Notes under the pieces: generated by a model
Seen by the model: the letters and a program-made list of their open reading frames with translations, nothing else
Told to the model about the DNA's origin: nothing
Databases searched by the model: none
Source: a virus
Length of the DNA stretch: 64,000 bases
IMG/VR virus record: IMGVR_UViG_3300025828_000014
Direction: 5' to 3' (one strand)
In this document: positions 1 through 64,000 of the stretch, one piece after another
Layout: each line of letters opens with the position of its first letter
Position numbering within the stretch: position 1 is the stretch's first letter
Program-made: the position numbers and the translations under genes

Positions 1-2
1 AT

Positions 3-3000
3 TATATTAGACAAAATTATCCAGAAGATTTTAATGATTATATTGAAAGTTCTGAATACCTATCTTTGATTGATTTAATTGCATTCCTTGGCCAAAATAT
101 TAGCTTTAGGGTTGATCTAAATGCTAGAGAAAATTTTATTGAATTAGCAGAGCGTAGAGAAAGTGTTTTAAGATTAGCAAGACTTATTAGTTATAATGTA
201 ACAAGAAATCAAACTGCCAACGGATTACTCAAAATAGACAGCGTGACGACAACAGAAAATATTGTTGACACAACAGGAACCAACATTTCGGGTAAGTCTG
301 TAAAATGGAATGATCAAACAAATAGTAATTGGTATGAACAATTTATTAAAATTATGAATGCAGCAATGCTTGATCAAAATCAGTTTGGTTCTCCTCGTAA
401 GTCTGACATTGTCAATGGTATTCCAACAGAAAAATATAAACTTAATAATTTACAATCTGCATTTCCAGTGTTCAGTTTTAACAAAGTTATTAACGGCACA
501 AATTTAGATTTTGAAGTTGTTGGTGCTGATATCGACAATGGTGAAATAATTGAAGAAGCGCCGTTGACAGGAAACAAATTCAGTTTGTTATATAGAGACA
601 ACGGCCAAGGCGCAGGTAGTTCCAACACAGGATTTTTCCTACACTTTAGACAAGGAACACTACAACGAGGTGACTTTTCGGTAAGTTTACCCACACCTAA
701 TCAAAATGTAGAAATAGATGCAACAAATGTAAACAACAGTGACGTATGGTTATACAGTTTAAATTCACAAGGAGTTGAGGAAACTGCTTGGACAAAAGTT
801 GATGCTGTTGAAGGTAATAATGTAATTTATAATAGCATTGCAAAAAATATAAAAAATATTTTCAGTGTGTTAACTAGAACAAATGATAGAATTAGTTTAA
901 TTTTTAGCGATGGTGTTTTTGGTAATTTACCTAAAGGCAATTTTAGAGCTTACTATAGAACAAGTGCAAATTTAGATTATACTATTTTTGCAAATAATAT
1001 ACAAAATATCAAAGTCAGTATTCCATATACTTCTGGTATTGGACGCAACGAAACTTTATCAATAGTTTGCAGCCTAAAGCAACCAGTTACCAATGGCGCA
1101 AGCACAGAATCAACAGATAGTATACGTGACAATGCACCTAGCACATACTACACTCAAAACAGATTAATCACAGGTGAGGATTATAACCTAGGTCCGTTGG
1201 GTGTAAGTCAAGATATTATCAAAGCAAAAGCAGTAAACAGAACCAGCAGTGGTATTAATAGATATTATGATTTAAGAGATAGCACAGGAAAATACAGCAC
1301 TACAAATATGTTTGGAACCGACGGAGTTATTTACAAAGATTATAAAACAGAAAAAACAAATTTTAGTTTTGTTACAAAAACTGATATTGAAGGTGTAATA
1401 AACAACACTGTTACTAATCTACTCGAAGATAACAATTTGCGCAATTATTATTATGATAAGTTTACAGATCAAGATTATAGTGATTTAAGCGTAGTTTGGC
1501 AACAAACTACAAAGGATACAAATAGAAGCACTGGATTTATTGTTGATAGTTCAAATGCAAGCGATACATCAGCATTCAAGTATACTGTTTCCAGCTTTAC
1601 AGAAGGTGTATTTAGATATTTAGAACCAGGAGCGTTGGTCAAATTTACTGCGCCAACAGGCCAGCATTTTATGCCTGATGGAACATTGATGTTAGGAGCA
1701 GCAGATCACGCAGGATCTAGTAGTTACAAATGGGTAAAAGTAGTTGCTGTGAATAACGGCGGTAATGAACTGTCTGCATCAGGTCTAGGTGGTATTACAT
1801 TTAATGATATTATTCCTACAGGAGCAATTTTAAATAAAATCAAACCAAAGTTTGTTAGAGATTTAATTGATGATGTAAAAAGTGTTTTAGTAGATCAAAT
1901 ATTTGCATACAGAACTGTTGCGCTAAGATACAACACAAGCACAAGACGTTGGGCAGTAGTGACACAAGAAAATGTTAATACTACTCAAGAATGGAGTAGT
2001 GGGTTAACTGGTGACATTACACAGCAAAATTTAGATAGAAGTTGGCTTGTTTTATTTGAAACCAACGGAGTTGAATACACAATCACATCGAGGACATTAC
2101 GATATGTGTTTGAAAGCGACAAGGAAGTAAGATTCTTTTATGATTCTACTAAAAAGATTTACGATAGTAAAACAGGTGAAATTGTAAGAGACAAAATAAG
2201 CATTTTAAATATTAACAAGAATCTTGCCAGCACAGGTCAATTAACACCGTTCACAGTCGATTATGATTGGGCAGTAAGTGCTGAATACAGAGACGGTATT
2301 GGATACGTAAACAGTAAAAAAGTTGAAGTTGTATTTTTTGATAATGACGACGACGGTGTAGTAGACAATCCTCAAATATTTGAAGATATCACTGCTAACA
2401 ATAATTCGTCACAATCTAAATATGTTTTTGTTAAAAAATCTACAAACGATAATGAGTTTTACTATTATGTAGATGCAGCCGCAGAAAACATTAGAGTAGT
2501 AACAAGTGAAGTAGAAGCAACAGTTACAACACCAGGAGATCCTATTTTTTATGTGTCTTCAACAAACGTTTTTTACAAGGTCAACAGCACAGCAAGAACA
2601 AGACAATTGATTTTTAACTATAAAGGTTACTTGGGTAGAGCAGGATTGAAATTTCAATATTTACATGCAAGCGATGAAAACAATAGAATTGATCCAAGTA
2701 GTAGCAATATAATGGATACATATTTGTTAACAAAACAATATGATACAAGTTATAGACAGTATCTTGCTGGAGCATTTGCTGCCGAGCCATTACCAATGAG
2801 TAGTGATCAGTTATTTAGAACTTATGGCGGCGAAATAAACAAAATAAAAAGTATAAGTGATGAAATTGTTTATCATCCAGTAAAGTTTAAAGTTTTGTTT
2901 GGTTCAAAAGCAAATCCAAGTCTGCAAGCAACTTTAAAAGTTGTAAAAAACACAGACAGAGTAGTTAACGATCAAGATGTAAAAAGTAAAATTATCGAAG

Positions 3001-3365
3001 CAATAGAAGAATTTTTTGCTTTAGAAAATTGGAATTTTGGAGAAACATTTTACTGGAGTGAGCTTAGTGCATATATTATGCAGTCGTTAGCACCTGATTT
3101 ACACAGTATTGTTTTAGTTCCAAACAGTGCTACAGATAGCTTTGGAAGTTTATTTGAAGTAAAGTCTGAAAATGATGAAATATTTATAAGTGGTGCAACA
3201 GTAGATAATGTTGAAATAATTACAGCAATTACAGCAGAACGCCTAAAAGCAAGTGGAGCAATTGTAACATCTGTTAACGATACAAGTCAAGCGGTATCTA
3301 GTTCATCAGAAACAGTTGTGACTACAACAAGTAGTAGTTCTAATAGCGGAGGAAGCAGTTACTAA
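3..3365 (+). CDS. Baseplate wedge subunit, T4 gp6-like (5' partial; frame open from window start)
   Basis: The frame upstream of the TTG at 66 stays open to position 3 (YIRQNYPEDFNDYIESSEYLSLIDLIAFLGQN). gp6/baseplate J-like motifs: 'ENFIELAERRESVLRLARLISY', 'FSDGVFGNLPKG', 'ESTDSIRDNAP..Y.TQNRLITGEDY'. Confidence 0.85.
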   Translation, partial: YIRQNYPEDFNDYIESSEYLSLIDLIAFLGQNISFRVDLNARENFIELAERRESVLRLARLISYNVTRNQTANGLLKIDSVTTTENIVDTTGTNISGKSVKWNDQTNSNWYEQFIKIMNAAMLDQNQFGSPRKSDIVNGIPTEKYKLNNLQSAFPVFSFNKVINGTNLDFEVVGADIDNGEIIEEAPLTGNKFSLLYRDNGQGAGSSNTGFFLHFRQGTLQRGDFSVSLPTPNQNVEIDATNVNNSDVWLYSLNSQGVEETAWTKVDAVEGNNVIYNSIAKNIKNIFSVLTRTNDRISLIFSDGVFGNLPKGNFRAYYRTSANLDYTIFANNIQNIKVSIPYTSGIGRNETLSIVCSLKQPVTNGASTESTDSIRDNAPSTYYTQNRLITGEDYNLGPLGVSQDIIKAKAVNRTSSGINRYYDLRDSTGKYSTTNMFGTDGVIYKDYKTEKTNFSFVTKTDIEGVINNTVTNLLEDNNLRNYYYDKFTDQDYSDLSVVWQQTTKDTNRSTGFIVDSSNASDTSAFKYTVSSFTEGVFRYLEPGALVKFTAPTGQHFMPDGTLMLGAADHAGSSSYKWVKVVAVNNGGNELSASGLGGITFNDIIPTGAILNKIKPKFVRDLIDDVKSVLVDQIFAYRTVALRYNTSTRRWAVVTQENVNTTQEWSSGLTGDITQQNLDRSWLVLFETNGVEYTITSRTLRYVFESDKEVRFFYDSTKKIYDSKTGEIVRDKISILNINKNLASTGQLTPFTVDYDWAVSAEYRDGIGYVNSKKVEVVFFDNDDDGVVDNPQIFEDITANNNSSQSKYVFVKKSTNDNEFYYYVDAAAENIRVVTSEVEATVTTPGDPIFYVSSTNVFYKVNSTARTRQLIFNYKGYLGRAGLKFQYLHASDENNRIDPSSSNIMDTYLLTKQYDTSYRQYLAGAFAAEPLPMSSDQLFRTYGGEINKIKSISDEIVYHPVKFKVLFGSKANPSLQATLKVVKNTDRVVNDQDVKSKIIEAIEEFFALENWNFGETFYWSELSAYIMQSLAPDLHSIVLVPNSATDSFGSLFEVKSENDEIFISGATVDNVEIITAITAERLKASGAIVTSVNDTSQAVSSSSETVVTTTSSSSNSGGSSY

Positions 3366-6300
3366 TGGAAAGTATTGATTATCCATTGCCAATTGGCGAT
3401 TCAGACAGATCAGCTAAAAACTTGTTACCAAGGTATTTTAGAACAGATACAAACAATAAGTTTGTTCAGTCAACCATTGATTCAATGATTTCTGAAGGTG
3501 TAATCGAAAAATTAGATGCATATGTAGGAAGAAGAAATTCTCCTACAGCAAAGGTTACAGATACTTTTTTACCTGATGTATCTACAGATAGAGAAAACTA
3601 TCAGTTTGAATCTAGTATTGTAAGTAAAGATGATTTAGGTAATGTTAATTTTTATGCTTCATATACAGATCTATTAGGTGTTATAAAAACATATAAAGGT
3701 AGTGTGAACAATCACAGTGTGCTAAATTCACAAACAAGTTATAGTTGGAATCCGCACATTGATTTTGATAAGTTTACAAATTTTAGAGAATATTATTGGC
3801 TGCCACTTGGTCCAATTCCGGTTGCTGTTAGTGGATCTCAACGAGGTATAACCAGTGTTTACAATGTTGAGTTGGGAACCGACGATCAAACACAAAGCTA
3901 TGTTTTTTCTCCAGATGGAATAACAAAAAATCCAACATTAAAATTATATAAAGGTCAAACTTATAAATTTGATATTAACACTCCAGGTGAACCTATTTCT
4001 TTTGTAACAAATATTGCATATCAAGATAATGATCCTCTTTTAGAAATTGATGCAGAAAATATCAGCACAATTTACAATACAAATATCAAAAGATACAAAA
4101 GAAATCAAGACGGTGCATACATTGAAACAGACGATGTATGGATTGAAAACGGCCGTATTGAATTTACTCCAGACGATACAGTTCCACCACTTTTATATTA
4201 TGCAAGTAAAAACAATGCAAATATGAATGGATTGCTTAACTTTTATAACATAAATGAAAATTCTCAAATTAATGTAGAAGATGAAATTATAGGTAAAAAA
4301 TCATATCAATCTCCAATTGGTGGAAATTTATCAAATGGTCAGCGTATCTTTTTTGTAGGCGAGGTAACTCCAAAAAAATATGCAACAGGAAATTATTTTG
4401 TTGAAGGAGTTGGGTCTTCTATTAGATTGATACCAGAAACAGAATTAGAAATTCCAGTTCCTTTTACAACAGTAAAAAATGTTCCATTTGATGGCGAGGA
4501 ATTTGGCTTTGACGAATATCCTTATGAAGATGCTGCTGCTTTTGTTGCACAAAAAGATTATATCACAATCAACAGAGGTAGTCCAGATAAAAACCCGTGG
4601 TCAAGATATAACAGATGGTTCCATAGGGATGTTATTGTAGAAAGTTATAACCAAGCAGGGTTACCTGTAGAAATTGACGAGGAAGCTAGAGCCAAGCGTC
4701 CAATTATTGAGTATACATCTGGTTTAAAATTATATAATCATGGTGCTGTTGCAAAAGATAATGTTGATCTAATAGATACGTTTACAACTGATGTTTTTAG
4801 CACTATTGAAGGAAAAGGTGGATACATTATTGATGGTGTTGAAGTCACAGATGGCATGAGATTATTGTTCACAGCTGACAAAGACATACTTGTTGCAGGA
4901 AAAATTTATAAAGTAAAATTTATTAACTTTGGAACAGGCACAATAAAAAATAGACAAATAACTTTAATTGAAGAAGCAGATACTATTCCAAACGAAGGCG
5001 ATACTGTATTAGTTTCTCAAGGTAATGTTAATGCTGGAAAGATGTTCCATTATGCAAATAACAAATGGAATAAAGCTCAAGAAAAAACATCTGTAAATCA
5101 ACAACCTCATTTTGATTTATTTGATTCAAATGCATATAGTTATGGCGATACTACACAGTATGTAGGAACAAGTTTTATAGGGACAAAACTTTTTTCTTAT
5201 GCAAAAGGAAGCGGCTCTAACGATGTAGAACTTGGATTTCCGTTGAAATACCAAAGTATTAACAATTTTGGTGATATTGTTTTTGATTTTAATTATCACA
5301 CCGATAAATTTACCTATCAAGACAGTTCTCAAAATATTGTAGAAAAAAATACTTCAAGTGGTTTCTTCAAAATCTTTAACCAAGACGGCAGTTATAAATG
5401 GAAAAGCGTCTGGGAAAAAACATATTTTAAATCAAGACAACCTGTTATTAGACAATATAACGGACAATTAAATAATTTTCCTGTAGATGTATTTGATAAT
5501 AGTCATTTACTCGATGATCTAGTGGTTAGAGTTTTTGTCAACAACAAAAAGAAAATTGAAGGTGTTGATTACACATTAGATAACACTGTAAAATACAAAC
5601 AAGTAAGATTTTTTAATAATTTAGATAGTGAAAGTATTGTAGTTTTAAAATGTTATAGTTCTGCAAACAAAAACGTTAATGGATATTATGAAATACCAAA
5701 GAATTTGGAAAGCAATCCACAAAATGAAAATCTTACAACATTTACACTCGGTGAAGTAAACAAACATGTTAACAGTATTGTTGAAAATTATCATCCAGTA
5801 GCACAAGGTAGTATACCTGGAAATACAAACCTAAGAGATTTACCAAACATTACTCAATACGGAACGCAGTTTATGAAACACAGCGGACCTGTAAATTTAG
5901 CAGCATATCATTTGGTAGATAAGGATGCAAACATAATTAAATCTATTCAATTTGCTATGAAAGAATACAGCAGATTTAAAAGTAGCTTTCTTTTTACAGC
6001 AAACCAAACTGGATTTCATGGAGATACCAAAAAACATGTTGACTTGATAATGAATACTTTGAACAAAGACAAAACATCAAGTATGCCGTTTTTTGCATCT
6101 GATATGATTCCGATGAATGCAACTACAGAAACGATTCATGAAATAGAATATGACGAAACAGCATATTTGCCTACAAGTTTTACAAACTTTGATTTGAAAA
6201 CTCTCAGCAACAAAGCAGTTTTAGTTTATGTTAACGGCGAACAAAAATATCAAGGTGTAGATTACGATTTTGAAAATGGATTTATAAAATACTATAATCC

Positions 6301-9300
6301 AACAATAGGACAAGACATAGTTGTATATGAATATGAAAACACAAACGGGTGCTATGTTCCACCTACACCAACTAAATTAGGTTTGTATCCGTTATACAAA
6401 CCAGAGTTCCAAACAATTACAGGTGCTAATGGAAATGTTGATGTTATTGTTGGACATGATGGAAGTTATACTGTAAGATTTGATGATTATAGAGATGAAC
6501 TATTATTAGATCTTGAAAAAAGAATTTACAACAATATTAAAACATCTTATAACACTGAATATTTAGATATTCATGATTTTATAGGTGGATTTAATAGAAA
6601 GACAGGTGTTAGTAGAGAAACAATTGATAGCCTTATTCTTGAAGATTTTAGTTCATGGTTAAGCACAGCTGGAAATCCAAATTATACTGAAAATACAAAT
6701 TGGAGCGGCGAAAATAGTTTTACATTTAATTATAGAAGCATGTCAGATGCAGATGGCAATAGATTACCAGGTGGGTGGCGTGCAATCTTTAAACAGTTCT
6801 ATGATACAGACCGTCCGCATACACATCCTTGGGAAATGCTAGGTTTTTCAATTGAGCCTACATGGTGGCAAGATGTTTATGGTCCTGCGCCATACACTCT
6901 AAGTAATACAGTGCTATGGCAAGATTTACGTGACGGTTTTGTAAAAGAACCTGGCAAATCTGTAAAGACATTAGACAAGTATAAACGTCCAAATTTATTG
7001 TCTATTATTCCTACTGACGAAAATGGAAATTTACGTTCACCTTTGGATAGCGGAATAGCACAAGGATTTTATCTACCTTCTACAAGCGAGCCTTTTGTTT
7101 ACGGAGATCAAGGACCAACCGAAAGTGCATTTAGAAATAGCAGTGATTATAGATTTGCTATACTAAAGGCTTGGATTGTAAGTAAGCCATGTGAAGTTTT
7201 TGGATTAGGTTTTGATAGAAGTAGAATTATCAAAGATATGGCAGGCAATTTTGTTTACAATGAAACTGGACAAGCTATTACAACAAAAGATATAATTTTT
7301 CCCACACTCACTGGCAATGAATCAAAACAACATTTTACTGCTGGTTTAATAAATTACATAGCAAATTATGTGAAATGGGCAGTGTCATCTAGTTATGATT
7401 CTTATCAGTCAGATTTAAAAAGGCTAGACAATCAATTAAGCATAAAATTAGCCGGCTTTGCTGAAAAAAATAAATTGAAATTGTTACTTGACAGCAGAAG
7501 TCCGTTGAATAAAACCAGCGTATTTGTTCCAGAAGAAAATTATCAAATATTTTTAAATACTTCTTCAGTTCAACAAGTTGCAACACTTAGTGGCATTTTG
7601 ATTACAGTGAGCGATAGTGGATATATTATAGAAGGTTATGACAATCAAAATCCTTCATTTACAATTTATCCTTATATAGAAACACAAAGTGATAGTGCTA
7701 TTAATGTTGGAGGAATTAGTGAAAAATTCTTAAACTGGAGCGAGTCTAATACATACACAATTGGCACAGTTGTAAAATACAACAATGAATTTTATAGAGC
7801 AAAAGTTTCTCATGTAAGCTCTAATGAATTTGAAAATAAAAATTTTACTAAGTTAGCAGAGCTTCCTGTTCAAGGAGGTAAAACCGGCGTTATTAGAAGA
7901 AGATTCAACAAAACTGCTACAAGTGTTCCTTACGGACAGATTTACAAAACAGAACAAGACGTTGTAGACTTCCTGTTAGGGTATGAAGCATACTTAAAAG
8001 ACGACGGTTGGAACTTTGAAAACATTAATCCTGAAAGTGGGCAAGTAGAAGACATGCTGCTACTAATAAAAGAGTTTTTATTCTTTACCACACAAAACTG
8101 GGACAATGATACAGTATTAGCCATTAGTCCTGCTGCTAACAGAGTTACATTTTCAAAAAACAATTTTACTATTGATAATGTATATGATAATTTTTACGAT
8201 GTATCTATATTAGACGGAAACGGCAATGCAATAGACAGTAGTTTAACAAATATTTTTAGAGACAAAGATACAAAATTTACAATTAATCCTGTTGGCACAC
8301 CGGAAGGTATATTCTTAATTAAATTACCATTAGTGCAAAAAGAACATGTGGTATTGATTGATAATCAAACAGTATTCAATGATGTTATTTTTGATAAAGC
8401 AGCTGGCTTTAGACAAGAACGTATCAAACTTGTAGGGTATAGAACAGATAATTGGACTGGTAGTTTGAGTATACCAGGATTTTTTTATGATGAAGCAAAA
8501 ATTGTTGATTGGCGAGAAAACACAGATTATCGTATAGGCGATGTAGTAAAATACAAAGAATTTTATTATAGTGCATTTGGAAATCATAGTTCTAAACAAA
8601 CATTTGACAATACAAAATGGCGTAGACTATCTGAAAAACCTGTATCGCAAATTTATCCAAACTGGGATTATAAAGTTAATCAGTTTGCAGATTTTTATGA
8701 TTTAGATACAGATAATTTTGACACAGAACAACAACGTTTAGCACAGCATTTAATTGGCTATCAAAAACGTCAATATTTAGAAAATATTATTACCGATAAT
8801 GTGAGCCAATATAAATTTTATCAAGGATTTATACAAGAAAAAGGCACAAATAATGCTATGACCAAGTTGTTTGATGCTTTAGGTTCTTCTAATAAAGACA
8901 GTGTTGAGCTATATGAAGAATGGGCAATTAGAGCTGGACAATACGGAGCAATTGATAATATTCAAGAAATTGAATACAAACTTGACGAAAGCAAATACAG
9001 AATTGAACCGCAGTTATTTGAACTTAATAACAATATTACAATTGGCAGAACTGACTTAGTTTATGAAATTGCTAAAAATCAAGTTTTCAAATCGCCAGAA
9101 GATTACGATCATACATTAACAAGTGTAATATCTAATACGGATACATTTACAAAAAATTCAGGATATGTTAGGTCAGAGGATGTAGAATTTATTGTAACAT
9201 CTAAAGATTCTATTTTGAATATAGATATTGACAACTTAGAAATTGGCAAACACATTTGGGTAACTACTGACAAACAATCTTGGACAGTTTTAAAGCACAG

Positions 9301-12300
9301 TCAAAGTGATTTAGAAATACTAGGATTTACAAATTTAACACTTGCGTCGAGTAATTCTGGTGTAAAAATAAATTGCGATAGACAAGTTGACGATATTGCT
9401 GTTGACGATATTATAGGAATATTTTCTAGTATTCCAAATTTAAAAGGATTTTACAAAGTAACAGAAGTATTAGGCAGTGACATTACATTTGATTTAGGAT
9501 CAAGTGAAATTGAAATTTCTTTTGAAGATCCTGATGATAGTTTTTCAGCAGCCGGCGGCGCAAGTTTAAGTAGATTTGTAACAAGAAGATTTGCTGACTT
9601 TGAAACACTAAATTTAAATATTGAAGATATACAAAAAGATGCAGCTGACAGACTTTGGGTAGACGATAACGGACAAGGTATTTTCAGTGTATACGAAAAT
9701 AACAGTGTAATTAGTTTACAACAAGAATATGCAAATTTAGATTCACAGCTTAACCGTGTAGCGGAATCATATGACATTAACTTTGGAAACACAACACTTG
9801 TTAGAGGTGACAGCACCGACACGTCATCTACAAGAATAGGCAAAGTATCTTTACTGATTAGAAATGCAGAAAGTTTTACATATTCTGCAGGAGCAATTTT
9901 TGAACCAGAACAAGAAGCTGACATAAATTCTGGATACGGTGCAAGTGTTGCAATTTCACCAGATAGTAAATTTATTGCAGTTGGTGCACCACGAGCTGAT
10001 AATGCGTTAACACAATTTAAAGGCACTTATGATCCAACTGAAGCATACGACCAAGGTGATATAGTAGTTGACAGAGGCACACTATGGAGAGCCAAACAAG
10101 CTGTAAGCAACTGGCATGACAGTTATAGCGATAGTAGCACTATTTCTGATAGCGACAGTAATGATTGGGAACCAGCATATTATATTCCTGCTGGTGTAGG
10201 AAATTCATCAGGATTGAGTAATCAAGGTATTGTTCATATTTACAAGTTTGATGATTCTACAAGAGAGTATACCTTAGACATAGTTATGTGTAGTCCTGAT
10301 CCAAATGCAGAAGAACAATTTGGTTATCAAGTAGAATTAAGAAAAAATATAAATGGTATACATCAATTGTATGTTAGTGCTCCTGGTATTGACGTAGGTC
10401 GTGTTTATTTCTTTGAATTTGACGACGAATGGAAGTGGACGAGAAATAGAAGCTACAAAGGTGTGTTTGATGTAAATGAAAAATATAGAGAAAACGATAT
10501 AGTTTTCTACCAAGGTGCATTGTATCAAGCACTTGTTGAAAGAATTCCTCTAACAACTCCTGTTAATGATAAATTACCTACAGATACAAATAGTTGGATT
10601 GCAGCACAAGATATAGAACACACCGGATATATTCCTAATAGATACCAAGAATTAGACGGTGACTCTGATACAGGCGAATCAAATTTTGGCATTAAATTTG
10701 ACGTAAATGACAATGGAGATAAAATTGTTGTTGAGTCTGATGTAAGTAGTGTTAGAACTCTTAGTGTTTATAACAAACCAGTCGATAGATGGAAATATAT
10801 ACAAGAAATAAAAGCAGATACTACAAAAAGAGAAAGCTGGGGTGTAGACTTTGCTATCAATGACGACGGTGATCGTATTGCTGTAGCAGCACCATACAAC
10901 GATGATATATCAAATGATGCTGGCACAGTATACCTGTATAAGCAGCAGTCAGATGATTTGTATACTCTGTCGCAAAATGTTAGAAGTCCTTATAAAGATA
11001 AAAATGAAGCATTCGGAAGTGCAGTTGATTTTAGCGGTAATAAACTTGCAATTTGTGGTAAAAACAGTGATTTAGTTGAAGTTACAGGTTTTGATAACAA
11101 TCAATTAAAACTTGACAATGGTAACACAAGAATATCAAAAACTATACAAGATACAGGCAGAATTGTAGTATTCCAACTAATCAACAACACCTACGTTTAC
11201 GGAGAAGATATAGCATATAAAAGAGATACATCCAATCATGTGCTTGACGATTTTAAATTTAATCAAAATCATTTGTATTTGAATATGCCAACTATTACTG
11301 CCCTTGAAGCAGACAATCCAGCCACAGGAAATTCTAAATATGTAAATAGTGTTAACCAAGGATTGTTAGCTGATTTTAGTTTTACTAAAGGAAAAGATAG
11401 CTGGACTATTTTAACAAGTCAAGTTTCAAAACCAAAAATACAAGAACTACAACAGGTATTTTTGTATAGCGATGACAAAAAAGATATTATACAACGTTTA
11501 GATGTTATAGATCCAAGACAAGGAAAAATTGCAGGTCCAGCAGAACAAGAAATTACATTTAAAACTTGGTATGATCCAGCAGTATATTCTTTTAGCACAG
11601 GCGAACAAGATGTTACAGTAGATGCATATTCAAACTGGACAGATAGATATGTTGGAAAACTATGGTGGGATATTAGCAAAGCAAGTTGGTTTGATCCTTA
11701 TCAAGGTAACAGCAATTATAGAGCAGGTGTGTTCCATAAATTATTGCCTAACGCACAAATACAAGTTTGTGAATGGGTATCGTCAGATTTACTTCCAAGT
11801 GAATGGGACGACTTAGCTGGCACAACTGAAGGTTATGCAAGAGGTGTAACTGGCACTACTCTATACGGTAGCGAAGTGTTTAGTAGCAAGCAAGTTTATG
11901 ATGCTATTAGAAAAAGATTTATAACAAAATATTTTTACTGGGTAAGAAATACGCAAATTGTTCCTAATGTTCCAGGGCGTATTTTAAGTTGTGAATCGGT
12001 AACTAACTTAATCAGAGATCCTGCCTCAACAGGTTATAGATTTATTAGTATACTAGAAAATAACAAATTTGCAATGTATAACACTGCAAGTTTAATTGAA
12101 GGTCGAAATACAATACTACATTTTAGAAAAGAAAAAGATGTAGATTTGAATGTGCCTATACATTACGAGTATAATTTATTAACAGAAGGTTTAGATGTTT
12201 CTATGCCAAGCAAAGACATAGAACAAAAATGGATTGATAGTTTAATTGGATATGATAACATAGGCAACTCAGTTCCAGATGAAAATTTACAAGTTGCTAA

Positions 12301-15300
12301 AAAATACGGATTGTTAAATATTCCAAGACAGAGTATGTTTGTAAATAGAATAGAAGCTGTAAAACAATTTGTTGATAGAGTCAACTCAGTATTTTTGAAA
12401 AATATTATAGTAGATAATTATAATATAAGCAAATTATTATTAGTGGATCCAGCACCTTTATTGTCTTTAGGAAAACACGATGTTGCAGTTGATACTGTAA
12501 ATGATTTACAATTTGTAGGAACTGCAAAAAAGACACAAGCTGTTTTAACACCTGTGATTGTTGACGGTAAAATCACCGACGTAATTATTAATAATGCAGG
12601 CAACGGATATAAAGTTGCTCCTGAAATTGAATTTGATGATGTCACAGGTAAAAATGCTGAATTTAAAGCAACAATAAACAGTAATGGACAAATTACAAGT
12701 GTTGAAATTAAAGAACAAGGTTTTGATTATTCGTCTAACACAATTTTAAAAGTAAGAGAATTCAGTGTATTAGTAAACGCAGATGAAACAATTGGCGGAC
12801 GTTGGAGCATATATGTTTACAATCCTACTTCTAGAGAATGGAATAGAACAGACAACCAAAGTTTTGATACAACCAAGTATTGGAATTATGCTGATTATTA
12901 CGCTACTGGTTATTCAATAAACACAATAATTAACCAAACAATAGAATCTAGTTATGAATTATTCGGATTAGATAATACAATAGGTGATGTTGTTAAAATA
13001 AAAAATATTGGAACAGGCGGCTGGCTTCTGTTAGAAAAAATAGACAACCAAGACACTGAAGATTATACAATTAATTACAAAACTGTAGGCAGACAAAATG
13101 GCACAATTCAATTGTCTAGCTTAATTTATAATTATTCAACAGAAACTACTGGTTATGATGCTGGTGTATATGATATAGCATTTTATGATAGAGAACCAGT
13201 TAATGAATTAAGAAATATATTAAATGCTATTAAAACTGATATTTTTATTGGCGAATTGGCTGTAGAATACAATAAACTATTTTTTGCAAGTGTAAGATAT
13301 GCACTATCTGAACAGGAAAATGTTGATTGGGTATTTAAATCAAGTTTCTTAAGAGCAAAACATAATGTTGGAGAATTGGAACAAAAAGTTGCATATCAAA
13401 ATGACAATCTTGAAAATTATCAAGATTATATCAACGAAGTTAAGCCTTATAAAACTAGTGTTAGAGAATACATAAGTTCATACGAAAAAATTGAACCTAC
13501 CAATAGTTTGATATCTGACTTTGATTTACCACCTAGCTACATTGGAGGAAATATTACTCCTAGTGTTGCTAAATTTTCAAACAATGAAGTTACAGATTTG
13601 TGGCAAAAATATTTTACGTATCCATACAAAAATTGGGTAGATAACAATACATACGAAATAGTTAGTATTGAAGTTTTAGACGGAGGCAGTGGGTTTAACA
13701 ATACACCAGATGTTACTATTAGTGGAAATAGTGGAGCAACTGCGAGAGCATATATTGCTAAAGGCAAAGTTAAATCAATTGAAATACTTAAAAAAGGCAA
13801 CAGAGTGTTATCTGCTCCTACTGTAACAGTAAGTGGCAATCAAGATCCAGACGGTAGTCCAGTAAAAGCAAGTGTAATTATTGGTAATCCTTTGGTAAGA
13901 AGCACACACATGACTGTAAAATTTGACAGAGTTAGTGGTAAAAAATATTTTGAGACTATTGACCAAAAAGAAAACTTTTTAGGAACAGGCGCAAAACAAA
14001 AATTCCAATTGTTGTGGCCAATGAATGTAAAGACAGATACATTTAGTGTCACAGTAAATGGTGTTGAGATGTTGAAAAGCGAATATCAAGTTGGCAATGA
14101 TCTTGATACTACAAAAGGTTATGATAGGTATTTTGGGTATATTAATTTTGTAAAAGATCCTGCAATCGATGATGTGATTGTTGTAAATTACAAAAAAGCA
14201 ACCAGTCTGCTTCATGCTGCCGACAGAGTGTTGTATGAATACAATCCTACTACAGGTATGCCTGGCAAAGAATTAAGTCAAGTAATGCAAGGTGTTGAAT
14301 ACGAAGGTGCATTATACGATAGTTTTGGTTTTGGTAATGAACAAGGATTTGGCGCCGGCGGATTTAGTGATTTGCCTTGGGACACTTTTGATAACACATT
14401 TAGTGACGAAGTAATTAAATTAGATGGTAGCACTGCTACAATCACACTTTCAAAACCTCTAGAAAATGGAGTAAATTACAACATATATCTAAACGGTGTA
14501 AGGTTAGACGACCCTGCATATGATGGCAGCACTGCTACAGCCAACAAAAATGCTGTAATGGCTACAATTGTAGGCGACGGTGAGCAAATTGAAATAGATA
14601 TACAAGGTATATTTACTACAACAGATGGTGATGAAGTAATTATTAGAAAAGAAGAAAGTGACGGATCTCTATCTCCTGTAAGCACAAATTTTGACACCAG
14701 TTTGTCAGGCGGCGCTCTTGATAAAACTACTGCCACAGGCATACCAAGTGGAGAAATTGTAGTAGACGGCGATGAATTCTTTTCAGCAACCAACAGCAAA
14801 GGTCCTGAAGAACTTGTTCCTGGCACAGTTACAGATACACTTGATTTACAAGTATATACAAGACCTAATAACGGATTAGCAAACATTGCTGTTGCTAATT
14901 ATATCTATGATGGATCTACAAGAGAGTTTGAGTTTCCTGAAAAACCATTTGGAGAAACAAATGTTGTTGTAATGGTTAATCAAAAAGTTTTAAGAGAAGA
15001 TGTATTTTATTCAGATTATGATTTAAATGCAGTGTTTATTGATAGCGATGAAAATATAGAAACTGGCGATAGTATTACTGTTATGACATTTGGATCCAAC
15101 GGTAACAATTTAATTGATTCTAAAACAATACAACTCAACTCTTATGATATTGCAAATCAACCAGTTGGCGAAAATTGGAGATTTGTAACAGCAGCTGACT
15201 TCAGCAGTGATGCTAGTGCAATTGTTGTTATGAACGGCCGTGTTGCAACAGAAGGTAGCGACTATTTCTTAAACATTAGCGATAGCACAACAGAAGCAGC

Positions 15301-17116
15301 AAACAAAATTACAATCGAATTTCCAGGCGGTCGTGTGAGACTTGGAGAAAATAACATTATACAATATGCTGTGTATGATACAAATATTGTAAGTTATAGC
15401 CTAGTATACCAAGATATAACATGGAATCAAACATTAGGAAATTATTGGAACTTTACCAATACGCCTACACCATTTAATGTAAAACCTTTAGGTCATAATT
15501 TGATCGTTTTTGGTGACGATGAAATATTAGATCCTGGTTACAGTATCAGATATACTACAACAACTGATAGAGTATACGATTTAGATAGCTGGGCATTTTC
15601 AGACTTGACACAAATTAATAGTCGTGACATTTTAGTATATGCAGACGATGTAAGAGTTGACAGACAATATTGGACATGGGATCAAACAAGTGCAAGAATT
15701 ACAATATTGTCAAATACCATAGCACCAGCAGGAACAAAACTAGATATCTATGTAATCAATAATGCAGATTATTACTTTATTGATACACAAATAGAATTTA
15801 CAGAGGTAGATGGTAGCACAACAATTAATATGGAGCCGTTAGTAACAGTAGGCCAGCCGTTAAAATTAGTTAGCACAGCCTCTTCTACTGTTTTTAATCC
15901 GATTGTAAAATCAGTATCAAATAACGTAGTTGTTGTTGAAGGAATGGCAAGACAAATTAGAGATGAATTTGTTGCAGACGAAGATTTTTGGGTAACAAAC
16001 GATTCTACGCAAATGAAAATTGCAAATATAGAATTTATAGAAAGCGACAGTATAAGTATAGATCCAGACAAATACAATGGGGCATTTACAACTTATAGAG
16101 TAATGCATTTTAGTAATCATGATGTTAACAAATTTAGAAGATACAGTTATGACGTTTTAACTGACACTGTAGTAAATGAATTTACTTCTGAATATACCAG
16201 ACGTAATTTATTAACAAGTGGTATTGTCGAACTTGATAGTCAAGCAGCTGGAGCGCAATATGTATGGGTAGTAAAAAATAAAAAATTACTACGTCCTTTG
16301 ATTGATTACGAAGTAATGGAAGAACTTGATGCAGTAAGATTAAACGAAATTCCTGCTGCTAATGATAAAATACAAGTTTTACATTGGACTAATGCAGTAT
16401 CAGGTAAGCGTTTTGGTTTTAGAATATTTAGAGACATGCTTGGTAGAACACATTACAAGCGGTTAAACCAAGAAAACTCTTACGTATTAGCAAAAGATTT
16501 GCAAGTATATGACAACTCTATTCTACTTGATGATGCAACTGGAATACAGAAACCAAACACACTTAAAAACCTGCCAGGTATACTTTGGATTGATGGCGAA
16601 CGTATTGAATATTTTTCAGTCCAAGGAAATACATTATCTCAATTGCGCAGAGGAACATTAGGAACAGGTGTTAAGAGTTTGCACAAAGCAGGCGATAGAG
16701 CATTTGGTCAAGGTCCAGGAGAAACAATTGACTACCAAGACACATATGATGTATATAGAGATTTTGCAGATGGTTCGAGTCAAATTGTAGATCTTGGATT
16801 TACATTTGATAACATAAACGAAATTGAGGTGTTTGTTGGTGGTAAAAAGTTAAGTAAAGTTGATGTTAATGTTTACAACAACACTATAGCACAAGACAGC
16901 ACCGAAGGCGATCAAGTTAAAGCACAAGAGTTTACAGTAGTAGATGTATCAGGAGAAAAACGTATAAACTTTACTACAACTCCTGCTGTAAACACAGAAA
17001 TAAGAGTAGTGAAAAGAACTGGAAGAAGATGGATTCAACCAAATGAAACACTTAGAACCAGTTCTTCACCAATAGCAAAATTTATTCGCGGAGCAACAAT
17101 TGAGCTACCTAAATAA
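3365..17116 (+). CDS. Giant 4583-aa virion baseplate/adsorption protein (Ig-like repeats, CBM5/12-like repeats, FG-GAP beta-propeller)
   Basis: Uninterrupted ORF coupled to the gp6-like gene by TAATG. Repeated 'V.vNG.....g.DY' modules, 'i.i...G.G(Y/F)...P.v' repeats, FG-GAP-like blades (YGASVAISPDSKFIAVGAP, WGVDFAINDDGDRIAVAAP) and four W/Y..Y..GD.V.Y....Y.A modules. Confidence 0.75.
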   Translation: MESIDYPLPIGDSDRSAKNLLPRYFRTDTNNKFVQSTIDSMISEGVIEKLDAYVGRRNSPTAKVTDTFLPDVSTDRENYQFESSIVSKDDLGNVNFYASYTDLLGVIKTYKGSVNNHSVLNSQTSYSWNPHIDFDKFTNFREYYWLPLGPIPVAVSGSQRGITSVYNVELGTDDQTQSYVFSPDGITKNPTLKLYKGQTYKFDINTPGEPISFVTNIAYQDNDPLLEIDAENISTIYNTNIKRYKRNQDGAYIETDDVWIENGRIEFTPDDTVPPLLYYASKNNANMNGLLNFYNINENSQINVEDEIIGKKSYQSPIGGNLSNGQRIFFVGEVTPKKYATGNYFVEGVGSSIRLIPETELEIPVPFTTVKNVPFDGEEFGFDEYPYEDAAAFVAQKDYITINRGSPDKNPWSRYNRWFHRDVIVESYNQAGLPVEIDEEARAKRPIIEYTSGLKLYNHGAVAKDNVDLIDTFTTDVFSTIEGKGGYIIDGVEVTDGMRLLFTADKDILVAGKIYKVKFINFGTGTIKNRQITLIEEADTIPNEGDTVLVSQGNVNAGKMFHYANNKWNKAQEKTSVNQQPHFDLFDSNAYSYGDTTQYVGTSFIGTKLFSYAKGSGSNDVELGFPLKYQSINNFGDIVFDFNYHTDKFTYQDSSQNIVEKNTSSGFFKIFNQDGSYKWKSVWEKTYFKSRQPVIRQYNGQLNNFPVDVFDNSHLLDDLVVRVFVNNKKKIEGVDYTLDNTVKYKQVRFFNNLDSESIVVLKCYSSANKNVNGYYEIPKNLESNPQNENLTTFTLGEVNKHVNSIVENYHPVAQGSIPGNTNLRDLPNITQYGTQFMKHSGPVNLAAYHLVDKDANIIKSIQFAMKEYSRFKSSFLFTANQTGFHGDTKKHVDLIMNTLNKDKTSSMPFFASDMIPMNATTETIHEIEYDETAYLPTSFTNFDLKTLSNKAVLVYVNGEQKYQGVDYDFENGFIKYYNPTIGQDIVVYEYENTNGCYVPPTPTKLGLYPLYKPEFQTITGANGNVDVIVGHDGSYTVRFDDYRDELLLDLEKRIYNNIKTSYNTEYLDIHDFIGGFNRKTGVSRETIDSLILEDFSSWLSTAGNPNYTENTNWSGENSFTFNYRSMSDADGNRLPGGWRAIFKQFYDTDRPHTHPWEMLGFSIEPTWWQDVYGPAPYTLSNTVLWQDLRDGFVKEPGKSVKTLDKYKRPNLLSIIPTDENGNLRSPLDSGIAQGFYLPSTSEPFVYGDQGPTESAFRNSSDYRFAILKAWIVSKPCEVFGLGFDRSRIIKDMAGNFVYNETGQAITTKDIIFPTLTGNESKQHFTAGLINYIANYVKWAVSSSYDSYQSDLKRLDNQLSIKLAGFAEKNKLKLLLDSRSPLNKTSVFVPEENYQIFLNTSSVQQVATLSGILITVSDSGYIIEGYDNQNPSFTIYPYIETQSDSAINVGGISEKFLNWSESNTYTIGTVVKYNNEFYRAKVSHVSSNEFENKNFTKLAELPVQGGKTGVIRRRFNKTATSVPYGQIYKTEQDVVDFLLGYEAYLKDDGWNFENINPESGQVEDMLLLIKEFLFFTTQNWDNDTVLAISPAANRVTFSKNNFTIDNVYDNFYDVSILDGNGNAIDSSLTNIFRDKDTKFTINPVGTPEGIFLIKLPLVQKEHVVLIDNQTVFNDVIFDKAAGFRQERIKLVGYRTDNWTGSLSIPGFFYDEAKIVDWRENTDYRIGDVVKYKEFYYSAFGNHSSKQTFDNTKWRRLSEKPVSQIYPNWDYKVNQFADFYDLDTDNFDTEQQRLAQHLIGYQKRQYLENIITDNVSQYKFYQGFIQEKGTNNAMTKLFDALGSSNKDSVELYEEWAIRAGQYGAIDNIQEIEYKLDESKYRIEPQLFELNNNITIGRTDLVYEIAKNQVFKSPEDYDHTLTSVISNTDTFTKNSGYVRSEDVEFIVTSKDSILNIDIDNLEIGKHIWVTTDKQSWTVLKHSQSDLEILGFTNLTLASSNSGVKINCDRQVDDIAVDDIIGIFSSIPNLKGFYKVTEVLGSDITFDLGSSEIEISFEDPDDSFSAAGGASLSRFVTRRFADFETLNLNIEDIQKDAADRLWVDDNGQGIFSVYENNSVISLQQEYANLDSQLNRVAESYDINFGNTTLVRGDSTDTSSTRIGKVSLLIRNAESFTYSAGAIFEPEQEADINSGYGASVAISPDSKFIAVGAPRADNALTQFKGTYDPTEAYDQGDIVVDRGTLWRAKQAVSNWHDSYSDSSTISDSDSNDWEPAYYIPAGVGNSSGLSNQGIVHIYKFDDSTREYTLDIVMCSPDPNAEEQFGYQVELRKNINGIHQLYVSAPGIDVGRVYFFEFDDEWKWTRNRSYKGVFDVNEKYRENDIVFYQGALYQALVERIPLTTPVNDKLPTDTNSWIAAQDIEHTGYIPNRYQELDGDSDTGESNFGIKFDVNDNGDKIVVESDVSSVRTLSVYNKPVDRWKYIQEIKADTTKRESWGVDFAINDDGDRIAVAAPYNDDISNDAGTVYLYKQQSDDLYTLSQNVRSPYKDKNEAFGSAVDFSGNKLAICGKNSDLVEVTGFDNNQLKLDNGNTRISKTIQDTGRIVVFQLINNTYVYGEDIAYKRDTSNHVLDDFKFNQNHLYLNMPTITALEADNPATGNSKYVNSVNQGLLADFSFTKGKDSWTILTSQVSKPKIQELQQVFLYSDDKKDIIQRLDVIDPRQGKIAGPAEQEITFKTWYDPAVYSFSTGEQDVTVDAYSNWTDRYVGKLWWDISKASWFDPYQGNSNYRAGVFHKLLPNAQIQVCEWVSSDLLPSEWDDLAGTTEGYARGVTGTTLYGSEVFSSKQVYDAIRKRFITKYFYWVRNTQIVPNVPGRILSCESVTNLIRDPASTGYRFISILENNKFAMYNTASLIEGRNTILHFRKEKDVDLNVPIHYEYNLLTEGLDVSMPSKDIEQKWIDSLIGYDNIGNSVPDENLQVAKKYGLLNIPRQSMFVNRIEAVKQFVDRVNSVFLKNIIVDNYNISKLLLVDPAPLLSLGKHDVAVDTVNDLQFVGTAKKTQAVLTPVIVDGKITDVIINNAGNGYKVAPEIEFDDVTGKNAEFKATINSNGQITSVEIKEQGFDYSSNTILKVREFSVLVNADETIGGRWSIYVYNPTSREWNRTDNQSFDTTKYWNYADYYATGYSINTIINQTIESSYELFGLDNTIGDVVKIKNIGTGGWLLLEKIDNQDTEDYTINYKTVGRQNGTIQLSSLIYNYSTETTGYDAGVYDIAFYDREPVNELRNILNAIKTDIFIGELAVEYNKLFFASVRYALSEQENVDWVFKSSFLRAKHNVGELEQKVAYQNDNLENYQDYINEVKPYKTSVREYISSYEKIEPTNSLISDFDLPPSYIGGNITPSVAKFSNNEVTDLWQKYFTYPYKNWVDNNTYEIVSIEVLDGGSGFNNTPDVTISGNSGATARAYIAKGKVKSIEILKKGNRVLSAPTVTVSGNQDPDGSPVKASVIIGNPLVRSTHMTVKFDRVSGKKYFETIDQKENFLGTGAKQKFQLLWPMNVKTDTFSVTVNGVEMLKSEYQVGNDLDTTKGYDRYFGYINFVKDPAIDDVIVVNYKKATSLLHAADRVLYEYNPTTGMPGKELSQVMQGVEYEGALYDSFGFGNEQGFGAGGFSDLPWDTFDNTFSDEVIKLDGSTATITLSKPLENGVNYNIYLNGVRLDDPAYDGSTATANKNAVMATIVGDGEQIEIDIQGIFTTTDGDEVIIRKEESDGSLSPVSTNFDTSLSGGALDKTTATGIPSGEIVVDGDEFFSATNSKGPEELVPGTVTDTLDLQVYTRPNNGLANIAVANYIYDGSTREFEFPEKPFGETNVVVMVNQKVLREDVFYSDYDLNAVFIDSDENIETGDSITVMTFGSNGNNLIDSKTIQLNSYDIANQPVGENWRFVTAADFSSDASAIVVMNGRVATEGSDYFLNISDSTTEAANKITIEFPGGRVRLGENNIIQYAVYDTNIVSYSLVYQDITWNQTLGNYWNFTNTPTPFNVKPLGHNLIVFGDDEILDPGYSIRYTTTTDRVYDLDSWAFSDLTQINSRDILVYADDVRVDRQYWTWDQTSARITILSNTIAPAGTKLDIYVINNADYYFIDTQIEFTEVDGSTTINMEPLVTVGQPLKLVSTASSTVFNPIVKSVSNNVVVVEGMARQIRDEFVADEDFWVTNDSTQMKIANIEFIESDSISIDPDKYNGAFTTYRVMHFSNHDVNKFRRYSYDVLTDTVVNEFTSEYTRRNLLTSGIVELDSQAAGAQYVWVVKNKKLLRPLIDYEVMEELDAVRLNEIPAANDKIQVLHWTNAVSGKRFGFRIFRDMLGRTHYKRLNQENSYVLAKDLQVYDNSILLDDATGIQKPNTLKNLPGILWIDGERIEYFSVQGNTLSQLRRGTLGTGVKSLHKAGDRAFGQGPGETIDYQDTYDVYRDFADGSSQIVDLGFTFDNINEIEVFVGGKKLSKVDVNVYNNTIAQDSTEGDQVKAQEFTVVDVSGEKRINFTTTPAVNTEIRVVKRTGRRWIQPNETLRTSSSPIAKFIRGATIELPK

Positions 17117-17120
17117 ATAC
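17114..17120 (+). promoter_or_regulatory. Putative T4-type late promoter (TAAATAC) overlapping the stop codon
   Basis: ATAAATAC followed by AAGG and the ATG at 17138; the same motif recurs at other gene starts. Confidence 0.55.
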
Positions 17121-17137
17121 AGTATAAGGTAAAAAAG

Positions 17138-17746
17138 ATGACACAGTTTAATGATCTAAATGGAATACATGTTGAAGGACACATAAAAATTTCTGACCCT
17201 GATAGCGGCGAAATTTATGTGAACAAACGCAATGCTATTCATTATGAAAATATGAGTATTGCATTAGCAGAAAGTCTTGCTAACCAAGGCGAAGGCTTTG
17301 TTTATGAAATGAGTTTTGGCAACGGTGGAACCAGTGTTGATCCAACAGGTATTGTGACATACTTAACACCAAACAGCACAGGCACAAACAGCAGTTTGTA
17401 TAATCAAACATTTACAAAAGTAGTTGATGAACGCAGTGTTAACAACACTGATCCAGCGAGAAACAAAACTGAAATTAGACATGTTAGTGGGACAAATTAT
17501 ACTGATATATTAGTTAGATGCTTGTTAGACTACGGAGAACCTTCAGGACAAGATGCGTTTGATACTGCTGGCAGCAATGACAGTTTATATGTATTTGATG
17601 AATTAGGTTTACGTAGTTATAGTGCAAGCGGAACTGGAAGATTGATTACACATGTTATATTCCATCCAGTGCAAAAAAGTTTAAACCGTTTGATACAAGT
17701 AGATTATACTGTAAGAATTCAAAGTTTAAGCGGAATTGAGGGGTAA
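17138..17746 (+). CDS. Virion structural protein (baseplate/tail-associated)
   Basis: 202-aa ORF between the baseplate and fibre genes; 'FDELGL...GRLITHVIFHPVQKS..R.IQVDYTVRI' resembles tail-fibre-attachment-type C-termini. Confidence 0.55.
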   Translation: MTQFNDLNGIHVEGHIKISDPDSGEIYVNKRNAIHYENMSIALAESLANQGEGFVYEMSFGNGGTSVDPTGIVTYLTPNSTGTNSSLYNQTFTKVVDERSVNNTDPARNKTEIRHVSGTNYTDILVRCLLDYGEPSGQDAFDTAGSNDSLYVFDELGLRSYSASGTGRLITHVIFHPVQKSLNRLIQVDYTVRIQSLSGIEG

Positions 17747-17748
17747 TC

Positions 17749-19812
17749 ATGGCAGACTATACCATAAACTTTACAGATTTAATTAATAAAGGTTCTCTCA
17801 CAGTTGAAGAAAATGGCCTAAATTCTACAGATACAAGTTTAAAATTAGTAGGGCAGAATCTGTCTGGTTATGGTGCTTATATCAATGAAAACTTTTTGCA
17901 TCTTTTAGAAAATTTTGCAAATACTACTGCACCTAGTAGTCCTGTAGAAGGACAACTTTGGTATGATACAACCGCAGGCGTTGATCAGCTGAAAGTATAC
18001 GATGGTGCAGCATGGGTAGCAGCAGGCGGCATCAAAAAAGCAGCCTCACAACCAGAAGCAAGTGCAAGTATACTTGGCGACATCTGGGTAGATACAGCAA
18101 ATTTACAAGCATACATTTACAGTGGTAGTGGCTGGGTTTTAATTGGTCCAGATTATAGTGAGTCTACTGCAACAGGTGCAAAAATTGAAACCCTCATTGG
18201 CACAAGCACACTGCTTGGCACTGATACAAATCACACAGTATTGATTAATTATGTAAACAATAATATTATTGCAGTTTATAGTTATGTTGAATTTACACCA
18301 AAAGCCAAGGTTACAGGATTTCCTACAGGTTATGTGATGAAGCCTGGTGTTAATATTCCAACAGAATCAATATTTAGTGGTGCAAAAGCAAAATATTACG
18401 GCACAAGTGAAAAAGCCGAAGCATTAGTTGATGCTAGTGGTAATAACAGTTTAGTCTACGGAGATATTGCGAGATTAGATGTAATAAATAGATTTACAAA
18501 AGAACAACGAATCTCTAGCAATGCTGGATTAACCATTGGCGAAAATGGCATATTAACAGCCAGCGTGACCGGATCGTCTATTACAATCAGAAACAAAGCT
18601 ACAGACGGATCTATTAATTTTAACACAAATAACAGCGGAGCAAATCAAACATCTCTGTATATTGCATCTGACGGCAAACACGGAATTTTAAACACATCTC
18701 CTGAAGAAGCACTTGATGTAACAGGAAATATAAAAGCAACAAAGATTATTTCAACTAGCACGTTGAATAGTAGTAACACAACAGACGGAGCAATTAACAC
18801 CGCAGGCGGAGTTGGTATTTCTAAAGATATCAATGTTGGCGGAGATGCTTACTTCAACCTAAATGATACTAATAACACTGGTTCAATTTATGCTAATAAT
18901 ATACAACCTTATACAAATTTAGCCAATAGTATTGGATTACCTAATTTAAAATATGCACATGTATATGCAAATACTTTTCACGGAAATTTAGAAGGAAATG
19001 TAACAGGAAATGTAAGCGGCAGTGCTCAATCAGCAGGCAAACTGTCAAGTCCTACAACATTCCAATTTAACAGCGCCGGAGATGTAACTGCAACAGGAAG
19101 TGTGCAATTTGACGGACAAGTAGGCGGCACAACCAAAGAGTGGACACTTAATATAGATCCAAACTTCCTTACAAATCAAACTGCAATTTCAGTAGCAGTG
19201 GCACCAACAGATCAATTTTTAGTGTATAATTCAGAAGGTTTGCGCAAAATGACGCAAGCACAAATTGTCAGCACTATTCCAGTGTTTGCGTTGGGAATGA
19301 TTATGCCCTATGCAGGAACAATAGCACCAACTGGTTGGGAGTTATGTCACGGACAAGAATTAGCTAGAGGCGGCGATTATGAACCTTTATATGCTATTAT
19401 AGGTAATTTATACGGAACACCGAGCACGCCAGACTTTTTTGTTTTACCTGATTTTAGAGGTAGACATTTACTAGGACACTTAGGTGCAGCTACAAGCGGA
19501 AACAGGGTTTTGAATGATGCTGCTGCTAATACAGTAGGTTTAACAGGTGGTAGCGAATCTCACAATATCACACAAGCCCAATTACCAGATCACACACATA
19601 GTATGCAAGGCGATAATGGCGAGCAATACTATGGAGTAACAAACGTAACAGGTGGCACAGATACAGGTGCAAGTTCTCAAAATATTACAGGAACAACAAC
19701 AGGCACAGGAATTGATAGGACAGGATCAATGAATGATATACAAAATACACCATATTATCATACCAGTCCATATACAACAGTTGAGTTTATTATCTACACA
19801 GGAGGTTCTTAA
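17749..19812 (+). CDS. Tail fibre protein with phage tail collar domain
   Basis: N-terminal 'LKLVGQNLSGYGAYINENFLHLLENFA...GQLWYD' shared with the next two genes; collar motif 'GMIMPYAGTIAPTGWELCHGQEL...LYAIIGNLYG...F.LPDFRGR' at about 19294-19465; 'LPDHTH' metal-binding tip motif. Confidence 0.85.
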   Translation: MADYTINFTDLINKGSLTVEENGLNSTDTSLKLVGQNLSGYGAYINENFLHLLENFANTTAPSSPVEGQLWYDTTAGVDQLKVYDGAAWVAAGGIKKAASQPEASASILGDIWVDTANLQAYIYSGSGWVLIGPDYSESTATGAKIETLIGTSTLLGTDTNHTVLINYVNNNIIAVYSYVEFTPKAKVTGFPTGYVMKPGVNIPTESIFSGAKAKYYGTSEKAEALVDASGNNSLVYGDIARLDVINRFTKEQRISSNAGLTIGENGILTASVTGSSITIRNKATDGSINFNTNNSGANQTSLYIASDGKHGILNTSPEEALDVTGNIKATKIISTSTLNSSNTTDGAINTAGGVGISKDINVGGDAYFNLNDTNNTGSIYANNIQPYTNLANSIGLPNLKYAHVYANTFHGNLEGNVTGNVSGSAQSAGKLSSPTTFQFNSAGDVTATGSVQFDGQVGGTTKEWTLNIDPNFLTNQTAISVAVAPTDQFLVYNSEGLRKMTQAQIVSTIPVFALGMIMPYAGTIAPTGWELCHGQELARGGDYEPLYAIIGNLYGTPSTPDFFVLPDFRGRHLLGHLGAATSGNRVLNDAAANTVGLTGGSESHNITQAQLPDHTHSMQGDNGEQYYGVTNVTGGTDTGASSQNITGTTTGTGIDRTGSMNDIQNTPYYHTSPYTTVEFIIYTGGS

Positions 19813-21650
19813 TGAGCTATAAAATTAACAAAACCGACGGAACTCTACTAGTAGATTTGATTGATGGTGCCATAGATTCTACATCAACTGATGTGACCCT
19901 TGTGGGAAGAAATTATACAGGGTATGGCGAAGCATTTAACGAAAATTTCGTAAAAATTATTGAAAATTTTGCTGCAACTAGTGCTCCTGCAAATCCATTA
20001 AGAGGACAGCTATGGTATGATACAAGCGAAGGTAGACTAAAAGTTTGGGATGGCGAACAGTTTAGAGGAACTGATACAACAACTTACAGTGCGATCAAAC
20101 CAACCTTGGTGGCTGGTGATTTGTGGATTGATGCTGTCAATAAGCAACTTTATTTTAGTGACGGAGCAGCTGACTATCTAGTTGGTCCTAGTTACACAAG
20201 AAGCCAAACAAAAACTGAATATGATGCAATTAGTTTGATTGATAGTTTTGGTGTTACAAAAACTGTTGGAAGATGGAGTGTTGGAAATAAAACTGTGGCT
20301 ATTGTTTGTGCAGAAGATCTCACAGCAGCTACTATTGATTCTAATGTAGCATTACTTACAGGTTTCACATCTCCATTCATATTTAAACAAGGCGTGAATA
20401 TAAATCCTACATATAGCAATTTTAAATGGAATGGCACGGCAACAAATTCTGAAAATTTAATATCTGGAAGTAACGTTTTTGCACCAAGTAGTTTTTTACA
20501 AGTATCGCCTGCTCTACCAATTGCATCTTATCAAACTACAAACCAACATTTACATGTAAACAATGATAGAGGTGTATTAGTAGGTGATGTAAGTAGATTT
20601 AGTATTAGCACAGACACAACTTCAGCAGATAGAGATATTATATTAGGTGCTTTAAGAGAAGATGCAAATATTAAAGTTCAAGTCACAAACAGTGGTTTAG
20701 CAGTGGATGCAATTACAATTGACGCTTCAAATAATAGAGTTGGAATTTTTGATGCAACACCTTCTTATACACTTGATATTACCGGTGATTTACGAGTCAC
20801 AGGTAATATGGTTGTAGAAGGCACACAAACTGCATTAGAAGTAGCAACACTACGTGTAGAAGATAAACAAATAGAACTTGGTATAACTGAAGATAGTAGT
20901 TTAGGAGATGATGCAACAGTTGACGACGGCGGTGTTGTTTTAAAATCAACCGGTATTGACAAAGAATGGGTTTGGAAAAATGCGACAAATGCTTGGAGAT
21001 CAAATGTTAATATTGATGTTGCTGATGGGTATGGATATAGAATTAACGGAACAAATGTTCTAACTATAAACGAACTTCATAGTAGTGTAACAACAGCTAA
21101 CGGACTTACAAGTATTGGAACACTTACTGCATTAAATGTTGACGATATAAGTTTGAATGGAAACACTTTAACGGTTAATAATGATTTAAATGCTAATATC
21201 AATGGCGATATTATCATGATTGGAACAACAAAAATTAGAAATGTTGCAACTCCAGCAACAGCTAATGATGTAGCTAATAAACAGTATGTAGATGATGTAT
21301 CAAAAACACTTGATGTAGCGGTAAGTGTTGATTCAACTGGTTTAACAAATTCTCAATTAGCAGATTTGTTAAACGATATATCACCGTCAGCACAAAAAAA
21401 TAATGGAGTAAGCGCACGAGTTCATTGCACATCTTATGCAGGAACATACACATATAATGGAACAGATGGTGTGTCAAAAAGTTTTGTTGCTGTTGACAGT
21501 GCCGGTGTTCAAAACCAATCTGTTGTTGCTGATTTTAGTTTTGGTGATATTACAGATAATGTTACATTAACGGTAACAAGAACATTGAAAAGATTTGAAG
21601 TAGTAGCAGGAGCATGGGTTTGGCAAGAAGACTTGGTCAGCAGTGTTTAG
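19812..21650 (+). CDS. Tail fibre protein (paralog 2)
   Basis: Same N-terminal attachment domain (LVGRNYTGYGEAFNENF..IIENFA...GQLWYD); fibre motifs 'NRVGIFDATPSYTLDITG' and 'IRNVATPATANDVANKQYVD'. Confidence 0.8.
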   Translation: MSYKINKTDGTLLVDLIDGAIDSTSTDVTLVGRNYTGYGEAFNENFVKIIENFAATSAPANPLRGQLWYDTSEGRLKVWDGEQFRGTDTTTYSAIKPTLVAGDLWIDAVNKQLYFSDGAADYLVGPSYTRSQTKTEYDAISLIDSFGVTKTVGRWSVGNKTVAIVCAEDLTAATIDSNVALLTGFTSPFIFKQGVNINPTYSNFKWNGTATNSENLISGSNVFAPSSFLQVSPALPIASYQTTNQHLHVNNDRGVLVGDVSRFSISTDTTSADRDIILGALREDANIKVQVTNSGLAVDAITIDASNNRVGIFDATPSYTLDITGDLRVTGNMVVEGTQTALEVATLRVEDKQIELGITEDSSLGDDATVDDGGVVLKSTGIDKEWVWKNATNAWRSNVNIDVADGYGYRINGTNVLTINELHSSVTTANGLTSIGTLTALNVDDISLNGNTLTVNNDLNANINGDIIMIGTTKIRNVATPATANDVANKQYVDDVSKTLDVAVSVDSTGLTNSQLADLLNDISPSAQKNNGVSARVHCTSYAGTYTYNGTDGVSKSFVAVDSAGVQNQSVVADFSFGDITDNVTLTVTRTLKRFEVVAGAWVWQEDLVSSV

Positions 21651-21651
21651 G

Positions 21652-21658
21652 TAAATAC
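21652..21658 (+). promoter_or_regulatory. Putative late promoter (TAAATAC)
   Basis: TAAATAC in the 34-nt intergenic gap before the ATG at 21685. Confidence 0.5.
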
Positions 21659-21684
21659 TACTAACGCATCATAGGGTAGATTAA

Positions 21685-23181
21685 ATGGCTTATATAATTA
21701 ATAGTTTTAACGGATCACAATTAGTTACAGTTGAAGACGGCACAGTTGATACAACAACCGAACTAAAACTTATTGGAAAAAACTTTGCTGGATATGGAGA
21801 ACAACAAAATGAAAACTTTGTGTTTTTATTAGAAAATTTCCAAGGAACTGTTGCTCCAACAAAATCTATCACAGGTCAAATTTGGTATGATGCAACTAGT
21901 GAAAAAATTAGAGTATATGATGGCACAGCGTATAAATCAGTTGCAGGTGCCGAAGTAAGTGCTACACAGCCAACAGGTTTAGCCGAAGGCGATTTGTGGT
22001 GGAACAGCACAACTAACCAGTTATACGGAAAAAATTCTAACAATGAATGGAACTTAATTGGCCCGCAAGCAACAGCTGGCAGCACTACAGAAATGAAAAA
22101 CATTATATTAGCTGATACTGGAGCAGTCGATCATAATGTTACTGCTGCATATGTTGAAGATTATATTGTTGCTATAATTAGCGAAGTAGATTTTGTGCCT
22201 GCATTAAGTCAACCAGATGTAACGAATTGGGTAGCAAGCGATTTTGCAACATTAAAAGCTGGGTATAACCTAAGAGGCGTTGGATCAAATGGTGTATCTA
22301 CTACAGATAGTAGAGGTAATGTAAATCTTTATTATGGATCGGCACAAACAGCCTTTAAATTAACAGACGGTTCAGCAGTATATAGCCCAAGCGATTTCCT
22401 TCAATCAGGACCAACTATTGATTTTACTTCTAGCACCGTAAACTTTGGCGACAATGGTTTTACCGTTGGTAATGATACTGATTTGACTGTAAAAATTGGC
22501 GCAGATTTAGAAACACCAAGATTGCAGTTACATAGAGATGAATTACTTATTGCTAAATCTGATGATACGACTGTCTGGCATATTACCAATCTAGCAATTT
22601 ATCCAGCACTAACCGGATTATCAATTGGTTTATCAGGAAGTCCATTAAACAACATTTATTCAAACAATTTTGTTGGAACAGCTACACAAGCAAATACTTT
22701 AGAAGTGTCAGGAGTTTACCGTGCAGCATCAACAAGTGCCGCAAATAACTCAATCGCTGCTAGAGACGGAAGCGGAAATATCACAGCAAATATTTTTACA
22801 GGCACAGCAACTCAAGCTCGTTATGCTGACCTTGCAGAAAAATACACAACTGGTGATACAGAACTAGAACCAGGAACGGCAGTAGCAGTAATAGCCGACG
22901 ATTGCTGTGAAGTAGGACCTGCTAAAGCTAGTGATATTTGCATCGGTGTTGTATCAACTGATCCAGCGATTATGATGAATAGCGAAGCAGATGGGCAATA
23001 CATTGCACTAAAAGGACGAGTTCCGGTTAAAGTTGAAGGTCCTGTAAAGAAAGGTCAAGCAGTCTATGCCTGGGATAATGGAATATGTAAAACGGTTGCT
23101 ACTAGTGCATTAGTAGGCGTAGCACTTGAATCCAACGAAGATATCTCAGTCAAGTTAGTTGAGTGTGTCCTAAAAGTATAA
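21685..23181 (+). CDS. Tail fibre protein (paralog 3) with C-terminal intramolecular-chaperone/autocleavage-like domain
   Basis: Shared N-terminal domain; C-terminal 'ARYADLAEKY...EPGT.V...IGVVSTDPA..MN...IALKGRVPVKV.G.V.KG' is typical of peptidase G2/IMC-like fibre C-termini. Confidence 0.75.
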   Translation: MAYIINSFNGSQLVTVEDGTVDTTTELKLIGKNFAGYGEQQNENFVFLLENFQGTVAPTKSITGQIWYDATSEKIRVYDGTAYKSVAGAEVSATQPTGLAEGDLWWNSTTNQLYGKNSNNEWNLIGPQATAGSTTEMKNIILADTGAVDHNVTAAYVEDYIVAIISEVDFVPALSQPDVTNWVASDFATLKAGYNLRGVGSNGVSTTDSRGNVNLYYGSAQTAFKLTDGSAVYSPSDFLQSGPTIDFTSSTVNFGDNGFTVGNDTDLTVKIGADLETPRLQLHRDELLIAKSDDTTVWHITNLAIYPALTGLSIGLSGSPLNNIYSNNFVGTATQANTLEVSGVYRAASTSAANNSIAARDGSGNITANIFTGTATQARYADLAEKYTTGDTELEPGTAVAVIADDCCEVGPAKASDICIGVVSTDPAIMMNSEADGQYIALKGRVPVKVEGPVKKGQAVYAWDNGICKTVATSALVGVALESNEDISVKLVECVLKV

Positions 23182-23185
23182 ATAC
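23177..23185 (+). promoter_or_regulatory. T4-type late promoter TATAAATA
   Basis: Exact TATAAATA at 23177-23184 overlapping the stop codon, then an AGGAG Shine-Dalgarno and the ATG at 23210. Confidence 0.7.
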
Positions 23186-23209
23186 TAGCATATATTTTAG
23201 GAGTAAGCA

Positions 23210-24127
23210 ATGGCAGTTGGCGACATTATTTCTGTTGCACGATACAATCAGATGCAAGCACGAGCTGCAAAAGTTTTAGGCACAGGAAGCGGAACATTTG
23301 GATATGGACAATCAGTTGCAAGTAGTAGCTTACCTACTAACGTAAATAACAATCCAACCGTTGTTAACTCTGCTCATATGCAAAGTTTAAAAACTGATTT
23401 ACAAAAATCTTATGTTCACCAAAATAATAGTTTTCCAACACTAACCGATGTAGTAAGCCAAGACGATATTACTGATGCTGTATATGTAGAATACGAAACC
23501 GTATCAGTTGACATTGAGCAAAATGCTTTAAGTTATAATATAAATCAAATGACAGCACCTGAATCTAAACTTGCTGTTACAAGAACTTCACAATGGGGAC
23601 ATCCTTCGGTTTCTACAATTATTCATGAATGGACTGTAAGTTTTAACAACAACAACCATTTACGAGCATTTTTTAACAGTGGCGGCGAAGTAAGAACTAG
23701 AGCAGCATTAAGTGGTGGTTCTGGAGCAAAATATACCAGTTGGGTTGCCATGGTTACAACCGTAGGCGTTGTAAAATTTGCTTACACTGATACCACAGCA
23801 AGCTCTGGAACTGATTATAATCGTGGTGCATATGACTTGACAGCTGGTGCAGATTATGTTAATATATGGTATTATGAACCAGGCGCAGGAACTTATGAAA
23901 ACAATAATATCACATATCAGGCCAAACTTAATTCTGCCGGAAATCAGTTAAGTTTTAAAGTTATTTACAGAGATGGTGATCCAAATGATCCAGGCGACGG
24001 CACAGCCGGAATTGATGAAGCAGTAAGTGGAACATTTAGAAGTATTGTTGAGCAACAACGTGCAACAGGTAGTTATGTTGAAGTAGATAGTCCTGCGTAT
24101 GCAAATACACAAACATTAGGTGAATAA
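23210..24127 (+). CDS. Virion structural protein (paralog of the next gene)
   Basis: Behind a late promoter; G/S/T-rich; shares 'A.LS.G.GAK...W...' and 'IDE.V.GT' with 24128..25177. Confidence 0.6.
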   Translation: MAVGDIISVARYNQMQARAAKVLGTGSGTFGYGQSVASSSLPTNVNNNPTVVNSAHMQSLKTDLQKSYVHQNNSFPTLTDVVSQDDITDAVYVEYETVSVDIEQNALSYNINQMTAPESKLAVTRTSQWGHPSVSTIIHEWTVSFNNNNHLRAFFNSGGEVRTRAALSGGSGAKYTSWVAMVTTVGVVKFAYTDTTASSGTDYNRGAYDLTAGADYVNIWYYEPGAGTYENNNITYQAKLNSAGNQLSFKVIYRDGDPNDPGDGTAGIDEAVSGTFRSIVEQQRATGSYVEVDSPAYANTQTLGE

Positions 24128-25177
24128 ATGGCAAATGTAAATGTAGGAGATAGAGTCAACGCTGATGACTATAATAGCCGAAGAAACATTATTGATGATT
24201 TGTATGTTACTAAGTGGGCACAAACATCTCGTTCGGCAGATGTTGCAGCTTCAGTTGATCAAGTCGAAGCAGACCAATTAGAAGAACTATATCTTGATTT
24301 ACAATCATGTTGGGTGCACCAAACTGGTGCAGTTGAAGCAAGTTTAGCAGTGCCTGCTGTTGGACAAACAATTGGCGCTGACACGTCTCAAGATTACAAT
24401 CAATCTACAGGTGCGTTTAGTGCAGTATCAAATGGCACATTAATGGGATTTAATGATTTTGAAGCTCTGAATGTAGCAGTATCAAATTATCCAGCAAGTC
24501 ATTTAAGTTATGATTCTAGTAGTTTTAGTTTAGAATCAACTGCTACTGCCCAAAGAACAACTAATTGGGGCGCAGCCGCTAGTAATAATGATATCTATCA
24601 TGTTGTTGATGTTGATTGGGCAACAGAGGCTGCAAAGTTGGCTTGGCAAGATGCAAACGGTAGATTACATTTTACAGCCAGTTTAAGCAGCGGCACAGGC
24701 GCAAAATCATTAGATTGGGCTGCTCTTTTATCTGCAATGGGCACTGTTTACATTGACAAATACGATGTCAGCGCAACCTCAGGAACATCAAGCGGTATAG
24801 GACTTACTAATTTAACAGGCACTTATCAACAGATGTTTTCAAAGTCAGGAAGTGGTGTTTATTCAGATAACAACTATAGAATCTATGGTAAAGTAGTAAG
24901 CACCAGTGCTTATAGATTTCGTATAAGATTTTTTGATGGAGACACTGGAACAGGAGATCTTGCTGGTCCAGGAACAGGAACTCCAATTGATGAAGAAGTA
25001 AATGGCACACTAGACAGTGCATGTGCAAGTTACAGTCCAGACAGTAGTTTTACCTATAATTCTGTAACTCAAGTAGCAGTCGACCTAACCGGAGTTACCA
25101 AAGGTGGAATTGTTACAAATGCATCAGGAACAACTCAAAACAATTTAGGCGATTATTCAGGTTCTGGATTGTTGTAA
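24128..25177 (+). CDS. Virion structural protein (paralog of the preceding gene)
   Basis: Abuts the previous gene; shared motifs as above. Confidence 0.6.
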   Translation: MANVNVGDRVNADDYNSRRNIIDDLYVTKWAQTSRSADVAASVDQVEADQLEELYLDLQSCWVHQTGAVEASLAVPAVGQTIGADTSQDYNQSTGAFSAVSNGTLMGFNDFEALNVAVSNYPASHLSYDSSSFSLESTATAQRTTNWGAAASNNDIYHVVDVDWATEAAKLAWQDANGRLHFTASLSSGTGAKSLDWAALLSAMGTVYIDKYDVSATSGTSSGIGLTNLTGTYQQMFSKSGSGVYSDNNYRIYGKVVSTSAYRFRIRFFDGDTGTGDLAGPGTGTPIDEEVNGTLDSACASYSPDSSFTYNSVTQVAVDLTGVTKGGIVTNASGTTQNNLGDYSGSGLL

Positions 25178-25180
25178 TAG

Positions 25181-25209
25181 TTGACAAATCGTCTTTTTCT
25201 GTGTATACT
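25181..25209 (+). promoter_or_regulatory. Sigma70-type promoter TTGACA-N17-TATACT
   Basis: TTGACA 25181-25186, 17-nt spacer, TATACT 25204-25209, GGAGG Shine-Dalgarno 25216-25220, ATG 25227. Confidence 0.8.
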
Positions 25210-25226
25210 AATAATGGAGGTATACC

Positions 25227-25571
25227 ATGGATGACAGATTAAAAAAAGCTCTTGATTTTAGTAATTATATGATTACGCTTGACAATCAAAAACGTATCTT
25301 GAAAGAAAAATATCAAGAAGATTTACTATATTACTATGGCGGAGGCACATTTATTTCTACAAAAGAACTTATAACGTTTTGCTATAGTATGATATCCGCA
25401 GGACAAGAAGATACAGTTATTGTTGACAGCAATGATATTCCTATTAATGTAAATTTACAAGAGTTTGTACAAGGCGTATCGGACACATATTTTAGAGCAA
25501 GCAACAAATACTATGTAGAATATGATAAGCTAAAAACAAATAGATCAGTTGAAGGTATTTTTGACACATGA
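25227..25571 (+). CDS. Hypothetical protein (possibly tail-fibre assembly-like)
   Basis: 114-aa ORF with a strong SD; function not recognised. Confidence 0.6.
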   Translation: MDDRLKKALDFSNYMITLDNQKRILKEKYQEDLLYYYGGGTFISTKELITFCYSMISAGQEDTVIVDSNDIPINVNLQEFVQGVSDTYFRASNKYYVEYDKLKTNRSVEGIFDT

Positions 25572-26398
25572 GCAAGGGTGCTCTATTAATTGCATGTAAT
25601 AACACACAAGTAGATTACATAAAACAAGCAATATTTTGTGCTGCAAGAATTAAACAGTATTTAAATATTCCAGTATCTCTTGTCACAGATAATGCTTCGT
25701 ATTTAGAAGCAAACTATAAGCATGAGTTTGATAATGTAATTGAAATATCAAGCGAGAATAACAATTATAAAACATACAGAGATGGTGTATATAAAGAGTA
25801 TAAATTACAATGGAAAAATTTAGATAGACACCGGGCATATGAACTATCTCCATATGATGAAACTATTTTAATGGATACTGATTACATCTTGTGTAATGAT
25901 TGTTTGAAATATTGTTTTGAACAATCAAATGATATTATGTTATATAAAAATTCTACTGAATTATCAGGATGGAGAGATGTGAGGGAATTTAAACATATAT
26001 CTGCAAATGGCATTGATTTTTATTGGGCAACAGTAATATATTTTAGAAAAAGTAAACAAACAGAATTATTTTTTAATCTTGTATCACACATTAAAGAATA
26101 TTGGTATCATTACAAAAATTTATATAGAATCACAGCAAATACGTTTAGGAACGATTTTGCATTTAGCATTGCAATACACATAATGAATGGCCATATGTCA
26201 GGCAATTTTGTAAAACAATTACCGGGTAAGAAATATTATACCGTAGATAAAGATATTTGCTTAGATATCAAAAACGATAAAGTAAAATTTTTATTGCAAA
26301 AAAAAGATAGTATAGATTATTTTCCTGCAATAGTTGAAGGTTGCAATGTTCATATTATGAATAAATTTAGTTTGAATAGGTTGATTGATGAGCTTTAA
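25568..26398 (+). CDS. GT-A fold glycosyltransferase, GT8-like
   Basis: 'IPVSLVTD' and 'AYELSPYDETILMDTDY' DxD motif; ATGA overlap with the upstream gene. Confidence 0.7.
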   Translation: MSKGALLIACNNTQVDYIKQAIFCAARIKQYLNIPVSLVTDNASYLEANYKHEFDNVIEISSENNNYKTYRDGVYKEYKLQWKNLDRHRAYELSPYDETILMDTDYILCNDCLKYCFEQSNDIMLYKNSTELSGWRDVREFKHISANGIDFYWATVIYFRKSKQTELFFNLVSHIKEYWYHYKNLYRITANTFRNDFAFSIAIHIMNGHMSGNFVKQLPGKKYYTVDKDICLDIKNDKVKFLLQKKDSIDYFPAIVEGCNVHIMNKFSLNRLIDEL

Positions 26399-27227
26399 TT
26401 TTACTTTATTTGCACAGAACAGTGATGTTAATTATGTTCAACAGGCAAATGTTGCTGCAATGAGTCTAAAACTAACCAATCCTACATGTAAAATTGCTCT
26501 TATAACAAATGATGTAGTTGACGACAAATATAAAGTTTTATATGATCACATTGTAGATATACCTTGGAAAGACGAAGCAGAAAATTCTACTTGGAAAGTT
26601 GAAAATCGTTGGAAAATATATCATGCTACACCATTTGATGAAACAGCAGTAATTGATACTGACATGTTGGTTTTGTCTGACATTTCCCATTGGTATGATT
26701 TATTAAAAACAAAAAATGTATATTATGTCGATCGTGTATTGACATATAGAGGCGAAGTAGCAGATAATACATACTATAGAAAAGCATTTAGAAATCATCA
26801 TTTGCCTAATTTATATGCTGGGTTTCATTGGTTCAAAAAATCAGATCAAGCACATGAATTTTTCAAATGGGTTGAAACAATTATGCACAATTGGGAATTG
26901 TTTTATGGACAATATGCTGGAGGAAAATATTTCCAAAAATGGCCTAGTGTAGATGTAAGCAGTGCAATTGCAGCAAAAATTTTACAATGCGAAGATCAAA
27001 TTACTTTAAAAACCAGTTATCCAACTTTTACACACATGAAATTACATAACCAAAATTGGGATAAATTATGGGTAGACAGTTGGCAAAAACAATTAGGCGT
27101 GTATGTTGATAATGATTGCAAACTAGCAATAGGCAATTATACACAAAGTGGCATATTTCATTACACCGAAGACAACTTCTGCAATGATCATATAATAAGC
27201 ACATATGAAAATAAATTAGGAATATAA
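26385..27227 (+). CDS. GT-A fold glycosyltransferase, GT8-like (paralog)
   Basis: 'IALITND', 'IYHATPFDETAVIDTDMLVL', 'IFHYTE'. Confidence 0.7.
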   Translation: MMSFNFTLFAQNSDVNYVQQANVAAMSLKLTNPTCKIALITNDVVDDKYKVLYDHIVDIPWKDEAENSTWKVENRWKIYHATPFDETAVIDTDMLVLSDISHWYDLLKTKNVYYVDRVLTYRGEVADNTYYRKAFRNHHLPNLYAGFHWFKKSDQAHEFFKWVETIMHNWELFYGQYAGGKYFQKWPSVDVSSAIAAKILQCEDQITLKTSYPTFTHMKLHNQNWDKLWVDSWQKQLGVYVDNDCKLAIGNYTQSGIFHYTEDNFCNDHIISTYENKLGI

Positions 27228-27799
27228 TGTTAGAAGTAAACAAAAAGCGTTATGTATATTTTGATGACGACGGTAATATTACCAGTATCAAAAACAATTA
27301 TAAAGAGTTAGGTAATTATATTATTGTTGAAATTGATGACGTTTATGATTTAGTTACTGGAAAAGAAGTTGTAAGTAATTATGTTGTGTTGTTTGATACT
27401 GTGACTAAACAACATAAATTATCTCATAGATATATCGAAGATGAATACCAGTTTGATATTAATGACCAGATATATCAAATTCCAGTAAATATCCAAGACA
27501 GACCAGACGTTGTTATTATTCATAACAAAAAAGAAAAAAAGTGGATAATAGAATTAGACAAAGCAATACAAGATAATCTTTTATCTAATAAACTTAGCTT
27601 TAGAGCTGATATGGGATTTAGTATTACAAAAGCACACGATCCTCATGTGCTATATCAATACATTTATTGTGCAATAGATGATTTAAAAAATGGAAAAATA
27701 GAAATCAATTTTGCCTCCGATTTAGAACTTGACTCTTCGGCAGTTAGTGTATATACTATAAAAAGATTTGAGAAGTATTCGTATGAGGTTGCAAAATGA
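27227..27799 (+). CDS. Hypothetical protein
   Basis: 190-aa ORF coupled on both sides (TAATG/ATGA). Confidence 0.6.
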   Translation: MLEVNKKRYVYFDDDGNITSIKNNYKELGNYIIVEIDDVYDLVTGKEVVSNYVVLFDTVTKQHKLSHRYIEDEYQFDINDQIYQIPVNIQDRPDVVIIHNKKEKKWIIELDKAIQDNLLSNKLSFRADMGFSITKAHDPHVLYQYIYCAIDDLKNGKIEINFASDLELDSSAVSVYTIKRFEKYSYEVAK

Positions 27800-28725
27800 G
27801 TAAATTTAGAATTTTAGATTATGATATCATATATCTAAGTTATGATGAGCCAAATGCAGAAAAAAACTATGCAGACTTGTGTAGTAAAGTGCCGTGGGCA
27901 AAACGTGTGCATGGAGTAGAAGGCAGTGATGCAGCACACAAAGCATGTGCTAAACTAAGCGAAACTGATAGATTTATTACTATTGACGGTGATAACATTG
28001 TAAACGCAGACTTCCTTGGTAGAGAGTTTGACTTAGATAATCACGAAGATGCACACTGGAACAGAGAAGTTGCATTTGAAAATTGTGTTGTAAGTTGGAG
28101 TGCTAAAAACACAATTAACGGACTTATGTATGGCAACGGCGGAATTAAATGTTGGCCTAAACAAAAAGTTCTCAACATGAAAACGCATGAAAATGCAGAT
28201 CCTAACAACCCACACGCCCAGGTAGATTTTTGTTGGGACCTAGAATACATACAAATAAATCAATGTCATAGTGAAATCATGAATAATGCTACACCACATC
28301 AAGCATGGCGTGCTGGTTTCCGTGAAGGTGTTAAAATGGCATTGGACAGAGGCATGAAACCTACTGTAGAAGCGTTTCAAAAAAATCATTGGAAGAACTT
28401 GCATCGTTTGTATATTTGGCTAATGGTTGGTGCGGATGTAGAAAACGGACGTTGGGCTATATACGGTGCTAGAGAAGGGTTATATAAAACAATGTGTACC
28501 GACTGGGACTTTGTAAATGTGCGTGATTTTAAATGGTTAAATGAATATTGGGATAGCAAAAATATTGATGAAGATCAAATGGAAGAAAATACAATTGATC
28601 TTGGCTACAAGCTAATTGAAGAACTTGATTTGCCTATTGCTGCTGAACCACTTGATGGAAATCAAAGTTTATTTTTTAAAACTGTGTATATGAATCCTTC
28701 AAGGATACCACGTAAAGGACGATAA
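27796..28725 (+). CDS. GT-A-like glycosyltransferase-related protein
   Basis: 'DIIYLSYDEPNAEKNY...RVHGVEGSDAAHKACA...FITIDGDN' (DxD); homologous to the C-terminal domain of 59419..61644. Confidence 0.6.
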   Translation: MSKFRILDYDIIYLSYDEPNAEKNYADLCSKVPWAKRVHGVEGSDAAHKACAKLSETDRFITIDGDNIVNADFLGREFDLDNHEDAHWNREVAFENCVVSWSAKNTINGLMYGNGGIKCWPKQKVLNMKTHENADPNNPHAQVDFCWDLEYIQINQCHSEIMNNATPHQAWRAGFREGVKMALDRGMKPTVEAFQKNHWKNLHRLYIWLMVGADVENGRWAIYGAREGLYKTMCTDWDFVNVRDFKWLNEYWDSKNIDEDQMEENTIDLGYKLIEELDLPIAAEPLDGNQSLFFKTVYMNPSRIPRKGR

Positions 28726-30110
28726 TGTCAAATCAAACAGACAGAGTAAAATATATCAATGATATCACAAAGCGGCATTTTTCGCCGACTTTTTGTTTTG
28801 CAAAATGGTATCATACAACTATCTACTTGCAAACAGGTGAAACACATAGTTGTTATCATCCAGCACCTCACAAAATTGATATTGACGAGTTGTTAACAAA
28901 TCCTAGTGCATTGCATAATACACAACATAAAAAACAAGAACGTAAGGAAATGTTAGAAGGCAAACAATGTGCTGGTTGTCAGTATTGTTGGAATGTTGAA
29001 AACATGGGAGATGATTATATCAGTGATAGGCATATTCGCAGTGGCAGCATTTATAACGAAGATAGATTAAAAGAGGTAAAGTTTAACAAGTGGGACTTTA
29101 ATGTAAATCCTGAATATATTGAAATTTCATTTGGTAATGAATGTAATTTCCGTTGCGGATATTGTCATCCAAAAGCAAGCAGCAGATACTACAATGAAAT
29201 AAGACAACACGGGCCGTATTCACAAAGTAAGAATCATAGATGTGATATTGACTGGTTCCGTATCTATGAAGAAGATTCAAACCCTTATTTACGTGCTTGG
29301 TGGAAATGGTGGCCTGAAGTTAGCAAAACATTGAACATTTTACGTATCACCGGCGGCGAACCTACTATGCAAAAAAGCATGTATAGGATGTTTGATGAAC
29401 TTGAAAAAGATCCAAAGCCACATCTTGAATTAAATGTAAACAGTAATTTTGGCGGCAAAGAAAAACAACTGGAAAAATTTACAGATAGTGTAAACAGTTT
29501 GCTTACACAAAATAAAGTAAAAAGTTTTAAGTTGTTTACAAGTTTAGATACATGGAACGAACGTGCAGAGTATATACGTGATGGATTGGACTTAAAAGTG
29601 TTTGAGCGCAATTTTGATTACTTTATGCGTAATACAACTGCACCTGTGACATACATGATTACATTTAGTTTGTTCAGTGTCACAACATTCCAAACATTGC
29701 TTGAAAAAATATTAGAACAAAGGCGTATGTATAATGATGTAAACAGCGGACGTTGGCAACGTATACATTTTGATACACCTTATTTAAAAGAGCCACTGCA
29801 ATATGATATAAACATTTTGCCTAAAGAAACTTATATACCTTATATGGAAAGCCATTTACAATTTATCAAAGACAATGTAAAAGAAGGTAGTAAAGAACAT
29901 TTTAGTGAAATGGAATATGAAAAATTTAGACGTGTTGTTGATTACATGAAAACAACTAGATACGATGTAAACAAAATTAGAGAAGGTCGCAAAGACTTTT
30001 GGAACTTCTTCAAAGAACATGATCGTAGACGTGATACAGATTTTGAAAAAACATTTCCTGAAATGAGCGACTTCTTTGCATTATGTAAGGAAGCCAATGA
30101 AACCTTCTAA
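28725..30110 (+). CDS. Radical SAM protein with N-terminal SPASM/twitch-like Cys domain (type A)
   Basis: CNFRCGYC, GGEP; N-terminal FC..KW.H...SC...CAGCQYC. Confidence 0.85.
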   Translation: MSNQTDRVKYINDITKRHFSPTFCFAKWYHTTIYLQTGETHSCYHPAPHKIDIDELLTNPSALHNTQHKKQERKEMLEGKQCAGCQYCWNVENMGDDYISDRHIRSGSIYNEDRLKEVKFNKWDFNVNPEYIEISFGNECNFRCGYCHPKASSRYYNEIRQHGPYSQSKNHRCDIDWFRIYEEDSNPYLRAWWKWWPEVSKTLNILRITGGEPTMQKSMYRMFDELEKDPKPHLELNVNSNFGGKEKQLEKFTDSVNSLLTQNKVKSFKLFTSLDTWNERAEYIRDGLDLKVFERNFDYFMRNTTAPVTYMITFSLFSVTTFQTLLEKILEQRRMYNDVNSGRWQRIHFDTPYLKEPLQYDINILPKETYIPYMESHLQFIKDNVKEGSKEHFSEMEYEKFRRVVDYMKTTRYDVNKIREGRKDFWNFFKEHDRRRDTDFEKTFPEMSDFFALCKEANETF

Positions 30111-31257
30111 AGATAATTCTTATTGTTATTATCCATTTAAGCAACTTGCAATCAGTCATTGGAATCAAGACGGTATACAATGTGTAAATCCATGCTGTAA
30201 TATAGCAAGTCCTGTTGATCCTGATCCTCTACAAACAAACAAAAACATACACAATAATGTAGAAGAATTATTCAATCTACCTCAGTTGCAAAATATCCGA
30301 ACAGAAATGTTGGAAGGAAAATATCCTCAAGCATGCCAAGGTTGTTATAATGCAGAAAAAACTATGGGCAATAGTCCAAGACTTATGTTGGACACAACAG
30401 TTGATAACAGATTAGAATGGCTTGACATCCATTTAGGCAATAAATGTAATTTACGTTGTAGAATGTGCCACCCTGCGTTGAGTAATCAACTCAATAAAGA
30501 TGCAGAGCTTTTTGAAAAAAATGGATACAAATATTGGTGGAGCAGTATACCTGATATTGAACCTCATGATATTAGAATATTATATCCTGTGTTAAAAGAC
30601 ATAACTAATATTAGAGTAAGCGGCGGAGAGCCATTGCTATCAAACCAGTTTTTAGAATTGCTTGATTATTGTATTGACAACGGATATGCTGAAAATATAA
30701 CTTTGGAGATGCATACAAATGCAACAAAATTTTCAAATGCAAATGTATACAGATTGAATAAATTTAAAAAAATAAATGCAACCTTTAGCATAGACGGTGT
30801 TGGTAAAGTATATGAATATACAAGATATCCTTTCTCGTTTGAAATACTAGAAAATAATGTCAAAAACTTTTTTAACAAGATTGACAATTATTCTGCGCAA
30901 ATCAATTTTGTAGCAACAGTATACAACTTTCTTGATATTAGAAATACTGTAAAGTGGGCAGAAAAATATAACTTTGAAGACATTGTAATTACAAATGTAT
31001 TTCCAATTGAACGAGCAATTGATGTCTGTTGGCTGCCTAATAATTTATTATTGTATGGCAGGGTTTTGATAAATGGACTAGGGTATCAAACACAAAGCTT
31101 CAATAATTACCTTGCATCATGTATTCATAATAATAAGTATAGTGTAGATAAAATACGTGAATTAAAAATAGAAACCATGCAGTTTGATAAAAATAGGCAA
31201 CAATCTTATAAAACATATTTGCATCCAGAATTAGTAAAGGTATTAGATTCTGTATGA
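30097..31257 (+). CDS. Radical SAM protein, type A
   Basis: CNLRCRMC, SGGEP; N-terminal YCYYPF...PCC...CQGC. ATG at 30097 after AAGGA preferred to the TTG at 30076. Confidence 0.85.
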   Translation: MKPSKDNSYCYYPFKQLAISHWNQDGIQCVNPCCNIASPVDPDPLQTNKNIHNNVEELFNLPQLQNIRTEMLEGKYPQACQGCYNAEKTMGNSPRLMLDTTVDNRLEWLDIHLGNKCNLRCRMCHPALSNQLNKDAELFEKNGYKYWWSSIPDIEPHDIRILYPVLKDITNIRVSGGEPLLSNQFLELLDYCIDNGYAENITLEMHTNATKFSNANVYRLNKFKKINATFSIDGVGKVYEYTRYPFSFEILENNVKNFFNKIDNYSAQINFVATVYNFLDIRNTVKWAEKYNFEDIVITNVFPIERAIDVCWLPNNLLLYGRVLINGLGYQTQSFNNYLASCIHNNKYSVDKIRELKIETMQFDKNRQQSYKTYLHPELVKVLDSV

Positions 31258-32474
31258 AAGATGATCATCTAAAAAGCAGTAAAACTTTTTGTATGTTTCC
31301 TTGGCTACACTTAAACGTGACGCCAAAAGGAGATGTATATCCTTGTTGTAGCAGTGACTATGTTGAACCTTTTGCTAATGTAAAAGATACCACATTGGAG
31401 CAAGCATTTAACACTGAACGTATGAAAAAATTACGTTTGGATATGCTTGCTGGCAGGAAAAACGAAGCCTGTGAATTTTGCTACAAGCATGAAGAAAGTT
31501 CACCATACAGTTTTAGAAAATACAGCATTGAAAAGTTTGCTGACAAATACGATGATTTAGTGCCTTTTACAAACGAAGACGGTAGCCTTGATAAATTTAC
31601 AATGGCTTATTATGACATACGTTTTAGCAACATTTGCAATTTCAAATGCAGAACCTGCGGCAGCGAATTTTCCAGCAAATGGGGGCAAGAACACAAAGAA
31701 CATGATGCTCCACCTCCTGGATTTCGTGTAGTGCAACATGCTGACGAAAGCGGCAAGTTGTTGGATCAAGTTCTTGAACAAATACCCAATATTGAACTTG
31801 CATACTTTGCAGGTGGCGAGCCATTGATCACAGATGAACACTACACAATACTTGAAGAAATGATTGCTAATGGTAGCTGTAAAGATATAACATTACGCTA
31901 CAACACAAATATGAGCAACTTTAAATACAAAAAGTATGATATACTTGATATGTGGAGCAATTTCAAAGGTGTAGAAGTCAGTGCAAGTTTGGACCATTAT
32001 GGCAAAAAAGCCGAATACATACGCAATGGCACTAAATGGTTTACAGTAGAAAACAATCTACGCAAAATTAGAGATGTAGACTTTATTGATTATCAATTCA
32101 ACTGTGTATTAAGCAACTTGAATTATGTCACACTGGGTGATTTCTTTACATACATGATTGATCAAGATTTACTCCGCAAACACGATTACATCAGCATTTA
32201 TCATTTGTTAAATCCAAGTTTTTACAGTGCGCAAAATTTGCCACCAGAAGAAAAAGAAAAAGGCACACTGGGATTGTTAAAACTAATCAATCAAATCAAA
32301 GACGAATATTGGTGTGTGCAGCATGTAGAAAATGCAATGCGTTTTGCAACCAGTGCTCATACTTGGGATGAACACGGCAAAGAGTTTATACATAATACTA
32401 GTAGACGTGATAAAATTCGCAATGAGAATTTTGTTGAAGTATTTCCAGAACTTGCAGGATTAATGAATGGATAA
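31254..32474 (+). CDS. Radical SAM protein, type A
   Basis: CNFKCRTC, AGGEP; N-terminal FCMFPWLH...PCC...CEFC. Confidence 0.88.
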   Translation: MKDDHLKSSKTFCMFPWLHLNVTPKGDVYPCCSSDYVEPFANVKDTTLEQAFNTERMKKLRLDMLAGRKNEACEFCYKHEESSPYSFRKYSIEKFADKYDDLVPFTNEDGSLDKFTMAYYDIRFSNICNFKCRTCGSEFSSKWGQEHKEHDAPPPGFRVVQHADESGKLLDQVLEQIPNIELAYFAGGEPLITDEHYTILEEMIANGSCKDITLRYNTNMSNFKYKKYDILDMWSNFKGVEVSASLDHYGKKAEYIRNGTKWFTVENNLRKIRDVDFIDYQFNCVLSNLNYVTLGDFFTYMIDQDLLRKHDYISIYHLLNPSFYSAQNLPPEEKEKGTLGLLKLINQIKDEYWCVQHVENAMRFATSAHTWDEHGKEFIHNTSRRDKIRNENFVEVFPELAGLMNG

Positions 32475-33750
32475 AGAACATCTATTAAAAAAGAATAAAG
32501 CGTTCTGTATCCTGCCTTGGATACACATGCACGCCTGGCCTGATGGTAGAGCTATGCCTTGCTGTATTGCAGACAGTGATCAACCTTTTGGCAATGTAAA
32601 AGAAAACACTATTGCAGAAGTATGGAACAGCGACAAGTATCGAGAACTACGTCTTGCTATGTTAAAAGGTGAGAAACTGGATTGCTGTAGACGTTGCTAC
32701 GAACTTGAAGACAGCACTTACATTTGGACATTGCGCAAAAATCACAATCAATGGTTTGGTGATAAGCATTTTGATTTGGTAGAAAAAACAAATGCTGATG
32801 GCAGCATTGACGAAATGCGCATGGCATACATGGACATACGTTTCAGCAATATTTGCAATATGAAGTGTAGGACATGCGGGCCTGAGTTAAGCAGTTTACA
32901 TGCACAAGAACACGGTGAACTATATGGCAAACACGAAGTTGCAAACATACTCAAAAACAACGGCAGCATTATTGTTAATGTTGCAAAGCACAAAAACTTT
33001 TGGGATGAATTGCAGCAATACTTGCCTGATGTTGAAGAAGTATACTGGGCAGGTGGTGAGCCACTGATTACAAACGAACACTATAAGATTTTAGATCATT
33101 GGATTGAAACTGGCAAAACAGATGTAAGATTACGCTATACCACAAACTTCAGTAATTTAAGATTCAAGCAAAAAAGTATTATTGATTATTGGAGAGAATT
33201 TCCTGATATTCAAGTTAGTGCAAGTTTAGATGCAATGGGTGCAAGAGCAGAATTTATGCGTCATGGAACACATTGGGAAACTGTAGAGCGTAATAGACAA
33301 GAAATGCTTGAAGCATTGCCTAACATACACTTTGAACTTACTCCTACTATAAGTTTGTATAACGTGTGGAATTGGCCTGACTTTCATATGAATTGGGTAG
33401 AACGTGGATTAGTAGACATTGAAAATTGTAGATTAAACATGCTTACAGATCCTGACTTTATGAGACTTGATAGTATACCCAATGATTTTAAAATAGAATT
33501 ACGCAGCAAGTATATTGATTACAAAGCATGGGCATATGATAAAATCAAAGATCGTATTGCTACAAAGCCTGATGTTGTAAAAGATGTATTAGGAAAAATT
33601 GATAGTGTTATACAGTTTATGAACACTGGCAAACTTGATACTGTAAAACTAAAGCAATTCTTTGAAAAAAATCACGGATTAGATCAACATCGCAAAGAAG
33701 ATTTTTGGGCAACATTTCCAGAGTTGGAGTGGCTAAGAGCATATGTCTAA
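32467..33750 (+). CDS. Radical SAM protein, type A (tandem paralog of 31254)
   Basis: DIRFSNICNMKCRTCG versus DIRFSNICNFKCRTCG in the preceding gene; FCILPWIH...PCC...CRRC. Confidence 0.88.
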   Translation: MDKEHLLKKNKAFCILPWIHMHAWPDGRAMPCCIADSDQPFGNVKENTIAEVWNSDKYRELRLAMLKGEKLDCCRRCYELEDSTYIWTLRKNHNQWFGDKHFDLVEKTNADGSIDEMRMAYMDIRFSNICNMKCRTCGPELSSLHAQEHGELYGKHEVANILKNNGSIIVNVAKHKNFWDELQQYLPDVEEVYWAGGEPLITNEHYKILDHWIETGKTDVRLRYTTNFSNLRFKQKSIIDYWREFPDIQVSASLDAMGARAEFMRHGTHWETVERNRQEMLEALPNIHFELTPTISLYNVWNWPDFHMNWVERGLVDIENCRLNMLTDPDFMRLDSIPNDFKIELRSKYIDYKAWAYDKIKDRIATKPDVVKDVLGKIDSVIQFMNTGKLDTVKLKQFFEKNHGLDQHRKEDFWATFPELEWLRAYV

Positions 33751-34711
33751 TTTACTAAAAATCACACCAATGTCAGAACCTTATGCTACCATTACGTGGC
33801 AAGTGAATAACTTTTGTAACTTCCAGTGCAGTTATTGTAATCCAGGAAACTGGGCAGGTGATAATCGCAACAATGGAGCTCTTGATACTTACAAAGAAAA
33901 TGTAAGAAATATATTTCAACAATATCAAGACCGAGGCTATAAGTATTTTAAAATATTTTACAGCGGAGGAGAACCTACTCATTGGGAAAACTTTATTCCA
34001 CTTACTGAATACTTGAAAGAAGAATTAGGTGATAGTCTTACTGTTGCTGTAAACACAAACCTATCAAGGCCTTTACGTTATTGGGAACAGCATTATCATT
34101 TGTTTGATGACATTGTTGCAAGTTTTCATGTAGAGTTTAGCAAAAAAGATCGTTATATTGAAAATGCAAAATTTTTATGCGACAAGGTTGATTATCTTTG
34201 CACAAAGATGCTAATGCACGAAGAACGCTTTTGGGAAGTAAAAGAGTTTGGAGAACGGGTGCGCAAAGAAGTGCCAAACTATAACTTAGAATGGACTCCA
34301 CTGTTTGATGAAATGAGTGTAAATGCAGGCCCGTGGGAATACAAAGATCCTGCAAAAGTAGAGTTTTTAGAAAAAGCACAATTTGAAAGTGTGCAAACTA
34401 TTTCGAAACCTCACAGACAAAACAAAGCAATTAGCAATGCACATTACGACACAGGAATAGAACCTGTAAACAGCAATAAAATTATTGCTGCCCGACAAAA
34501 CTTTTTTGCTGGGTGGAAATGTTTTGTAGATGATGCACTTTTTATCAATCCACGTGGTGATATCAGTAGTGCGAGTTGTGGCGTAGGTAATAATCACGGA
34601 AATATATTAGATAAAGACTTGACATTTGATTTGCAACCAGTTATATGTAGTAAACAACATTGTCATTGTGGAACTGATATAATTATTCCAAAGGAACCTA
34701 TTAATGATTGA
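33743..34711 (+). CDS. Radical SAM protein with C-terminal Cys-rich domain (type B)
   Basis: CNFQCSYC, SGGEPT; C-terminal 'NFFAGWKC...I.P.G....SC...GNI...C...CHCGTD'. Confidence 0.85.
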   Translation: MSNLLKITPMSEPYATITWQVNNFCNFQCSYCNPGNWAGDNRNNGALDTYKENVRNIFQQYQDRGYKYFKIFYSGGEPTHWENFIPLTEYLKEELGDSLTVAVNTNLSRPLRYWEQHYHLFDDIVASFHVEFSKKDRYIENAKFLCDKVDYLCTKMLMHEERFWEVKEFGERVRKEVPNYNLEWTPLFDEMSVNAGPWEYKDPAKVEFLEKAQFESVQTISKPHRQNKAISNAHYDTGIEPVNSNKIIAARQNFFAGWKCFVDDALFINPRGDISSASCGVGNNHGNILDKDLTFDLQPVICSKQHCHCGTDIIIPKEPIND

Positions 34712-35459
34712 TCATTTGTTTATTAACGGGTGCAGTCATACAGCTGGAAGTGAAATTGAAGGCAGTGGTATAGGCGAAGGCAACTATAACAGAGAAAATT
34801 GTTATTCTGCACAAATAGCAAAAAAACTTAATTGGAAATATACAAATATTGCCATGCCTGGCGGCAGCAATGATTATATCAAAAGAACAACATTACTTTG
34901 GATATTAGATAATCCTAAACAAGCAAAAACCACACATTTTTTTATTAATTGGACAGGTGCTGAACGCACTGAATATTTTTATGATCATTTGGATGAGCAC
35001 AGTGACACAAACAAGTTTATTCCTTATACACCTGATAAAAATGTATTACATTTGCATCCTCAACATTATCCTGATTGGGCTCCAGTTTCTATACGTAAAA
35101 ACTTAGATTCATTAAGTAAACATCTTTTTATTAATCCTGTGCAATGGCAAGTAAACAGGTATATGAATATAATTGAATTACAAAGTTTTTTCAAAGCAAA
35201 TAATTTAAGTTATACATTTAGGAATAGTTTTCAAGCATGTGAAAATTCTAAAAGATACAAATATTATGCTGATAAAATTGACAAAGAAAATTTTTTATAT
35301 TGGGATGATGAAAATTACAGCTTTTTTGAAAATTGTCTAAACCAAGGACACAGTGTTGAAGGACAAATGTATTGGCATCATAGATTGCCTGCTCATACAT
35401 ACTGGGCTAATGAACTTTGGGAATCTAATTTTAAATTGTATTCATCAAACCATTTATAA
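34704..35459 (+). CDS. SGNH/GDSL-like protein (GCSxT variant)
   Basis: 'LFINGCSHTAG', 'NIAMPGGSND', C-terminal His 'WHHR..AH..WA'. Confidence 0.6.
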   Translation: MIDHLFINGCSHTAGSEIEGSGIGEGNYNRENCYSAQIAKKLNWKYTNIAMPGGSNDYIKRTTLLWILDNPKQAKTTHFFINWTGAERTEYFYDHLDEHSDTNKFIPYTPDKNVLHLHPQHYPDWAPVSIRKNLDSLSKHLFINPVQWQVNRYMNIIELQSFFKANNLSYTFRNSFQACENSKRYKYYADKIDKENFLYWDDENYSFFENCLNQGHSVEGQMYWHHRLPAHTYWANELWESNFKLYSSNHL

Positions 35460-36745
35460 TTCTTTTGCAAAACATTATAATTGTGCATCAACCTTGGTAT
35501 CAATTTTTTGTAAATTTTCCTACAATCTTCTATACTAAATGAATCTATATATTTTATAGTATTACAAACTTCTACCAATCTGTCGCTTGTGCATTGGATA
35601 TCATCATAATCTTCAGGCCAAAAGTCACTGAATGTTTTGTATCCCATTTCTTTCAAATATTTTAATGTGTGTGGTGCTGCTACTAAAACAAATGGTCTAA
35701 AACTTTTCATTGCATTGAGTGTCTTTTCGCTGACATTTGGCCAAGGTTGAGTAACTCTACTTTCGTTTATGATTGCGCAAAACACACGTTCGTAGGTTTT
35801 ATATGGATCTTGTGTTCTACGTCTGTTATACATACCTGGCGTATTGTAATCAGGATCGCCTTGTTTTAAATCGCAAGATATAGGATTTTTAACTTCAAAA
35901 CTCAAAGGAAGTTGTGGTTGCAATAATTCATTTCCTTTTAATAGTGATTGACTCATAGCAGGATGTTTATTTGCAAACTTTTCCCAATCAAACCACATAT
36001 TTGCAATCATGTCTTCGTTGCTTGATTTATGATAAAAACTAATCTCGTTATCTTTTGTCAATCCTTCGCTTGCAAGAAATGCTGTTATAAAATGTCTACT
36101 TGGATCATATCTCCATGACCCACTAAAAAACTTCTTTCTAATTTTTTTATATTCTATAACTGGATAGATATCACCTGGAAGCATGCCACTTCTGTTATAT
36201 TCTTCTTGTAATTGAAATCTACTACTATACCAACTTACAAATAAATCCATGCTTCTTAATTTTATATAGGGATATATTTTTTGATAATATTCCCAACTTT
36301 TATGATCAGTGCAGTATACATACAAATCTATGTCATTTTCTTTAGCCCATTGATTTAATGTATCAAGTTCGTAGCATCTAATTTTGTTTAATTTTTCAGG
36401 CTCGTTGTCAATTTTAAGAATATGAGGTTCTAGTTTTCCCCAAGGATTAGGAATATAGTGTGTAAGCACTTCCATAAAGAAAAAATGCACACGCTGAGTT
36501 TTCAAAATGTTGGTGTGTGTATCACTTATAAAAAGTTTATCTAGATTAGGAATATTATGAGTGCCATTGTAGATTATTAATGGTTCTTTAAATTTACCAA
36601 CAAAACTTTCTTTGGTAATATCCATCAGCATTTCTATTTTGCTTATTTGTCGCAACGGTGCTCTATTACCGTCTTGCATTATTAGCTCAGGTAGGCATTT
36701 ATTTCTTGGGCTAAAGTAAAGACAATTAAACCAGTTATATGACAC
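35393..36745 (-). CDS. Glycosyltransferase-like protein (GT-B/GT10-like C-terminus)
   Basis: 'FCAIINES.....NVSEKTLNAM...RPFVLV...LKYLKEMGYKTFSDFWPEDYD'; GTG start with GGAG SD. Confidence 0.55.
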   Translation of the reverse strand: MSYNWFNCLYFSPRNKCLPELIMQDGNRAPLRQISKIEMLMDITKESFVGKFKEPLIIYNGTHNIPNLDKLFISDTHTNILKTQRVHFFFMEVLTHYIPNPWGKLEPHILKIDNEPEKLNKIRCYELDTLNQWAKENDIDLYVYCTDHKSWEYYQKIYPYIKLRSMDLFVSWYSSRFQLQEEYNRSGMLPGDIYPVIEYKKIRKKFFSGSWRYDPSRHFITAFLASEGLTKDNEISFYHKSSNEDMIANMWFDWEKFANKHPAMSQSLLKGNELLQPQLPLSFEVKNPISCDLKQGDPDYNTPGMYNRRRTQDPYKTYERVFCAIINESRVTQPWPNVSEKTLNAMKSFRPFVLVAAPHTLKYLKEMGYKTFSDFWPEDYDDIQCTSDRLVEVCNTIKYIDSFSIEDCRKIYKKLIPRLMHNYNVLQKNYKWFDEYNLKLDSQSSLAQYV

Positions 36746-36763
36746 TATGACTCCGATGTTTTT

Positions 36764-36783
36764 TAAATATACGTAGTTATTTA
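36764..36783. promoter_or_regulatory. Overlapping divergent late-promoter motifs
   Basis: TAAATA on + at 36764-36769 and on - at 36778-36783, within a 53-nt divergent gap; both genes have a GGAG SD. Confidence 0.5.
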
Positions 36784-36798
36784 TTTGGAGTAATTTTT

Positions 36799-37575
36799 AT
36801 GGCCCTCTATTTTCAAAAAAATAGTCCTTTGCTAGTTGATCGAGAAACAAACGGTAAAAGCATGTATTTTTTCTCAACCGACGATCAAGACGAATATAAA
36901 AAGAATTGTAAAAAAATGCCAAAAGACTGGAAATATCATAAAGAAACAATTCAATATAATTTTAACAGCCTAGGTTATCGAACGCAAGAAATAAATGATA
37001 TTTCAAAACCTTTTCTACTTGCAACTGGATGTAGTTATACAGAGGGTGTTGGGTTAAACACTGAAGATATATGGTGTAGTATGTTAGCAAATGAGTTGCA
37101 ACTTGATTTAGTCAATATAGGAAAACAAGCTAGTAGTCCTGAAGTTCTACATTTTAACAGTCTTTTATGGAAGTTAAATAATTTACCCTTGCCAAAATTA
37201 GTAGTAGCACAGTGGCCACAGATTACAAGAAAACAATTTGGATTTGAAGATGATGATGGCAGTATTCGTTGGAAAGATATGAGTGGAACAAGATCAATTG
37301 ACGGAAAATGGTGGGGCAAAAGATACATTCAAGACATAGGAGAACTTAAAAAATCTGTGTTTGCAAGTATTGAAAGCTTCAATCTAGTATGGCAAAGTTT
37401 AGGAGTTCCTGTTGTAAACTTTACTTGGGAAGGAGAACTAGATTTTTTATTAAGTGTTGATATGCAATATATTAATCCTACGTCAGGAAGCATGGAGGCT
37501 AGAGATTGTATGCATGACGGAGTTGAATTTCACAGACAAACTGTGGATCAATTATTAGCCTCTAACAAGATCTAA
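36799..37575 (+). CDS. SGNH/GDSL-like protein
   Basis: 'YNFNSLGYRT', 'LATGCSYTEGVG', 'NIGKQASS', 'ARDCMHDG' (DxxH). Confidence 0.65.
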   Translation: MALYFQKNSPLLVDRETNGKSMYFFSTDDQDEYKKNCKKMPKDWKYHKETIQYNFNSLGYRTQEINDISKPFLLATGCSYTEGVGLNTEDIWCSMLANELQLDLVNIGKQASSPEVLHFNSLLWKLNNLPLPKLVVAQWPQITRKQFGFEDDDGSIRWKDMSGTRSIDGKWWGKRYIQDIGELKKSVFASIESFNLVWQSLGVPVVNFTWEGELDFLLSVDMQYINPTSGSMEARDCMHDGVEFHRQTVDQLLASNKI

Positions 37576-38556
37576 TGTGCAACAATGAAAACACCCACCT
37601 AGTGTTCTAGCATGACGCAGCGGTAGCATAGCACATTCAATACCATGTGCTTCTAATGCTTTACGTGTTGGTTCTTGATGTTCTTCTAACACAACAAGAT
37701 TAGGGTTCACACTAAACAAGTTTACATTCCAAGTCCATATACTGCTATTACACAGTCCAGGATAGTGTCCAGCATCAACAGGATCTGGTGCCCAAATTAC
37801 ATCCCAGGTGTTGAATGGTGCAGGCAAAACGTCCATGCTTTTAATTCTACTTGGATTAGCAAGTAATAGTCCTTCACGTAAGAAAGCAATGGTGCTGTCA
37901 ATGTGCATATAACTGTAAACATCTTCAAGGCGATGAACACGTATGTTGCCTGGCTCAGAAAAACTATTTTCAGGTTTGTTTATCCATGTGCTTAAATAAG
38001 CAGCACCTGCTTTGTTGCCACTATTGCTTACCAAATACAAAATATCGTCGTTGGCTCTAATTGCGTTAGCAGCGTCAAAGCATGGTGCTACTTCAGTGAG
38101 GGCAAGGCGATCTGGATCTCCGACACAGGATTCGTCATACAATCCTGTTCTGTCTATGCTGTGTCCTATTTCAATAGGAGCAACACCAGGCAGTAGATGT
38201 CGCCATTCTGTTTCTCTTGCTGCGAGGGCCATTGGAGCAGCAAAAGCTCTGTTGCCATGAACAAATACAGTATCACGTGGGCAGTAGTTATAGTATTCAA
38301 CTTCTGGTGTGCGCTTAGGTCTGACAACTTCGACACCTTCGCCTTCTAAAAACTTTACAAAAGTTTCAAGATCTTCGTTTGATTCTTCTACAACTTGATC
38401 AGGATATAGACCAGCCTTTACATCACTTACATCCTGCCTGTCTGCGTAATTAATTACACGTAGACTTTCGTCCATCTCAGGAATGCGGCAATAGTCAGCG
38501 ACTCCAACACAAACCTTTTTCAATGGATCCCATTCGTTTACACTATAAATATTCAT
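37555..38556 (-). CDS. Amidinotransferase (glycine / scyllo-inosamine-4-phosphate amidinotransferase family)
   Basis: 'SVNEWDPLKKVCVG', 'YCPRD', 'FDAAN', 'HIDST', 'RTLGGCFHCCTLD' supply the Asp-His-Cys triad. Start placed at ATG 38556, because the 38592 start overlaps the divergent gene. Confidence 0.88.
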   Translation of the reverse strand: MNIYSVNEWDPLKKVCVGVADYCRIPEMDESLRVINYADRQDVSDVKAGLYPDQVVEESNEDLETFVKFLEGEGVEVVRPKRTPEVEYYNYCPRDTVFVHGNRAFAAPMALAARETEWRHLLPGVAPIEIGHSIDRTGLYDESCVGDPDRLALTEVAPCFDAANAIRANDDILYLVSNSGNKAGAAYLSTWINKPENSFSEPGNIRVHRLEDVYSYMHIDSTIAFLREGLLLANPSRIKSMDVLPAPFNTWDVIWAPDPVDAGHYPGLCNSSIWTWNVNLFSVNPNLVVLEEHQEPTRKALEAHGIECAMLPLRHARTLGGCFHCCTLDLVRG

Positions 38557-38566
38557 ACAGTATTTA
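38544..38566. promoter_or_regulatory. Divergent late-promoter motifs
   Basis: TATAAATA on + at 38544-38551; TAAATA on - at 38561-38566, 4 nt before the ATG at 38556. Confidence 0.55.
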
Positions 38567-38575
38567 AGGCAATAT

Positions 38576-39283
38576 ATGCGCAGATTATTCACATTTGGTT
38601 GCAGTTTTACTCATTACTATTGGCCTTGTTGGCCTGAAATTTTAGATAGAGAATTAACTGACACACAAGTTTACAATTATGGTTTAGCAGGTATAGGTAA
38701 TGTTGGTATTAGCTATAGAATTATGGAAGCTGATGTAAAACATAAATTTACAGAAGACGATGAAATTATGATATTATGGACCAGTTGGAATCGAGAGGAT
38801 AGAATACTTGGCGAAGGATTTGCACAATACGGCAATGTTTTTAGTAATATAGGTGAACGTATTTGGAATAAGTATCACAAGTATTTTTGGAATTGGGAAC
38901 ACGATATTGTAAAAAATGTCACTGCTATAAATCAAGTAAATGGCACATATAAAGATTTAATAAAATTTCAAGCAAGTGCATTTAAGTCTTCTTGGGAAGA
39001 TACTGAAATAGCTGGACCTGTTGTAAATAATTTGTATAATAAATTTGCTGCTACATTACCAGAAATGAAATATTTTCAAGCAGAAAAAGGCAGTAAATCT
39101 TTTGGTGTTTTAGATGATTCACATCCTGATATTATAGATCATTTAGATATAGTTGAAAATATTATAGGCGTTGAAGTATCCAATGAAAATAAAAATTATT
39201 GGCAAAATTTGCAAAAACAAATACAAGATGGTAAAAAAATAGAAGATGTATTTGATTTTAATCCAAGAGAGTTTATGAAATGA
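38576..39283 (+). CDS. SGNH/GDSL-like protein
   Basis: 'RLFTFGCSFT', 'NYGLAGIGN', 'DDSHPD'. Confidence 0.65.
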   Translation: MRRLFTFGCSFTHYYWPCWPEILDRELTDTQVYNYGLAGIGNVGISYRIMEADVKHKFTEDDEIMILWTSWNREDRILGEGFAQYGNVFSNIGERIWNKYHKYFWNWEHDIVKNVTAINQVNGTYKDLIKFQASAFKSSWEDTEIAGPVVNNLYNKFAATLPEMKYFQAEKGSKSFGVLDDSHPDIIDHLDIVENIIGVEVSNENKNYWQNLQKQIQDGKKIEDVFDFNPREFMK

Positions 39284-40338
39284 ATTTCCCAATTGATAAT
39301 AATGGATGTATTTGGTGGTTTGTATGGGCTCATAGTGTGAGTGTCCAAATGGCTGACGAGTTAAAAAAAGAAATGCAACGTCCTGAATGTAAAACTTTAT
39401 ATTTGATAGGATTTGAAGAATATGAAATTATTTACATTTTTAATGATAAAAACTCTTGGAAAGAATTTCTTGCATTTGCAAATGAAAATAATGTAAATGT
39501 TTATTTGTTTAGACCAGCATACTTAGGTAAATTAAATCATAGACATTACATTACACAAGGTAAAAACTTAGTGCAATTTATGCATTACTTTGCAAACGCA
39601 GTTTTACATTCTCATATAGATCGAAATTGGAAATTACATAAAGTTAATAAACCAAAAAAATTGTTTACAAGTTTAAACAATAGAGGGCATCCTCATCGAT
39701 GTATTTTTATGGATATGTTGTATAAAAACAAATGTGAAAATTATGGTCACATTTCTTGGTCAACAAACAATATTTCACAAGAACACCAATGGAAATATTT
39801 TACTGATTATATGATTGCTAAAAGATTAGATTGGAAAGGAAGGGACGGCGAAATACTATACCCTCCAGAGCAATTTAGTGATAGTGCATTGAGTGTAGTT
39901 TGTGAAAGCAACACAGAATGTTTGTTTATGACAGAAAAAACTTTTGTGCCAATCTTACATCAACGTCCTTTTATTACATTTAGTGTGCCTAACTATCATA
40001 AAGCACTTGTTGAATTAGGATTTGATTTATATGATAATCTTTTTGATTATAGTTTTGACAGTATAGAAGACGATGAAGCCCGTGCAGATGCAGTGTGGCA
40101 ACAGGTAGCAAAATACAAGGATCATAATTATTCACGCATATATGATGCTTGCGAATATAAAATAAAACATAATTTTCAACATTTAATTGAAATGATTAAA
40201 TCAACTGAAAATATATTTCCTCCAGAAGTATATAAAAATTTTTCTACTACTAATAATGAACATTTTAATAATCATTATAAAGATAAAATATTTTTTGATT
40301 CAAAACGTATAAACAAATGGATTATTCAAAATGGATAG
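39280..40338 (+). CDS. Glycosyltransferase-like protein (GT-B/GT10-like)
   Basis: 'FTSLNNRGHPHR', 'SVVCES....FMTEKTFVPI...RPFI....LGFDLYD..FDYSFD'. Confidence 0.55.
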   Translation: MNFPIDNNGCIWWFVWAHSVSVQMADELKKEMQRPECKTLYLIGFEEYEIIYIFNDKNSWKEFLAFANENNVNVYLFRPAYLGKLNHRHYITQGKNLVQFMHYFANAVLHSHIDRNWKLHKVNKPKKLFTSLNNRGHPHRCIFMDMLYKNKCENYGHISWSTNNISQEHQWKYFTDYMIAKRLDWKGRDGEILYPPEQFSDSALSVVCESNTECLFMTEKTFVPILHQRPFITFSVPNYHKALVELGFDLYDNLFDYSFDSIEDDEARADAVWQQVAKYKDHNYSRIYDACEYKIKHNFQHLIEMIKSTENIFPPEVYKNFSTTNNEHFNNHYKDKIFFDSKRINKWIIQNG

Positions 40339-41146
40339 ATTATTTGCTTTTGGTTGTAGTTTTACAAGGTATGGCTGGCCTACATGGGCAGATATTATGG
40401 CACTTGATAAAGGTGTAGACTTTTATAATTTTGCAATTGCTGGCTTGGGTAATGTTGGTATTGCAAGTAGGGTGTTTGAAGCAGATGCTAAATTTAATTT
40501 TACAGAACATGATAAAATTGTAATACTATGGTCTGGTTTTGAAAGATTTGACTGGATAACAAATACTCATTGGGAAAATTATGGAAGTGTGTTTCATGCA
40601 CCAAAAGAACGTAGGCTTTGGCATCAACGTAATTGGAGTGTAACTAACGATATTGTAAGAAACTATACCTCTATTTTATCAGTAAATAAATCTTTTAAAG
40701 AAAACATATTATGGCAAGCCCATGCATTTGATCCAATACTTGCAGAACACGGATTATCTGGTATAGATTATTCTCAACAAGATCTAAAAATTGCAAAAGG
40801 CTTAAAAAATTTATATGACAAAAAGCTACCTAATATTACAGTTAGAGAATTTGACGATTTGAAATTATGTTTTAAGGTTGTAGAAGATATTCATCCAGAT
40901 ATTGCTAGTCATAAAAATTTATTAGTTGAAAATGTTTACAAAGACTTAGGCTGGACATTAACTAAATCTACACATAAATTAATAGACCAATTGCAACATG
41001 ATATTGAGATATATGTTCAAACAAATCGTATTAAGGATTCGCATATATTGCAAGATTATTTGTGCAGAGAGCTACGTAAAAACGACAAATACCAACCTAT
41101 TCACAGATTATTCAAATCATATGAGCTACCTGATCATATATATTAG
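40331..41146 (+). CDS. SGNH/GDSL-like protein (paralog of 38576)
   Basis: 'RLFAFGCSFT', 'NFAIAGLGNVGI', 'EDIHPD'. Confidence 0.65.
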   Translation: MDRLFAFGCSFTRYGWPTWADIMALDKGVDFYNFAIAGLGNVGIASRVFEADAKFNFTEHDKIVILWSGFERFDWITNTHWENYGSVFHAPKERRLWHQRNWSVTNDIVRNYTSILSVNKSFKENILWQAHAFDPILAEHGLSGIDYSQQDLKIAKGLKNLYDKKLPNITVREFDDLKLCFKVVEDIHPDIASHKNLLVENVYKDLGWTLTKSTHKLIDQLQHDIEIYVQTNRIKDSHILQDYLCRELRKNDKYQPIHRLFKSYELPDHIY

Positions 41147-41699
41147 GATAATCTTTCCATGTCCACAATTTTGGAGTAGACCTAATAGCATCTGGCAGTT
41201 TGTCTAAACCTAATTGTGCTGTTTCTGGCGTCATGTAATAATGGTAACCCATACTGTTAATATCTTGTTCTGCCCAAGGAGCATTTCTGTGTCTACCGTC
41301 ATATCCTAATTTTATTAAATCATCTTTTTCTTCTTTGCTGCTTAACAAAATCATGCCACCTCTGCCTAAACTAAGATGCTTCCGGTATTGAAAACTCAAA
41401 CACATGTAACTATCTTTTATATAACTGTTTCGTCTCCATAAAACAGCAGCATCATATATGTTGCTGTGTAAGTTATAATATTCTTCCCATCTACAGTTAG
41501 CCCAAGATACAGTTGCTCCTATTTTTTTAGCTGCCATTGGCACACTTAAATATGTTTGTTTTGGAACCGTAACATGTTTTATTTGTTTATAACGCAAAAC
41601 TAATTCAATAGCATGAGTGCAGCAGTCGGTGCTTACAGCATACGGAGCACCAAAAAAATCTGCTATTTGTCTTTCAAACTCATCTACAATATCGAACAT
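41112..41699 (-). CDS. DegT/DnrJ/EryC1/StrS-family PLP aminotransferase, shortened
   Basis: 'FERQIADFFGAPYAVSTDCCTHAI', 'YDAA', 'LSFQYRKHLSLGRGGMIL' (PLP lysine), 'GYHYYMTPETAQLG'. Start at ATG 41699, 4 nt after TAAATA. Confidence 0.8.
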   Translation of the reverse strand: MFDIVDEFERQIADFFGAPYAVSTDCCTHAIELVLRYKQIKHVTVPKQTYLSVPMAAKKIGATVSWANCRWEEYYNLHSNIYDAAVLWRRNSYIKDSYMCLSFQYRKHLSLGRGGMILLSSKEEKDDLIKLGYDGRHRNAPWAEQDINSMGYHYYMTPETAQLGLDKLPDAIRSTPKLWTWKDYPNIYDQVAHMI

Positions 41700-41703
41700 A
41701 ATG

Positions 41704-41751
41704 TATTTAACCACCAGATCTAATAAACATATACTTAATGGATTGTAAATA
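41704..41751. promoter_or_regulatory. Divergent late-promoter motifs
   Basis: TAAATA on - at 41704-41709; TAAATA on + at 41746-41751 followed by AAGGAG and the ATG at 41768. Confidence 0.55.
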
Positions 41752-41767
41752 TAGTAAGGAGTTTTAC

Positions 41768-42679
41768 ATGAAAATATTACTAACTGGATCTAGCGGATTT
41801 ATCGGACAACACTTGTTGCCAAGATTACAAGCAATTGGAGAAGTCCATGAGCTTAAAACAGATTTAACACATCACACAGGAATACAACAAGAAGTAAAGT
41901 CAGTGAATCCTGACATTGTAGTTCACCTTGCTGCTAGAACTGAAGTGCAAAAAAGTTTTTATGAACAAGTAAGTTTTAGTGAAGTAAATTATGTTGGCAC
42001 AGTTAATCTTATCGAAGCATGTAGACAACTTAGCACGTTACCTTATTTTGTATTTGCAAGCACAATGGAAGTTTATGGCTGGCAACCTATTTCAGATGAA
42101 GTAGAAAAGACCGGAACTTATAAAGAAAGCGTTGCTTTTGATGAATATACTCAGCCTAATCCAAATGCTCCTTATGCTGTTGCTAAGTATGGTTGTGAAA
42201 AATATTTAGAATATGCTGGTAGAGCATACGGTTTGCCTTGGGCAAGTTTTAGACAAACAAACAGTTATGGACGTAAGGACAATGATTTTTTTGTGACAGA
42301 ACAAATTATTGCTCAAATGATCAAAGGTGATACTTGTAATTTAGGATACGCAGAACCATATAGAAACTTTATTTACATTAGTGATTTGTTAGATGCATGG
42401 ATGGCAGTCATTGAAAACAGAGATGCATGTAAAGGAAACTTCTATACAATTGGACCAGATGATCCTCGTAAAATTAGACACTGTGCAGATTACATTGCTG
42501 AACAATTGAATTGGACAGGAAAAATAAATTGGGATACAAAAGATCCACGTCATGGTGAGATTTGGTGGCTCAACAGTAATCACAACTTGCTTACAAGTAA
42601 AACAGGGTGGACGCCTAAAGTATCTTATGAAGAAGGTATTGAAAGGACCATCCACCATTGGAAATCGATACTGACCTAG
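41768..42679 (+). CDS. NAD-dependent NDP-sugar epimerase/dehydratase (extended SDR)
   Basis: 'MKILLTGSSGFIG', 'HLAA', 'ASTMEVYG', 'PYAVAK' (YxxxK), 'RNFIYISD'; ATG at 41768 with AAGGAG SD. Confidence 0.9.
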   Translation: MKILLTGSSGFIGQHLLPRLQAIGEVHELKTDLTHHTGIQQEVKSVNPDIVVHLAARTEVQKSFYEQVSFSEVNYVGTVNLIEACRQLSTLPYFVFASTMEVYGWQPISDEVEKTGTYKESVAFDEYTQPNPNAPYAVAKYGCEKYLEYAGRAYGLPWASFRQTNSYGRKDNDFFVTEQIIAQMIKGDTCNLGYAEPYRNFIYISDLLDAWMAVIENRDACKGNFYTIGPDDPRKIRHCADYIAEQLNWTGKINWDTKDPRHGEIWWLNSNHNLLTSKTGWTPKVSYEEGIERTIHHWKSILT

Positions 42680-43758
42680 CTTATTCAAATAAAAAACATA
42701 CAAGGTATACAAACCCTTTTGGTTTGCAATATCTCCCCTATGAAGAATGGCAAGGCAACGGAAAATATTTTTTTATTGAACATTTTAGACGCAGAGAAGA
42801 ACTGGACTACATAAAAGAACTGCACAAACCAAATGTATTTTTGATACTACATGATATTTTAGAAGGATTTGCCTACAGAAGATTTAGTAAAATTGATAGT
42901 TTTGTTGTAAAAAATAATTTACAAGGAAAAGTGTTTTTCGCAACTTCTCTTTTAGATGCAGAAAAAGAATATGCTAAATGGCCGCTTTCTGGAAATTTTA
43001 AAACGTTTTATTATCCAGAATGGTATCATAGAGTGTATGATAATTTAATAGATTATCGTTTACATAAAATAAAATATCTAAAACCAACATACTTTTGTTG
43101 TCTTAATAATCGTCCTCACCCTCACAGACTACAAACGGTGACACTAATAGATTATTTTGATTTATTAGATAAAGGCATAGTCACGTGTTTAGATACACAA
43201 TACGAAACTCTTAACAATCGTATGCCATATGAACAAAATGTTATGTCTTATAATCAAAATTATACACAAGAAATAAGTTTTATACTGAATAATCAAAAAG
43301 AAATTACAAAAACAAAATTACCATTGAATTTTGATACAGAAGATTTTTCTCGTGGAAGTAGACCTCATGATTACAATAATATGATTTACAACGAATGTTT
43401 GATAAATGTAGTTACCGAAACACATTATGGCAAAGAACACAATTTACATCATCATATATTTTTTAGTGAAAAAATATGGAAACCAATTGTTTGTAAACAA
43501 GCATTTATAATGGTTGGACCTCAATATAGTTTAAGATATTTACGTGAGCTTGGCTTTAAAACTTTTGATAGCATATGGGACGAAAGTTATGACGAGTTGC
43601 CAGAAGATAAAAGACTTTACAAAGCTATAGAAACATTGTATAATATAATTAATAAGCATAGTGTGGAAGAACTAAACAGCGTTACATTAGAAATACGTAA
43701 ACACAATTTTAAACACTTCCAAAAAATAAGAAAAGAAATGGTTAAAACATGCTGGTAA
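42658..43758 (+). CDS. Glycosyltransferase-like protein (GT-B/GT10-like)
   Basis: 'FCCLNNRPHPHR', 'INVVTET...FFSEKIWKPI...FI.VG...L.YLRELGFKTFDSIWDESYD'. Start codon uncertain. Confidence 0.55.
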   Translation: MEIDTDLAYSNKKHTRYTNPFGLQYLPYEEWQGNGKYFFIEHFRRREELDYIKELHKPNVFLILHDILEGFAYRRFSKIDSFVVKNNLQGKVFFATSLLDAEKEYAKWPLSGNFKTFYYPEWYHRVYDNLIDYRLHKIKYLKPTYFCCLNNRPHPHRLQTVTLIDYFDLLDKGIVTCLDTQYETLNNRMPYEQNVMSYNQNYTQEISFILNNQKEITKTKLPLNFDTEDFSRGSRPHDYNNMIYNECLINVVTETHYGKEHNLHHHIFFSEKIWKPIVCKQAFIMVGPQYSLRYLRELGFKTFDSIWDESYDELPEDKRLYKAIETLYNIINKHSVEELNSVTLEIRKHNFKHFQKIRKEMVKTCW

Positions 43759-44354
43759 ACTTGGACGATGTGGCATTTTGGATGGACGCTGTGCGTAACA
43801 GTGAAAATCATTTTGGAGTGCTTGAAAGTTTTTGGAAAGGTCAAATACAAAGCAAAGTTTGGCTTATTGAAAAACTAACTGGTTATGCACCCATAAAACC
43901 TTTGGACATAGTTATCCACGGCGGCTGGAATGGAGTGTTAAGTAGTTTACTGTTCAATAGTAGACTTGACATTAATGATATACGCAGCATTGATATTGAT
44001 CCTAGCTGCGAAGAAACAGCAAACATGATGTGTAAACGTCAAGAAATGATAGGCAAGTTTACAGCAATTACCGCAGACATGTGCAAATATAAATATGAGT
44101 ATGAGCCTGACGTAGTTATTAACACAAGCACAGAGCATATTACCCAAGAACAATACAACCGTTGGTTGAGTAATGTGCCTGATAATAGTTTGCTTGTGTT
44201 ACAAAACAATAATTATAAAGAAGTGTCAGATCATGTTAGGTGCTATGATAGCCTACACGAATTTGTTAAAGCAAGTGAGCTAGGAGATATAATGTATAAA
44301 GATACACTCAACTTGCCATTATATGATAGATACCTATTGATCGGACGTAAATGA
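43749..44354 (+). CDS. Class I SAM-dependent methyltransferase-like protein
   Basis: 'IHGGWNG' glycine loop, 'SIDIDP', 'DVVINTSTEH'; paralog of 61631..62545. Confidence 0.6.
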   Translation: MLVNLDDVAFWMDAVRNSENHFGVLESFWKGQIQSKVWLIEKLTGYAPIKPLDIVIHGGWNGVLSSLLFNSRLDINDIRSIDIDPSCEETANMMCKRQEMIGKFTAITADMCKYKYEYEPDVVINTSTEHITQEQYNRWLSNVPDNSLLVLQNNNYKEVSDHVRCYDSLHEFVKASELGDIMYKDTLNLPLYDRYLLIGRK

Positions 44355-45730
44355 AAGATTTTTTAGATTTATTCAACAATAGACTAAAAGCAGAAGCAAC
44401 AGAAACATTTTGCGCTTTGCCTTGGATACACATGGCAACACGACCTAATGGAGATATGCGTTTGTGCTGTAGTGCTAATGCCAGCGGAGCAGGCACGGAT
44501 CATACAGTGGGTATTGTAAAAGACGATAGCGGACAGCATATAAACTTTGCAACAACATCTCCTATGGAAGCATGGAACAGCGAATACATGCGTAGTGTTA
44601 GACGCACTATGATGGACGGAAAAATACCTGCAAGTTGTAGTAAATGTTTTGCTGAAGAATCAAAAGGTGTAGTAAGCAAACGTGTGTGGGAAACAGGAAC
44701 GTGGATGGAACGTGGTCTTGATATACAAGATTTATTAAACGAAACACACAAAAATGGATACTACAAAGAAGAACTACAATATTTAGACCTACGTCTTGGG
44801 CATACTTGTAATATCAAGTGTGTAATGTGTTCGCCACATGATAGTAGCAAGTGGGTAAAGGACTGGAAAGTATTAGAGCCACAGCTAGAAGATCCAGAAG
44901 TCAAAAGACAGATGCAGTGGGATAAAGCTGCTTTCAACAACAAGTGGCATGAACAAGAAATATTCTGGGACGACTTATACAAACAAATACCCAATCTACG
45001 TGAAGTATACTTTGCTGGCGGCGAACCACTAATGATTGCTGAACACAAAAAGTTCATTGAAGAAATTGTTAGACAAGGATACAACAAACGCATACGTCTA
45101 CGCTACAATACAAATGGCATATTGGTCGATAAAGATTTAATTGAGTTGTGGAGTCATTTTGAAATAGTAAAAGTAGGTGTTAGCATGGACGCTGCTGGAC
45201 CACGCAACAACTACATACGTTATCCTACTGACTGGGATACAGTAGAACGCAATTTACACATTTTGGATAATACACCAGACAACATACGCCCAAGTATTGC
45301 TACTGCTATACAAATTTTCAACATAAAACATTTGCCAGATTTTATACATTGGAAAATATCACAGGATTTTAAAAAAGTCAACACAGAAGAAATCCGAGGT
45401 GTAAAAGCAGGCGGCGGCTTAGTGAACATGCACCTACTATACATACCAACGTTTTTGAGTATACAAATATTGCCCAAAGAGGACAAAGCAGAAATACGTG
45501 AATTGTTTGGTAAATTTAAAAACTATCTGCGAGATAATTGGACAACGGACTCTACCTTTTGGGAACACAATCCTTATGGTTGGAGACGCTGGGAAGCAAT
45601 ATTGAATCACATGGACGCAGACGACAAGAGCCACGTGCTGCCAGGGTTCAAAGAATATGTAAACAAACTAGATGCTATCAGAGGAGTTGATGCTAAAACA
45701 GTGTTTCCTGAATTAGCACATTTGTTATGA
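44351..45730 (+). CDS. Radical SAM protein, type A
   Basis: FCALPWIHMATRPNG...LCC...CSKC; CNIKCVMC; AGGEP. Confidence 0.88.
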   Translation: MKDFLDLFNNRLKAEATETFCALPWIHMATRPNGDMRLCCSANASGAGTDHTVGIVKDDSGQHINFATTSPMEAWNSEYMRSVRRTMMDGKIPASCSKCFAEESKGVVSKRVWETGTWMERGLDIQDLLNETHKNGYYKEELQYLDLRLGHTCNIKCVMCSPHDSSKWVKDWKVLEPQLEDPEVKRQMQWDKAAFNNKWHEQEIFWDDLYKQIPNLREVYFAGGEPLMIAEHKKFIEEIVRQGYNKRIRLRYNTNGILVDKDLIELWSHFEIVKVGVSMDAAGPRNNYIRYPTDWDTVERNLHILDNTPDNIRPSIATAIQIFNIKHLPDFIHWKISQDFKKVNTEEIRGVKAGGGLVNMHLLYIPTFLSIQILPKEDKAEIRELFGKFKNYLRDNWTTDSTFWEHNPYGWRRWEAILNHMDADDKSHVLPGFKEYVNKLDAIRGVDAKTVFPELAHLL

Positions 45731-46635
45731 AGCATATTGAAAATCACGATACTGACTTTGTCATTGAATTAGACTTGGGCAACACTTGTAATTACCGGTG
45801 TAGCTATTGTTTTCCTGGTGCCAATGAAGGCACAGTGCGCTGGCCTGACGTAGGTAGATTAGAAACAGCACTGCTGAAATATATCAAGCAACATGACAGA
45901 CCCACTAGACTGTATTTGATTGGTGGTGAGCCTACACTGTGGAAACACCTACCGAGGTAGTGTAATACACTTAAAATGGCACATGATATAAAAATATGCT
46001 TGAGCACCAATGCCAGTCAAAGTCTCAGTTGGTGGAGAAGACACTGGCATTGTTTTGATGTGGTCCATATCAGTCTACATCATGAATCGGGAAATCCTTC
46101 TCATTGTCTCAGTGTTGCCGAATTGTTATACGATTACCGTGTAGAAACAAATATTGACGTGTTGATGGATCCTGAACACTTTGAACGCTGTAAGACGCTT
46201 GTAGACGCTGTAACGGGCGGTATAAAGCTGTTTCCAGTGCTTGCTAAAACTGTTTTGTATGATGGCAAACATCGCTATAACGAGGAACAACTCGAGTATG
46301 TGCGTGATCCAATCAAGCAATATCCTGATATGGATTGGTATCAAGAAGTCCAACGCAAACCAAGGACTGAATTCAACATAGACGGAGTAGCACACACAGA
46401 TGACAACTACTTTATGGTTAATGATCTAAATCACTTTGAGGGTTGGCAGTGTAATTTAGGTGTTGATACGGTAAAAATAGATAGGCAGGGCAATGTCGGC
46501 GGCAATTGCGGAACTGATCTTGGCTACAACATCTATGATTTACCCGATATTGAAATCAAACCTGTAAAATGTAGTAAATACACATGTCCATGTAGCGGCG
46601 AAACAATAACCACCAAGTGGAGAGCACATGTTTGA
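45727..46635 (+). pseudogene. Radical SAM protein, type B, interrupted by an in-frame TAG at 45958-45960
   Basis: ORFs 45727..45960 and 45976..46635 are in the same frame: CNYRCSYC...GGEPTLWKHLPR*CNTLKMAHD...STNAS...NHFEGWQCNLG...CPCSGE. Joined length is 302 aa, like its paralogs. Confidence 0.75.
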
Positions 46636-47677
46636 TACACTAATACCAAAAGACGACAGAATATTCCAAGTTGCTTGGGAAAGCACACTGAAATGTAATC
46701 TTGATTGTGCGTATTGTGGCGATGGCCATGACAACAACACAGAACATCCTAGTTTAGGAGAGTGTAATGAGACTGTGGATTTTATATTTCGCTATGTTGA
46801 TCTCAAAATGTCCGAGCGTCCTGAGTCAGCCAGGCAAGCCAACTTAAACATACAAGGCGGTGAAAGTTTATTCCATCCACACATAGTTGATATACTGAAA
46901 TGGATAAACTTCAAAAGACAAAAATACGATTGGTATATGGGCATAGCATTTATAACCAATGCTGTAGTTGGCGTAAAACAGTGGACCAGAGTATCTGAGT
47001 TTGTGGACTACTACACAATAAGTTATCATGCCAGTGCTACCCAAAAACAAAAAGACATGGTTAGACAAAACATCATGTATTGTAAAGGCAAAGACAAAAA
47101 CTTTTGTGTAAACATCATGATGGATCCAAGACACTGGGCGGACTGTGTTCAAATGATTGAATGGTGTAAGGCCTATCACATACCACATCTGCCAAGACAG
47201 ATTGATCATCATTGGTTAGACATGCGTTGGAACTACTCTGCTGAACAAGCAGAATATTTACTGGGACGTAAGATTTCGATCAAAGACAAAATTTCTCATG
47301 CGCTGGTAAAAGGACTTAACCTCAGTGCTGAAGGAAGAGCCTGCTGCGGTGGCAAAACACTGTGCGCCAGTGGCTGTGATACCAAACGTGTAGACAACAG
47401 ATTTAAAAATTGGCATTGTAGTGTAGCAGATCACTTTTTGTATATTAGACAAAACACAGGCGAAGTGTTTACCAACAAAGACTGTAGGATGAATTATTCA
47501 AGCAGTGTAGGACCTATTGGCAACTTGAACAACCCAGATGCTATGCTCACATCAGCACACAATCGCGGCATAGTTTGTAAAAAGTCAAGTTGTTGGTGTG
47601 GTATATGTGCGCCTAAAGCACGAACTAAATCACAGTTTGATGCCATGATGGCAGATCTAAACCGTCAAAATCAGTAA
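46628..47677 (+). CDS. Radical SAM protein, type B' (extra Cys motif)
   Basis: CNLDCAYC, QGGE; C-terminal RACCGG...C...C, FKNWHC, CWCGICAPKA. Confidence 0.85.
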   Translation: MFDTLIPKDDRIFQVAWESTLKCNLDCAYCGDGHDNNTEHPSLGECNETVDFIFRYVDLKMSERPESARQANLNIQGGESLFHPHIVDILKWINFKRQKYDWYMGIAFITNAVVGVKQWTRVSEFVDYYTISYHASATQKQKDMVRQNIMYCKGKDKNFCVNIMMDPRHWADCVQMIEWCKAYHIPHLPRQIDHHWLDMRWNYSAEQAEYLLGRKISIKDKISHALVKGLNLSAEGRACCGGKTLCASGCDTKRVDNRFKNWHCSVADHFLYIRQNTGEVFTNKDCRMNYSSSVGPIGNLNNPDAMLTSAHNRGIVCKKSSCWCGICAPKARTKSQFDAMMADLNRQNQ

Positions 47678-48782
47678 GGGTAAGATCTTTCACAAGCCCT
47701 GTTTCTGGTTGCCAAGGTTGTATACCCTCTGCTGCCCGTTGATCAAATATCACAGTAGCATCACCTAGTTCTTTTTGTAAAGCAAGTATCAATTTATTTT
47801 CTTGCTCTACTCTATAGCGTAAACTATACATAGCAGCAGTGCCTTCATAGCAAAAAACATTGCTCATGTCAATCACTGTGCCTTGAGGATTGTCTTTGGG
47901 TATGTGTGCTACAAAGTCATCAGGTGTGTTCACAGGATCAATGTGTATGCCGCCGCCTGCTGCTTCTAATGCTGCCAAATTGTAATCATAGTAAATGTGT
48001 TCAGCAGCAGGTCCACGTTGTTCCGCAGCAGCAGGATTAGCAGGTGCTACAAGACGCATAACAGGTGTGTCATACACTCTTGGATAGTTGGGCTTGCCTG
48101 TTGCTTGTGTGTGAACATGTGTGGTCAAACAGTAGTTGTATTTTTGATAGATATAGCTAGAAGTTTCTCCTGACCTGTATTGATAAAACTTGCCCTCACG
48201 TTGATCTTTGCTATACGCTTCTATGGTGCGATGGTTGTCCAGCAGTGTTTTGATTAGATTCCAACCTGCTTGTTTGTGTTTGTAGTTTACAATGATTTTT
48301 CCAGAGCCTACCCATGTTGGTAGGTAGTCGTCATGTATGCTATCATGACTACGCATTGGTTCAAGTGCTTGGTAATCAGTAAAGAACTGTGATTTTCCAA
48401 ACTTAGGACAGCCTAGGTCAACATATGTTTGTAAGTTGATGCTGAAACACTGTGGGTGTATGCCATAGTAAGCATCTCCACCGTCCAGTATGTGACACAG
48501 CAAATCATATTCTTCAGGATGGGTGTCAAAAAACTGTGTGCCGTTGATAAATTCTGTGCCAGCACTGATAACAACAGCATGATCGTATTTGCCACAGGCA
48601 CGTTGTAGCAGTTTGTCTACATTGGTATGTTCAAAAACAGTATAGCCCTGGCCAGTTAAGTTGCTGATTGTGTAGTCAGCACGGTTTACAACCAGTTCTC
48701 GGTCCACTGTGTATTCAGCAACATCGTTGACAATACATACACAGGTTTTACGATCAGTGAATTTGCTTGGATATACGTTCAT
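47625..48782 (-). CDS. Hypothetical protein
   Basis: 385-aa ORF directly downstream of the oxygenase-like gene; no family recognised with confidence. Confidence 0.6.
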   Translation of the reverse strand: MNVYPSKFTDRKTCVCIVNDVAEYTVDRELVVNRADYTISNLTGQGYTVFEHTNVDKLLQRACGKYDHAVVISAGTEFINGTQFFDTHPEEYDLLCHILDGGDAYYGIHPQCFSINLQTYVDLGCPKFGKSQFFTDYQALEPMRSHDSIHDDYLPTWVGSGKIIVNYKHKQAGWNLIKTLLDNHRTIEAYSKDQREGKFYQYRSGETSSYIYQKYNYCLTTHVHTQATGKPNYPRVYDTPVMRLVAPANPAAAEQRGPAAEHIYYDYNLAALEAAGGGIHIDPVNTPDDFVAHIPKDNPQGTVIDMSNVFCYEGTAAMYSLRYRVEQENKLILALQKELGDATVIFDQRAAEGIQPWQPETGLVKDLTLTDFDGLDLPSWHQTVI

Positions 48783-49503
48783 GTTGTTTACGATAACTAT
48801 CTACAATTAGTTGACAGTATTCTTTCTTACGATTGCCCAAATAGCAGTGTGCTATAATGTGTATTCTTGGACGGTCACTAAAGTTTACTACACTGTGATC
48901 ACGGAATATGTTTACCAAACACATCTTGCCAGACTCAAAAGGAACTACACCAGCATCCTTTAAGGTCATGTGACAATCGTCAGGATGATCCACAGCAATG
49001 TTAACAGGAATAGGAAAATCAAAAAGATTTTCTGAAGTTACCATGGGTGAAAAGTCATTGTGCGGTGATATCCAACCACCGGGTGCTAATCGCATAAAGC
49101 GTATTCTAGCAAAGCGTTCTGCTGGAAACACACTCTCAAAAAACATACGTATGCTTTTACATTTAACACCTAGTTCAGTCCATGAATATTTAGGCTCTGT
49201 TTCATATCCATATGTTTGATACACATTGGTTTTGTCTATGCCTATACCGTGTAGCACACAACTACTCCATCCGTTGTGTGTGCCTTCTCCTGTGGCTTCA
49301 TCTCTATGTGCTACATAATGAGGTTCAGCTAAATTGCTTTCTTTCTGCCATTGAGCAGTAGGAAACATCCAGTCTAGTTCTAGATATTGATAGCCATGTC
49401 CTGAAATAATCCAACGTGCTTGATCTTCTAAATCATAATCTGGAAGTGGATGTAATTCTGTTGCGGCATCTTTGTGCTGCTGATAAAATTCTATATGATC
49501 CAT
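48754..49503 (-). CDS. 2OG-Fe(II) oxygenase, aspartyl/asparaginyl beta-hydroxylase-like
   Basis: 'RIRFMRLAPGGWISPHND' (HxD) and 'HSVVNFSDRPRIHII'. Confidence 0.75.
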   Translation of the reverse strand: MDHIEFYQQHKDAATELHPLPDYDLEDQARWIISGHGYQYLELDWMFPTAQWQKESNLAEPHYVAHRDEATGEGTHNGWSSCVLHGIGIDKTNVYQTYGYETEPKYSWTELGVKCKSIRMFFESVFPAERFARIRFMRLAPGGWISPHNDFSPMVTSENLFDFPIPVNIAVDHPDDCHMTLKDAGVVPFESGKMCLVNIFRDHSVVNFSDRPRIHIIAHCYLGNRKKEYCQLIVDSYRKQHERISKQIH

Positions 49504-49507
49504 ATGG

Positions 49508-49537
49508 TATTTAGTTCATTAAGTGCGCATATAAATA
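49508..49537. promoter_or_regulatory. Back-to-back late promoters, each 4 nt from a start codon
   Basis: TAAATA on - at 49508-49513, then CCAT and ATG (49503); TATAAATA on + at 49530-49537, then AAAA and GTG (49542). Confidence 0.65.
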
Positions 49538-49541
49538 AAAA

Positions 49542-50588
49542 GTGTTTAGTTTTACAGATCTCAAAAGCGTCCACATAGAAATATCAAATCGTTGCCAAGC
49601 ACAATGTCCTATGTGTAGCAGGAATTATCATGGTGGCATTGAAAATCCTTTGCTACGTGAAGCAGACTGGACTGTTAATGACTTTATACAGGTTTTTGAG
49701 CAAGAAGTCAAGAGCCAAATTGAAAAAATCACATTTTGTGGAAACTTTGGTGATCCGTTGCTAAACTTTCATTTGGTTAAAATGTTAGACTGGATAAAAG
49801 ATGACGGCATATATGTTGATATACACACCAATGGTAGTTTGCGAAATGAACGTTGGTGGAAAGAATTGCCTAAACATTTGCCCGCAGAACACAAAGTTGT
49901 TTTTGCCATAGACGGATTAGCTGATACCCACAGCAAATATAGAATCAACACCGACTTCAACAAAATTATAAACAATGCTAGAGCATTTATCAATGCTGGC
50001 GGCACCGCAGAATGGAGCATGATAAGATTCAAGCACAATGCTGATCAAGTAATTGCAGCACAGGAAGTTGCAAAATATTATGGATTCAAATATTTCACTG
50101 TGAAAGACAGCAGTAGATTTGCTTTTGAAAACAGCTTTGATGTAAAAAACAATCTAGGACATGTTATAGACACACTGGAACCACACACACCTACAGAACC
50201 TATTGATCCTAAACAAATACCCGAACTAGTATCAGCAAGTGTAATAGACTGTTGGGCAAAAAAGCAACGTGAAGTTTACATAGACGCACACTTAGATTTA
50301 ATGCCTTGCTGCTTTTTAGCCAGTATACCCTACAACTATCATATACGACAAGATCCGCTGTATGAAGCAAAACAAAAAATCAAAAGTCAATATGAGTTTT
50401 TGATAGCAGACATGGGCAACACAAATTTACACAAACAAAGCATCAAACAAGTTATCAGCAAGCCCGGATATACATCAGTGTGGAAACGCTATTGGACCAC
50501 ACATAAACTGTATACCTGTGCTAGAACCTGTGGCAATCTAACTACAAACCCGAGCCAACAATTTGTTGAAAAACATCAAGTGACTTAG
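49542..50588 (+). CDS. Radical SAM protein with C-terminal SPASM/twitch-like domain
   Basis: CQAQCPMC, 'CGNFGDP', 'HTNGS'; C-terminal IDC...YIDA...MPCC...CARTC. Confidence 0.85.
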   Translation: MFSFTDLKSVHIEISNRCQAQCPMCSRNYHGGIENPLLREADWTVNDFIQVFEQEVKSQIEKITFCGNFGDPLLNFHLVKMLDWIKDDGIYVDIHTNGSLRNERWWKELPKHLPAEHKVVFAIDGLADTHSKYRINTDFNKIINNARAFINAGGTAEWSMIRFKHNADQVIAAQEVAKYYGFKYFTVKDSSRFAFENSFDVKNNLGHVIDTLEPHTPTEPIDPKQIPELVSASVIDCWAKKQREVYIDAHLDLMPCCFLASIPYNYHIRQDPLYEAKQKIKSQYEFLIADMGNTNLHKQSIKQVISKPGYTSVWKRYWTTHKLYTCARTCGNLTTNPSQQFVEKHQVT

Positions 50589-51603
50589 CTTTGGGCACAC
50601 ACATACCGCAACCACATCTATTGTGTGGGCAGCGTATGATCCTATTTCTGTTTTCATAAGCATAGTTTAGTATACCATCAGGATTACCTAGCCTGCCTAT
50701 TGGACCTTTCCTGCCACTGAAACTGGTTTGACAGGTTTGATGGTGATATACTTTTTCTGTGTGTTGATCAATGTGTAGAAAATAACGATTAACAGCACAA
50801 TACCAGCCTTTGAAGTTGGTGTTCACTGCTTCTACATTCTGCCAACAGCCATTACAACTACCTTCTATACTTCTAGCACCACAGCATCCTCTAGGCAATT
50901 CATAGCCTTCGGTGATTTTTTCCACTATATCTGTTGGCAATCCTTTTTCTTGTAAATACCATTCTTGTTGTTGTTTGTTATATGGATGGCTTGTCCTACG
51001 CTGAACACCTTCTGTGTCCGCAAACCAATCTGTGACACCTAGATTACCATCGCCGATCATAGTAGGCTTGCTGTCTATTCCGTGTGATTTAAGTTTTTCG
51101 TGAACTTCTACACACTCATCCCAGTGGTCGGTGTGCATCATTACATTCACAGTAAGCCACATTCCTGCTTGTTTTACAAGTATAGCATTATTAATAGTGC
51201 GTTCTTTGCTAAAAAGATTAGCTTCGGCATGGTAACTCAGTGTTATACCCACAAAGTTATTTTTTATAAAGTCAATATGCTTTTCTGGCCATGTTCCGTT
51301 ACTGGTCATACCAACTTGAAACTCGGTTTCGTTGTTTATTTTTTCTACAAAGTCCCAGAAGCGTGGATTTACAGTTGGCTCACCTCCAGTAAAGCCAATG
51401 TTAGCATTGGGTTGATTGTATAATCTTGTGTATTGTTTTATAAAATCTAATGTAGAACATAAATTTTGCCAACTAGTAGGAGGACTGTATGTATTGTGTC
51501 GTGTGCTTTCACAATAAGTGCAATCAAAATTACACCTTCTGCCGATGTCCCAAGTAACCATCATTGGTTCGGGGTTTGTTAGTTTGATTGCATCTACTTC
51601 CAT
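50542..51603 (-). CDS. Radical SAM protein, type B'
   Basis: CNFDCTYC, TGGEPT; RGCCGA...CNGC, FKGWYC, CGCGMCVPKA. Start at ATG 51603 (MEVDAIKL). Confidence 0.85.
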   Translation of the reverse strand: MEVDAIKLTNPEPMMVTWDIGRRCNFDCTYCESTRHNTYSPPTSWQNLCSTLDFIKQYTRLYNQPNANIGFTGGEPTVNPRFWDFVEKINNETEFQVGMTSNGTWPEKHIDFIKNNFVGITLSYHAEANLFSKERTINNAILVKQAGMWLTVNVMMHTDHWDECVEVHEKLKSHGIDSKPTMIGDGNLGVTDWFADTEGVQRRTSHPYNKQQQEWYLQEKGLPTDIVEKITEGYELPRGCCGARSIEGSCNGCWQNVEAVNTNFKGWYCAVNRYFLHIDQHTEKVYHHQTCQTSFSGRKGPIGRLGNPDGILNYAYENRNRIIRCPHNRCGCGMCVPKAKSLDVFQQIVGSGL

Positions 51604-52490
51604 TTTGTAATATTTACATCTGCTGCACAAGTGCACCAATTTCTGGTGCAAATAACATGCTGATCTGGCCTAACAAATGTTCCTTCGTATATATTTCCCA
51701 GACTGCCACCAACTCTACAGGTTGCTCTATGCACTTCACCGTCCCAGTTGATCATTAAACTTTCTATTCCTGCTCTGCATTGCCATCCTTTAAACATATT
51801 TAATTTATTTTTTAATATATCATTTGTATGCATTAGTTCTTTGCTATCAACAAGTGTATTTGGTTTCGCAGTTGTTTCTGTGCTTTTAATCCATTCTAAA
51901 TCTTTTAAATCATAACGCATATCGTCAAACCAGTCATGTTTTTCAGTCCAACGTATACGTCTAATACTAAATGGAATATTGTGTTCAGTTAACCATCTTG
52001 TGGCTAATTTTACTTCAGGCATATAATCTTGATGAGCCATTAACATTACATGATAATCTTTTGGAAATTTCGTGCCTCCTAATGTTCCGGCAAGATAAAT
52101 TATGTTATCAAGTCTTACACTCCAATCAACATCTTCAAGATGTAAACTAAAAACGATATAATTTACACGTAAATTTAAATAGAAGTCTGACTTCCTTGTT
52201 CCGTTAGTAGTTACACTAAGCCATTTGATCTTTGGTCTAGCATATTCTATCAATTGTTCAAATTGTGGATGCACACAAGGTTCGCCTCCTGTAAAACTTA
52301 TCCTAACATTTTCAATTTCGGATAATCTATCTACAGTTTCAAAAAGTTTGCCTATGTTTGTATGTGGACTGTGCTGGTCATGTATTTCAGGAGGACAGTA
52401 GGAACAATCTAGGTTGCAACGTTTTCCTAAATTCCATTCTACTTTTACACTATCTCTGTAATGCGGCCATCTGTTTTCTACACTAAACAT
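51594..52490 (-). CDS. Radical SAM protein, type B
   Basis: CNLDCSYC, TGGEP; NMFKGWQCRAG...ATC...GNI...CTRNWCTCAAD. Confidence 0.85.
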   Translation of the reverse strand: MFSVENRWPHYRDSVKVEWNLGKRCNLDCSYCPPEIHDQHSPHTNIGKLFETVDRLSEIENVRISFTGGEPCVHPQFEQLIEYARPKIKWLSVTTNGTRKSDFYLNLRVNYIVFSLHLEDVDWSVRLDNIIYLAGTLGGTKFPKDYHVMLMAHQDYMPEVKLATRWLTEHNIPFSIRRIRWTEKHDWFDDMRYDLKDLEWIKSTETTAKPNTLVDSKELMHTNDILKNKLNMFKGWQCRAGIESLMINWDGEVHRATCRVGGSLGNIYEGTFVRPDQHVICTRNWCTCAADVNITKWK

Positions 52491-53422
52491 TTACTAATAT
52501 TAGTCTCCGGCATACATTTACACTCGCATTGAGTGCAAATAACAGGTTGTAATGTGGGATTAAATTTTTTATAAAATGTTTTTTGTCTAAAATTATAATT
52601 TTTATCTTTGCCAAATAAATGTTGTCCACATGTTCCACTTAATTCACCATTTGGGCTAATATGTATCCAGTCTAATCCTAAATTACATTTCCAACCTTTG
52701 AAAGTATTAAGTTTATTTACTAAAATATAATTGTCTGGCACACGTTTTTCGTCTACATATATTTTAGTTGATTTGTATTTGTTATTAATAAAAAACCAAA
52801 AAGGATTAGCACTACGAGCTTTATGTTTTTTTAAAATAATTTTTTGTTTTTCTGTATATTTTTCATGACTTAGAATTTCTGTATATCTAATAGTCCAGCG
52901 ATATTTGCTTTTTTTCATTTGTTTAACTGCTGATATACATTTGTCCCAAGCTAACGGATCCATCATTACACTAGCACTTACAATAACTTTATTTTTATAT
53001 AGTAAATCAGCAACGTTAATAAATGACTGTAGATTGGCTTGTTGATGATGATAACTTAGATGTATTTTGTCAAAATATTTGGCAAAATTATTCCATAAGT
53101 CTAATTTTTTACTACCATTGCTAGTCATGCTTATCAAACAAGTGTAATTATCTTTTAAATATTTTATATAATCTAGTAACTTTGGCCAGTGTGTAGGTTC
53201 ACCGCCTACAAAATGAATATCGAATTTAGTTTTACCTTGACTCATATACCATTTGAGCAGTCTGTCTGTATTCTTAATTAATAGATCGTAATCAAACCAT
53301 TTATAATTACCTTCGTGTGCTCCTTCAAAACAATACCAGCATTGATAATTACAAATATTACCAATACTCATATCTATCATTAGTGTATCGTCATTGATAT
53401 TATTTTTAATTTGCGTAATCAT
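52478..53422 (-). CDS. Radical SAM protein, type B
   Basis: CNYQCWYC, VGGEPT; NTFKGWKCNLG...GTC...CTQCECKCMPE. Confidence 0.85.
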   Translation of the reverse strand: MITQIKNNINDDTLMIDMSIGNICNYQCWYCFEGAHEGNYKWFDYDLLIKNTDRLLKWYMSQGKTKFDIHFVGGEPTHWPKLLDYIKYLKDNYTCLISMTSNGSKKLDLWNNFAKYFDKIHLSYHHQQANLQSFINVADLLYKNKVIVSASVMMDPLAWDKCISAVKQMKKSKYRWTIRYTEILSHEKYTEKQKIILKKHKARSANPFWFFINNKYKSTKIYVDEKRVPDNYILVNKLNTFKGWKCNLGLDWIHISPNGELSGTCGQHLFGKDKNYNFRQKTFYKKFNPTLQPVICTQCECKCMPETNISKCLV

Positions 53423-54665
53423 TAATTAAGTCTTCAAAATTTGTTTGATTACGGCTTTTGTCTAATCTACGATTGAACTCTACAGTTTGTGGCCATTTGT
53501 GAGACAAGTCCTTGGCTAATAGAAAGTTAATGTTATCATCAATTTGTCGTAATGTAATAGGTAGTATCTTATCGTTTATACTCATAATAGGATAATTTTT
53601 TACATCTTCTTTAATTTTAATTAATTCTTTTACAACTTTTTGCTTGTATGTGTTTGGTAAACACTGAGCACTTAAAACATTTGGATAGTTTACTCTGTGC
53701 GAGTAAAACACAATGCCCATTGTGTTTAAAAAATAATCGATAATCTGTGGCAATTGTAAAACATTACCTGCTTGGACAGTGCAAGCACCTACAACATATT
53801 TAACATTGGGAAAGCTCTTAAAGATTTTGACATTTTCTTCCACTTCTTCAAACTTACCATTGCCTCTAATGTATTCATACACATCGTGTAGCCCGTCTAT
53901 GCTTACATTTACGACCACGTTTTTAAACTTAGGCCAATAGTCGTGTATGGTCCTTCCGCCCTTTATACCAGTCACTGTGCCGTTTGTAGCATACTTTATT
54001 TCAATGTTTTCGCCGTATGGTGCTAACATATCTAAAATGCGATAGTGACTAGGATCCATCAGTGGTTCGCCACCAGCAAACTCAATTCTGCGGAAATATG
54101 GAAGCAATTTTTCAAGATTGCTCCAAAACTCTACACTGTCTTCAAACAAGCCAATGTATGGTGCTCGTGTTAATCCTAGTTTGCGCACAGCATCCACTAG
54201 GTAGTTGCCTTCTTCCTCATAAAACTGTTCTACTTGTTCCCAGTCTTTCCACTGTGTGCTGTCTAATGGATTGCACATTCTACACTTGAGATTGCACAAG
54301 TTGTTAATTTTTATCTCAATAGTAGGAAACTCAAACGGCATGGTATAGTCATCATTGAGTTTGTCTAATGCATCAGGATACAAGTTTATACGTGCATCAG
54401 GAAAACTATCACGTATGTGTCTTTGCCTTAAACTTTCTACACCTTGTGCTTCTAAATCAAAACAAGGAACACATTCGGCTGGTATTTCATTATTTAATAC
54501 TTGCTCACGCACTCTAAGCATATTTTTGTTATTCCATGCACTTTCCAATGTTTCATCTTGTATCCAGCCAATTGGTTGACTACGACAGCATACTTTGATT
54601 GCACCGTCTTCTCTAGTAGCAAGACCTGTAAAAGGGTGTAAACAAAAAGTTTTACTTGGATGCAT
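53406..54665 (-). CDS. Radical SAM protein, type A
   Basis: FCLHPFTGLATREDG...VCC...CVPC; CNLKCRMC; AGGEP. Confidence 0.88.
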   Translation of the reverse strand: MHPSKTFCLHPFTGLATREDGAIKVCCRSQPIGWIQDETLESAWNNKNMLRVREQVLNNEIPAECVPCFDLEAQGVESLRQRHIRDSFPDARINLYPDALDKLNDDYTMPFEFPTIEIKINNLCNLKCRMCNPLDSTQWKDWEQVEQFYEEEGNYLVDAVRKLGLTRAPYIGLFEDSVEFWSNLEKLLPYFRRIEFAGGEPLMDPSHYRILDMLAPYGENIEIKYATNGTVTGIKGGRTIHDYWPKFKNVVVNVSIDGLHDVYEYIRGNGKFEEVEENVKIFKSFPNVKYVVGACTVQAGNVLQLPQIIDYFLNTMGIVFYSHRVNYPNVLSAQCLPNTYKQKVVKELIKIKEDVKNYPIMSINDKILPITLRQIDDNINFLLAKDLSHKWPQTVEFNRRLDKSRNQTNFEDLINDYAN

Positions 54666-55347
54666 TTGCTATACCCCATTCACGTTCTTTACACCAAAAA
54701 CATTCGTTACAGTATGGCACATGTTGATAAGGTTTGTATGTTGTATAGTCTAGCCCTTCAAATTCTCCTTCACAACTACGTGTTATTTCCAACAGTTCGC
54801 CGATTTCATAATCAACATACTGTTTTATAATCCAATTTTTACGAACCATACTAAAAGGATGACACACTGTTACACCCATATGTTTTGTTTCGGCAGGCAA
54901 TCTAGCATATTCTCTGTCCTCGGGAGCACCTTCAAACTTTTCATCTGGATTAAGTGTCACAGCAGCATACCATGCGTCAAGTTTGTGTAGGTGTGCAATG
55001 TATTCATTGTGAGCTCGTAGTATAATCCTGTTACCAGGCTTGCTTTGTCCATACTCGTCTGTGATATAGGTTGTGTTTGGCTCTTCCATCTCTGGTGGTA
55101 TAAAGCCCTCTATATGTTCAATGCGATTATGAAACTTTTCACGGAACCAATGAACCACATCTTTAGCAACCCAACGTTGCCAAGGGCGTGTTTTCCACAT
55201 ACGCACTTGTGTAGTGAAGTAGATATCAGCGTTTGTATTACTCAACACAAAATAAGCCAGCAAAGCACTGTCAGCACCGCCACTTAGACTGATGCCAATT
55301 CTATTCCAATTTCTTTTAAGGGGGATGTAAACTCCGTCGATTACCAT
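54652..55347 (-). CDS. PP-loop ATP pyrophosphatase, QueC-like
   Basis: 'ISLSGGADSALL' PP-loop; C-terminal Zn motif 'TRSCEG...CNECFWCKER'. Confidence 0.7.
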   Translation of the reverse strand: MVIDGVYIPLKRNWNRIGISLSGGADSALLAYFVLSNTNADIYFTTQVRMWKTRPWQRWVAKDVVHWFREKFHNRIEHIEGFIPPEMEEPNTTYITDEYGQSKPGNRIILRAHNEYIAHLHKLDAWYAAVTLNPDEKFEGAPEDREYARLPAETKHMGVTVCHPFSMVRKNWIIKQYVDYEIGELLEITRSCEGEFEGLDYTTYKPYQHVPYCNECFWCKEREWGIANASK

Positions 55348-55352
55348 ACTAA

Positions 55353-55380
55353 ATTATAACACATTTTAGTAATGTGTCAA
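55353..55380 (-). promoter_or_regulatory. Sigma70-type promoter TTGACA-N16-TATAAT, 5 nt before the ATG
   Basis: On the - strand: TTGACA 55380-55375, TATAAT 55358-55353, then TTAGT and ATG (55347). Confidence 0.7.
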
Positions 55381-56172
55381 GTGTCCTATTCCTATGCGTT
55401 CTTTGAATTCTTGAGTAAATTTACAGTCAATACGTAGTCCATATTCTTGTTCCATAGAAAATTCACCACCGTGCCAGTCTTGATCATTGAAAAAACAAGC
55501 ATGTGAATTTACATAATGCTTGCGTTTGTGCTCTGGATCCCAAATATAAAAGCCACGCTTGGTGTTTGGACGTATATGAATAAACTCGATGTTGTGATCA
55601 GTATAGTCTTTGACCTCTGGATCTAAATCTCTATGTTCAAAAGGTCTACTACTTGCTTCACTTACAAAAAACATAACTCTACCTACGTGTTCTACAATTG
55701 ATTTTTCTTGTAGTTGTGCTATCCAACGCATAACACCTGGAAAGTAATCACTTTCTTCTGTTGCTGCTCTTTGTTCAGCACCTCTGTCTTTCATATTAGT
55801 GCCTTCTTCTTGTAGCACATAGTAAGTATACGGATCATGTGCGCCCATGGCACTTTTCAAATATCTAACAAATTGATTACGTTCGGTATAATTTGTAAAG
55901 TCTGTAGGAAAAATCTTATCGCCTTCTATGCGTATAGGATTATCTGCTTCTAGTGCTTGGTATTCTTCAAATGCTTTGTATACAGGCTTCCAATTGCCAA
56001 TATAGCTCATGTCTTTTAAGTCAAACCCTGCTGGCATCCATGTGCCTTCTTTGGCGAATGGTCTTGCTTGAGCCATGCCTCTACAGATTTCTGCATTCAA
56101 ATTTTTAAATCCTTCTATGTCTAAAAAAGGATCCAAGTCGATGTAGGGTAAGTTTTCGAAACCACGTATCAT
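55366..56172 (-). CDS. Putative 2OG-Fe(II) oxygenase-fold protein
   Basis: 'VGRVMFF...PFEHRD' (HxD) and distal 'FNDQDWHGG....YGLRIDC'. Confidence 0.5.
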   Translation of the reverse strand: MIRGFENLPYIDLDPFLDIEGFKNLNAEICRGMAQARPFAKEGTWMPAGFDLKDMSYIGNWKPVYKAFEEYQALEADNPIRIEGDKIFPTDFTNYTERNQFVRYLKSAMGAHDPYTYYVLQEEGTNMKDRGAEQRAATEESDYFPGVMRWIAQLQEKSIVEHVGRVMFFVSEASSRPFEHRDLDPEVKDYTDHNIEFIHIRPNTKRGFYIWDPEHKRKHYVNSHACFFNDQDWHGGEFSMEQEYGLRIDCKFTQEFKERIGIGHLTHY

Positions 56173-56177
56173 ACAAA

Positions 56178-56195
56178 TACTTATTCATTAAATAC
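56178..56195. promoter_or_regulatory. Back-to-back late-promoter motifs in a 26-nt divergent gap
   Basis: TAAGTA on - at 56178-56183 (5 nt before the ATG at 56172); TAAATAC on + at 56189-56195 (TAAATA is 4 nt before the ATG at 56199). Confidence 0.6.
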
Positions 56196-56198
56196 TTT

Positions 56199-56855
56199 AT
56201 GCTAACTAACACTGAATTTACAACAACTCCTGCTACACTTTTAGAAGCCAATGCGCTATGCCAAGAAATGACAGGTAAAACTGTTTTAAACAAACCTAAA
56301 GGAGATTTTTTCTATGATCCATGGGAAATATTGCCTGAATATAGCGGCACAGTATTTGAACGTTTGTTACAACCTTTACAAAACATAGGCGAAGCAAGAA
56401 TTATACGTCAAGAGTCTGGAACTTGTTATTTTGCTCACAGTGATATTGACAACAGATATCATTTGAATATATCAGGAGATCAAGCAGCATTATTTGACCT
56501 AAACAATAACAAAATGTATCCTTTAGAATCAGACGGCAAATACTACCTAATGGATGCTGGACGTAATCACAGTGCTGCTAATTTTGGCCAATTTCCAAGA
56601 TATCAATTGGTAGTTAGATGTTTACTTAAAAGATCGACTTGGGTAAACAAACCAGTAGAAATTATTGGTGCCGGAGAAAATCCAAGATTTGTATTTGACA
56701 AATATATTTCACCGTTATTAAACGAAATCAACAGACGCGGAGCAATGAATAAATTTTGTATTACTACTACAGGTGTAAAGTTTATAACAAATGATTTTTG
56801 GATAAATGAATTACGTCAAGTTATGCCATATAAATTTTCTTTGCTAACTCAATAA
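56199..56855 (+). CDS. 2OG-Fe(II) oxygenase, Asp/Asn beta-hydroxylase-like
   Basis: 'EARII....GTCYFAHSDID.RYHLNI' and 'HSAANFG..PRYQLVVR'. Confidence 0.65.
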   Translation: MLTNTEFTTTPATLLEANALCQEMTGKTVLNKPKGDFFYDPWEILPEYSGTVFERLLQPLQNIGEARIIRQESGTCYFAHSDIDNRYHLNISGDQAALFDLNNNKMYPLESDGKYYLMDAGRNHSAANFGQFPRYQLVVRCLLKRSTWVNKPVEIIGAGENPRFVFDKYISPLLNEINRRGAMNKFCITTTGVKFITNDFWINELRQVMPYKFSLLTQ

Positions 56856-57489
56856 ATTCTTTAGGGTAATCGTTATTAAAGTTATCTAACACGACACCTC
56901 CATAAAACTTAAAAGAAAAGGTTTTGCTTGGATCTATTCCGTTGTAATTTAAATATTCAAAAAGTTTTGCTTGTCTATCTTTGCTAATATGATCTAGCAC
57001 ACTTTCTATACTTACTTCTGGTTCGTCATCACTGTAACAAAAAAAATGATTTATAGTTCTAAGCTGATCATCTATGATAAAAAAACTGCTTGGATGTAAA
57101 CTGTATTTCCAAATGCCTTTATTTCTATAGTCCTGTAGTATAGTGAGCATTTGTTCTTGCCAGTCTGGCAATACTTTATCAAAATTACGCCAATCACAAT
57201 TAGCAAGTTGCCAAAAGTCGTCGCCTTGTATGTTAAAAATTATTCTACGTTTAATACTGTCTAGTTCTTTTACATCTAGTGTATGAGGTGCTTCTAGTGT
57301 ATACTTAAATTCTCTACGCCATTTTTCGTTCAGCACACTTTGAGGTAAACATTGATTTTTGTGATAGTTTTGATCTACTGTGTAATGAACACTAAACAGA
57401 TTGTTTTGTCTGTCTATCTTGCTTGTATATACAAGATTATTTCTACACAGGCCTTTGCCTGGCACTGTGTTGTAATAGTATTCAAACAT
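56821..57489 (-). CDS. Hypothetical protein, possible degenerate kinase-like fold
   Basis: 'WRREFKY', 'KGIWKYSLHPSSFFIIDDQLRTINHF' echoes the catalytic-loop/DFG layout but lacks the catalytic Asp residues. Confidence 0.4.
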   Translation of the reverse strand: MFEYYYNTVPGKGLCRNNLVYTSKIDRQNNLFSVHYTVDQNYHKNQCLPQSVLNEKWRREFKYTLEAPHTLDVKELDSIKRRIIFNIQGDDFWQLANCDWRNFDKVLPDWQEQMLTILQDYRNKGIWKYSLHPSSFFIIDDQLRTINHFFCYSDDEPEVSIESVLDHISKDRQAKLFEYLNYNGIDPSKTFSFKFYGGVVLDNFNNDYPKEFIELAKKIYMA

Positions 57490-59345
57490 TAGCTATAAAG
57501 TGGAATAAACTTTGTTTCGCCGTTAACAGTTGCTTGTAACCAACTATCAGGTGTGCTTGTATTACTAGGTATTACTCCTGTTTCTCCATGAACTTTAAAA
57601 TCTTTTAATGATACCGCAAGTTGTCCATTAGAATCAAATATCATGTAATTGCTACCATAGGTTGGTGATTGTGTAGCAAAGATTAATTCGCCTGGGCAAC
57701 CTCTATGCTCACCTGCCGATAAGCTAATTGTTGCATCATCAGGAACTTTTGCATAAATGCCTGCAATAGTGGCAAATTGCATTTCGGTATCGTTTTCGTA
57801 AGTAGAATCTTCTGGATCAGGATTGATTGCAATTGCTGCATTAAATGCAAGGGCAGGTAGTTTTGTTCCTGCTGTAATTGGTAATGGGTCTAACCATGAA
57901 CCACCAATAGCTTCTACTCTAAAACCTTGTTGATACCAGTCGGGAATATTTGGCTGTGTAGCACGGTAAAATTTTCCGGTTAATGCTGGGATACTGTATG
58001 CGCTTTCAACAATTACACTTATACCTTCCGATGTTATTTCGATAGTGTCAAGATCTAAACTTGTAGCAACGATATTATCTGCATATACAGTAGTTGTAGA
58101 TAATGTATTTGCTGAAGGATCAAAAACTTCTAACCCATTATCTGCAAAAATATTACCGTTTAGACTAACACCGCTCCAGTGTTTCAATGTTGCATCAAAT
58201 AAAACACCGTCTGAATGTGTATAATTACCTGAATGCGTTCCTACATGGTGTCCATTTAATGTTGTTGCACTAACAATTTCTGCATTTAACTGATTAGCTG
58301 AATAGTCAAAAACATAGTTGTCATCACCGTTTAAAAGATTACCCTTAAAGCTGCCAACAAAATTACCAGATATATCTTCTAAAAAGGTTCTGGTTTGCAA
58401 TGCAAAAATCACATCGCCACCGTCTACAATATTACCTTCAAGTGTAGTTGAAGATTGAGATACTATAGATCCGTGGAACTCGCCGGTTTCAAAATCTAAC
58501 AATATATTGCCTTGGTCGTCGTATACACTAGCTTGTAACATTCTCAAACTTGGGTTCAAAACTATATCGTATCCGTCATCTACAATATCGCCTGATACAT
58601 TTCCTGCAAAGGTTTCGGTATTTGCGTCATATATAACTTGGCCGTTTATTAAACTTCTAATATCGCTATATAAAGGAATATTAATTTTATGAGTGTCAAC
58701 ATCTATTAGAATGTTTGAAGACTCGTCAATTATATTTCCGTAAAACTTACCTTTAAAAATATCTGTAGCTTGATTGTATGCGTAATCATAGTTTCCTGGA
58801 GTGATTTGCTTTTGTATACTTCCTGAGTATGCAATGTTATTCAAACGATTGTTTTCAACATCTAATATTACAACACCGCTGCTATCAAAAACGTTACCTT
58901 GGACATCAGCAATTATTTTTGGAAAGTCTGAATCTGTTGAAAGCAAAACATTACCGTTGGAATCAACAATGTTACCTGTAAAGTTCCCATAAAATTTGTT
59001 TTGTAATCTATCATAAGAAAGAACATTGCCAGGACCGTAGATGTCAGATGCTAATGGAACGTTAGAGCTATGCTGATTAATCACTACATAGCCTTTATTG
59101 GTTAATGTTCCGTCAAATGTTCCATGAAATGTTTTTAGAGACGAATCGTATGCTATATCACTATCAATATCATAAACATTTCCTTGAAATGAACCATAAA
59201 ATTTTCTAATATCTAAATCGAAAACAATTTCGCCATTGTGATTTTCAATATTTGCTCTAATTGTTCCTGAACTACTATCAACAATCAGCGAGCTATCGCC
59301 TCCTACAATATCAATGCGATATTGGCCACCTTCATATAATTCCAT
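57489..59345 (-). CDS. Repetitive fibre-like/virion protein
   Basis: Many 'F.G.F.GNi.D..g.v..D' repeats; C-terminal 'TPDSWLQATVNGETKFIPLY'; ATAAATA and an AGGAG SD upstream. Confidence 0.55.
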   Translation of the reverse strand: MELYEGGQYRIDIVGGDSSLIVDSSSGTIRANIENHNGEIVFDLDIRKFYGSFQGNVYDIDSDIAYDSSLKTFHGTFDGTLTNKGYVVINQHSSNVPLASDIYGPGNVLSYDRLQNKFYGNFTGNIVDSNGNVLLSTDSDFPKIIADVQGNVFDSSGVVILDVENNRLNNIAYSGSIQKQITPGNYDYAYNQATDIFKGKFYGNIIDESSNILIDVDTHKINIPLYSDIRSLINGQVIYDANTETFAGNVSGDIVDDGYDIVLNPSLRMLQASVYDDQGNILLDFETGEFHGSIVSQSSTTLEGNIVDGGDVIFALQTRTFLEDISGNFVGSFKGNLLNGDDNYVFDYSANQLNAEIVSATTLNGHHVGTHSGNYTHSDGVLFDATLKHWSGVSLNGNIFADNGLEVFDPSANTLSTTTVYADNIVATSLDLDTIEITSEGISVIVESAYSIPALTGKFYRATQPNIPDWYQQGFRVEAIGGSWLDPLPITAGTKLPALAFNAAIAINPDPEDSTYENDTEMQFATIAGIYAKVPDDATISLSAGEHRGCPGELIFATQSPTYGSNYMIFDSNGQLAVSLKDFKVHGETGVIPSNTSTPDSWLQATVNGETKFIPLYS

Positions 59346-59363
59346 AGCATGTCTCCTATAGTA

Positions 59364-59370
59364 TATTTAT
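59364..59370 (-). promoter_or_regulatory. Putative late promoter ATAAATA
   Basis: The - strand reads GATAAATATACTATAGGAGACATGCTATG. Confidence 0.55.
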
Positions 59371-59384
59371 CGGTCAATTAGGTC

Positions 59385-59413
59385 TTGACAATGTTATTTA
59401 GAACATATATAAT
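59385..59413 (+). promoter_or_regulatory. Consensus sigma70 promoter TTGACA-N17-TATAAT, 5 nt before the ATG
   Basis: TTGACA 59385-59390, TATAAT 59408-59413, ATG 59419, no SD. Confidence 0.8.
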
Positions 59414-59418
59414 ATGAT

Positions 59419-61644
59419 ATGTTTGACATTGTGTTTGTAGGAAACAACCAAGAACAATATAACCAACTCAAGCAAAGAGTTTTCGTAGCAAAAAAAGCCG
59501 ACACTGTGCAAAAAGCACAGCAAATCAGTTTGACTAAATTTGTTTGGATTGTTTTTGATGACATAGAAGTTGAAAAAGATTTTAACTTTGATTATGTGCC
59601 TGATGATTACAGCCAAGATATTGCACATGTTTTTTTAAATGATAAAACTTATGACGGAATATGTTTAGTTCCTAAAAATATAAATTTTAGCTCTAGAGAA
59701 TTAGAGCATAGATTTTTTGTGCAGCAAAAAAAAGTAGATGTTGTTGCAAGTAAACCTAAACCGTTTGATTTATTTTACGTAGACACTTATAATCAATATT
59801 TACAAGCTCTTGAACATACTGCAACTGATTTGTTTTGGATCAGCACAAAAAATATACAACACAACAAAGAGTTAGTTAATTCTTATTATATTACACATCA
59901 TGAATCGCAGCTACGAGCACAAAATCATGCATTTTTAACTGAATTTGAAGCATATAATGGTTTATTTTTGTGTAGTAAACGTGCAAAATTAAGCAAGCGT
60001 GAAATAGAACATAGATTTCTAGTAAATAGGATTGAACATGACATTGTAGGTAGCACACGGACAAACTATGATGTTTTTGAAATTGATAATTATGAAGATT
60101 ATTTACATGCATTTGCTAATAGCAAAACTGAAATGTTTTGGATGAGTAGTGCTAATATTAAAGCAGATATTCCTGATTTGTATTTTCCGCATGATAACGA
60201 ATATGATCGAAAAACAAATCACAATTTTTTGCATTGCGGAGATAAACGTAATGGCTTGTTCTTATGTAGCAAACATGCTCCGCTTAATGAAAAAGAAATT
60301 ACACATAGATTTTTAGTTAATGCAAAGGAATGGGATATAGTAGGTAGTGGTCCTAAAGCATATGATTATTTTGATATAGATAGTTATGATGAATACTTAG
60401 AGGCGTTAGAAAGTAGTACAACTGAAATGTTTTGGATGGGTAGTGCTAATATTTCGTCAACTATTCCTGATGTTTATTTCACACACGACAACGAGTATGA
60501 TAGAAAACAAAATCATGCATTTATACACAAGGTGCAAGGTGAAGATTTGTATAACGGATTGTTCCTTTGCAGCAAGCATCGTCCTCTAACACAGCGTGAA
60601 GTTGAACATAGATTTTTAGTCAATGCAAAGGAATGGGATATCGAAGCAAGCGGGCCAGGTAAGTATGAAATATTTAAACCAAAAACCTATGATGATTATT
60701 TGAAAGCATTGAAAAACAGCAAAACAGAAATGTTTTGGATTATACCTGATTATGTAAATCCTACTAGTAGATTTCAATTCGATACCTATTTTAGTCATGA
60801 TCGTCATTACGATAGATCAATCAATCATGCTTATCTAAATGGCAAGTATCACGATGGTATTGTGTTATGTAGCAAACAGGCAAAGTTTAGCAAAAGAGAA
60901 TTTGAATACAAATTTATTGCTGCTAAAAAAGAAGTAAACATAGTTATATCAACACCAAAGCCTTATGATATTGTTTTTATTAGTTACCAAGAACCTAATG
61001 CTGATGAAAATTATAATCGTATATTAGAACGTTTTCCAAACTGTAAACGTGTGCATGGAGTAAAAGGCATCCACCAAGCACACATTGAAGCAGCAAAATT
61101 ATGTGATACTGATATGTTTTGGATCGTTGACGGTGATGCAATCATAGTAGATGATTTTAAATTTGATTATCAAGTTGCACGTTGGGACAAAGAAACAGTT
61201 CATGTATGGCGTAGTCAAAATCCAATTAATGACATGGTATACGGGTATGGCGGTGTAAAACTTTTTCCAAAAGAATTAACCATAAACATGGATATTAGCA
61301 AACCTGATATGACAACTAGTATTAGTGGCAAGTTTAAAGCAGTGCATGATATTAGTAATGTCACTGCATTTAATACAGATGCATTCAACAGTTTTAAAAG
61401 TGGATTTAGAGAGTGTTGTAAATTATCTAGTAAAGTAATTGACAGACAAAAAGACGATGAAACAAATGAGCGTTTGAAAATTTGGTGCAGTGTTGGAGAA
61501 CAAAGACAATATGGTAAGTATGCTATTGCAGGAGCAAAAGCAGGCGCTGCATATGGTATGTTGCACCAAGGAGATTTACAAGCATTGAAAAAGATCAATG
61601 ACTTTGATTGGTTACAGGAGCAGTTTGAAAATGCAAACATTTGA
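59419..61644 (+). CDS. GT-A-like glycosyltransferase with five N-terminal degenerate repeats of about 100 aa
   Basis: C-terminal 'DIVFISYQEPNADENY...RVHGVKGIHQAH...FWIVDGD' matches 27796..28725; repeats 'S.TEMFW...NH.F...Y.GLFLCSK...E.EHRF'. Confidence 0.65.
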   Translation: MFDIVFVGNNQEQYNQLKQRVFVAKKADTVQKAQQISLTKFVWIVFDDIEVEKDFNFDYVPDDYSQDIAHVFLNDKTYDGICLVPKNINFSSRELEHRFFVQQKKVDVVASKPKPFDLFYVDTYNQYLQALEHTATDLFWISTKNIQHNKELVNSYYITHHESQLRAQNHAFLTEFEAYNGLFLCSKRAKLSKREIEHRFLVNRIEHDIVGSTRTNYDVFEIDNYEDYLHAFANSKTEMFWMSSANIKADIPDLYFPHDNEYDRKTNHNFLHCGDKRNGLFLCSKHAPLNEKEITHRFLVNAKEWDIVGSGPKAYDYFDIDSYDEYLEALESSTTEMFWMGSANISSTIPDVYFTHDNEYDRKQNHAFIHKVQGEDLYNGLFLCSKHRPLTQREVEHRFLVNAKEWDIEASGPGKYEIFKPKTYDDYLKALKNSKTEMFWIIPDYVNPTSRFQFDTYFSHDRHYDRSINHAYLNGKYHDGIVLCSKQAKFSKREFEYKFIAAKKEVNIVISTPKPYDIVFISYQEPNADENYNRILERFPNCKRVHGVKGIHQAHIEAAKLCDTDMFWIVDGDAIIVDDFKFDYQVARWDKETVHVWRSQNPINDMVYGYGGVKLFPKELTINMDISKPDMTTSISGKFKAVHDISNVTAFNTDAFNSFKSGFRECCKLSSKVIDRQKDDETNERLKIWCSVGEQRQYGKYAIAGAKAGAAYGMLHQGDLQALKKINDFDWLQEQFENANI
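60303..60641 (+). repeat. Intragenic direct repeat (36 nt, 1 mismatch, 303-nt period)
   Basis: acatagatttttagtYaatgcaaaggaatgggatat at 60303-60338 and 60606-60641; 'gaaatgttttggat' also recurs near 60130, 60424 and 60727. Confidence 0.85.
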
Positions 61645-62545
61645 GTTATTAGATAGATTTGAATTGTTATTTCCAACAAATAGTAAAATTTCTGATTTAC
61701 GTAGGGCATATACAGACAAAGATTTATCAAGTATATTTAGATTGCTTCCGGATGATGTTAACGGCACAAAAGATGATTTACGTAAAGCAGTTTTAGAAAA
61801 TAATTTGCATAGTATTTTTAGATTGGCCAATGATGATGATTTAAGAAAACTTATCTTGGAAGACAATACGTGGAAACTGTGGCCTATTCTTGAAAGATAT
61901 GTAGATACACAATTTATTGCAGCATTTAAAAACTTTTTTGTAAATGAAACTGAAATTTGGGACGATTGTTTTAGTAGAGGACAATTACAAAGTAAATTAT
62001 GGTTAGTTGAAGAACTTAAAAAACAAAAAGTAGATTTAGGAACAGTGTATTTGTGTGCTGGATGGTATGCTACACTTGCTACAATGCTTTTTGAAAGTGG
62101 TATGAAAGTAGACAAGATACGAAGTTTTGATATTGATCCAACTTGTGTTGACATTGCTGAAACATTTAACAAGCCATGGTTTGTAGACAACTGGCGTTTT
62201 AAATCAGTTACCAAAGATATCATGCATATAACATATGATGAGCATTGGTGGGAAAGTTGGAGCAATGCTAATAATAGAATGAGTAAGCCTATTCTTGATA
62301 AACCAGATACAATAATAAACACCAGCTGCGAACATATACAAAATTTCTCAGATTGGTATGCTAAAATTCCAGATGGAAAATTAGTAGTTTTACAAAATAA
62401 TGATTACTTTGATATAGATGATCATGTAAACTGTGTAAATAGTTTGCAAGAGTTTGAAGCAATGACTACTATGCGTAAAGTTTTATATAATGGTAAAAGA
62501 GATTTACCAAAATACACAAGGTTTATGAGAATTGGATTTAAGTAA
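61631..62545 (+). CDS. Class I SAM-dependent methyltransferase-like protein
   Basis: 'FSRGQLQSKLWL', 'LCAGWYA', 'SFDIDP', 'IINTSCEH'; paralog of 43749. Start at ATG 61631 (MQTFELL) preferred. Confidence 0.6.
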   Translation: MQTFELLDRFELLFPTNSKISDLRRAYTDKDLSSIFRLLPDDVNGTKDDLRKAVLENNLHSIFRLANDDDLRKLILEDNTWKLWPILERYVDTQFIAAFKNFFVNETEIWDDCFSRGQLQSKLWLVEELKKQKVDLGTVYLCAGWYATLATMLFESGMKVDKIRSFDIDPTCVDIAETFNKPWFVDNWRFKSVTKDIMHITYDEHWWESWSNANNRMSKPILDKPDTIINTSCEHIQNFSDWYAKIPDGKLVVLQNNDYFDIDDHVNCVNSLQEFEAMTTMRKVLYNGKRDLPKYTRFMRIGFK

Positions 62546-62756
62546 TTTTTCAGTAAGACAGTTACAATTAGAAAGTGCAAGAGCATTAAGCACAATGGAA
62601 GCAACAAATAACAATATTTGGATGTTTAACAAAGAAGCACATCATAACAGTTGGAATTGGTATTGTGCTGTTATACATTGGTATATTGACCAATACGGTG
62701 ACTTGCCTAGCAAAACAGGACCCGGAAAAAACATTAGGTTAGTTCTTGATGATTGA
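62532..62756 (+). CDS. Small hypothetical protein (74 aa, Trp-rich)
   Basis: Fills the gap and overlaps both neighbours in operon fashion. Confidence 0.55.
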   Translation: MDLSNFSVRQLQLESARALSTMEATNNNIWMFNKEAHHNSWNWYCAVIHWYIDQYGDLPSKTGPGKNIRLVLDD

Positions 62757-63663
62757 GCTTGCAAATCCATATAAGCATATTACATGGGAATGTACAACAG
62801 TATGCAATTATGCCTGTTCATATTGTGCACCTGAATTGCATGATAGTAAATATAGGTGGCCTTCATCTAAACAAACTGATAAGATCATAAACTTAGTAAA
62901 GGATTTCAGTAACGGTGAAAAAATTGCGTTTGATATTATGGGAGGAGAGCCAACACTATGGCCTAGCTTAGAGATTTTTTGTGAAGCGTTAAAGGACATA
63001 GCAGATATTAGTTTTAGTTCAAATGGTTCTCGTACTTTAAGGTATTGGAAGTCTTTCAAAGCCCCTTTGGATAGAATTTATCTTTCGTTTCATGCCGAAT
63101 TTGCTGATGTAGATCATTTTTTGAATATTACAAAAATTTTGTCCTCAAAATACATTACAAATGTGTTTATTATGTATAATCCTGCATACAAACAAAAATG
63201 TTTAGAATTAGCCGATAAAATAGAATCAAATAATATACAAAATTGTAGTTTTGCATTCAAGTTTATAAATGATGATGCAATAAATTACACAGAAGAAGAT
63301 AAACACCTTATGTCTAGAACATATCAGACATGGAATGAAAACAGTATTGATTATAGAAGGAGTCATTTTTCCAATTCAAAATTAAAACAAAATGGAAAAG
63401 TAATTAATGATTTATATGCTTATATTAGAGACGGGAAAAATAAATATAAAGGTTGGAAATGTCAGCAAGGTGATAATTATTTATACATAGATAAAGAGGG
63501 CACTATATACGGTGCAGCATGTAGGACAGTCAAATATGGAAATGTTTGGACGGATTACAAAATCAATTTACAAAGAATAATTTGCAAAAAAAATACATGT
63601 AGTTGTGTGGCAGATATAAGGTTAACAAAAAAATGGAATATCACTACTCAAGAATTAACTTGA
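62746..63663 (+). CDS. Radical SAM protein, type B
   Basis: CNYACSYC, MGGEPT; NKYKGWKCQQG...AAC...GNV...CKKNTCSCVAD. Confidence 0.85.
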   Translation: MMIELANPYKHITWECTTVCNYACSYCAPELHDSKYRWPSSKQTDKIINLVKDFSNGEKIAFDIMGGEPTLWPSLEIFCEALKDIADISFSSNGSRTLRYWKSFKAPLDRIYLSFHAEFADVDHFLNITKILSSKYITNVFIMYNPAYKQKCLELADKIESNNIQNCSFAFKFINDDAINYTEEDKHLMSRTYQTWNENSIDYRRSHFSNSKLKQNGKVINDLYAYIRDGKNKYKGWKCQQGDNYLYIDKEGTIYGAACRTVKYGNVWTDYKINLQRIICKKNTCSCVADIRLTKKWNITTQELT

Positions 63664-64000
63664 GCAAAACAAATTATTCTTTATTGGATAAAGATAAAGT
63701 AACAGTTTTAAAGAATTGGTCATTTGAAGAATTAAATGACATTTATGTTAGATATTGTCGTCACAAAAAATTTAAAAGCGTGATGCCCATCTTTTTAGAA
63801 GATTATAAAGATAATGAAATATTAGGGTATTATGATGACAACGGTCAGTTAGTTGCATGGAGTATGATGTTGTTATATCCTAGTCAACTAAGCGTAGTTG
63901 CAGATCAATTTGCATGGAACTATCATAATCCAAAGTTAAGATTGGGTATTGTTTCACTAGAACACGAATGTGCATATTATAAAAGTTTAGGTTACAAGTA
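63633..64000 (+). CDS. Ate1/Bpt-like (ATE_C, GNAT-like) aminoacyl-tRNA-dependent transferase, 3' partial; absent from the ORF track
   Basis: Manual translation from ATG 63633: MEYHYSRINLSKTNY...ILGYYDDNGQLVAWS...QFAWNYHNPKLRLGIVSLEHECAYYKSLGYK, resembling ATE_C 'GKLVAV...YDP....LSLG..S.L.EI..A...G..Y'. Confidence 0.55.
   Translation, partial: MEYHYSRINLSKTNYSLLDKDKVTVLKNWSFEELNDIYVRYCRHKKFKSVMPIFLEDYKDNEILGYYDDNGQLVAWSMMLLYPSQLSVVADQFAWNYHNPKLRLGIVSLEHECAYYKSLGYK

Follow-up and report, generated by a model that had tools for sequence, protein, structure and literature searches.

The 64,000-nt stretch analysed here (the window; IMG/VR virus record IMGVR_UViG_3300025828_000014) carries, directly behind its tail-fibre genes, an island made up of a block of sugar-transferring enzymes and 14 radical SAM (rSAM) genes. 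The island observed in an earlier note is real and actively maintained: nearly all of its genes are under purifying selection, its type was found on at least 598 contigs from aquatic viromes, and homologues of core gene 25227 fall into 1187 protein clusters. The structural genes match those of Atu_ph07/Rak2-like jumbo phages, and the carrier is a common uncultured aquatic giant phage. In our best explanation, whose chances we judge evenly balanced, the island would build a heavily edited amino/guanidino-sugar glycan in the cytoplasm for placement on virion fibre proteins, the most likely acceptors being the Ser/Thr-rich fibre/baseplate proteins that adjoin it. The features are collected in Table 1.

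Table 1 Features of the island and its upstream flank (positions in the window)
Position	Strand	Feature	Remarks
17138..23181	+	Baseplate protein, Collar-domain fibre, two more fibre proteins	Late type, upstream of island
23210..25177	+	Two paralogous Ser/Thr-rich (20-22%) virion-type proteins	Candidate glycan acceptors
25181..25209	+	Sigma70-type promoter, TTGACA-17-TATACT	Heads core operon
25227..25571	+	Core gene 1, 114 aa, phage-only	No Pfam match; counterpart RsoM2USA ORF354
25568..27227	+	Tandem GT8-like glycosyltransferases	GT-A fold, invariant DxD; counterparts RsoM2USA ORF353/352
27227..27799	+	Core gene 4, 190 aa, phage-only	No Pfam match
27796..28725	+	GT2-like GT-A enzyme, helical C-terminal domain	From model; candidate initiating transferase
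28725, 30076, 31254, 32467, 33743, 44351, 45727	+	rSAM genes	CX3CX2C motif
46628, 49542, 50542, 51594, 52478, 53406, 62746		rSAM genes, continued	CX3CX2C motif
28725..33750	+	Four tandem N-terminal-twitch rSAMs (28725, 30076, 31254, 32467)	NF033640; 28725 is a core member
33743..34711	+	Short rSAM with C-terminal Cys cluster	
34704..43758	mixed	Amino/guanidino-sugar module	Includes four SGNH-like and three GT10-like genes (lead only)
37555-38592	-	StrB1-like amidinotransferase	Database match
41112-41714	-	DegT aminotransferase, only 200 aa	Database match
41738-42679	+	SDR dehydratase/epimerase	Database match
43749..47677	+	MTase-like gene, N_Twi rSAM 44351, rSAM 45727-46635 (TAG), rSAM 46628	
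47625..49503	-	385-aa protein, AspH-like 2OG-Fe(II) oxygenase	Oxygenase above cut-off
49542..50588	+	rSAM with C-terminal twitch	Pfam Radical_SAM
50542..56172	-	Three short rSAMs, N_Twi rSAM 53406, QueC-like PP-loop protein, 2OG-Fe(II)-like protein	
56199..57489	both	2OG-Fe(II)-like gene (+), 222-aa gene (-)	
57489..59345	-	Fibre-like repeat protein, 618 aa, Ser/Thr 17%	Inside island, late promoter; second candidate acceptor
59419-61644	+	Second GT2-like enzyme, N-terminal repeats in variable number	Paralogue of 27796
61598-62545	+	MTase-like gene	Block 59385..62756 has counterpart RsoM2USA ORF348/347
62532-62756	+	Conserved 74-aa ORF	
62746..63976	+	Short rSAM, ATE-like gene	ATE-like gene cut by contig end

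Synteny across related phages, proposed earlier as a check, proved strong, and the idea of a conserved cluster, dedicated to glycan-centred tailoring and linked to the fibre genes, was supported, as was the lack of interleaved replication genes within the window. The claim of a single dedicated pathway gave way to a fixed core with variable, exchangeable cargo. Two small proteins, the GT8-like pair, a GT2-like enzyme and usually an N-terminal-twitch (N_Twi) rSAM form the core, with the second GT2-like enzyme and an MTase-like gene further along, and this core was placed after fibre genes in nearly all of the 80 viral loci examined. The rSAM genes number 1-2 in Ralstonia phage RsoM2USA and up to 22 in a close relative, so that the cost to a single genome may reach 60 kb and more than 20 Fe-S enzymes. 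Like a host recognition cluster (HRC), the island is variable, sits within the structural region and contains fibres as well as several GTs. In the complete genome of relative G002, every rSAM gene (14) is located in one island, in no more than 30 kb bounded by the core at one end and a late fibre-like gene at the other. The HRC of PMC7029224 is placed between VrlC and the neck gene gp14; here baseplate and fibre genes lie upstream, and inspection by eye of about 5 kb downstream in G002 showed no neck gene. A second G002 locus, with a collagen fibre, is likewise adjoined by GT-A genes. The island also extends past the window end, and its continuation is present in another relative (G007); the first reading had missed this continuation, the late-promoter fibre-like gene at 57489-59345 and the 74-aa ORF at 62532-62756.

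It is rather unlikely, in our view, that a recombination hot spot by the fibre genes has merely gathered independent modules with different products (named as the GT core, the guanidino-sugar module, polyamine and acyl genes, and rSAM cassettes), with only the core acting on the virion. Such gathering would fit the many strand switches and mixed early and late motifs across the island, the gain or loss of individual genes among genomes whose proteins are 90-99% identical, the ornithine decarboxylase-type, saccharopine-dehydrogenase-family and AMP-binding enzymes in the G002 cargo, and the division of the RsoM2USA rSAMs between two loci. However, phages and bacteria repeatedly show the same six-gene GT/MTase/rSAM set, the G002 rSAMs all share one island, and one rSAM forms a fusion with a GT. 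This fusion, of a 49542-type rSAM to a 59419-type GT in one bacterial genome (L154:6804-8711), ties the rSAM chemistry to a glycosyl pathway.

The earlier count of 14 CxxxCxxC rSAM genes was confirmed: all carry CX3CX2C at the place given and 13 are intact, while the remaining one (45727-46635) has both motifs and an in-frame TAG at 45958-60. This position encodes Leu (TTG/CTG/CTT) in five relatives, indicating either one nonsense substitution or a sequencing-read error. Pfam Radical_SAM (where scanned) or NCBIfam models matched 12 of the 13 intact rSAMs, six of them (28725, 30076, 31254, 32467, 44351 and 53406) scored 227-391 bits against NF033640 (N_Twi_rSAM; curated cut-off 170 bits), and no structural gene contains the CX3CX2C motif; chance is thus excluded for the count. 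In the intact genes a GGE-type motif follows CX3CX2C, except that 49542 lacks a plain GGE yet exceeds the Pfam cut-off. In the N_Twi rSAMs the twitch Fe-S domain precedes the rSAM domain (Pfam SPASM match at residues 13-78) and has four Cys invariant across 46 sequences; the four tandem copies show dN/dS of 0.01-0.07 against close relatives. These Cys may correspond to the four-Cys auxiliary cluster of BtrN (PMC9012708), although the island twitch domain is N-terminal and sequence similarity is marginal (E 0.013). By this analogy, we propose that the island rSAMs may carry out a BtrN-type two-electron oxidation of amino-sugars or cyclitols. RiPP maturase models all scored far below cut-off on the island rSAMs, and no Cys/His-repeat precursor was seen among island ORFs of at least 60 aa.

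Four of the seven GT-like genes noted before (25568, 26385, 27796 and 59419) were upheld by GT-A fold or paralogy, whereas 35393, 39280 and 42658 are a lead only, as GT10/GT-B: GT10 was their nearest named cluster by features (score 0.80), and PF00852 gave no HMM match, with the control equally silent. The model of 25568 (pLDDT 95) superposed on LgtC with Z 14.5 (rmsd 3.2, 207 aligned) and on glycogenin with Z 14.3. It and its paralogue 26385 are soluble, phage-only and invariant at D103, D105 and H262; neither matched Pfam GT8, and the assignment therefore holds at the fold level only. For 27796 (pLDDT 88), the model indicated a GT-A fold (Z 8-9.7) with an invariant DxD, the best Foldseek match being a weak one to SunS (E 4e-4, TM 0.34). 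Besides RsoM2USA, no deposited phage matched the 27796 and 26385 families. Some homologues of core gene 4 contain inserted Trp-containing repeats.

Database matches confirmed the amidinotransferase (closest to StrB1, E 5e-53), the aminotransferase and the epimerase. One of the three 2OG-Fe(II) genes, the AspH-like one, scored above cut-off, and both it and the neighbouring 385-aa protein have homologues in a Bdellovibrionota island; the other two are weak or motif-only calls, as are the four SGNH-like, two MTase-like, QueC-like (E 0.04) and ATE-like (E 0.008, measured on a full-length relative) genes. Aminoglycoside pathways characteristically include StrB1-like amidinotransferases, DegT aminotransferases and BtrN-like rSAMs, and a similar trio in S-SCSM2R was taken by its authors as antibiotic synthesis (PMC12801897). 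A diffusible aminocyclitol/aminoglycoside-like small molecule made during infection is nevertheless very improbable, for cyclitol synthase, exporter and resistance genes are all absent from the window, the minimal RsoM2USA core has neither aminotransferase nor amidinotransferase, and the fibre-gene linkage would be left unexplained.

Immediately 5' of the core, a member of the 23210/24128 family was found in 64 of 69 loci, and also in RsoM2USA (ORF355), which argues for glycan attachment to the virion and makes these proteins candidate acceptors; on the other side, PA5oct-like phages possess the 23210 family without the core. The motif TAAATA stands 5' of 17138 homologues (8/8 loci), 21685 homologues (38/38) and the 57489..59345 gene (8/8), which closes the island in G002 and probably has a structural role. 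Of 50 distinct loci, 45 have kept the sigma70-type promoter of the core operon, against a 1% background; this promoter was not seen upstream of RsoM2USA ORF354. It is of the early type, as for the recombination gene gp47, whereas structural genes carry the late motif; similar motifs occur at 55353-55380 and, before the 59419 GT2-like gene, at 59385-59413.

On a virion-glycan pathway, host sigma70 polymerase would transcribe the core operons early, so that by the time the late fibre proteins are made, transferases and Fe-S enzymes would already be mature. A host NDP-sugar would become first an amino sugar and then a guanidino sugar through the action of the SDR dehydratase, the small DegT aminotransferase and the StrB1-like amidinotransferase, the twitch rSAMs with their putative four-Cys auxiliary cluster may, like BtrN, oxidise or epimerise sugar C-H positions, and the 2OG oxygenases and MTase-, SGNH-, QueC- and ATE-like enzymes could attach more groups. 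The two GT2-like enzymes would prime the acceptor, the GT8-like pair extend it and GT10-like enzymes cap the glycan, with the core supplying the scaffold and the cargo varying the surface between strains. The G002 arrangement, in which the core and a late fibre-like gene flank the rSAMs and GT-A genes adjoin the collagen-fibre locus, is consistent with this, as are the rSAM-GT fusion, the StrB1-like enzyme and the BtrN-like Cys. In Atu_ph07 the corresponding genomic position is occupied by an rSAM/SPASM cluster, which surrounds a protein with Cys/His repeats at its end, suggesting that this slot modifies virion proteins. The weak SunS match of the 27796 model counts against virion glycosylation, and 14 to 22 rSAMs are hard to fit to one glycan.

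The early-type core promoter fits DNA or host modification equally well. Phage DNA, or phage or host tRNA, might be hypermodified with edited glycans against restriction or anticodon nucleases, soluble GTs acting on modified bases during replication. The enzymes are all soluble, a deazaguanine route, which uses DpdA/TGT with QueD, QueE and QueC, might be served by the QueC-like gene of the island and by QueD, encoded far from the island in G002, and one report describes phage GTs that add glycans to DNA (10.1101/2023.12.21.572611). We consider this improbable: in G002, Tet_JBP (PF12851) and TGT (PF01702) profiles found no match and PF00303 found one canonical thymidylate synthase with no second homologue, although divergent enzymes of the 5mYOX/TET or T4 hydroxymethylase type, which would make a hydroxymethyl-pyrimidine acceptor, could escape the PF12851 and PF00303 searches and PF01702 misses divergent DpdA types. 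Canonical ThyA and DHFR are present in G002, the island oxygenases are AspH-like, and the island is tied to fibre rather than replication genes.

Remodelling of the host envelope (LPS core/O-chain or surface glycoprotein) to exclude competing phages, by a pathway borrowed from Bdellovibrionota use, appears unlikely as well. Bdellovibrionota chromosomes hold the same enzyme set beside multi-TM, envelope-type transferase-like membrane proteins, the GT8 family includes LPS transferases such as LgtC, and pelagimyophage HRCs were interpreted in this way (PMC7029224). The phage island, in contrast, has no membrane segment in any protein and no flippase or lipid-carrier gene, which disfavours the host-surface target suggested earlier; a lytic phage also has little time for envelope renewal, linkage to one fibre-type gene is strict, and parts of the island carry late motifs. 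Its solubility and added soluble GT8-like pair would instead favour a virion glycan. The virion glycosylation of mycobacteriophages uses a few GTs and is not known to involve radical SAM enzymes or other tailoring activities. The mode of action proposed is that soluble GTs encoded by the phage modify structural proteins within the cytoplasm, and glycosylated virions are on record for mycobacteriophages (Freeman 2023, as cited in PMC12619734).

Earlier, no characterised phage pathway of this composition was said to be known; similar islands have already been described, though without function. The Campylobacter phages CP220/CPt10 (Firehammervirus) have five rSAMs and an amidinotransferase of unassigned function (PMC2853527), likewise in an exchangeable block with GT-A genes, and their rSAMs are homologous to the island 49542 and 51594/62746 types. 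Their module, however, is about 10 kb (39-60 kb here), lacks N-terminal-twitch rSAMs and follows gp5/PAAR genes instead of a fibre operon, and core GT profiles A1-A3 found no significant match to its GT-A genes. Pelagimyophage/cyanomyophage HRCs (PMC7029224) are large variable structural-region islands with fibres, GT8-type transferases and exchangeable rSAM cassettes, and S-SCSM2R ORF302-310 (PMC12801897) sets a DegT-type enzyme, an inosamine amidinotransferase and an rSAM among GTs; these belong to a different phage clade, whereas the present island is rSAM-dominated with a conserved core. The conserved core promoter, the rSAM-GT fusion and the contrast between Bdellovibrionota membrane and phage soluble settings were found here.

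More tentatively, and with the chances somewhat against it, a large aquatic jumbo-phage clade may possess a pathway on the scale of secondary metabolism, in which a dozen or more twitch rSAMs edit a guanidino-containing, strain-varied virion-fibre glycan by chemistry shared with predatory Bdellovibrionota. If true, a virion coat edited by radical SAM enzymes would be described for the first time, and NF033640, a family without known substrate, would gain its first function; such a pathway would also account for the 2010 observation of phages with many radical SAM genes and supply new sugar-editing radical chemistry. RsoM2USA (MG752970; PMC8504454) is the only cultured phage found with the core. 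Its ORF347-354, all annotated as hypothetical, form an eight-gene core in the same order behind a fibre-type gene, 28-45% identical, with one rSAM in the core and another in a separate SGNH/carbamoyltransferase-like cluster, which makes the question of the target directly testable.

The window sits within a 76-kb viral contig, which represents part of a jumbo myophage genome of the T4 superfamily. Genes for gp46, gp47, a gp55-type sigma factor and baseplate proteins, identified from translations, lie 5' of the window, and the structural proteins have their closest matches in Atu_ph07, Phosso and Rak2-like phages; a complete relative, G002, measures 382 kb. For the island 3' of the baseplate and fibre genes (genes are named by start position), a scan with the GT2-like 27796 matched at least 598 viral contigs, and the architecture was read from 80 loci retained out of these. 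The order fibre-type gene, 25227, the GT8-like pair 25568 and 26385, 27227, 27796 and, usually, a radical SAM (rSAM) gene of the N-terminal-twitch family NF033640 (N_Twi) was near-invariant, and a protein of the 23210/24128 family stood immediately 5' of this core in 64 of 69 loci, which bears out the conserved co-occurrence named as a check in the earlier note. Genes beyond the core varied widely, and near-identical genomes differed by single island genes. All 14 rSAMs of G002 fall within 30 kb bounded by the core and a late fibre-like gene, and in the close relative G007 the island extends at least 24 kb beyond the window's end, with 22 rSAMs. The variable cargo and near-invariant core order indicate a fixed core with exchangeable cargo, in place of the single dedicated pathway proposed earlier; that the island is a mosaic of modules we regard as unlikely. 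Five contigs in bacterial MAGs (L106, L108, L110, L114 and L143) also carry fibre genes and the core. They are probably phage contigs binned into bacterial genomes, which may account for some 'bacterial' N_Twi records; MAG labels on fibre-gene contigs (e.g. L106, L108, L114) were left out of the analysis.

The rSAM motif was found in 14 genes, from 28725 to 63663, the number counted in the earlier note, and 13 of these are intact. The other has a single in-frame TAG where five relatives have Leu (Table); stop-codon recoding was rejected, since TAG is an ordinary stop in the source genome, terminating nine genes, and the relatives encode Leu. Three types were distinguished, namely six N-terminal-twitch enzymes, which exceed the NF033640 cut-off, seven short ones bearing a Cys cluster at the C terminus, and 49542. 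Because pairwise identity among the 14 is mostly 20-35%, they are old paralogues rather than recent duplicates. Comparison with close relatives gave dN/dS of 0.01-0.30 over the island, with most rSAM values under 0.1.

Among the partner enzymes, 25568 and 26385 are paralogues, and a structure model of 25568 has the fold of a GT8-like GT-A enzyme (LgtC, Z 14.5; glycogenin, Z 14.3). The modelled 27796 combines a GT-A fold with a helical C-terminal domain, its best Foldseek match, a weak one, being SunS; 59419 shares this type of domain behind its repeats. Genes 35393, 39280 and 42658 belong to a single family; GT10 is its closest named relative, as a lead only. For the amidinotransferase the closest match is StrB1, an enzyme of streptomycin synthesis (E 5e-53); the SDR is similar to NDP-sugar 4,6-dehydratases, and the DegT aminotransferase has only 200 aa, a size that is conserved. 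One AspH-like oxygenase is a firmer call than the other 2OG-Fe(II), SGNH, MTase, QueC and ATE assignments, which rest on motifs or weak matches. Profile searches against solved structures with the 25568, 27796, GT10-like and MTase-like families gave no useful match, the PHROGs search matched no named family, and none of 3269 relatives of the MTase-like family is annotated. Likenesses seen by eye, of 25227 to DUF4376-like fibre chaperones and of the 27227 repeats to CBM5/12, were dropped for want of profile support.

Coordinates of individual features in the window and in related loci
Source	Coordinates	Strand	Feature
Window	45727-46635		rSAM gene; in-frame TAG at 45958-60
Window	56821-57489		222-aa protein, kinase-like by eye; directly 3' of fibre-like gene; strongly conserved
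Window	59419-61644		~100-aa repeats before GT domain, copy number variable; homologues ~220 to >740 aa
Window	62532-62756		74-aa ORF between MTase-like gene and an rSAM; conserved in relatives G002, G006, G007; no Pfam match
L033	3785-5197		L033 and L058 taken together: one Trp-containing repeat, found within 27227 homologues and, in other phages, beginning the GT8-like 26385 homologue
L058	8613-9992		As for L033
L081, Atu_ph07	31909-38647	-	Directly after fibre gene; Cupin and several rSAM/SPASM genes around 296-aa protein whose end has three Cys-His-x-x repeats; all annotated hypothetical
L082, RsoM2USA	19012-24588		ORF203-199, second mini-cluster: SGNH-like, N_Twi rSAM, two SGNH-like, carbamoyltransferase-like gene
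L152, Photorhabdus	6780-14300		Low-GC cluster: 59419-type GT, GT4, two GT2, nucleotidyltransferase, ABC transporter, HlyD
L154, Oligoflexia genome	6804-8711		49542-type rSAM (10-377) fused to 59419-type GT (400-630); one genome
L159, G002	4669-8716		A-type Fe-S carrier gene; QueD adjoining GT-like gene; distant from island; no TGT found
L161, G002	6743-12999		Second fibre-plus-GT locus: collagen-repeat fibre with S74 chaperone domain, GT-A genes on flanks

We give about an even chance to the island product being a virion glycan. The strict linkage to Ser/Thr-rich fibre-type genes speaks for a virion-protein target, as do the GTs that also adjoin the second fibre locus of G002, and Atu_ph07, where the same genomic slot has rSAM/SPASM genes around a protein ending in Cys/His repeats. 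This Atu_ph07 cluster, from a cultured phage, has the look of RiPP-type virion-protein modification. No membrane segments were found in any island protein, and this lack of membrane components makes the host envelope an improbable target; of the coat on virion or host surface suggested earlier, the virion side is favoured. Modification of DNA or tRNA, with which a QueD encoded elsewhere in G002 would agree, is likewise doubtful, as Tet_JBP, a second thymidylate-synthase homologue and TGT, whose absence disfavours a DNA target, were not found in G002. Synthesis of a small molecule seems very unlikely.

The T4-type late motif TAAATA lies 5' of structural genes (38/38 and 8/8 loci) and, inside the island, of the fibre-like gene 57489 (8/8 loci). 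The core operon is headed by a sigma70 consensus, conserved in 45 of 50 loci against a background of 1%, and the 59419 unit, the 54652 unit and gp47 likewise carry a sigma70-type motif; for the core the motifs point to an early promoter, all these assignments being motif matches with predicted start sites. Read-through into the core from a late promoter at 23177 is possible. Early expression would fit enzymes needed ready before the fibres, and would also fit DNA or host targets.

Modules of related content have been reported. In CP220/CPt10, five rSAMs and an amidinotransferase make up an interchangeable module, termed highly unusual in 2010 (PMC2853527), and the CP220 rSAMs are homologous to two rSAM types of the present island. 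Pelagimyophage host-recognition clusters contain GT8 enzymes together with cassettes of rSAMs (PMC7029224), and the GTs of S-SCSM2R are interspersed with a DegT-type enzyme, an amidinotransferase and an rSAM (PMC12801897). The present island would work like these fibre-adjacent glycan islands; its scale, the N_Twi family and the conserved core set it apart. Mycobacteriophage virion glycosylation has been reported, as cited in PMC12619734; the 'Moraphages' of that paper likewise have core GTs and appear to be a different lineage. Literature searches found no description of this clade's island nor of a function for NF033640; the island is both real and conserved, and functionally unexplained. 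A search of 50,697 deposited phage records found the core only in the Ralstonia phage RsoM2USA, whose ORF354-347 correspond to 25227, the GT8 pair, the 27227 slot, 27796, 28725, the 59419 catalytic domain and the MTase-like gene. With this minimal core in a cultured phage, the long-standing question of rSAM-rich phage islands becomes testable.

Members of the 27796/59419 family are found mostly in Bdellovibrionota, where a six-gene set recurs (two GT2-like, one MTase-like and three rSAM types) and the phage-only genes are absent; one genome there has the rSAM-GT fusion of L154 (Table). The trait is patchy across the phylum (9/41 at a strict threshold), and five genomes with six-gene-set islands have 13-25 NF033640 matches apiece. 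Housekeeping genes flank these islands, in which homologues of the AspH-like, amidinotransferase, 47625 and MTase-like genes lie beside multi-membrane transferase-like proteins. The Bdellovibrionota chromosomes at L162-L167 (genomes G011, G012 and G013) have 13-25 N_Twi rSAM matches each, clustered in islands of ~30 kb with partner genes common to the phage island, and these islands are apparently undescribed. We infer that the shared enzyme set produces a glycoconjugate, which the bacteria would pass through the membrane; the phage would retain the pathway in the cytoplasm, adding the soluble GT8 pair. In Photorhabdus, a 59419-type GT stands among GT2/GT4 genes and adjoins an ABC/HlyD exporter, a cluster that possibly makes a glycosylated secreted product.

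Follow-up and report, generated by a model that had tools for sequence, protein, structure and literature searches.

Phages normally carry one or two genes for radical SAM enzymes. The stretch of DNA analyzed here (the window, 64,000 nucleotides of the IMG/VR virus record IMGVR_UViG_3300025828_000014) contains 14 ORFs with the CxxxCxxC motif, and seven of these form two arms that face each other. This layout raises the question of how the mirrored arrangement arose and on what its enzymes act. The source phage is an uncultured, low-GC, large marine myovirus, and the radical SAM region lies within an enzyme island behind the tail-fibre genes, with a giant 4583-aa product and fibres encoded just upstream. 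The reading that we favor, with a probability of roughly 55%, is that the facing operons derive from an old duplication of two of their genes (A and B', see below) and from cassette swapping, and that the enzymes act on a sugar-type glycan precursor, probably in one pathway.

The arms are two tightly packed convergent operons, 43749-47677 on the plus strand and 55347-50542 on the minus strand, each with its own promoter-like site (Table 1). Both are transcribed in the order A, B, B', all of them radical SAM genes, and adjacent genes inside either arm overlap by 4-17 nt; three unrelated genes separate the arms. The A enzymes begin with a twitch domain, the B enzymes end in a short C-terminal Cys tail, and the B' enzymes have eight additional invariant cysteines. 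A first-pass annotation of the locus had described a mirror image, A-B-B' facing B'-B-B-A. The ORFs of the seven cassette genes lie where it had placed them, and the motifs that it quoted were all found in the translations (ATRPNG..LCC / ATREDG..VCC, CSPHDSSKWVKDW / CNPLDSTQWKDW, CCG, GPIG.L.NPD, and C.CG.C.PKA). The facing layout was retained, and its ancestral form was corrected to A-B-B' facing B'-B-A, with 51594 as the B gene of the minus arm.

Table 1. Features of the two facing arms, their promoter-like sites, and the junction between them (positions in the window).
Feature	Coordinates	Strand	Remarks
Sigma-70-like promoter site TTTACA-17-TATAAT, 11/12	43616..43644	+	Upstream of plus arm; consensus match only
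Plus-arm head gene, 201 aa, class I SAM-dependent methyltransferase fold	43749..44354	+	AlphaFold model pLDDT 86
A(+), N-terminal-twitch radical SAM, NF033640	44351..45730	+	391.3 bits; Pfam SPASM residues 21-99, Radical_SAM 150-306
B(+), radical SAM with C-terminal Cys-rich tail, CNYRCSYC motif	45727..46635	+	In-frame TAG 45958-45960
B'(+), radical SAM, eight further invariant Cys, 46628-type subfamily	46628..47677	+	Clade support 96-100
385-aa protein, no family match	47625..48782	-	Only in nearer relatives
Cupin, Asp/Asn beta-hydroxylase type, junction insert	48754..49503	-	PF05118, E 5e-9
Radical SAM type R, without N-terminal twitch	49542..50588	+	PF04055 34 bits; phrog_21308 E 9e-26
B'(-), radical SAM, eight further invariant Cys, 50542-type subfamily	50542..51651	-	PF04055 57.9 bits
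B(-), 51594 type, minus-arm middle gene kept in all relatives	51594..52490	-	PF04055 45.3 bits
Extra B, plus-arm (45727) type	52478..53422	-	PF04055 40.3 bits; only in 7 closest relatives
A(-), N-terminal-twitch radical SAM, NF033640	53406..54665	-	320.9 bits; Pfam SPASM residues 8-68, Radical_SAM behind
Minus-arm head gene, PP-loop ATPase, QueC-like fold	54652..55347	-	Model pLDDT 86
Perfect sigma-70 consensus site TTGACA-16-TG-TATAAT, 12/12	55353..55380	-	Upstream of minus arm; consensus match only

Both A proteins matched the family NF033640 (N_Twi_rSAM; curated cut-off, 170 bits) end to end, covering model positions 1-397 of 398, and were also recovered by the whole-record search. They share the architecture of the family, in which a Cys-rich twitch/SPASM-type domain stands N-terminal to the CxxxCxxC barrel. 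The family was found six times in the window, and C21, C39, C96, and C99 are invariant across these six paralogues. The N-terminal part of the NF033640 profile aligned with the C-terminal twitch domain of the aminocyclitol dehydrogenase BtrN (E 6e-5); the similarity is weak, and the A family is permuted with respect to BtrN, with the twitch domain first. Homologues of 53406 numbered 2944, and the best 120 of these, at 68-100% identity, were from metagenomes. A characterized member of NF033640 was not found in the papers searched.

The B gene of the plus arm, 45727, is broken in this contig by an in-frame TAG. At this codon, Leu (TTG or CTG) is encoded in the orthologues, and 9 of 47 window ORFs end in TAG as a normal stop. 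In the scan with PF04055 (cut-off, 29.5 bits), only the stretch after the stop codon was used for 45727. The minus-arm gene 51594 gave a weak full-length match, below the cut-off, to NF038073 (STM4011-family radical SAM), and its type forms a clade of its own with a support of 99-100. The extra B gene of the minus arm, 52478, and 45727 are reciprocal best BLAST matches (156 bits, 31% identity) and sisters (94/95) in a tree of the 14 radical SAM proteins of the window; in larger trees, 52478 branches basal to all plus-arm B genes. As it was found in only seven close relatives though it pairs with 45727, 52478 is probably a later addition.

Reciprocal best BLAST matches were also obtained for the two B' genes, 46628 and 50542 (144 bits, 29% identity). 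Besides the CxxxCxxC motif, eight cysteines of B' (C240, C241, C269, C291, C325, C330, C332, and C335) are invariant in 23 sequences and would be enough for two auxiliary clusters; the SPASM profile PF13186 was not matched. With 21.5 bits, 46628 scored below the PF04055 cut-off; it has the CxxxCxxC motif and is the sister of 50542. The likely true start of 50542 is the ATG at 51603. The 50542 family is almost exclusively viral, and among 50,697 deposited phage records no full-length homologue was detected.

The genes heading the arms had been described as methyltransferase-like and QueC-like, and both folds were borne out by structural models and Foldseek searches. For 43749, the search against the PDB gave matches to NTMT1, NodS, DnrK, and ChlM (E 1e-9, TM 0.58-0.68). 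Its glycine motif is the variant HGGWNG, no family match was obtained in Pfam, NCBIfam, or PHROG, and it is a paralogue of the C-terminal part of 61598-62545 (33% identity). The minus-arm head protein 54652 has the PP-loop motif SGGADS (S22 to S27) and a terminal CxxCxxC motif (C213, C216, and C219), which are invariant, together with C192, in 12 orthologues. Its best Foldseek matches were QueC (2pg3/3bl5), TtuA, and Cap9 (E 2e-5, TM about 0.5-0.6). No QueC match was found in Pfam or NCBIfam and no PDB relative by profile search, and the match to phrog_1550 ('QueC-like') is confined to the C-terminal 74 residues; the likeness of the model to QueC is one at the fold level only, with TM 0.52-0.57. 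Between the arms, the cupin gene 48754 is a weak paralogue of 56199-56855. In distant relatives, the same junction is either occupied by a 28725-like A gene or empty, and the R gene is located upstream of A(+).

The mirror had initially been ascribed to an old inverted duplication, or to two parallel acquisitions, of an ordered cassette, with the A genes and the B' genes of the two arms expected to form sister pairs. In the 14-protein tree, 46628 and 50542 were indeed sisters (95/98), and the support of the B' clade was 99-100 when orthologues and 23 cluster representatives were added. The A genes 44351 and 53406 were sisters with moderate support (80/78), which decreased to 58/59 once orthologues and outgroups were added. 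In pairwise BLAST, the best match of 53406 was 44351 (157 bits), and 44351 matched 31254, 32467, and 53406 about equally (168, 160, and 157 bits). Identity within the A and B' pairs is 27-30%, and the path lengths in the 14-protein tree are 2.43 (A) and 2.38 (B') changes per column. By these comparisons, the B' genes of the two arms are mutual nearest paralogues, and the A genes appear to be so as well. Uniting 51594 with the plus-arm B genes costs 9 lnL (p-AU 0.045), and the best tree places 51594 nearer to B'. Because the conserved middle genes of the arms are not sisters, a single duplication of the three-gene block is not demonstrated; the duplication is proposed for the A and B' pairs. 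No DNA-level inverted repeat is left between the arms except for 24-59 nt encoding the shared motifs, and the duplication was therefore counted as old.

Gene order is nonrandom in related phages, as the first-pass annotation had anticipated. The plus arm (A, then B and B') is kept in 48 of 54 loci, and the facing arm B'-B-A in all 36 related IMG/VR contigs long enough to show it; B' identity among these relatives runs down to about 48%. Fragments of 110-170 kb from this lineage contain 12-22 radical SAM matches each, and no part of this expansion is better conserved than the facing A-B-B' operons. The conserved three-gene unit provides a small, defined gene set for coexpression in a search for the substrate.

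An old duplication would have given rise to the A and B' pairs before the phage group diversified, and later cassette exchange would have edited the arms. Such exchange may have brought in the minus-arm B gene from another B lineage, added 52478 late, swapped the order of B and B' in one subgroup, and inserted genes at the junction. Another possibility, which we regard as less likely, is that recombination built the two arms, as two parallel acquisitions, out of A, B, and B' paralogues whose divergence within the phage gene pool was older; the symmetry would then reflect a preferred A-B-B' order and convergent packing. This prospect arises because both B' subfamilies also occur outside the arrangement: a 46628-type B' (P0151) stands alone, and a 50542-type B' (P0124) is part of a single co-directional cassette beside a 44351-type A gene on a more distant, 220-kb phage contig. 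The latter combination indicates that modules re-assort. Assembly would also fit the unpaired middle genes of the 45727 and 51594 types, and it would fit the frequent exchange seen in the relatives, with 52478 present in seven loci, the order of B and B' swapped in nine, and the PP-loop gene changing arm. In one locus (L016), B'(+) is only 65% identical to that of the window, whereas its neighbors exceed 90%. Against assembly, the sister relationships within A and within B' lie at nearly equal depth, as expected from a single event. Moreover, both arms are already present in 36 of 36 informative relatives, so that any assembly predates the whole sampled group. Duplication of A and B' with subsequent cassette swapping at a convergent junction is the reading we retain, and it would exemplify how a phage tailoring island diversifies.

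Since substrates are not known for any of the enzymes in the A, B, and B' families, the proposal of a sugar-type substrate is drawn from gene neighborhoods only. In the window, an SDR epimerase/dehydratase (41738-42679) and a DegT-like fragment (41112-41714) are encoded, and a basal B' homologue elsewhere adjoins an epimerase, an aminotransferase, and a 2OG oxygenase. The A family also occurs in tandem arrays on Bdellovibrionota chromosomes, together with relatives of the B, R, methyltransferase-like, cupin, and transferase-like genes. One of these arrays adjoins an AsnB-type amidotransferase, a GT2 gene, and a UDP-glucose dehydrogenase, another an NDP-hexose 2,3-dehydratase; several are surrounded by housekeeping genes, and sugar genes are not seen near them. 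Scans with Pfam and NCBIfam revealed no RRE/PqqD-like recognition domain in the arm proteins, and the genes of each arm overlap, so that a precursor gene would not fit between them. In having no peptide-recognition domain, the A proteins resemble sugar and cyclitol enzymes such as BtrN.

The cassette probably edits an unusual sugar decoration. Its substrate would be a sugar-type precursor of a glycan provided by the neighboring dehydratase/epimerase, aminotransferase-like, and transferase-like genes. On this precursor, A, B, and B' would most likely act one after another in radical C-H steps (such as oxidation, epimerization, or C-C/C-methyl chemistry). The methyltransferase-fold protein 43749 may add a methyl group, and the QueC-like PP-loop enzyme 54652 may activate a carboxylate for amidation. 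The original suggestion that the two arms serve two chemistries gained no support: in relatives, the PP-loop gene adjoins the minus-arm A gene in 31 loci and the plus-arm A gene in 6. The head genes are thus not tied to an arm, and because the PP-loop gene moves between the arms, both arms probably belong to a single pathway, or act at two positions of one molecule, and are less likely to represent two separate chemistries. In a bolder version, to which we give little credence, the arms would be two parallel radical lines of three enzymes each, working on one scaffold at two positions or with two stereochemical outcomes. The virion or the infected cell would then bear a sugar or glycoconjugate that had been heavily edited by chemistry without precedent among characterized radical SAM enzymes. 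If this were true, the virus-restricted B' family with its eight extra cysteines would represent a new catalytic type.

A protein or peptide could be modified instead, e.g., the 4583-aa product, the fibres, or another protein of the virion, by radical cross-linking, epimerization, or oxidation combined with methylation, hydroxylation, and amidation. The most familiar role of SPASM/twitch radical SAM enzymes is in the maturation of peptides and proteins (anSME, RiPP maturases), the weak NCBIfam matches were mostly to such maturases, and B' is anSME-like in size and Cys count. Among the fold matches are NTMT1, which methylates protein N termini, and Cap9, a QueC homologue that modifies proteins. 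Cupins of the Asp/Asn beta-hydroxylase type are present, and the fibre genes immediately precede the island; a pilin-like protein follows one of the Bdellovibrio-type arrays. We nevertheless consider a protein target unlikely, as the arms contain neither an RRE domain nor a precursor-sized ORF, the family matches are all limited to the generic radical SAM core, and the recurrent neighbors in phage and bacterial loci are sugar-nucleotide enzymes. It is very improbable that the minus arm represents a 7-deazaguanine (queuosine-type) pathway for DNA or nucleotide modification, composed of QueC and QueE-like radical SAM enzymes. The PP-loop and C-terminal Cys motifs of 54652, its fold match to QueC, its phrog_1550 match, and the weak QueE-type matches of the radical SAM cores would all agree with such a pathway. 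However, 54652 lacks membership in the QueC profiles and reaches only the TM values given above, and the QueE matches are weak, restricted to the core, and no better than those to MoaA or viperin. Pathway partners are also not in view: neither TGT/DpdA nor QueD was detected in five fragments, comprising the record of the window and four relatives of 113-170 kb.

In marine T4-like phages, radical SAM cassettes are located in hypervariable or host-recognition regions, and one 183-kb marine viral genome contains 12 radical SAM genes (Zaragoza-Solas et al. 2020, PMC7029224; Nishimura et al. 2017, PMC5332604). The window shows the same cassette placement, with 14 radical SAM genes; the earlier papers list the genes only and describe neither families nor an A-B-B' order nor facing arms. 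If the product is a surface glycan, the cassette would bear on host recognition and on the competition between marine phages. The source phage may not be a pelagimyophage, since the closest counterparts of its baseplate protein come from jumbo phages like Atu_ph07, PA5oct, and SCTP-2. Members of NF033640 form facing operons with B and B' partners in the phage, in contrast to co-directional arrays on bacterial chromosomes. The phage cassette is linked to arrays in predatory Bdellovibrio-like bacteria.

The mirrored arrangement of radical SAM genes is real, conserved and old. Examination of the ORFs and their translations bore out the genes, strands, coordinates and motifs from which the first-pass annotation had drawn an A-B-B' order facing B'-B-B-A. 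The arms are two convergent operons, whose genes overlap by 4, 4 and 8 nt in the plus arm and by 10-17 nt in the minus arm. By sequence match only, a perfect sigma-70 consensus site lies directly upstream of the minus-arm head gene (54652), and a sigma-70-like site (11/12) lies upstream of the plus-arm head gene (43749). Three unrelated genes lie between the arms. A recent inverted repeat was ruled out, as DNA matches were confined to motif-coding stretches of 24-59 nt.

Coordinates of the features discussed (genes are named by their lower coordinate)
Coordinates	Strand	Location	Assignment
43749-47677	+	plus arm	whole arm
43749	+	plus arm	head gene
44351	+	plus arm	A
45727	+	plus arm	B
45958-45960	+	within 45727	TAG
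46628	+	plus arm	B'
55347-50542	-	minus arm	whole arm
54652	-	minus arm	head gene
53406	-	minus arm	A
52478	-	minus arm	B, 45727 type
51594	-	minus arm	B, 51594 type
50542	-	minus arm	B'
49542			separate radical SAM type
28725, 30076, 31254, 32467			A family
33743			B family
61598-62545		third unit	methyltransferase-like gene
62746-63663		third unit	B family
3365-17116			4583-aa ORF
41112-41714	-		200-aa ORF

A search with the plus-arm B' protein retrieved 54 IMG/VR loci (48-95% identity), which were annotated against the window's proteins. Gene order, which the first-pass annotation had proposed to check in relatives, was not random: A was followed by B and B' in one arm at 48 of the 54 loci, as A-B-B' in 39 and as A-B'-B in nine, and the facing arm B'-B-A, with a B of the 51594 type, was present in 36/36 loci long enough to show it. 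Loci L035-L038 and L040 either differ in layout or do not reach far enough for a judgement. The junction varied by subgroup, comprising 47625, 48754 and 49542 in nearer relatives and a 28725-like A gene, or nothing, in more distant ones. The additional minus-arm B (52478) occurred at seven loci, which are the closest relatives. These counts indicate that the ancestral mirror was cleaner than that of the window, namely A-B-B' facing B'-B-A. We considered 52478, a sister of the plus-arm B protein 45727 (branch support 94/95 in the tree of 14 proteins), as the original minus-arm partner of the latter, and judged this less likely because 52478 is missing in close relatives such as L006, L011, L015, L016 and L039, which branch around the window in A trees. 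At L016 (10001-11029), the plus-arm B' is 65% identical to that of the window and its flanking genes 91-98%; recombination within the arm appears to have replaced this one gene.

A careful maximum-likelihood tree of the window's 14 radical SAM proteins recovered the predicted sister pair of B' proteins, 46628 and 50542, with a branch support of 95/98. The predicted A pair, 44351 and 53406, were also sisters (80/78), but support was only 58/59 with orthologues and outgroups. Path lengths in the 14-protein tree were alike for both pairs (A, 2.43; B', 2.38). When orthologues from related contigs were added together with 23 cluster representatives, B' formed one clade (99-100) that divides into 46628-type and 50542-type subfamilies. 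In the A trees with orthologues and outgroups, the best tree kept the A pair as a clade, in a near-trichotomy with the 31254/32467 lineage. An exclusive pair of 45727 and 51594 was ruled out (p-AU 0.011, 14-protein tree). The 51594 type formed a clade of its own placed nearer B' (86/82), and constraining it to group with the 45727/52478 type was 9 log-likelihood units worse, a borderline result (p-AU 0.045). Taken together, the trees, the order in relatives and the lack of an inverted repeat indicate old duplications of A and B', earlier than the sampled phage group. The inverted duplication proposed earlier is partly supported: the A and B' proteins form sister pairs, and among the B proteins the 51594 type stands apart from the 45727 type. 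Either one block was duplicated in place, or the arms were built from diverged copies.

The reading frame of 45727 is interrupted by a TAG codon, a point absent from the first-pass annotation. Recoding of this TAG was ruled out: the codon terminates 9/47 ORFs of the window, and eight related contigs carry TTG or CTG (Leu) at the same position. Thus, the plus-arm B is broken here or the base is wrong, and the TAG would be either a nonsense mutation or a sequencing error confined to this contig. As another B of this type in the genome, 52478 could compensate for such a loss.

Neither head gene product gave a sequence-family match, and searching PDB sequences with profiles of these two proteins yielded nothing useful. 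AlphaFold models built from orthologue alignments reached a pLDDT of 86 for both. For 43749, the model shows the fold of a class I SAM methyltransferase (E 1e-9). The protein is paralogous to the C-terminal part of 61598 (33% identity over its C-terminal 190 residues), which itself lies upstream of another B gene in the third unit. The model of 54652 has a PP-loop fold with QueC, TtuA and Cap9 as nearest matches, and its SGGADS motif and CxxCxxC tail are invariant. No TGT/DpdA or QueD was found in the window's record and four relatives (record fragments), leaving a queuosine-type pathway without support. The view that the arms serve two chemistries was not borne out, as the PP-loop gene adjoins the minus-arm A at 31 loci and the plus-arm A at six.

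Outside the mirrored group, a solitary basal B' of the 46628 type has epimerase, aminotransferase and 2OG oxygenase genes as neighbours. A 220-kb contig carries a single co-directional cassette: an A of the 44351 type and a B' of the 50542 type, then two genes of the 49542 type, one methyltransferase-like gene and a B resembling 51594. A protein search found no full-length B' in deposited phages, the matches covering the radical SAM core only, and megablast of the region against deposited phages gave no match. The neighbours of B' in the ESM Atlas are nearly all viral; the cluster-representative search returned 40 clusters at E <1e-30. Two cultured jumbo phages carry A-family genes, with neither B nor B' found in them. 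Vibrio phage K566 (L056, at 159-176 kb) has four, which form a convergent cluster annotated as no more than hypothetical or radical SAM; Ralstonia phage RsoM2USA (L055) has a 28725 orthologue (35% identity) with 34704-like (DUF6071) genes on both sides.

A search of bacterial genomes with a single A protein found nothing, and one with a four-sequence alignment gave matches. Most of these were in Bdellovibrionota and stood in tandem, with up to seven or eight copies per array, often accompanied by relatives of the phage B, 49542-type, methyltransferase-like, cupin and transferase-like genes. Next to one array are an AsnB-type amidotransferase, a GT2 and a UDP-glucose dehydrogenase, and next to another an NDP-hexose 2,3-dehydratase; several sit amid housekeeping genes. 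Arrays occupy several sites on complete Bdellovibrionales chromosomes (L076, OZ220490.1 786-803 kb; L105; L124; many of L063-L141). Predatory bacteria and large phages have this toolkit in common; a literature search on Bdellovibrio radical SAM arrays found nothing relevant.

Judged from sequence and gene context, the substrate of the arms may be of sugar type (probability about 0.45). Both an SDR dehydratase/epimerase and a DegT-like fragment are encoded in the phage island, A has an N-terminal domain similar to the BtrN twitch domain, and the sugar-related neighbours of the bacterial arrays point the same way. The AsnB domain is a PP-loop amidotransferase, so that the AsnB-type gene by the bacterial array has a parallel in the phage, where a QueC-like gene adjoins A. 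Protein-modifying enzymes among the fold matches of the head genes, Asp/Asn-hydroxylase-type cupins in the window and the arrays amid housekeeping genes speak against a sugar or for other substrates, of which protein would be a less probable one.

Radical SAM genes have been reported from marine phages before, with 12 listed in a 183-kb T4-like genome (Nishimura et al. 2017, PMC5332604) and, for pelagimyophages, cassettes mentioned in the tail-fibre hypervariable region (Zaragoza-Solas et al. 2020, PMC7029224). Families, order and function of these genes are described in neither study. The present analysis tests the mirror explicitly by trees and synteny, and adds the standing of 51594 and 52478, the PP-loop gene changing arm and the nonsense codon in 45727. 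An Fe-S A-type carrier gene (PF01521) was missing from five fragments searched, so this gene does not tie the Nishimura et al. genome to the window.

A linear 76-kb IMG/VR record, read on its reverse strand, contains the window, whose GC content is ~33%. The first gene of the window is that of the baseplate wedge (phrog_10646, E 1e-259), followed by a single 4583-aa ORF and three fibre-like genes; the nearest baseplate proteins are from Atu_ph07-, SCTP-2- and PA5oct-type jumbo phages (32-36% identity). From ~23 kb onward extends an enzyme island, with 14 ORFs containing CxxxCxxC: six of the A family (all above the NF033640 cut-off), five of the B family, the B' pair and 49542. Related fragments of 110-170 kb contain 12-22 PF04055 (Radical_SAM) matches each, among them G001-G005 (111-170 kb; the records behind L010, L046, L015, L049 and L031), whose CheckV completeness of 31-48% would imply genomes of ~350 kb. 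The 200-aa ORF at 41112-41714 aligns only with the first quarter of DegT-type aminotransferases; stops occur in all frames at its end, yet it is 62-93% identical across relatives. It represents either an independent short domain or a gene truncated long ago.
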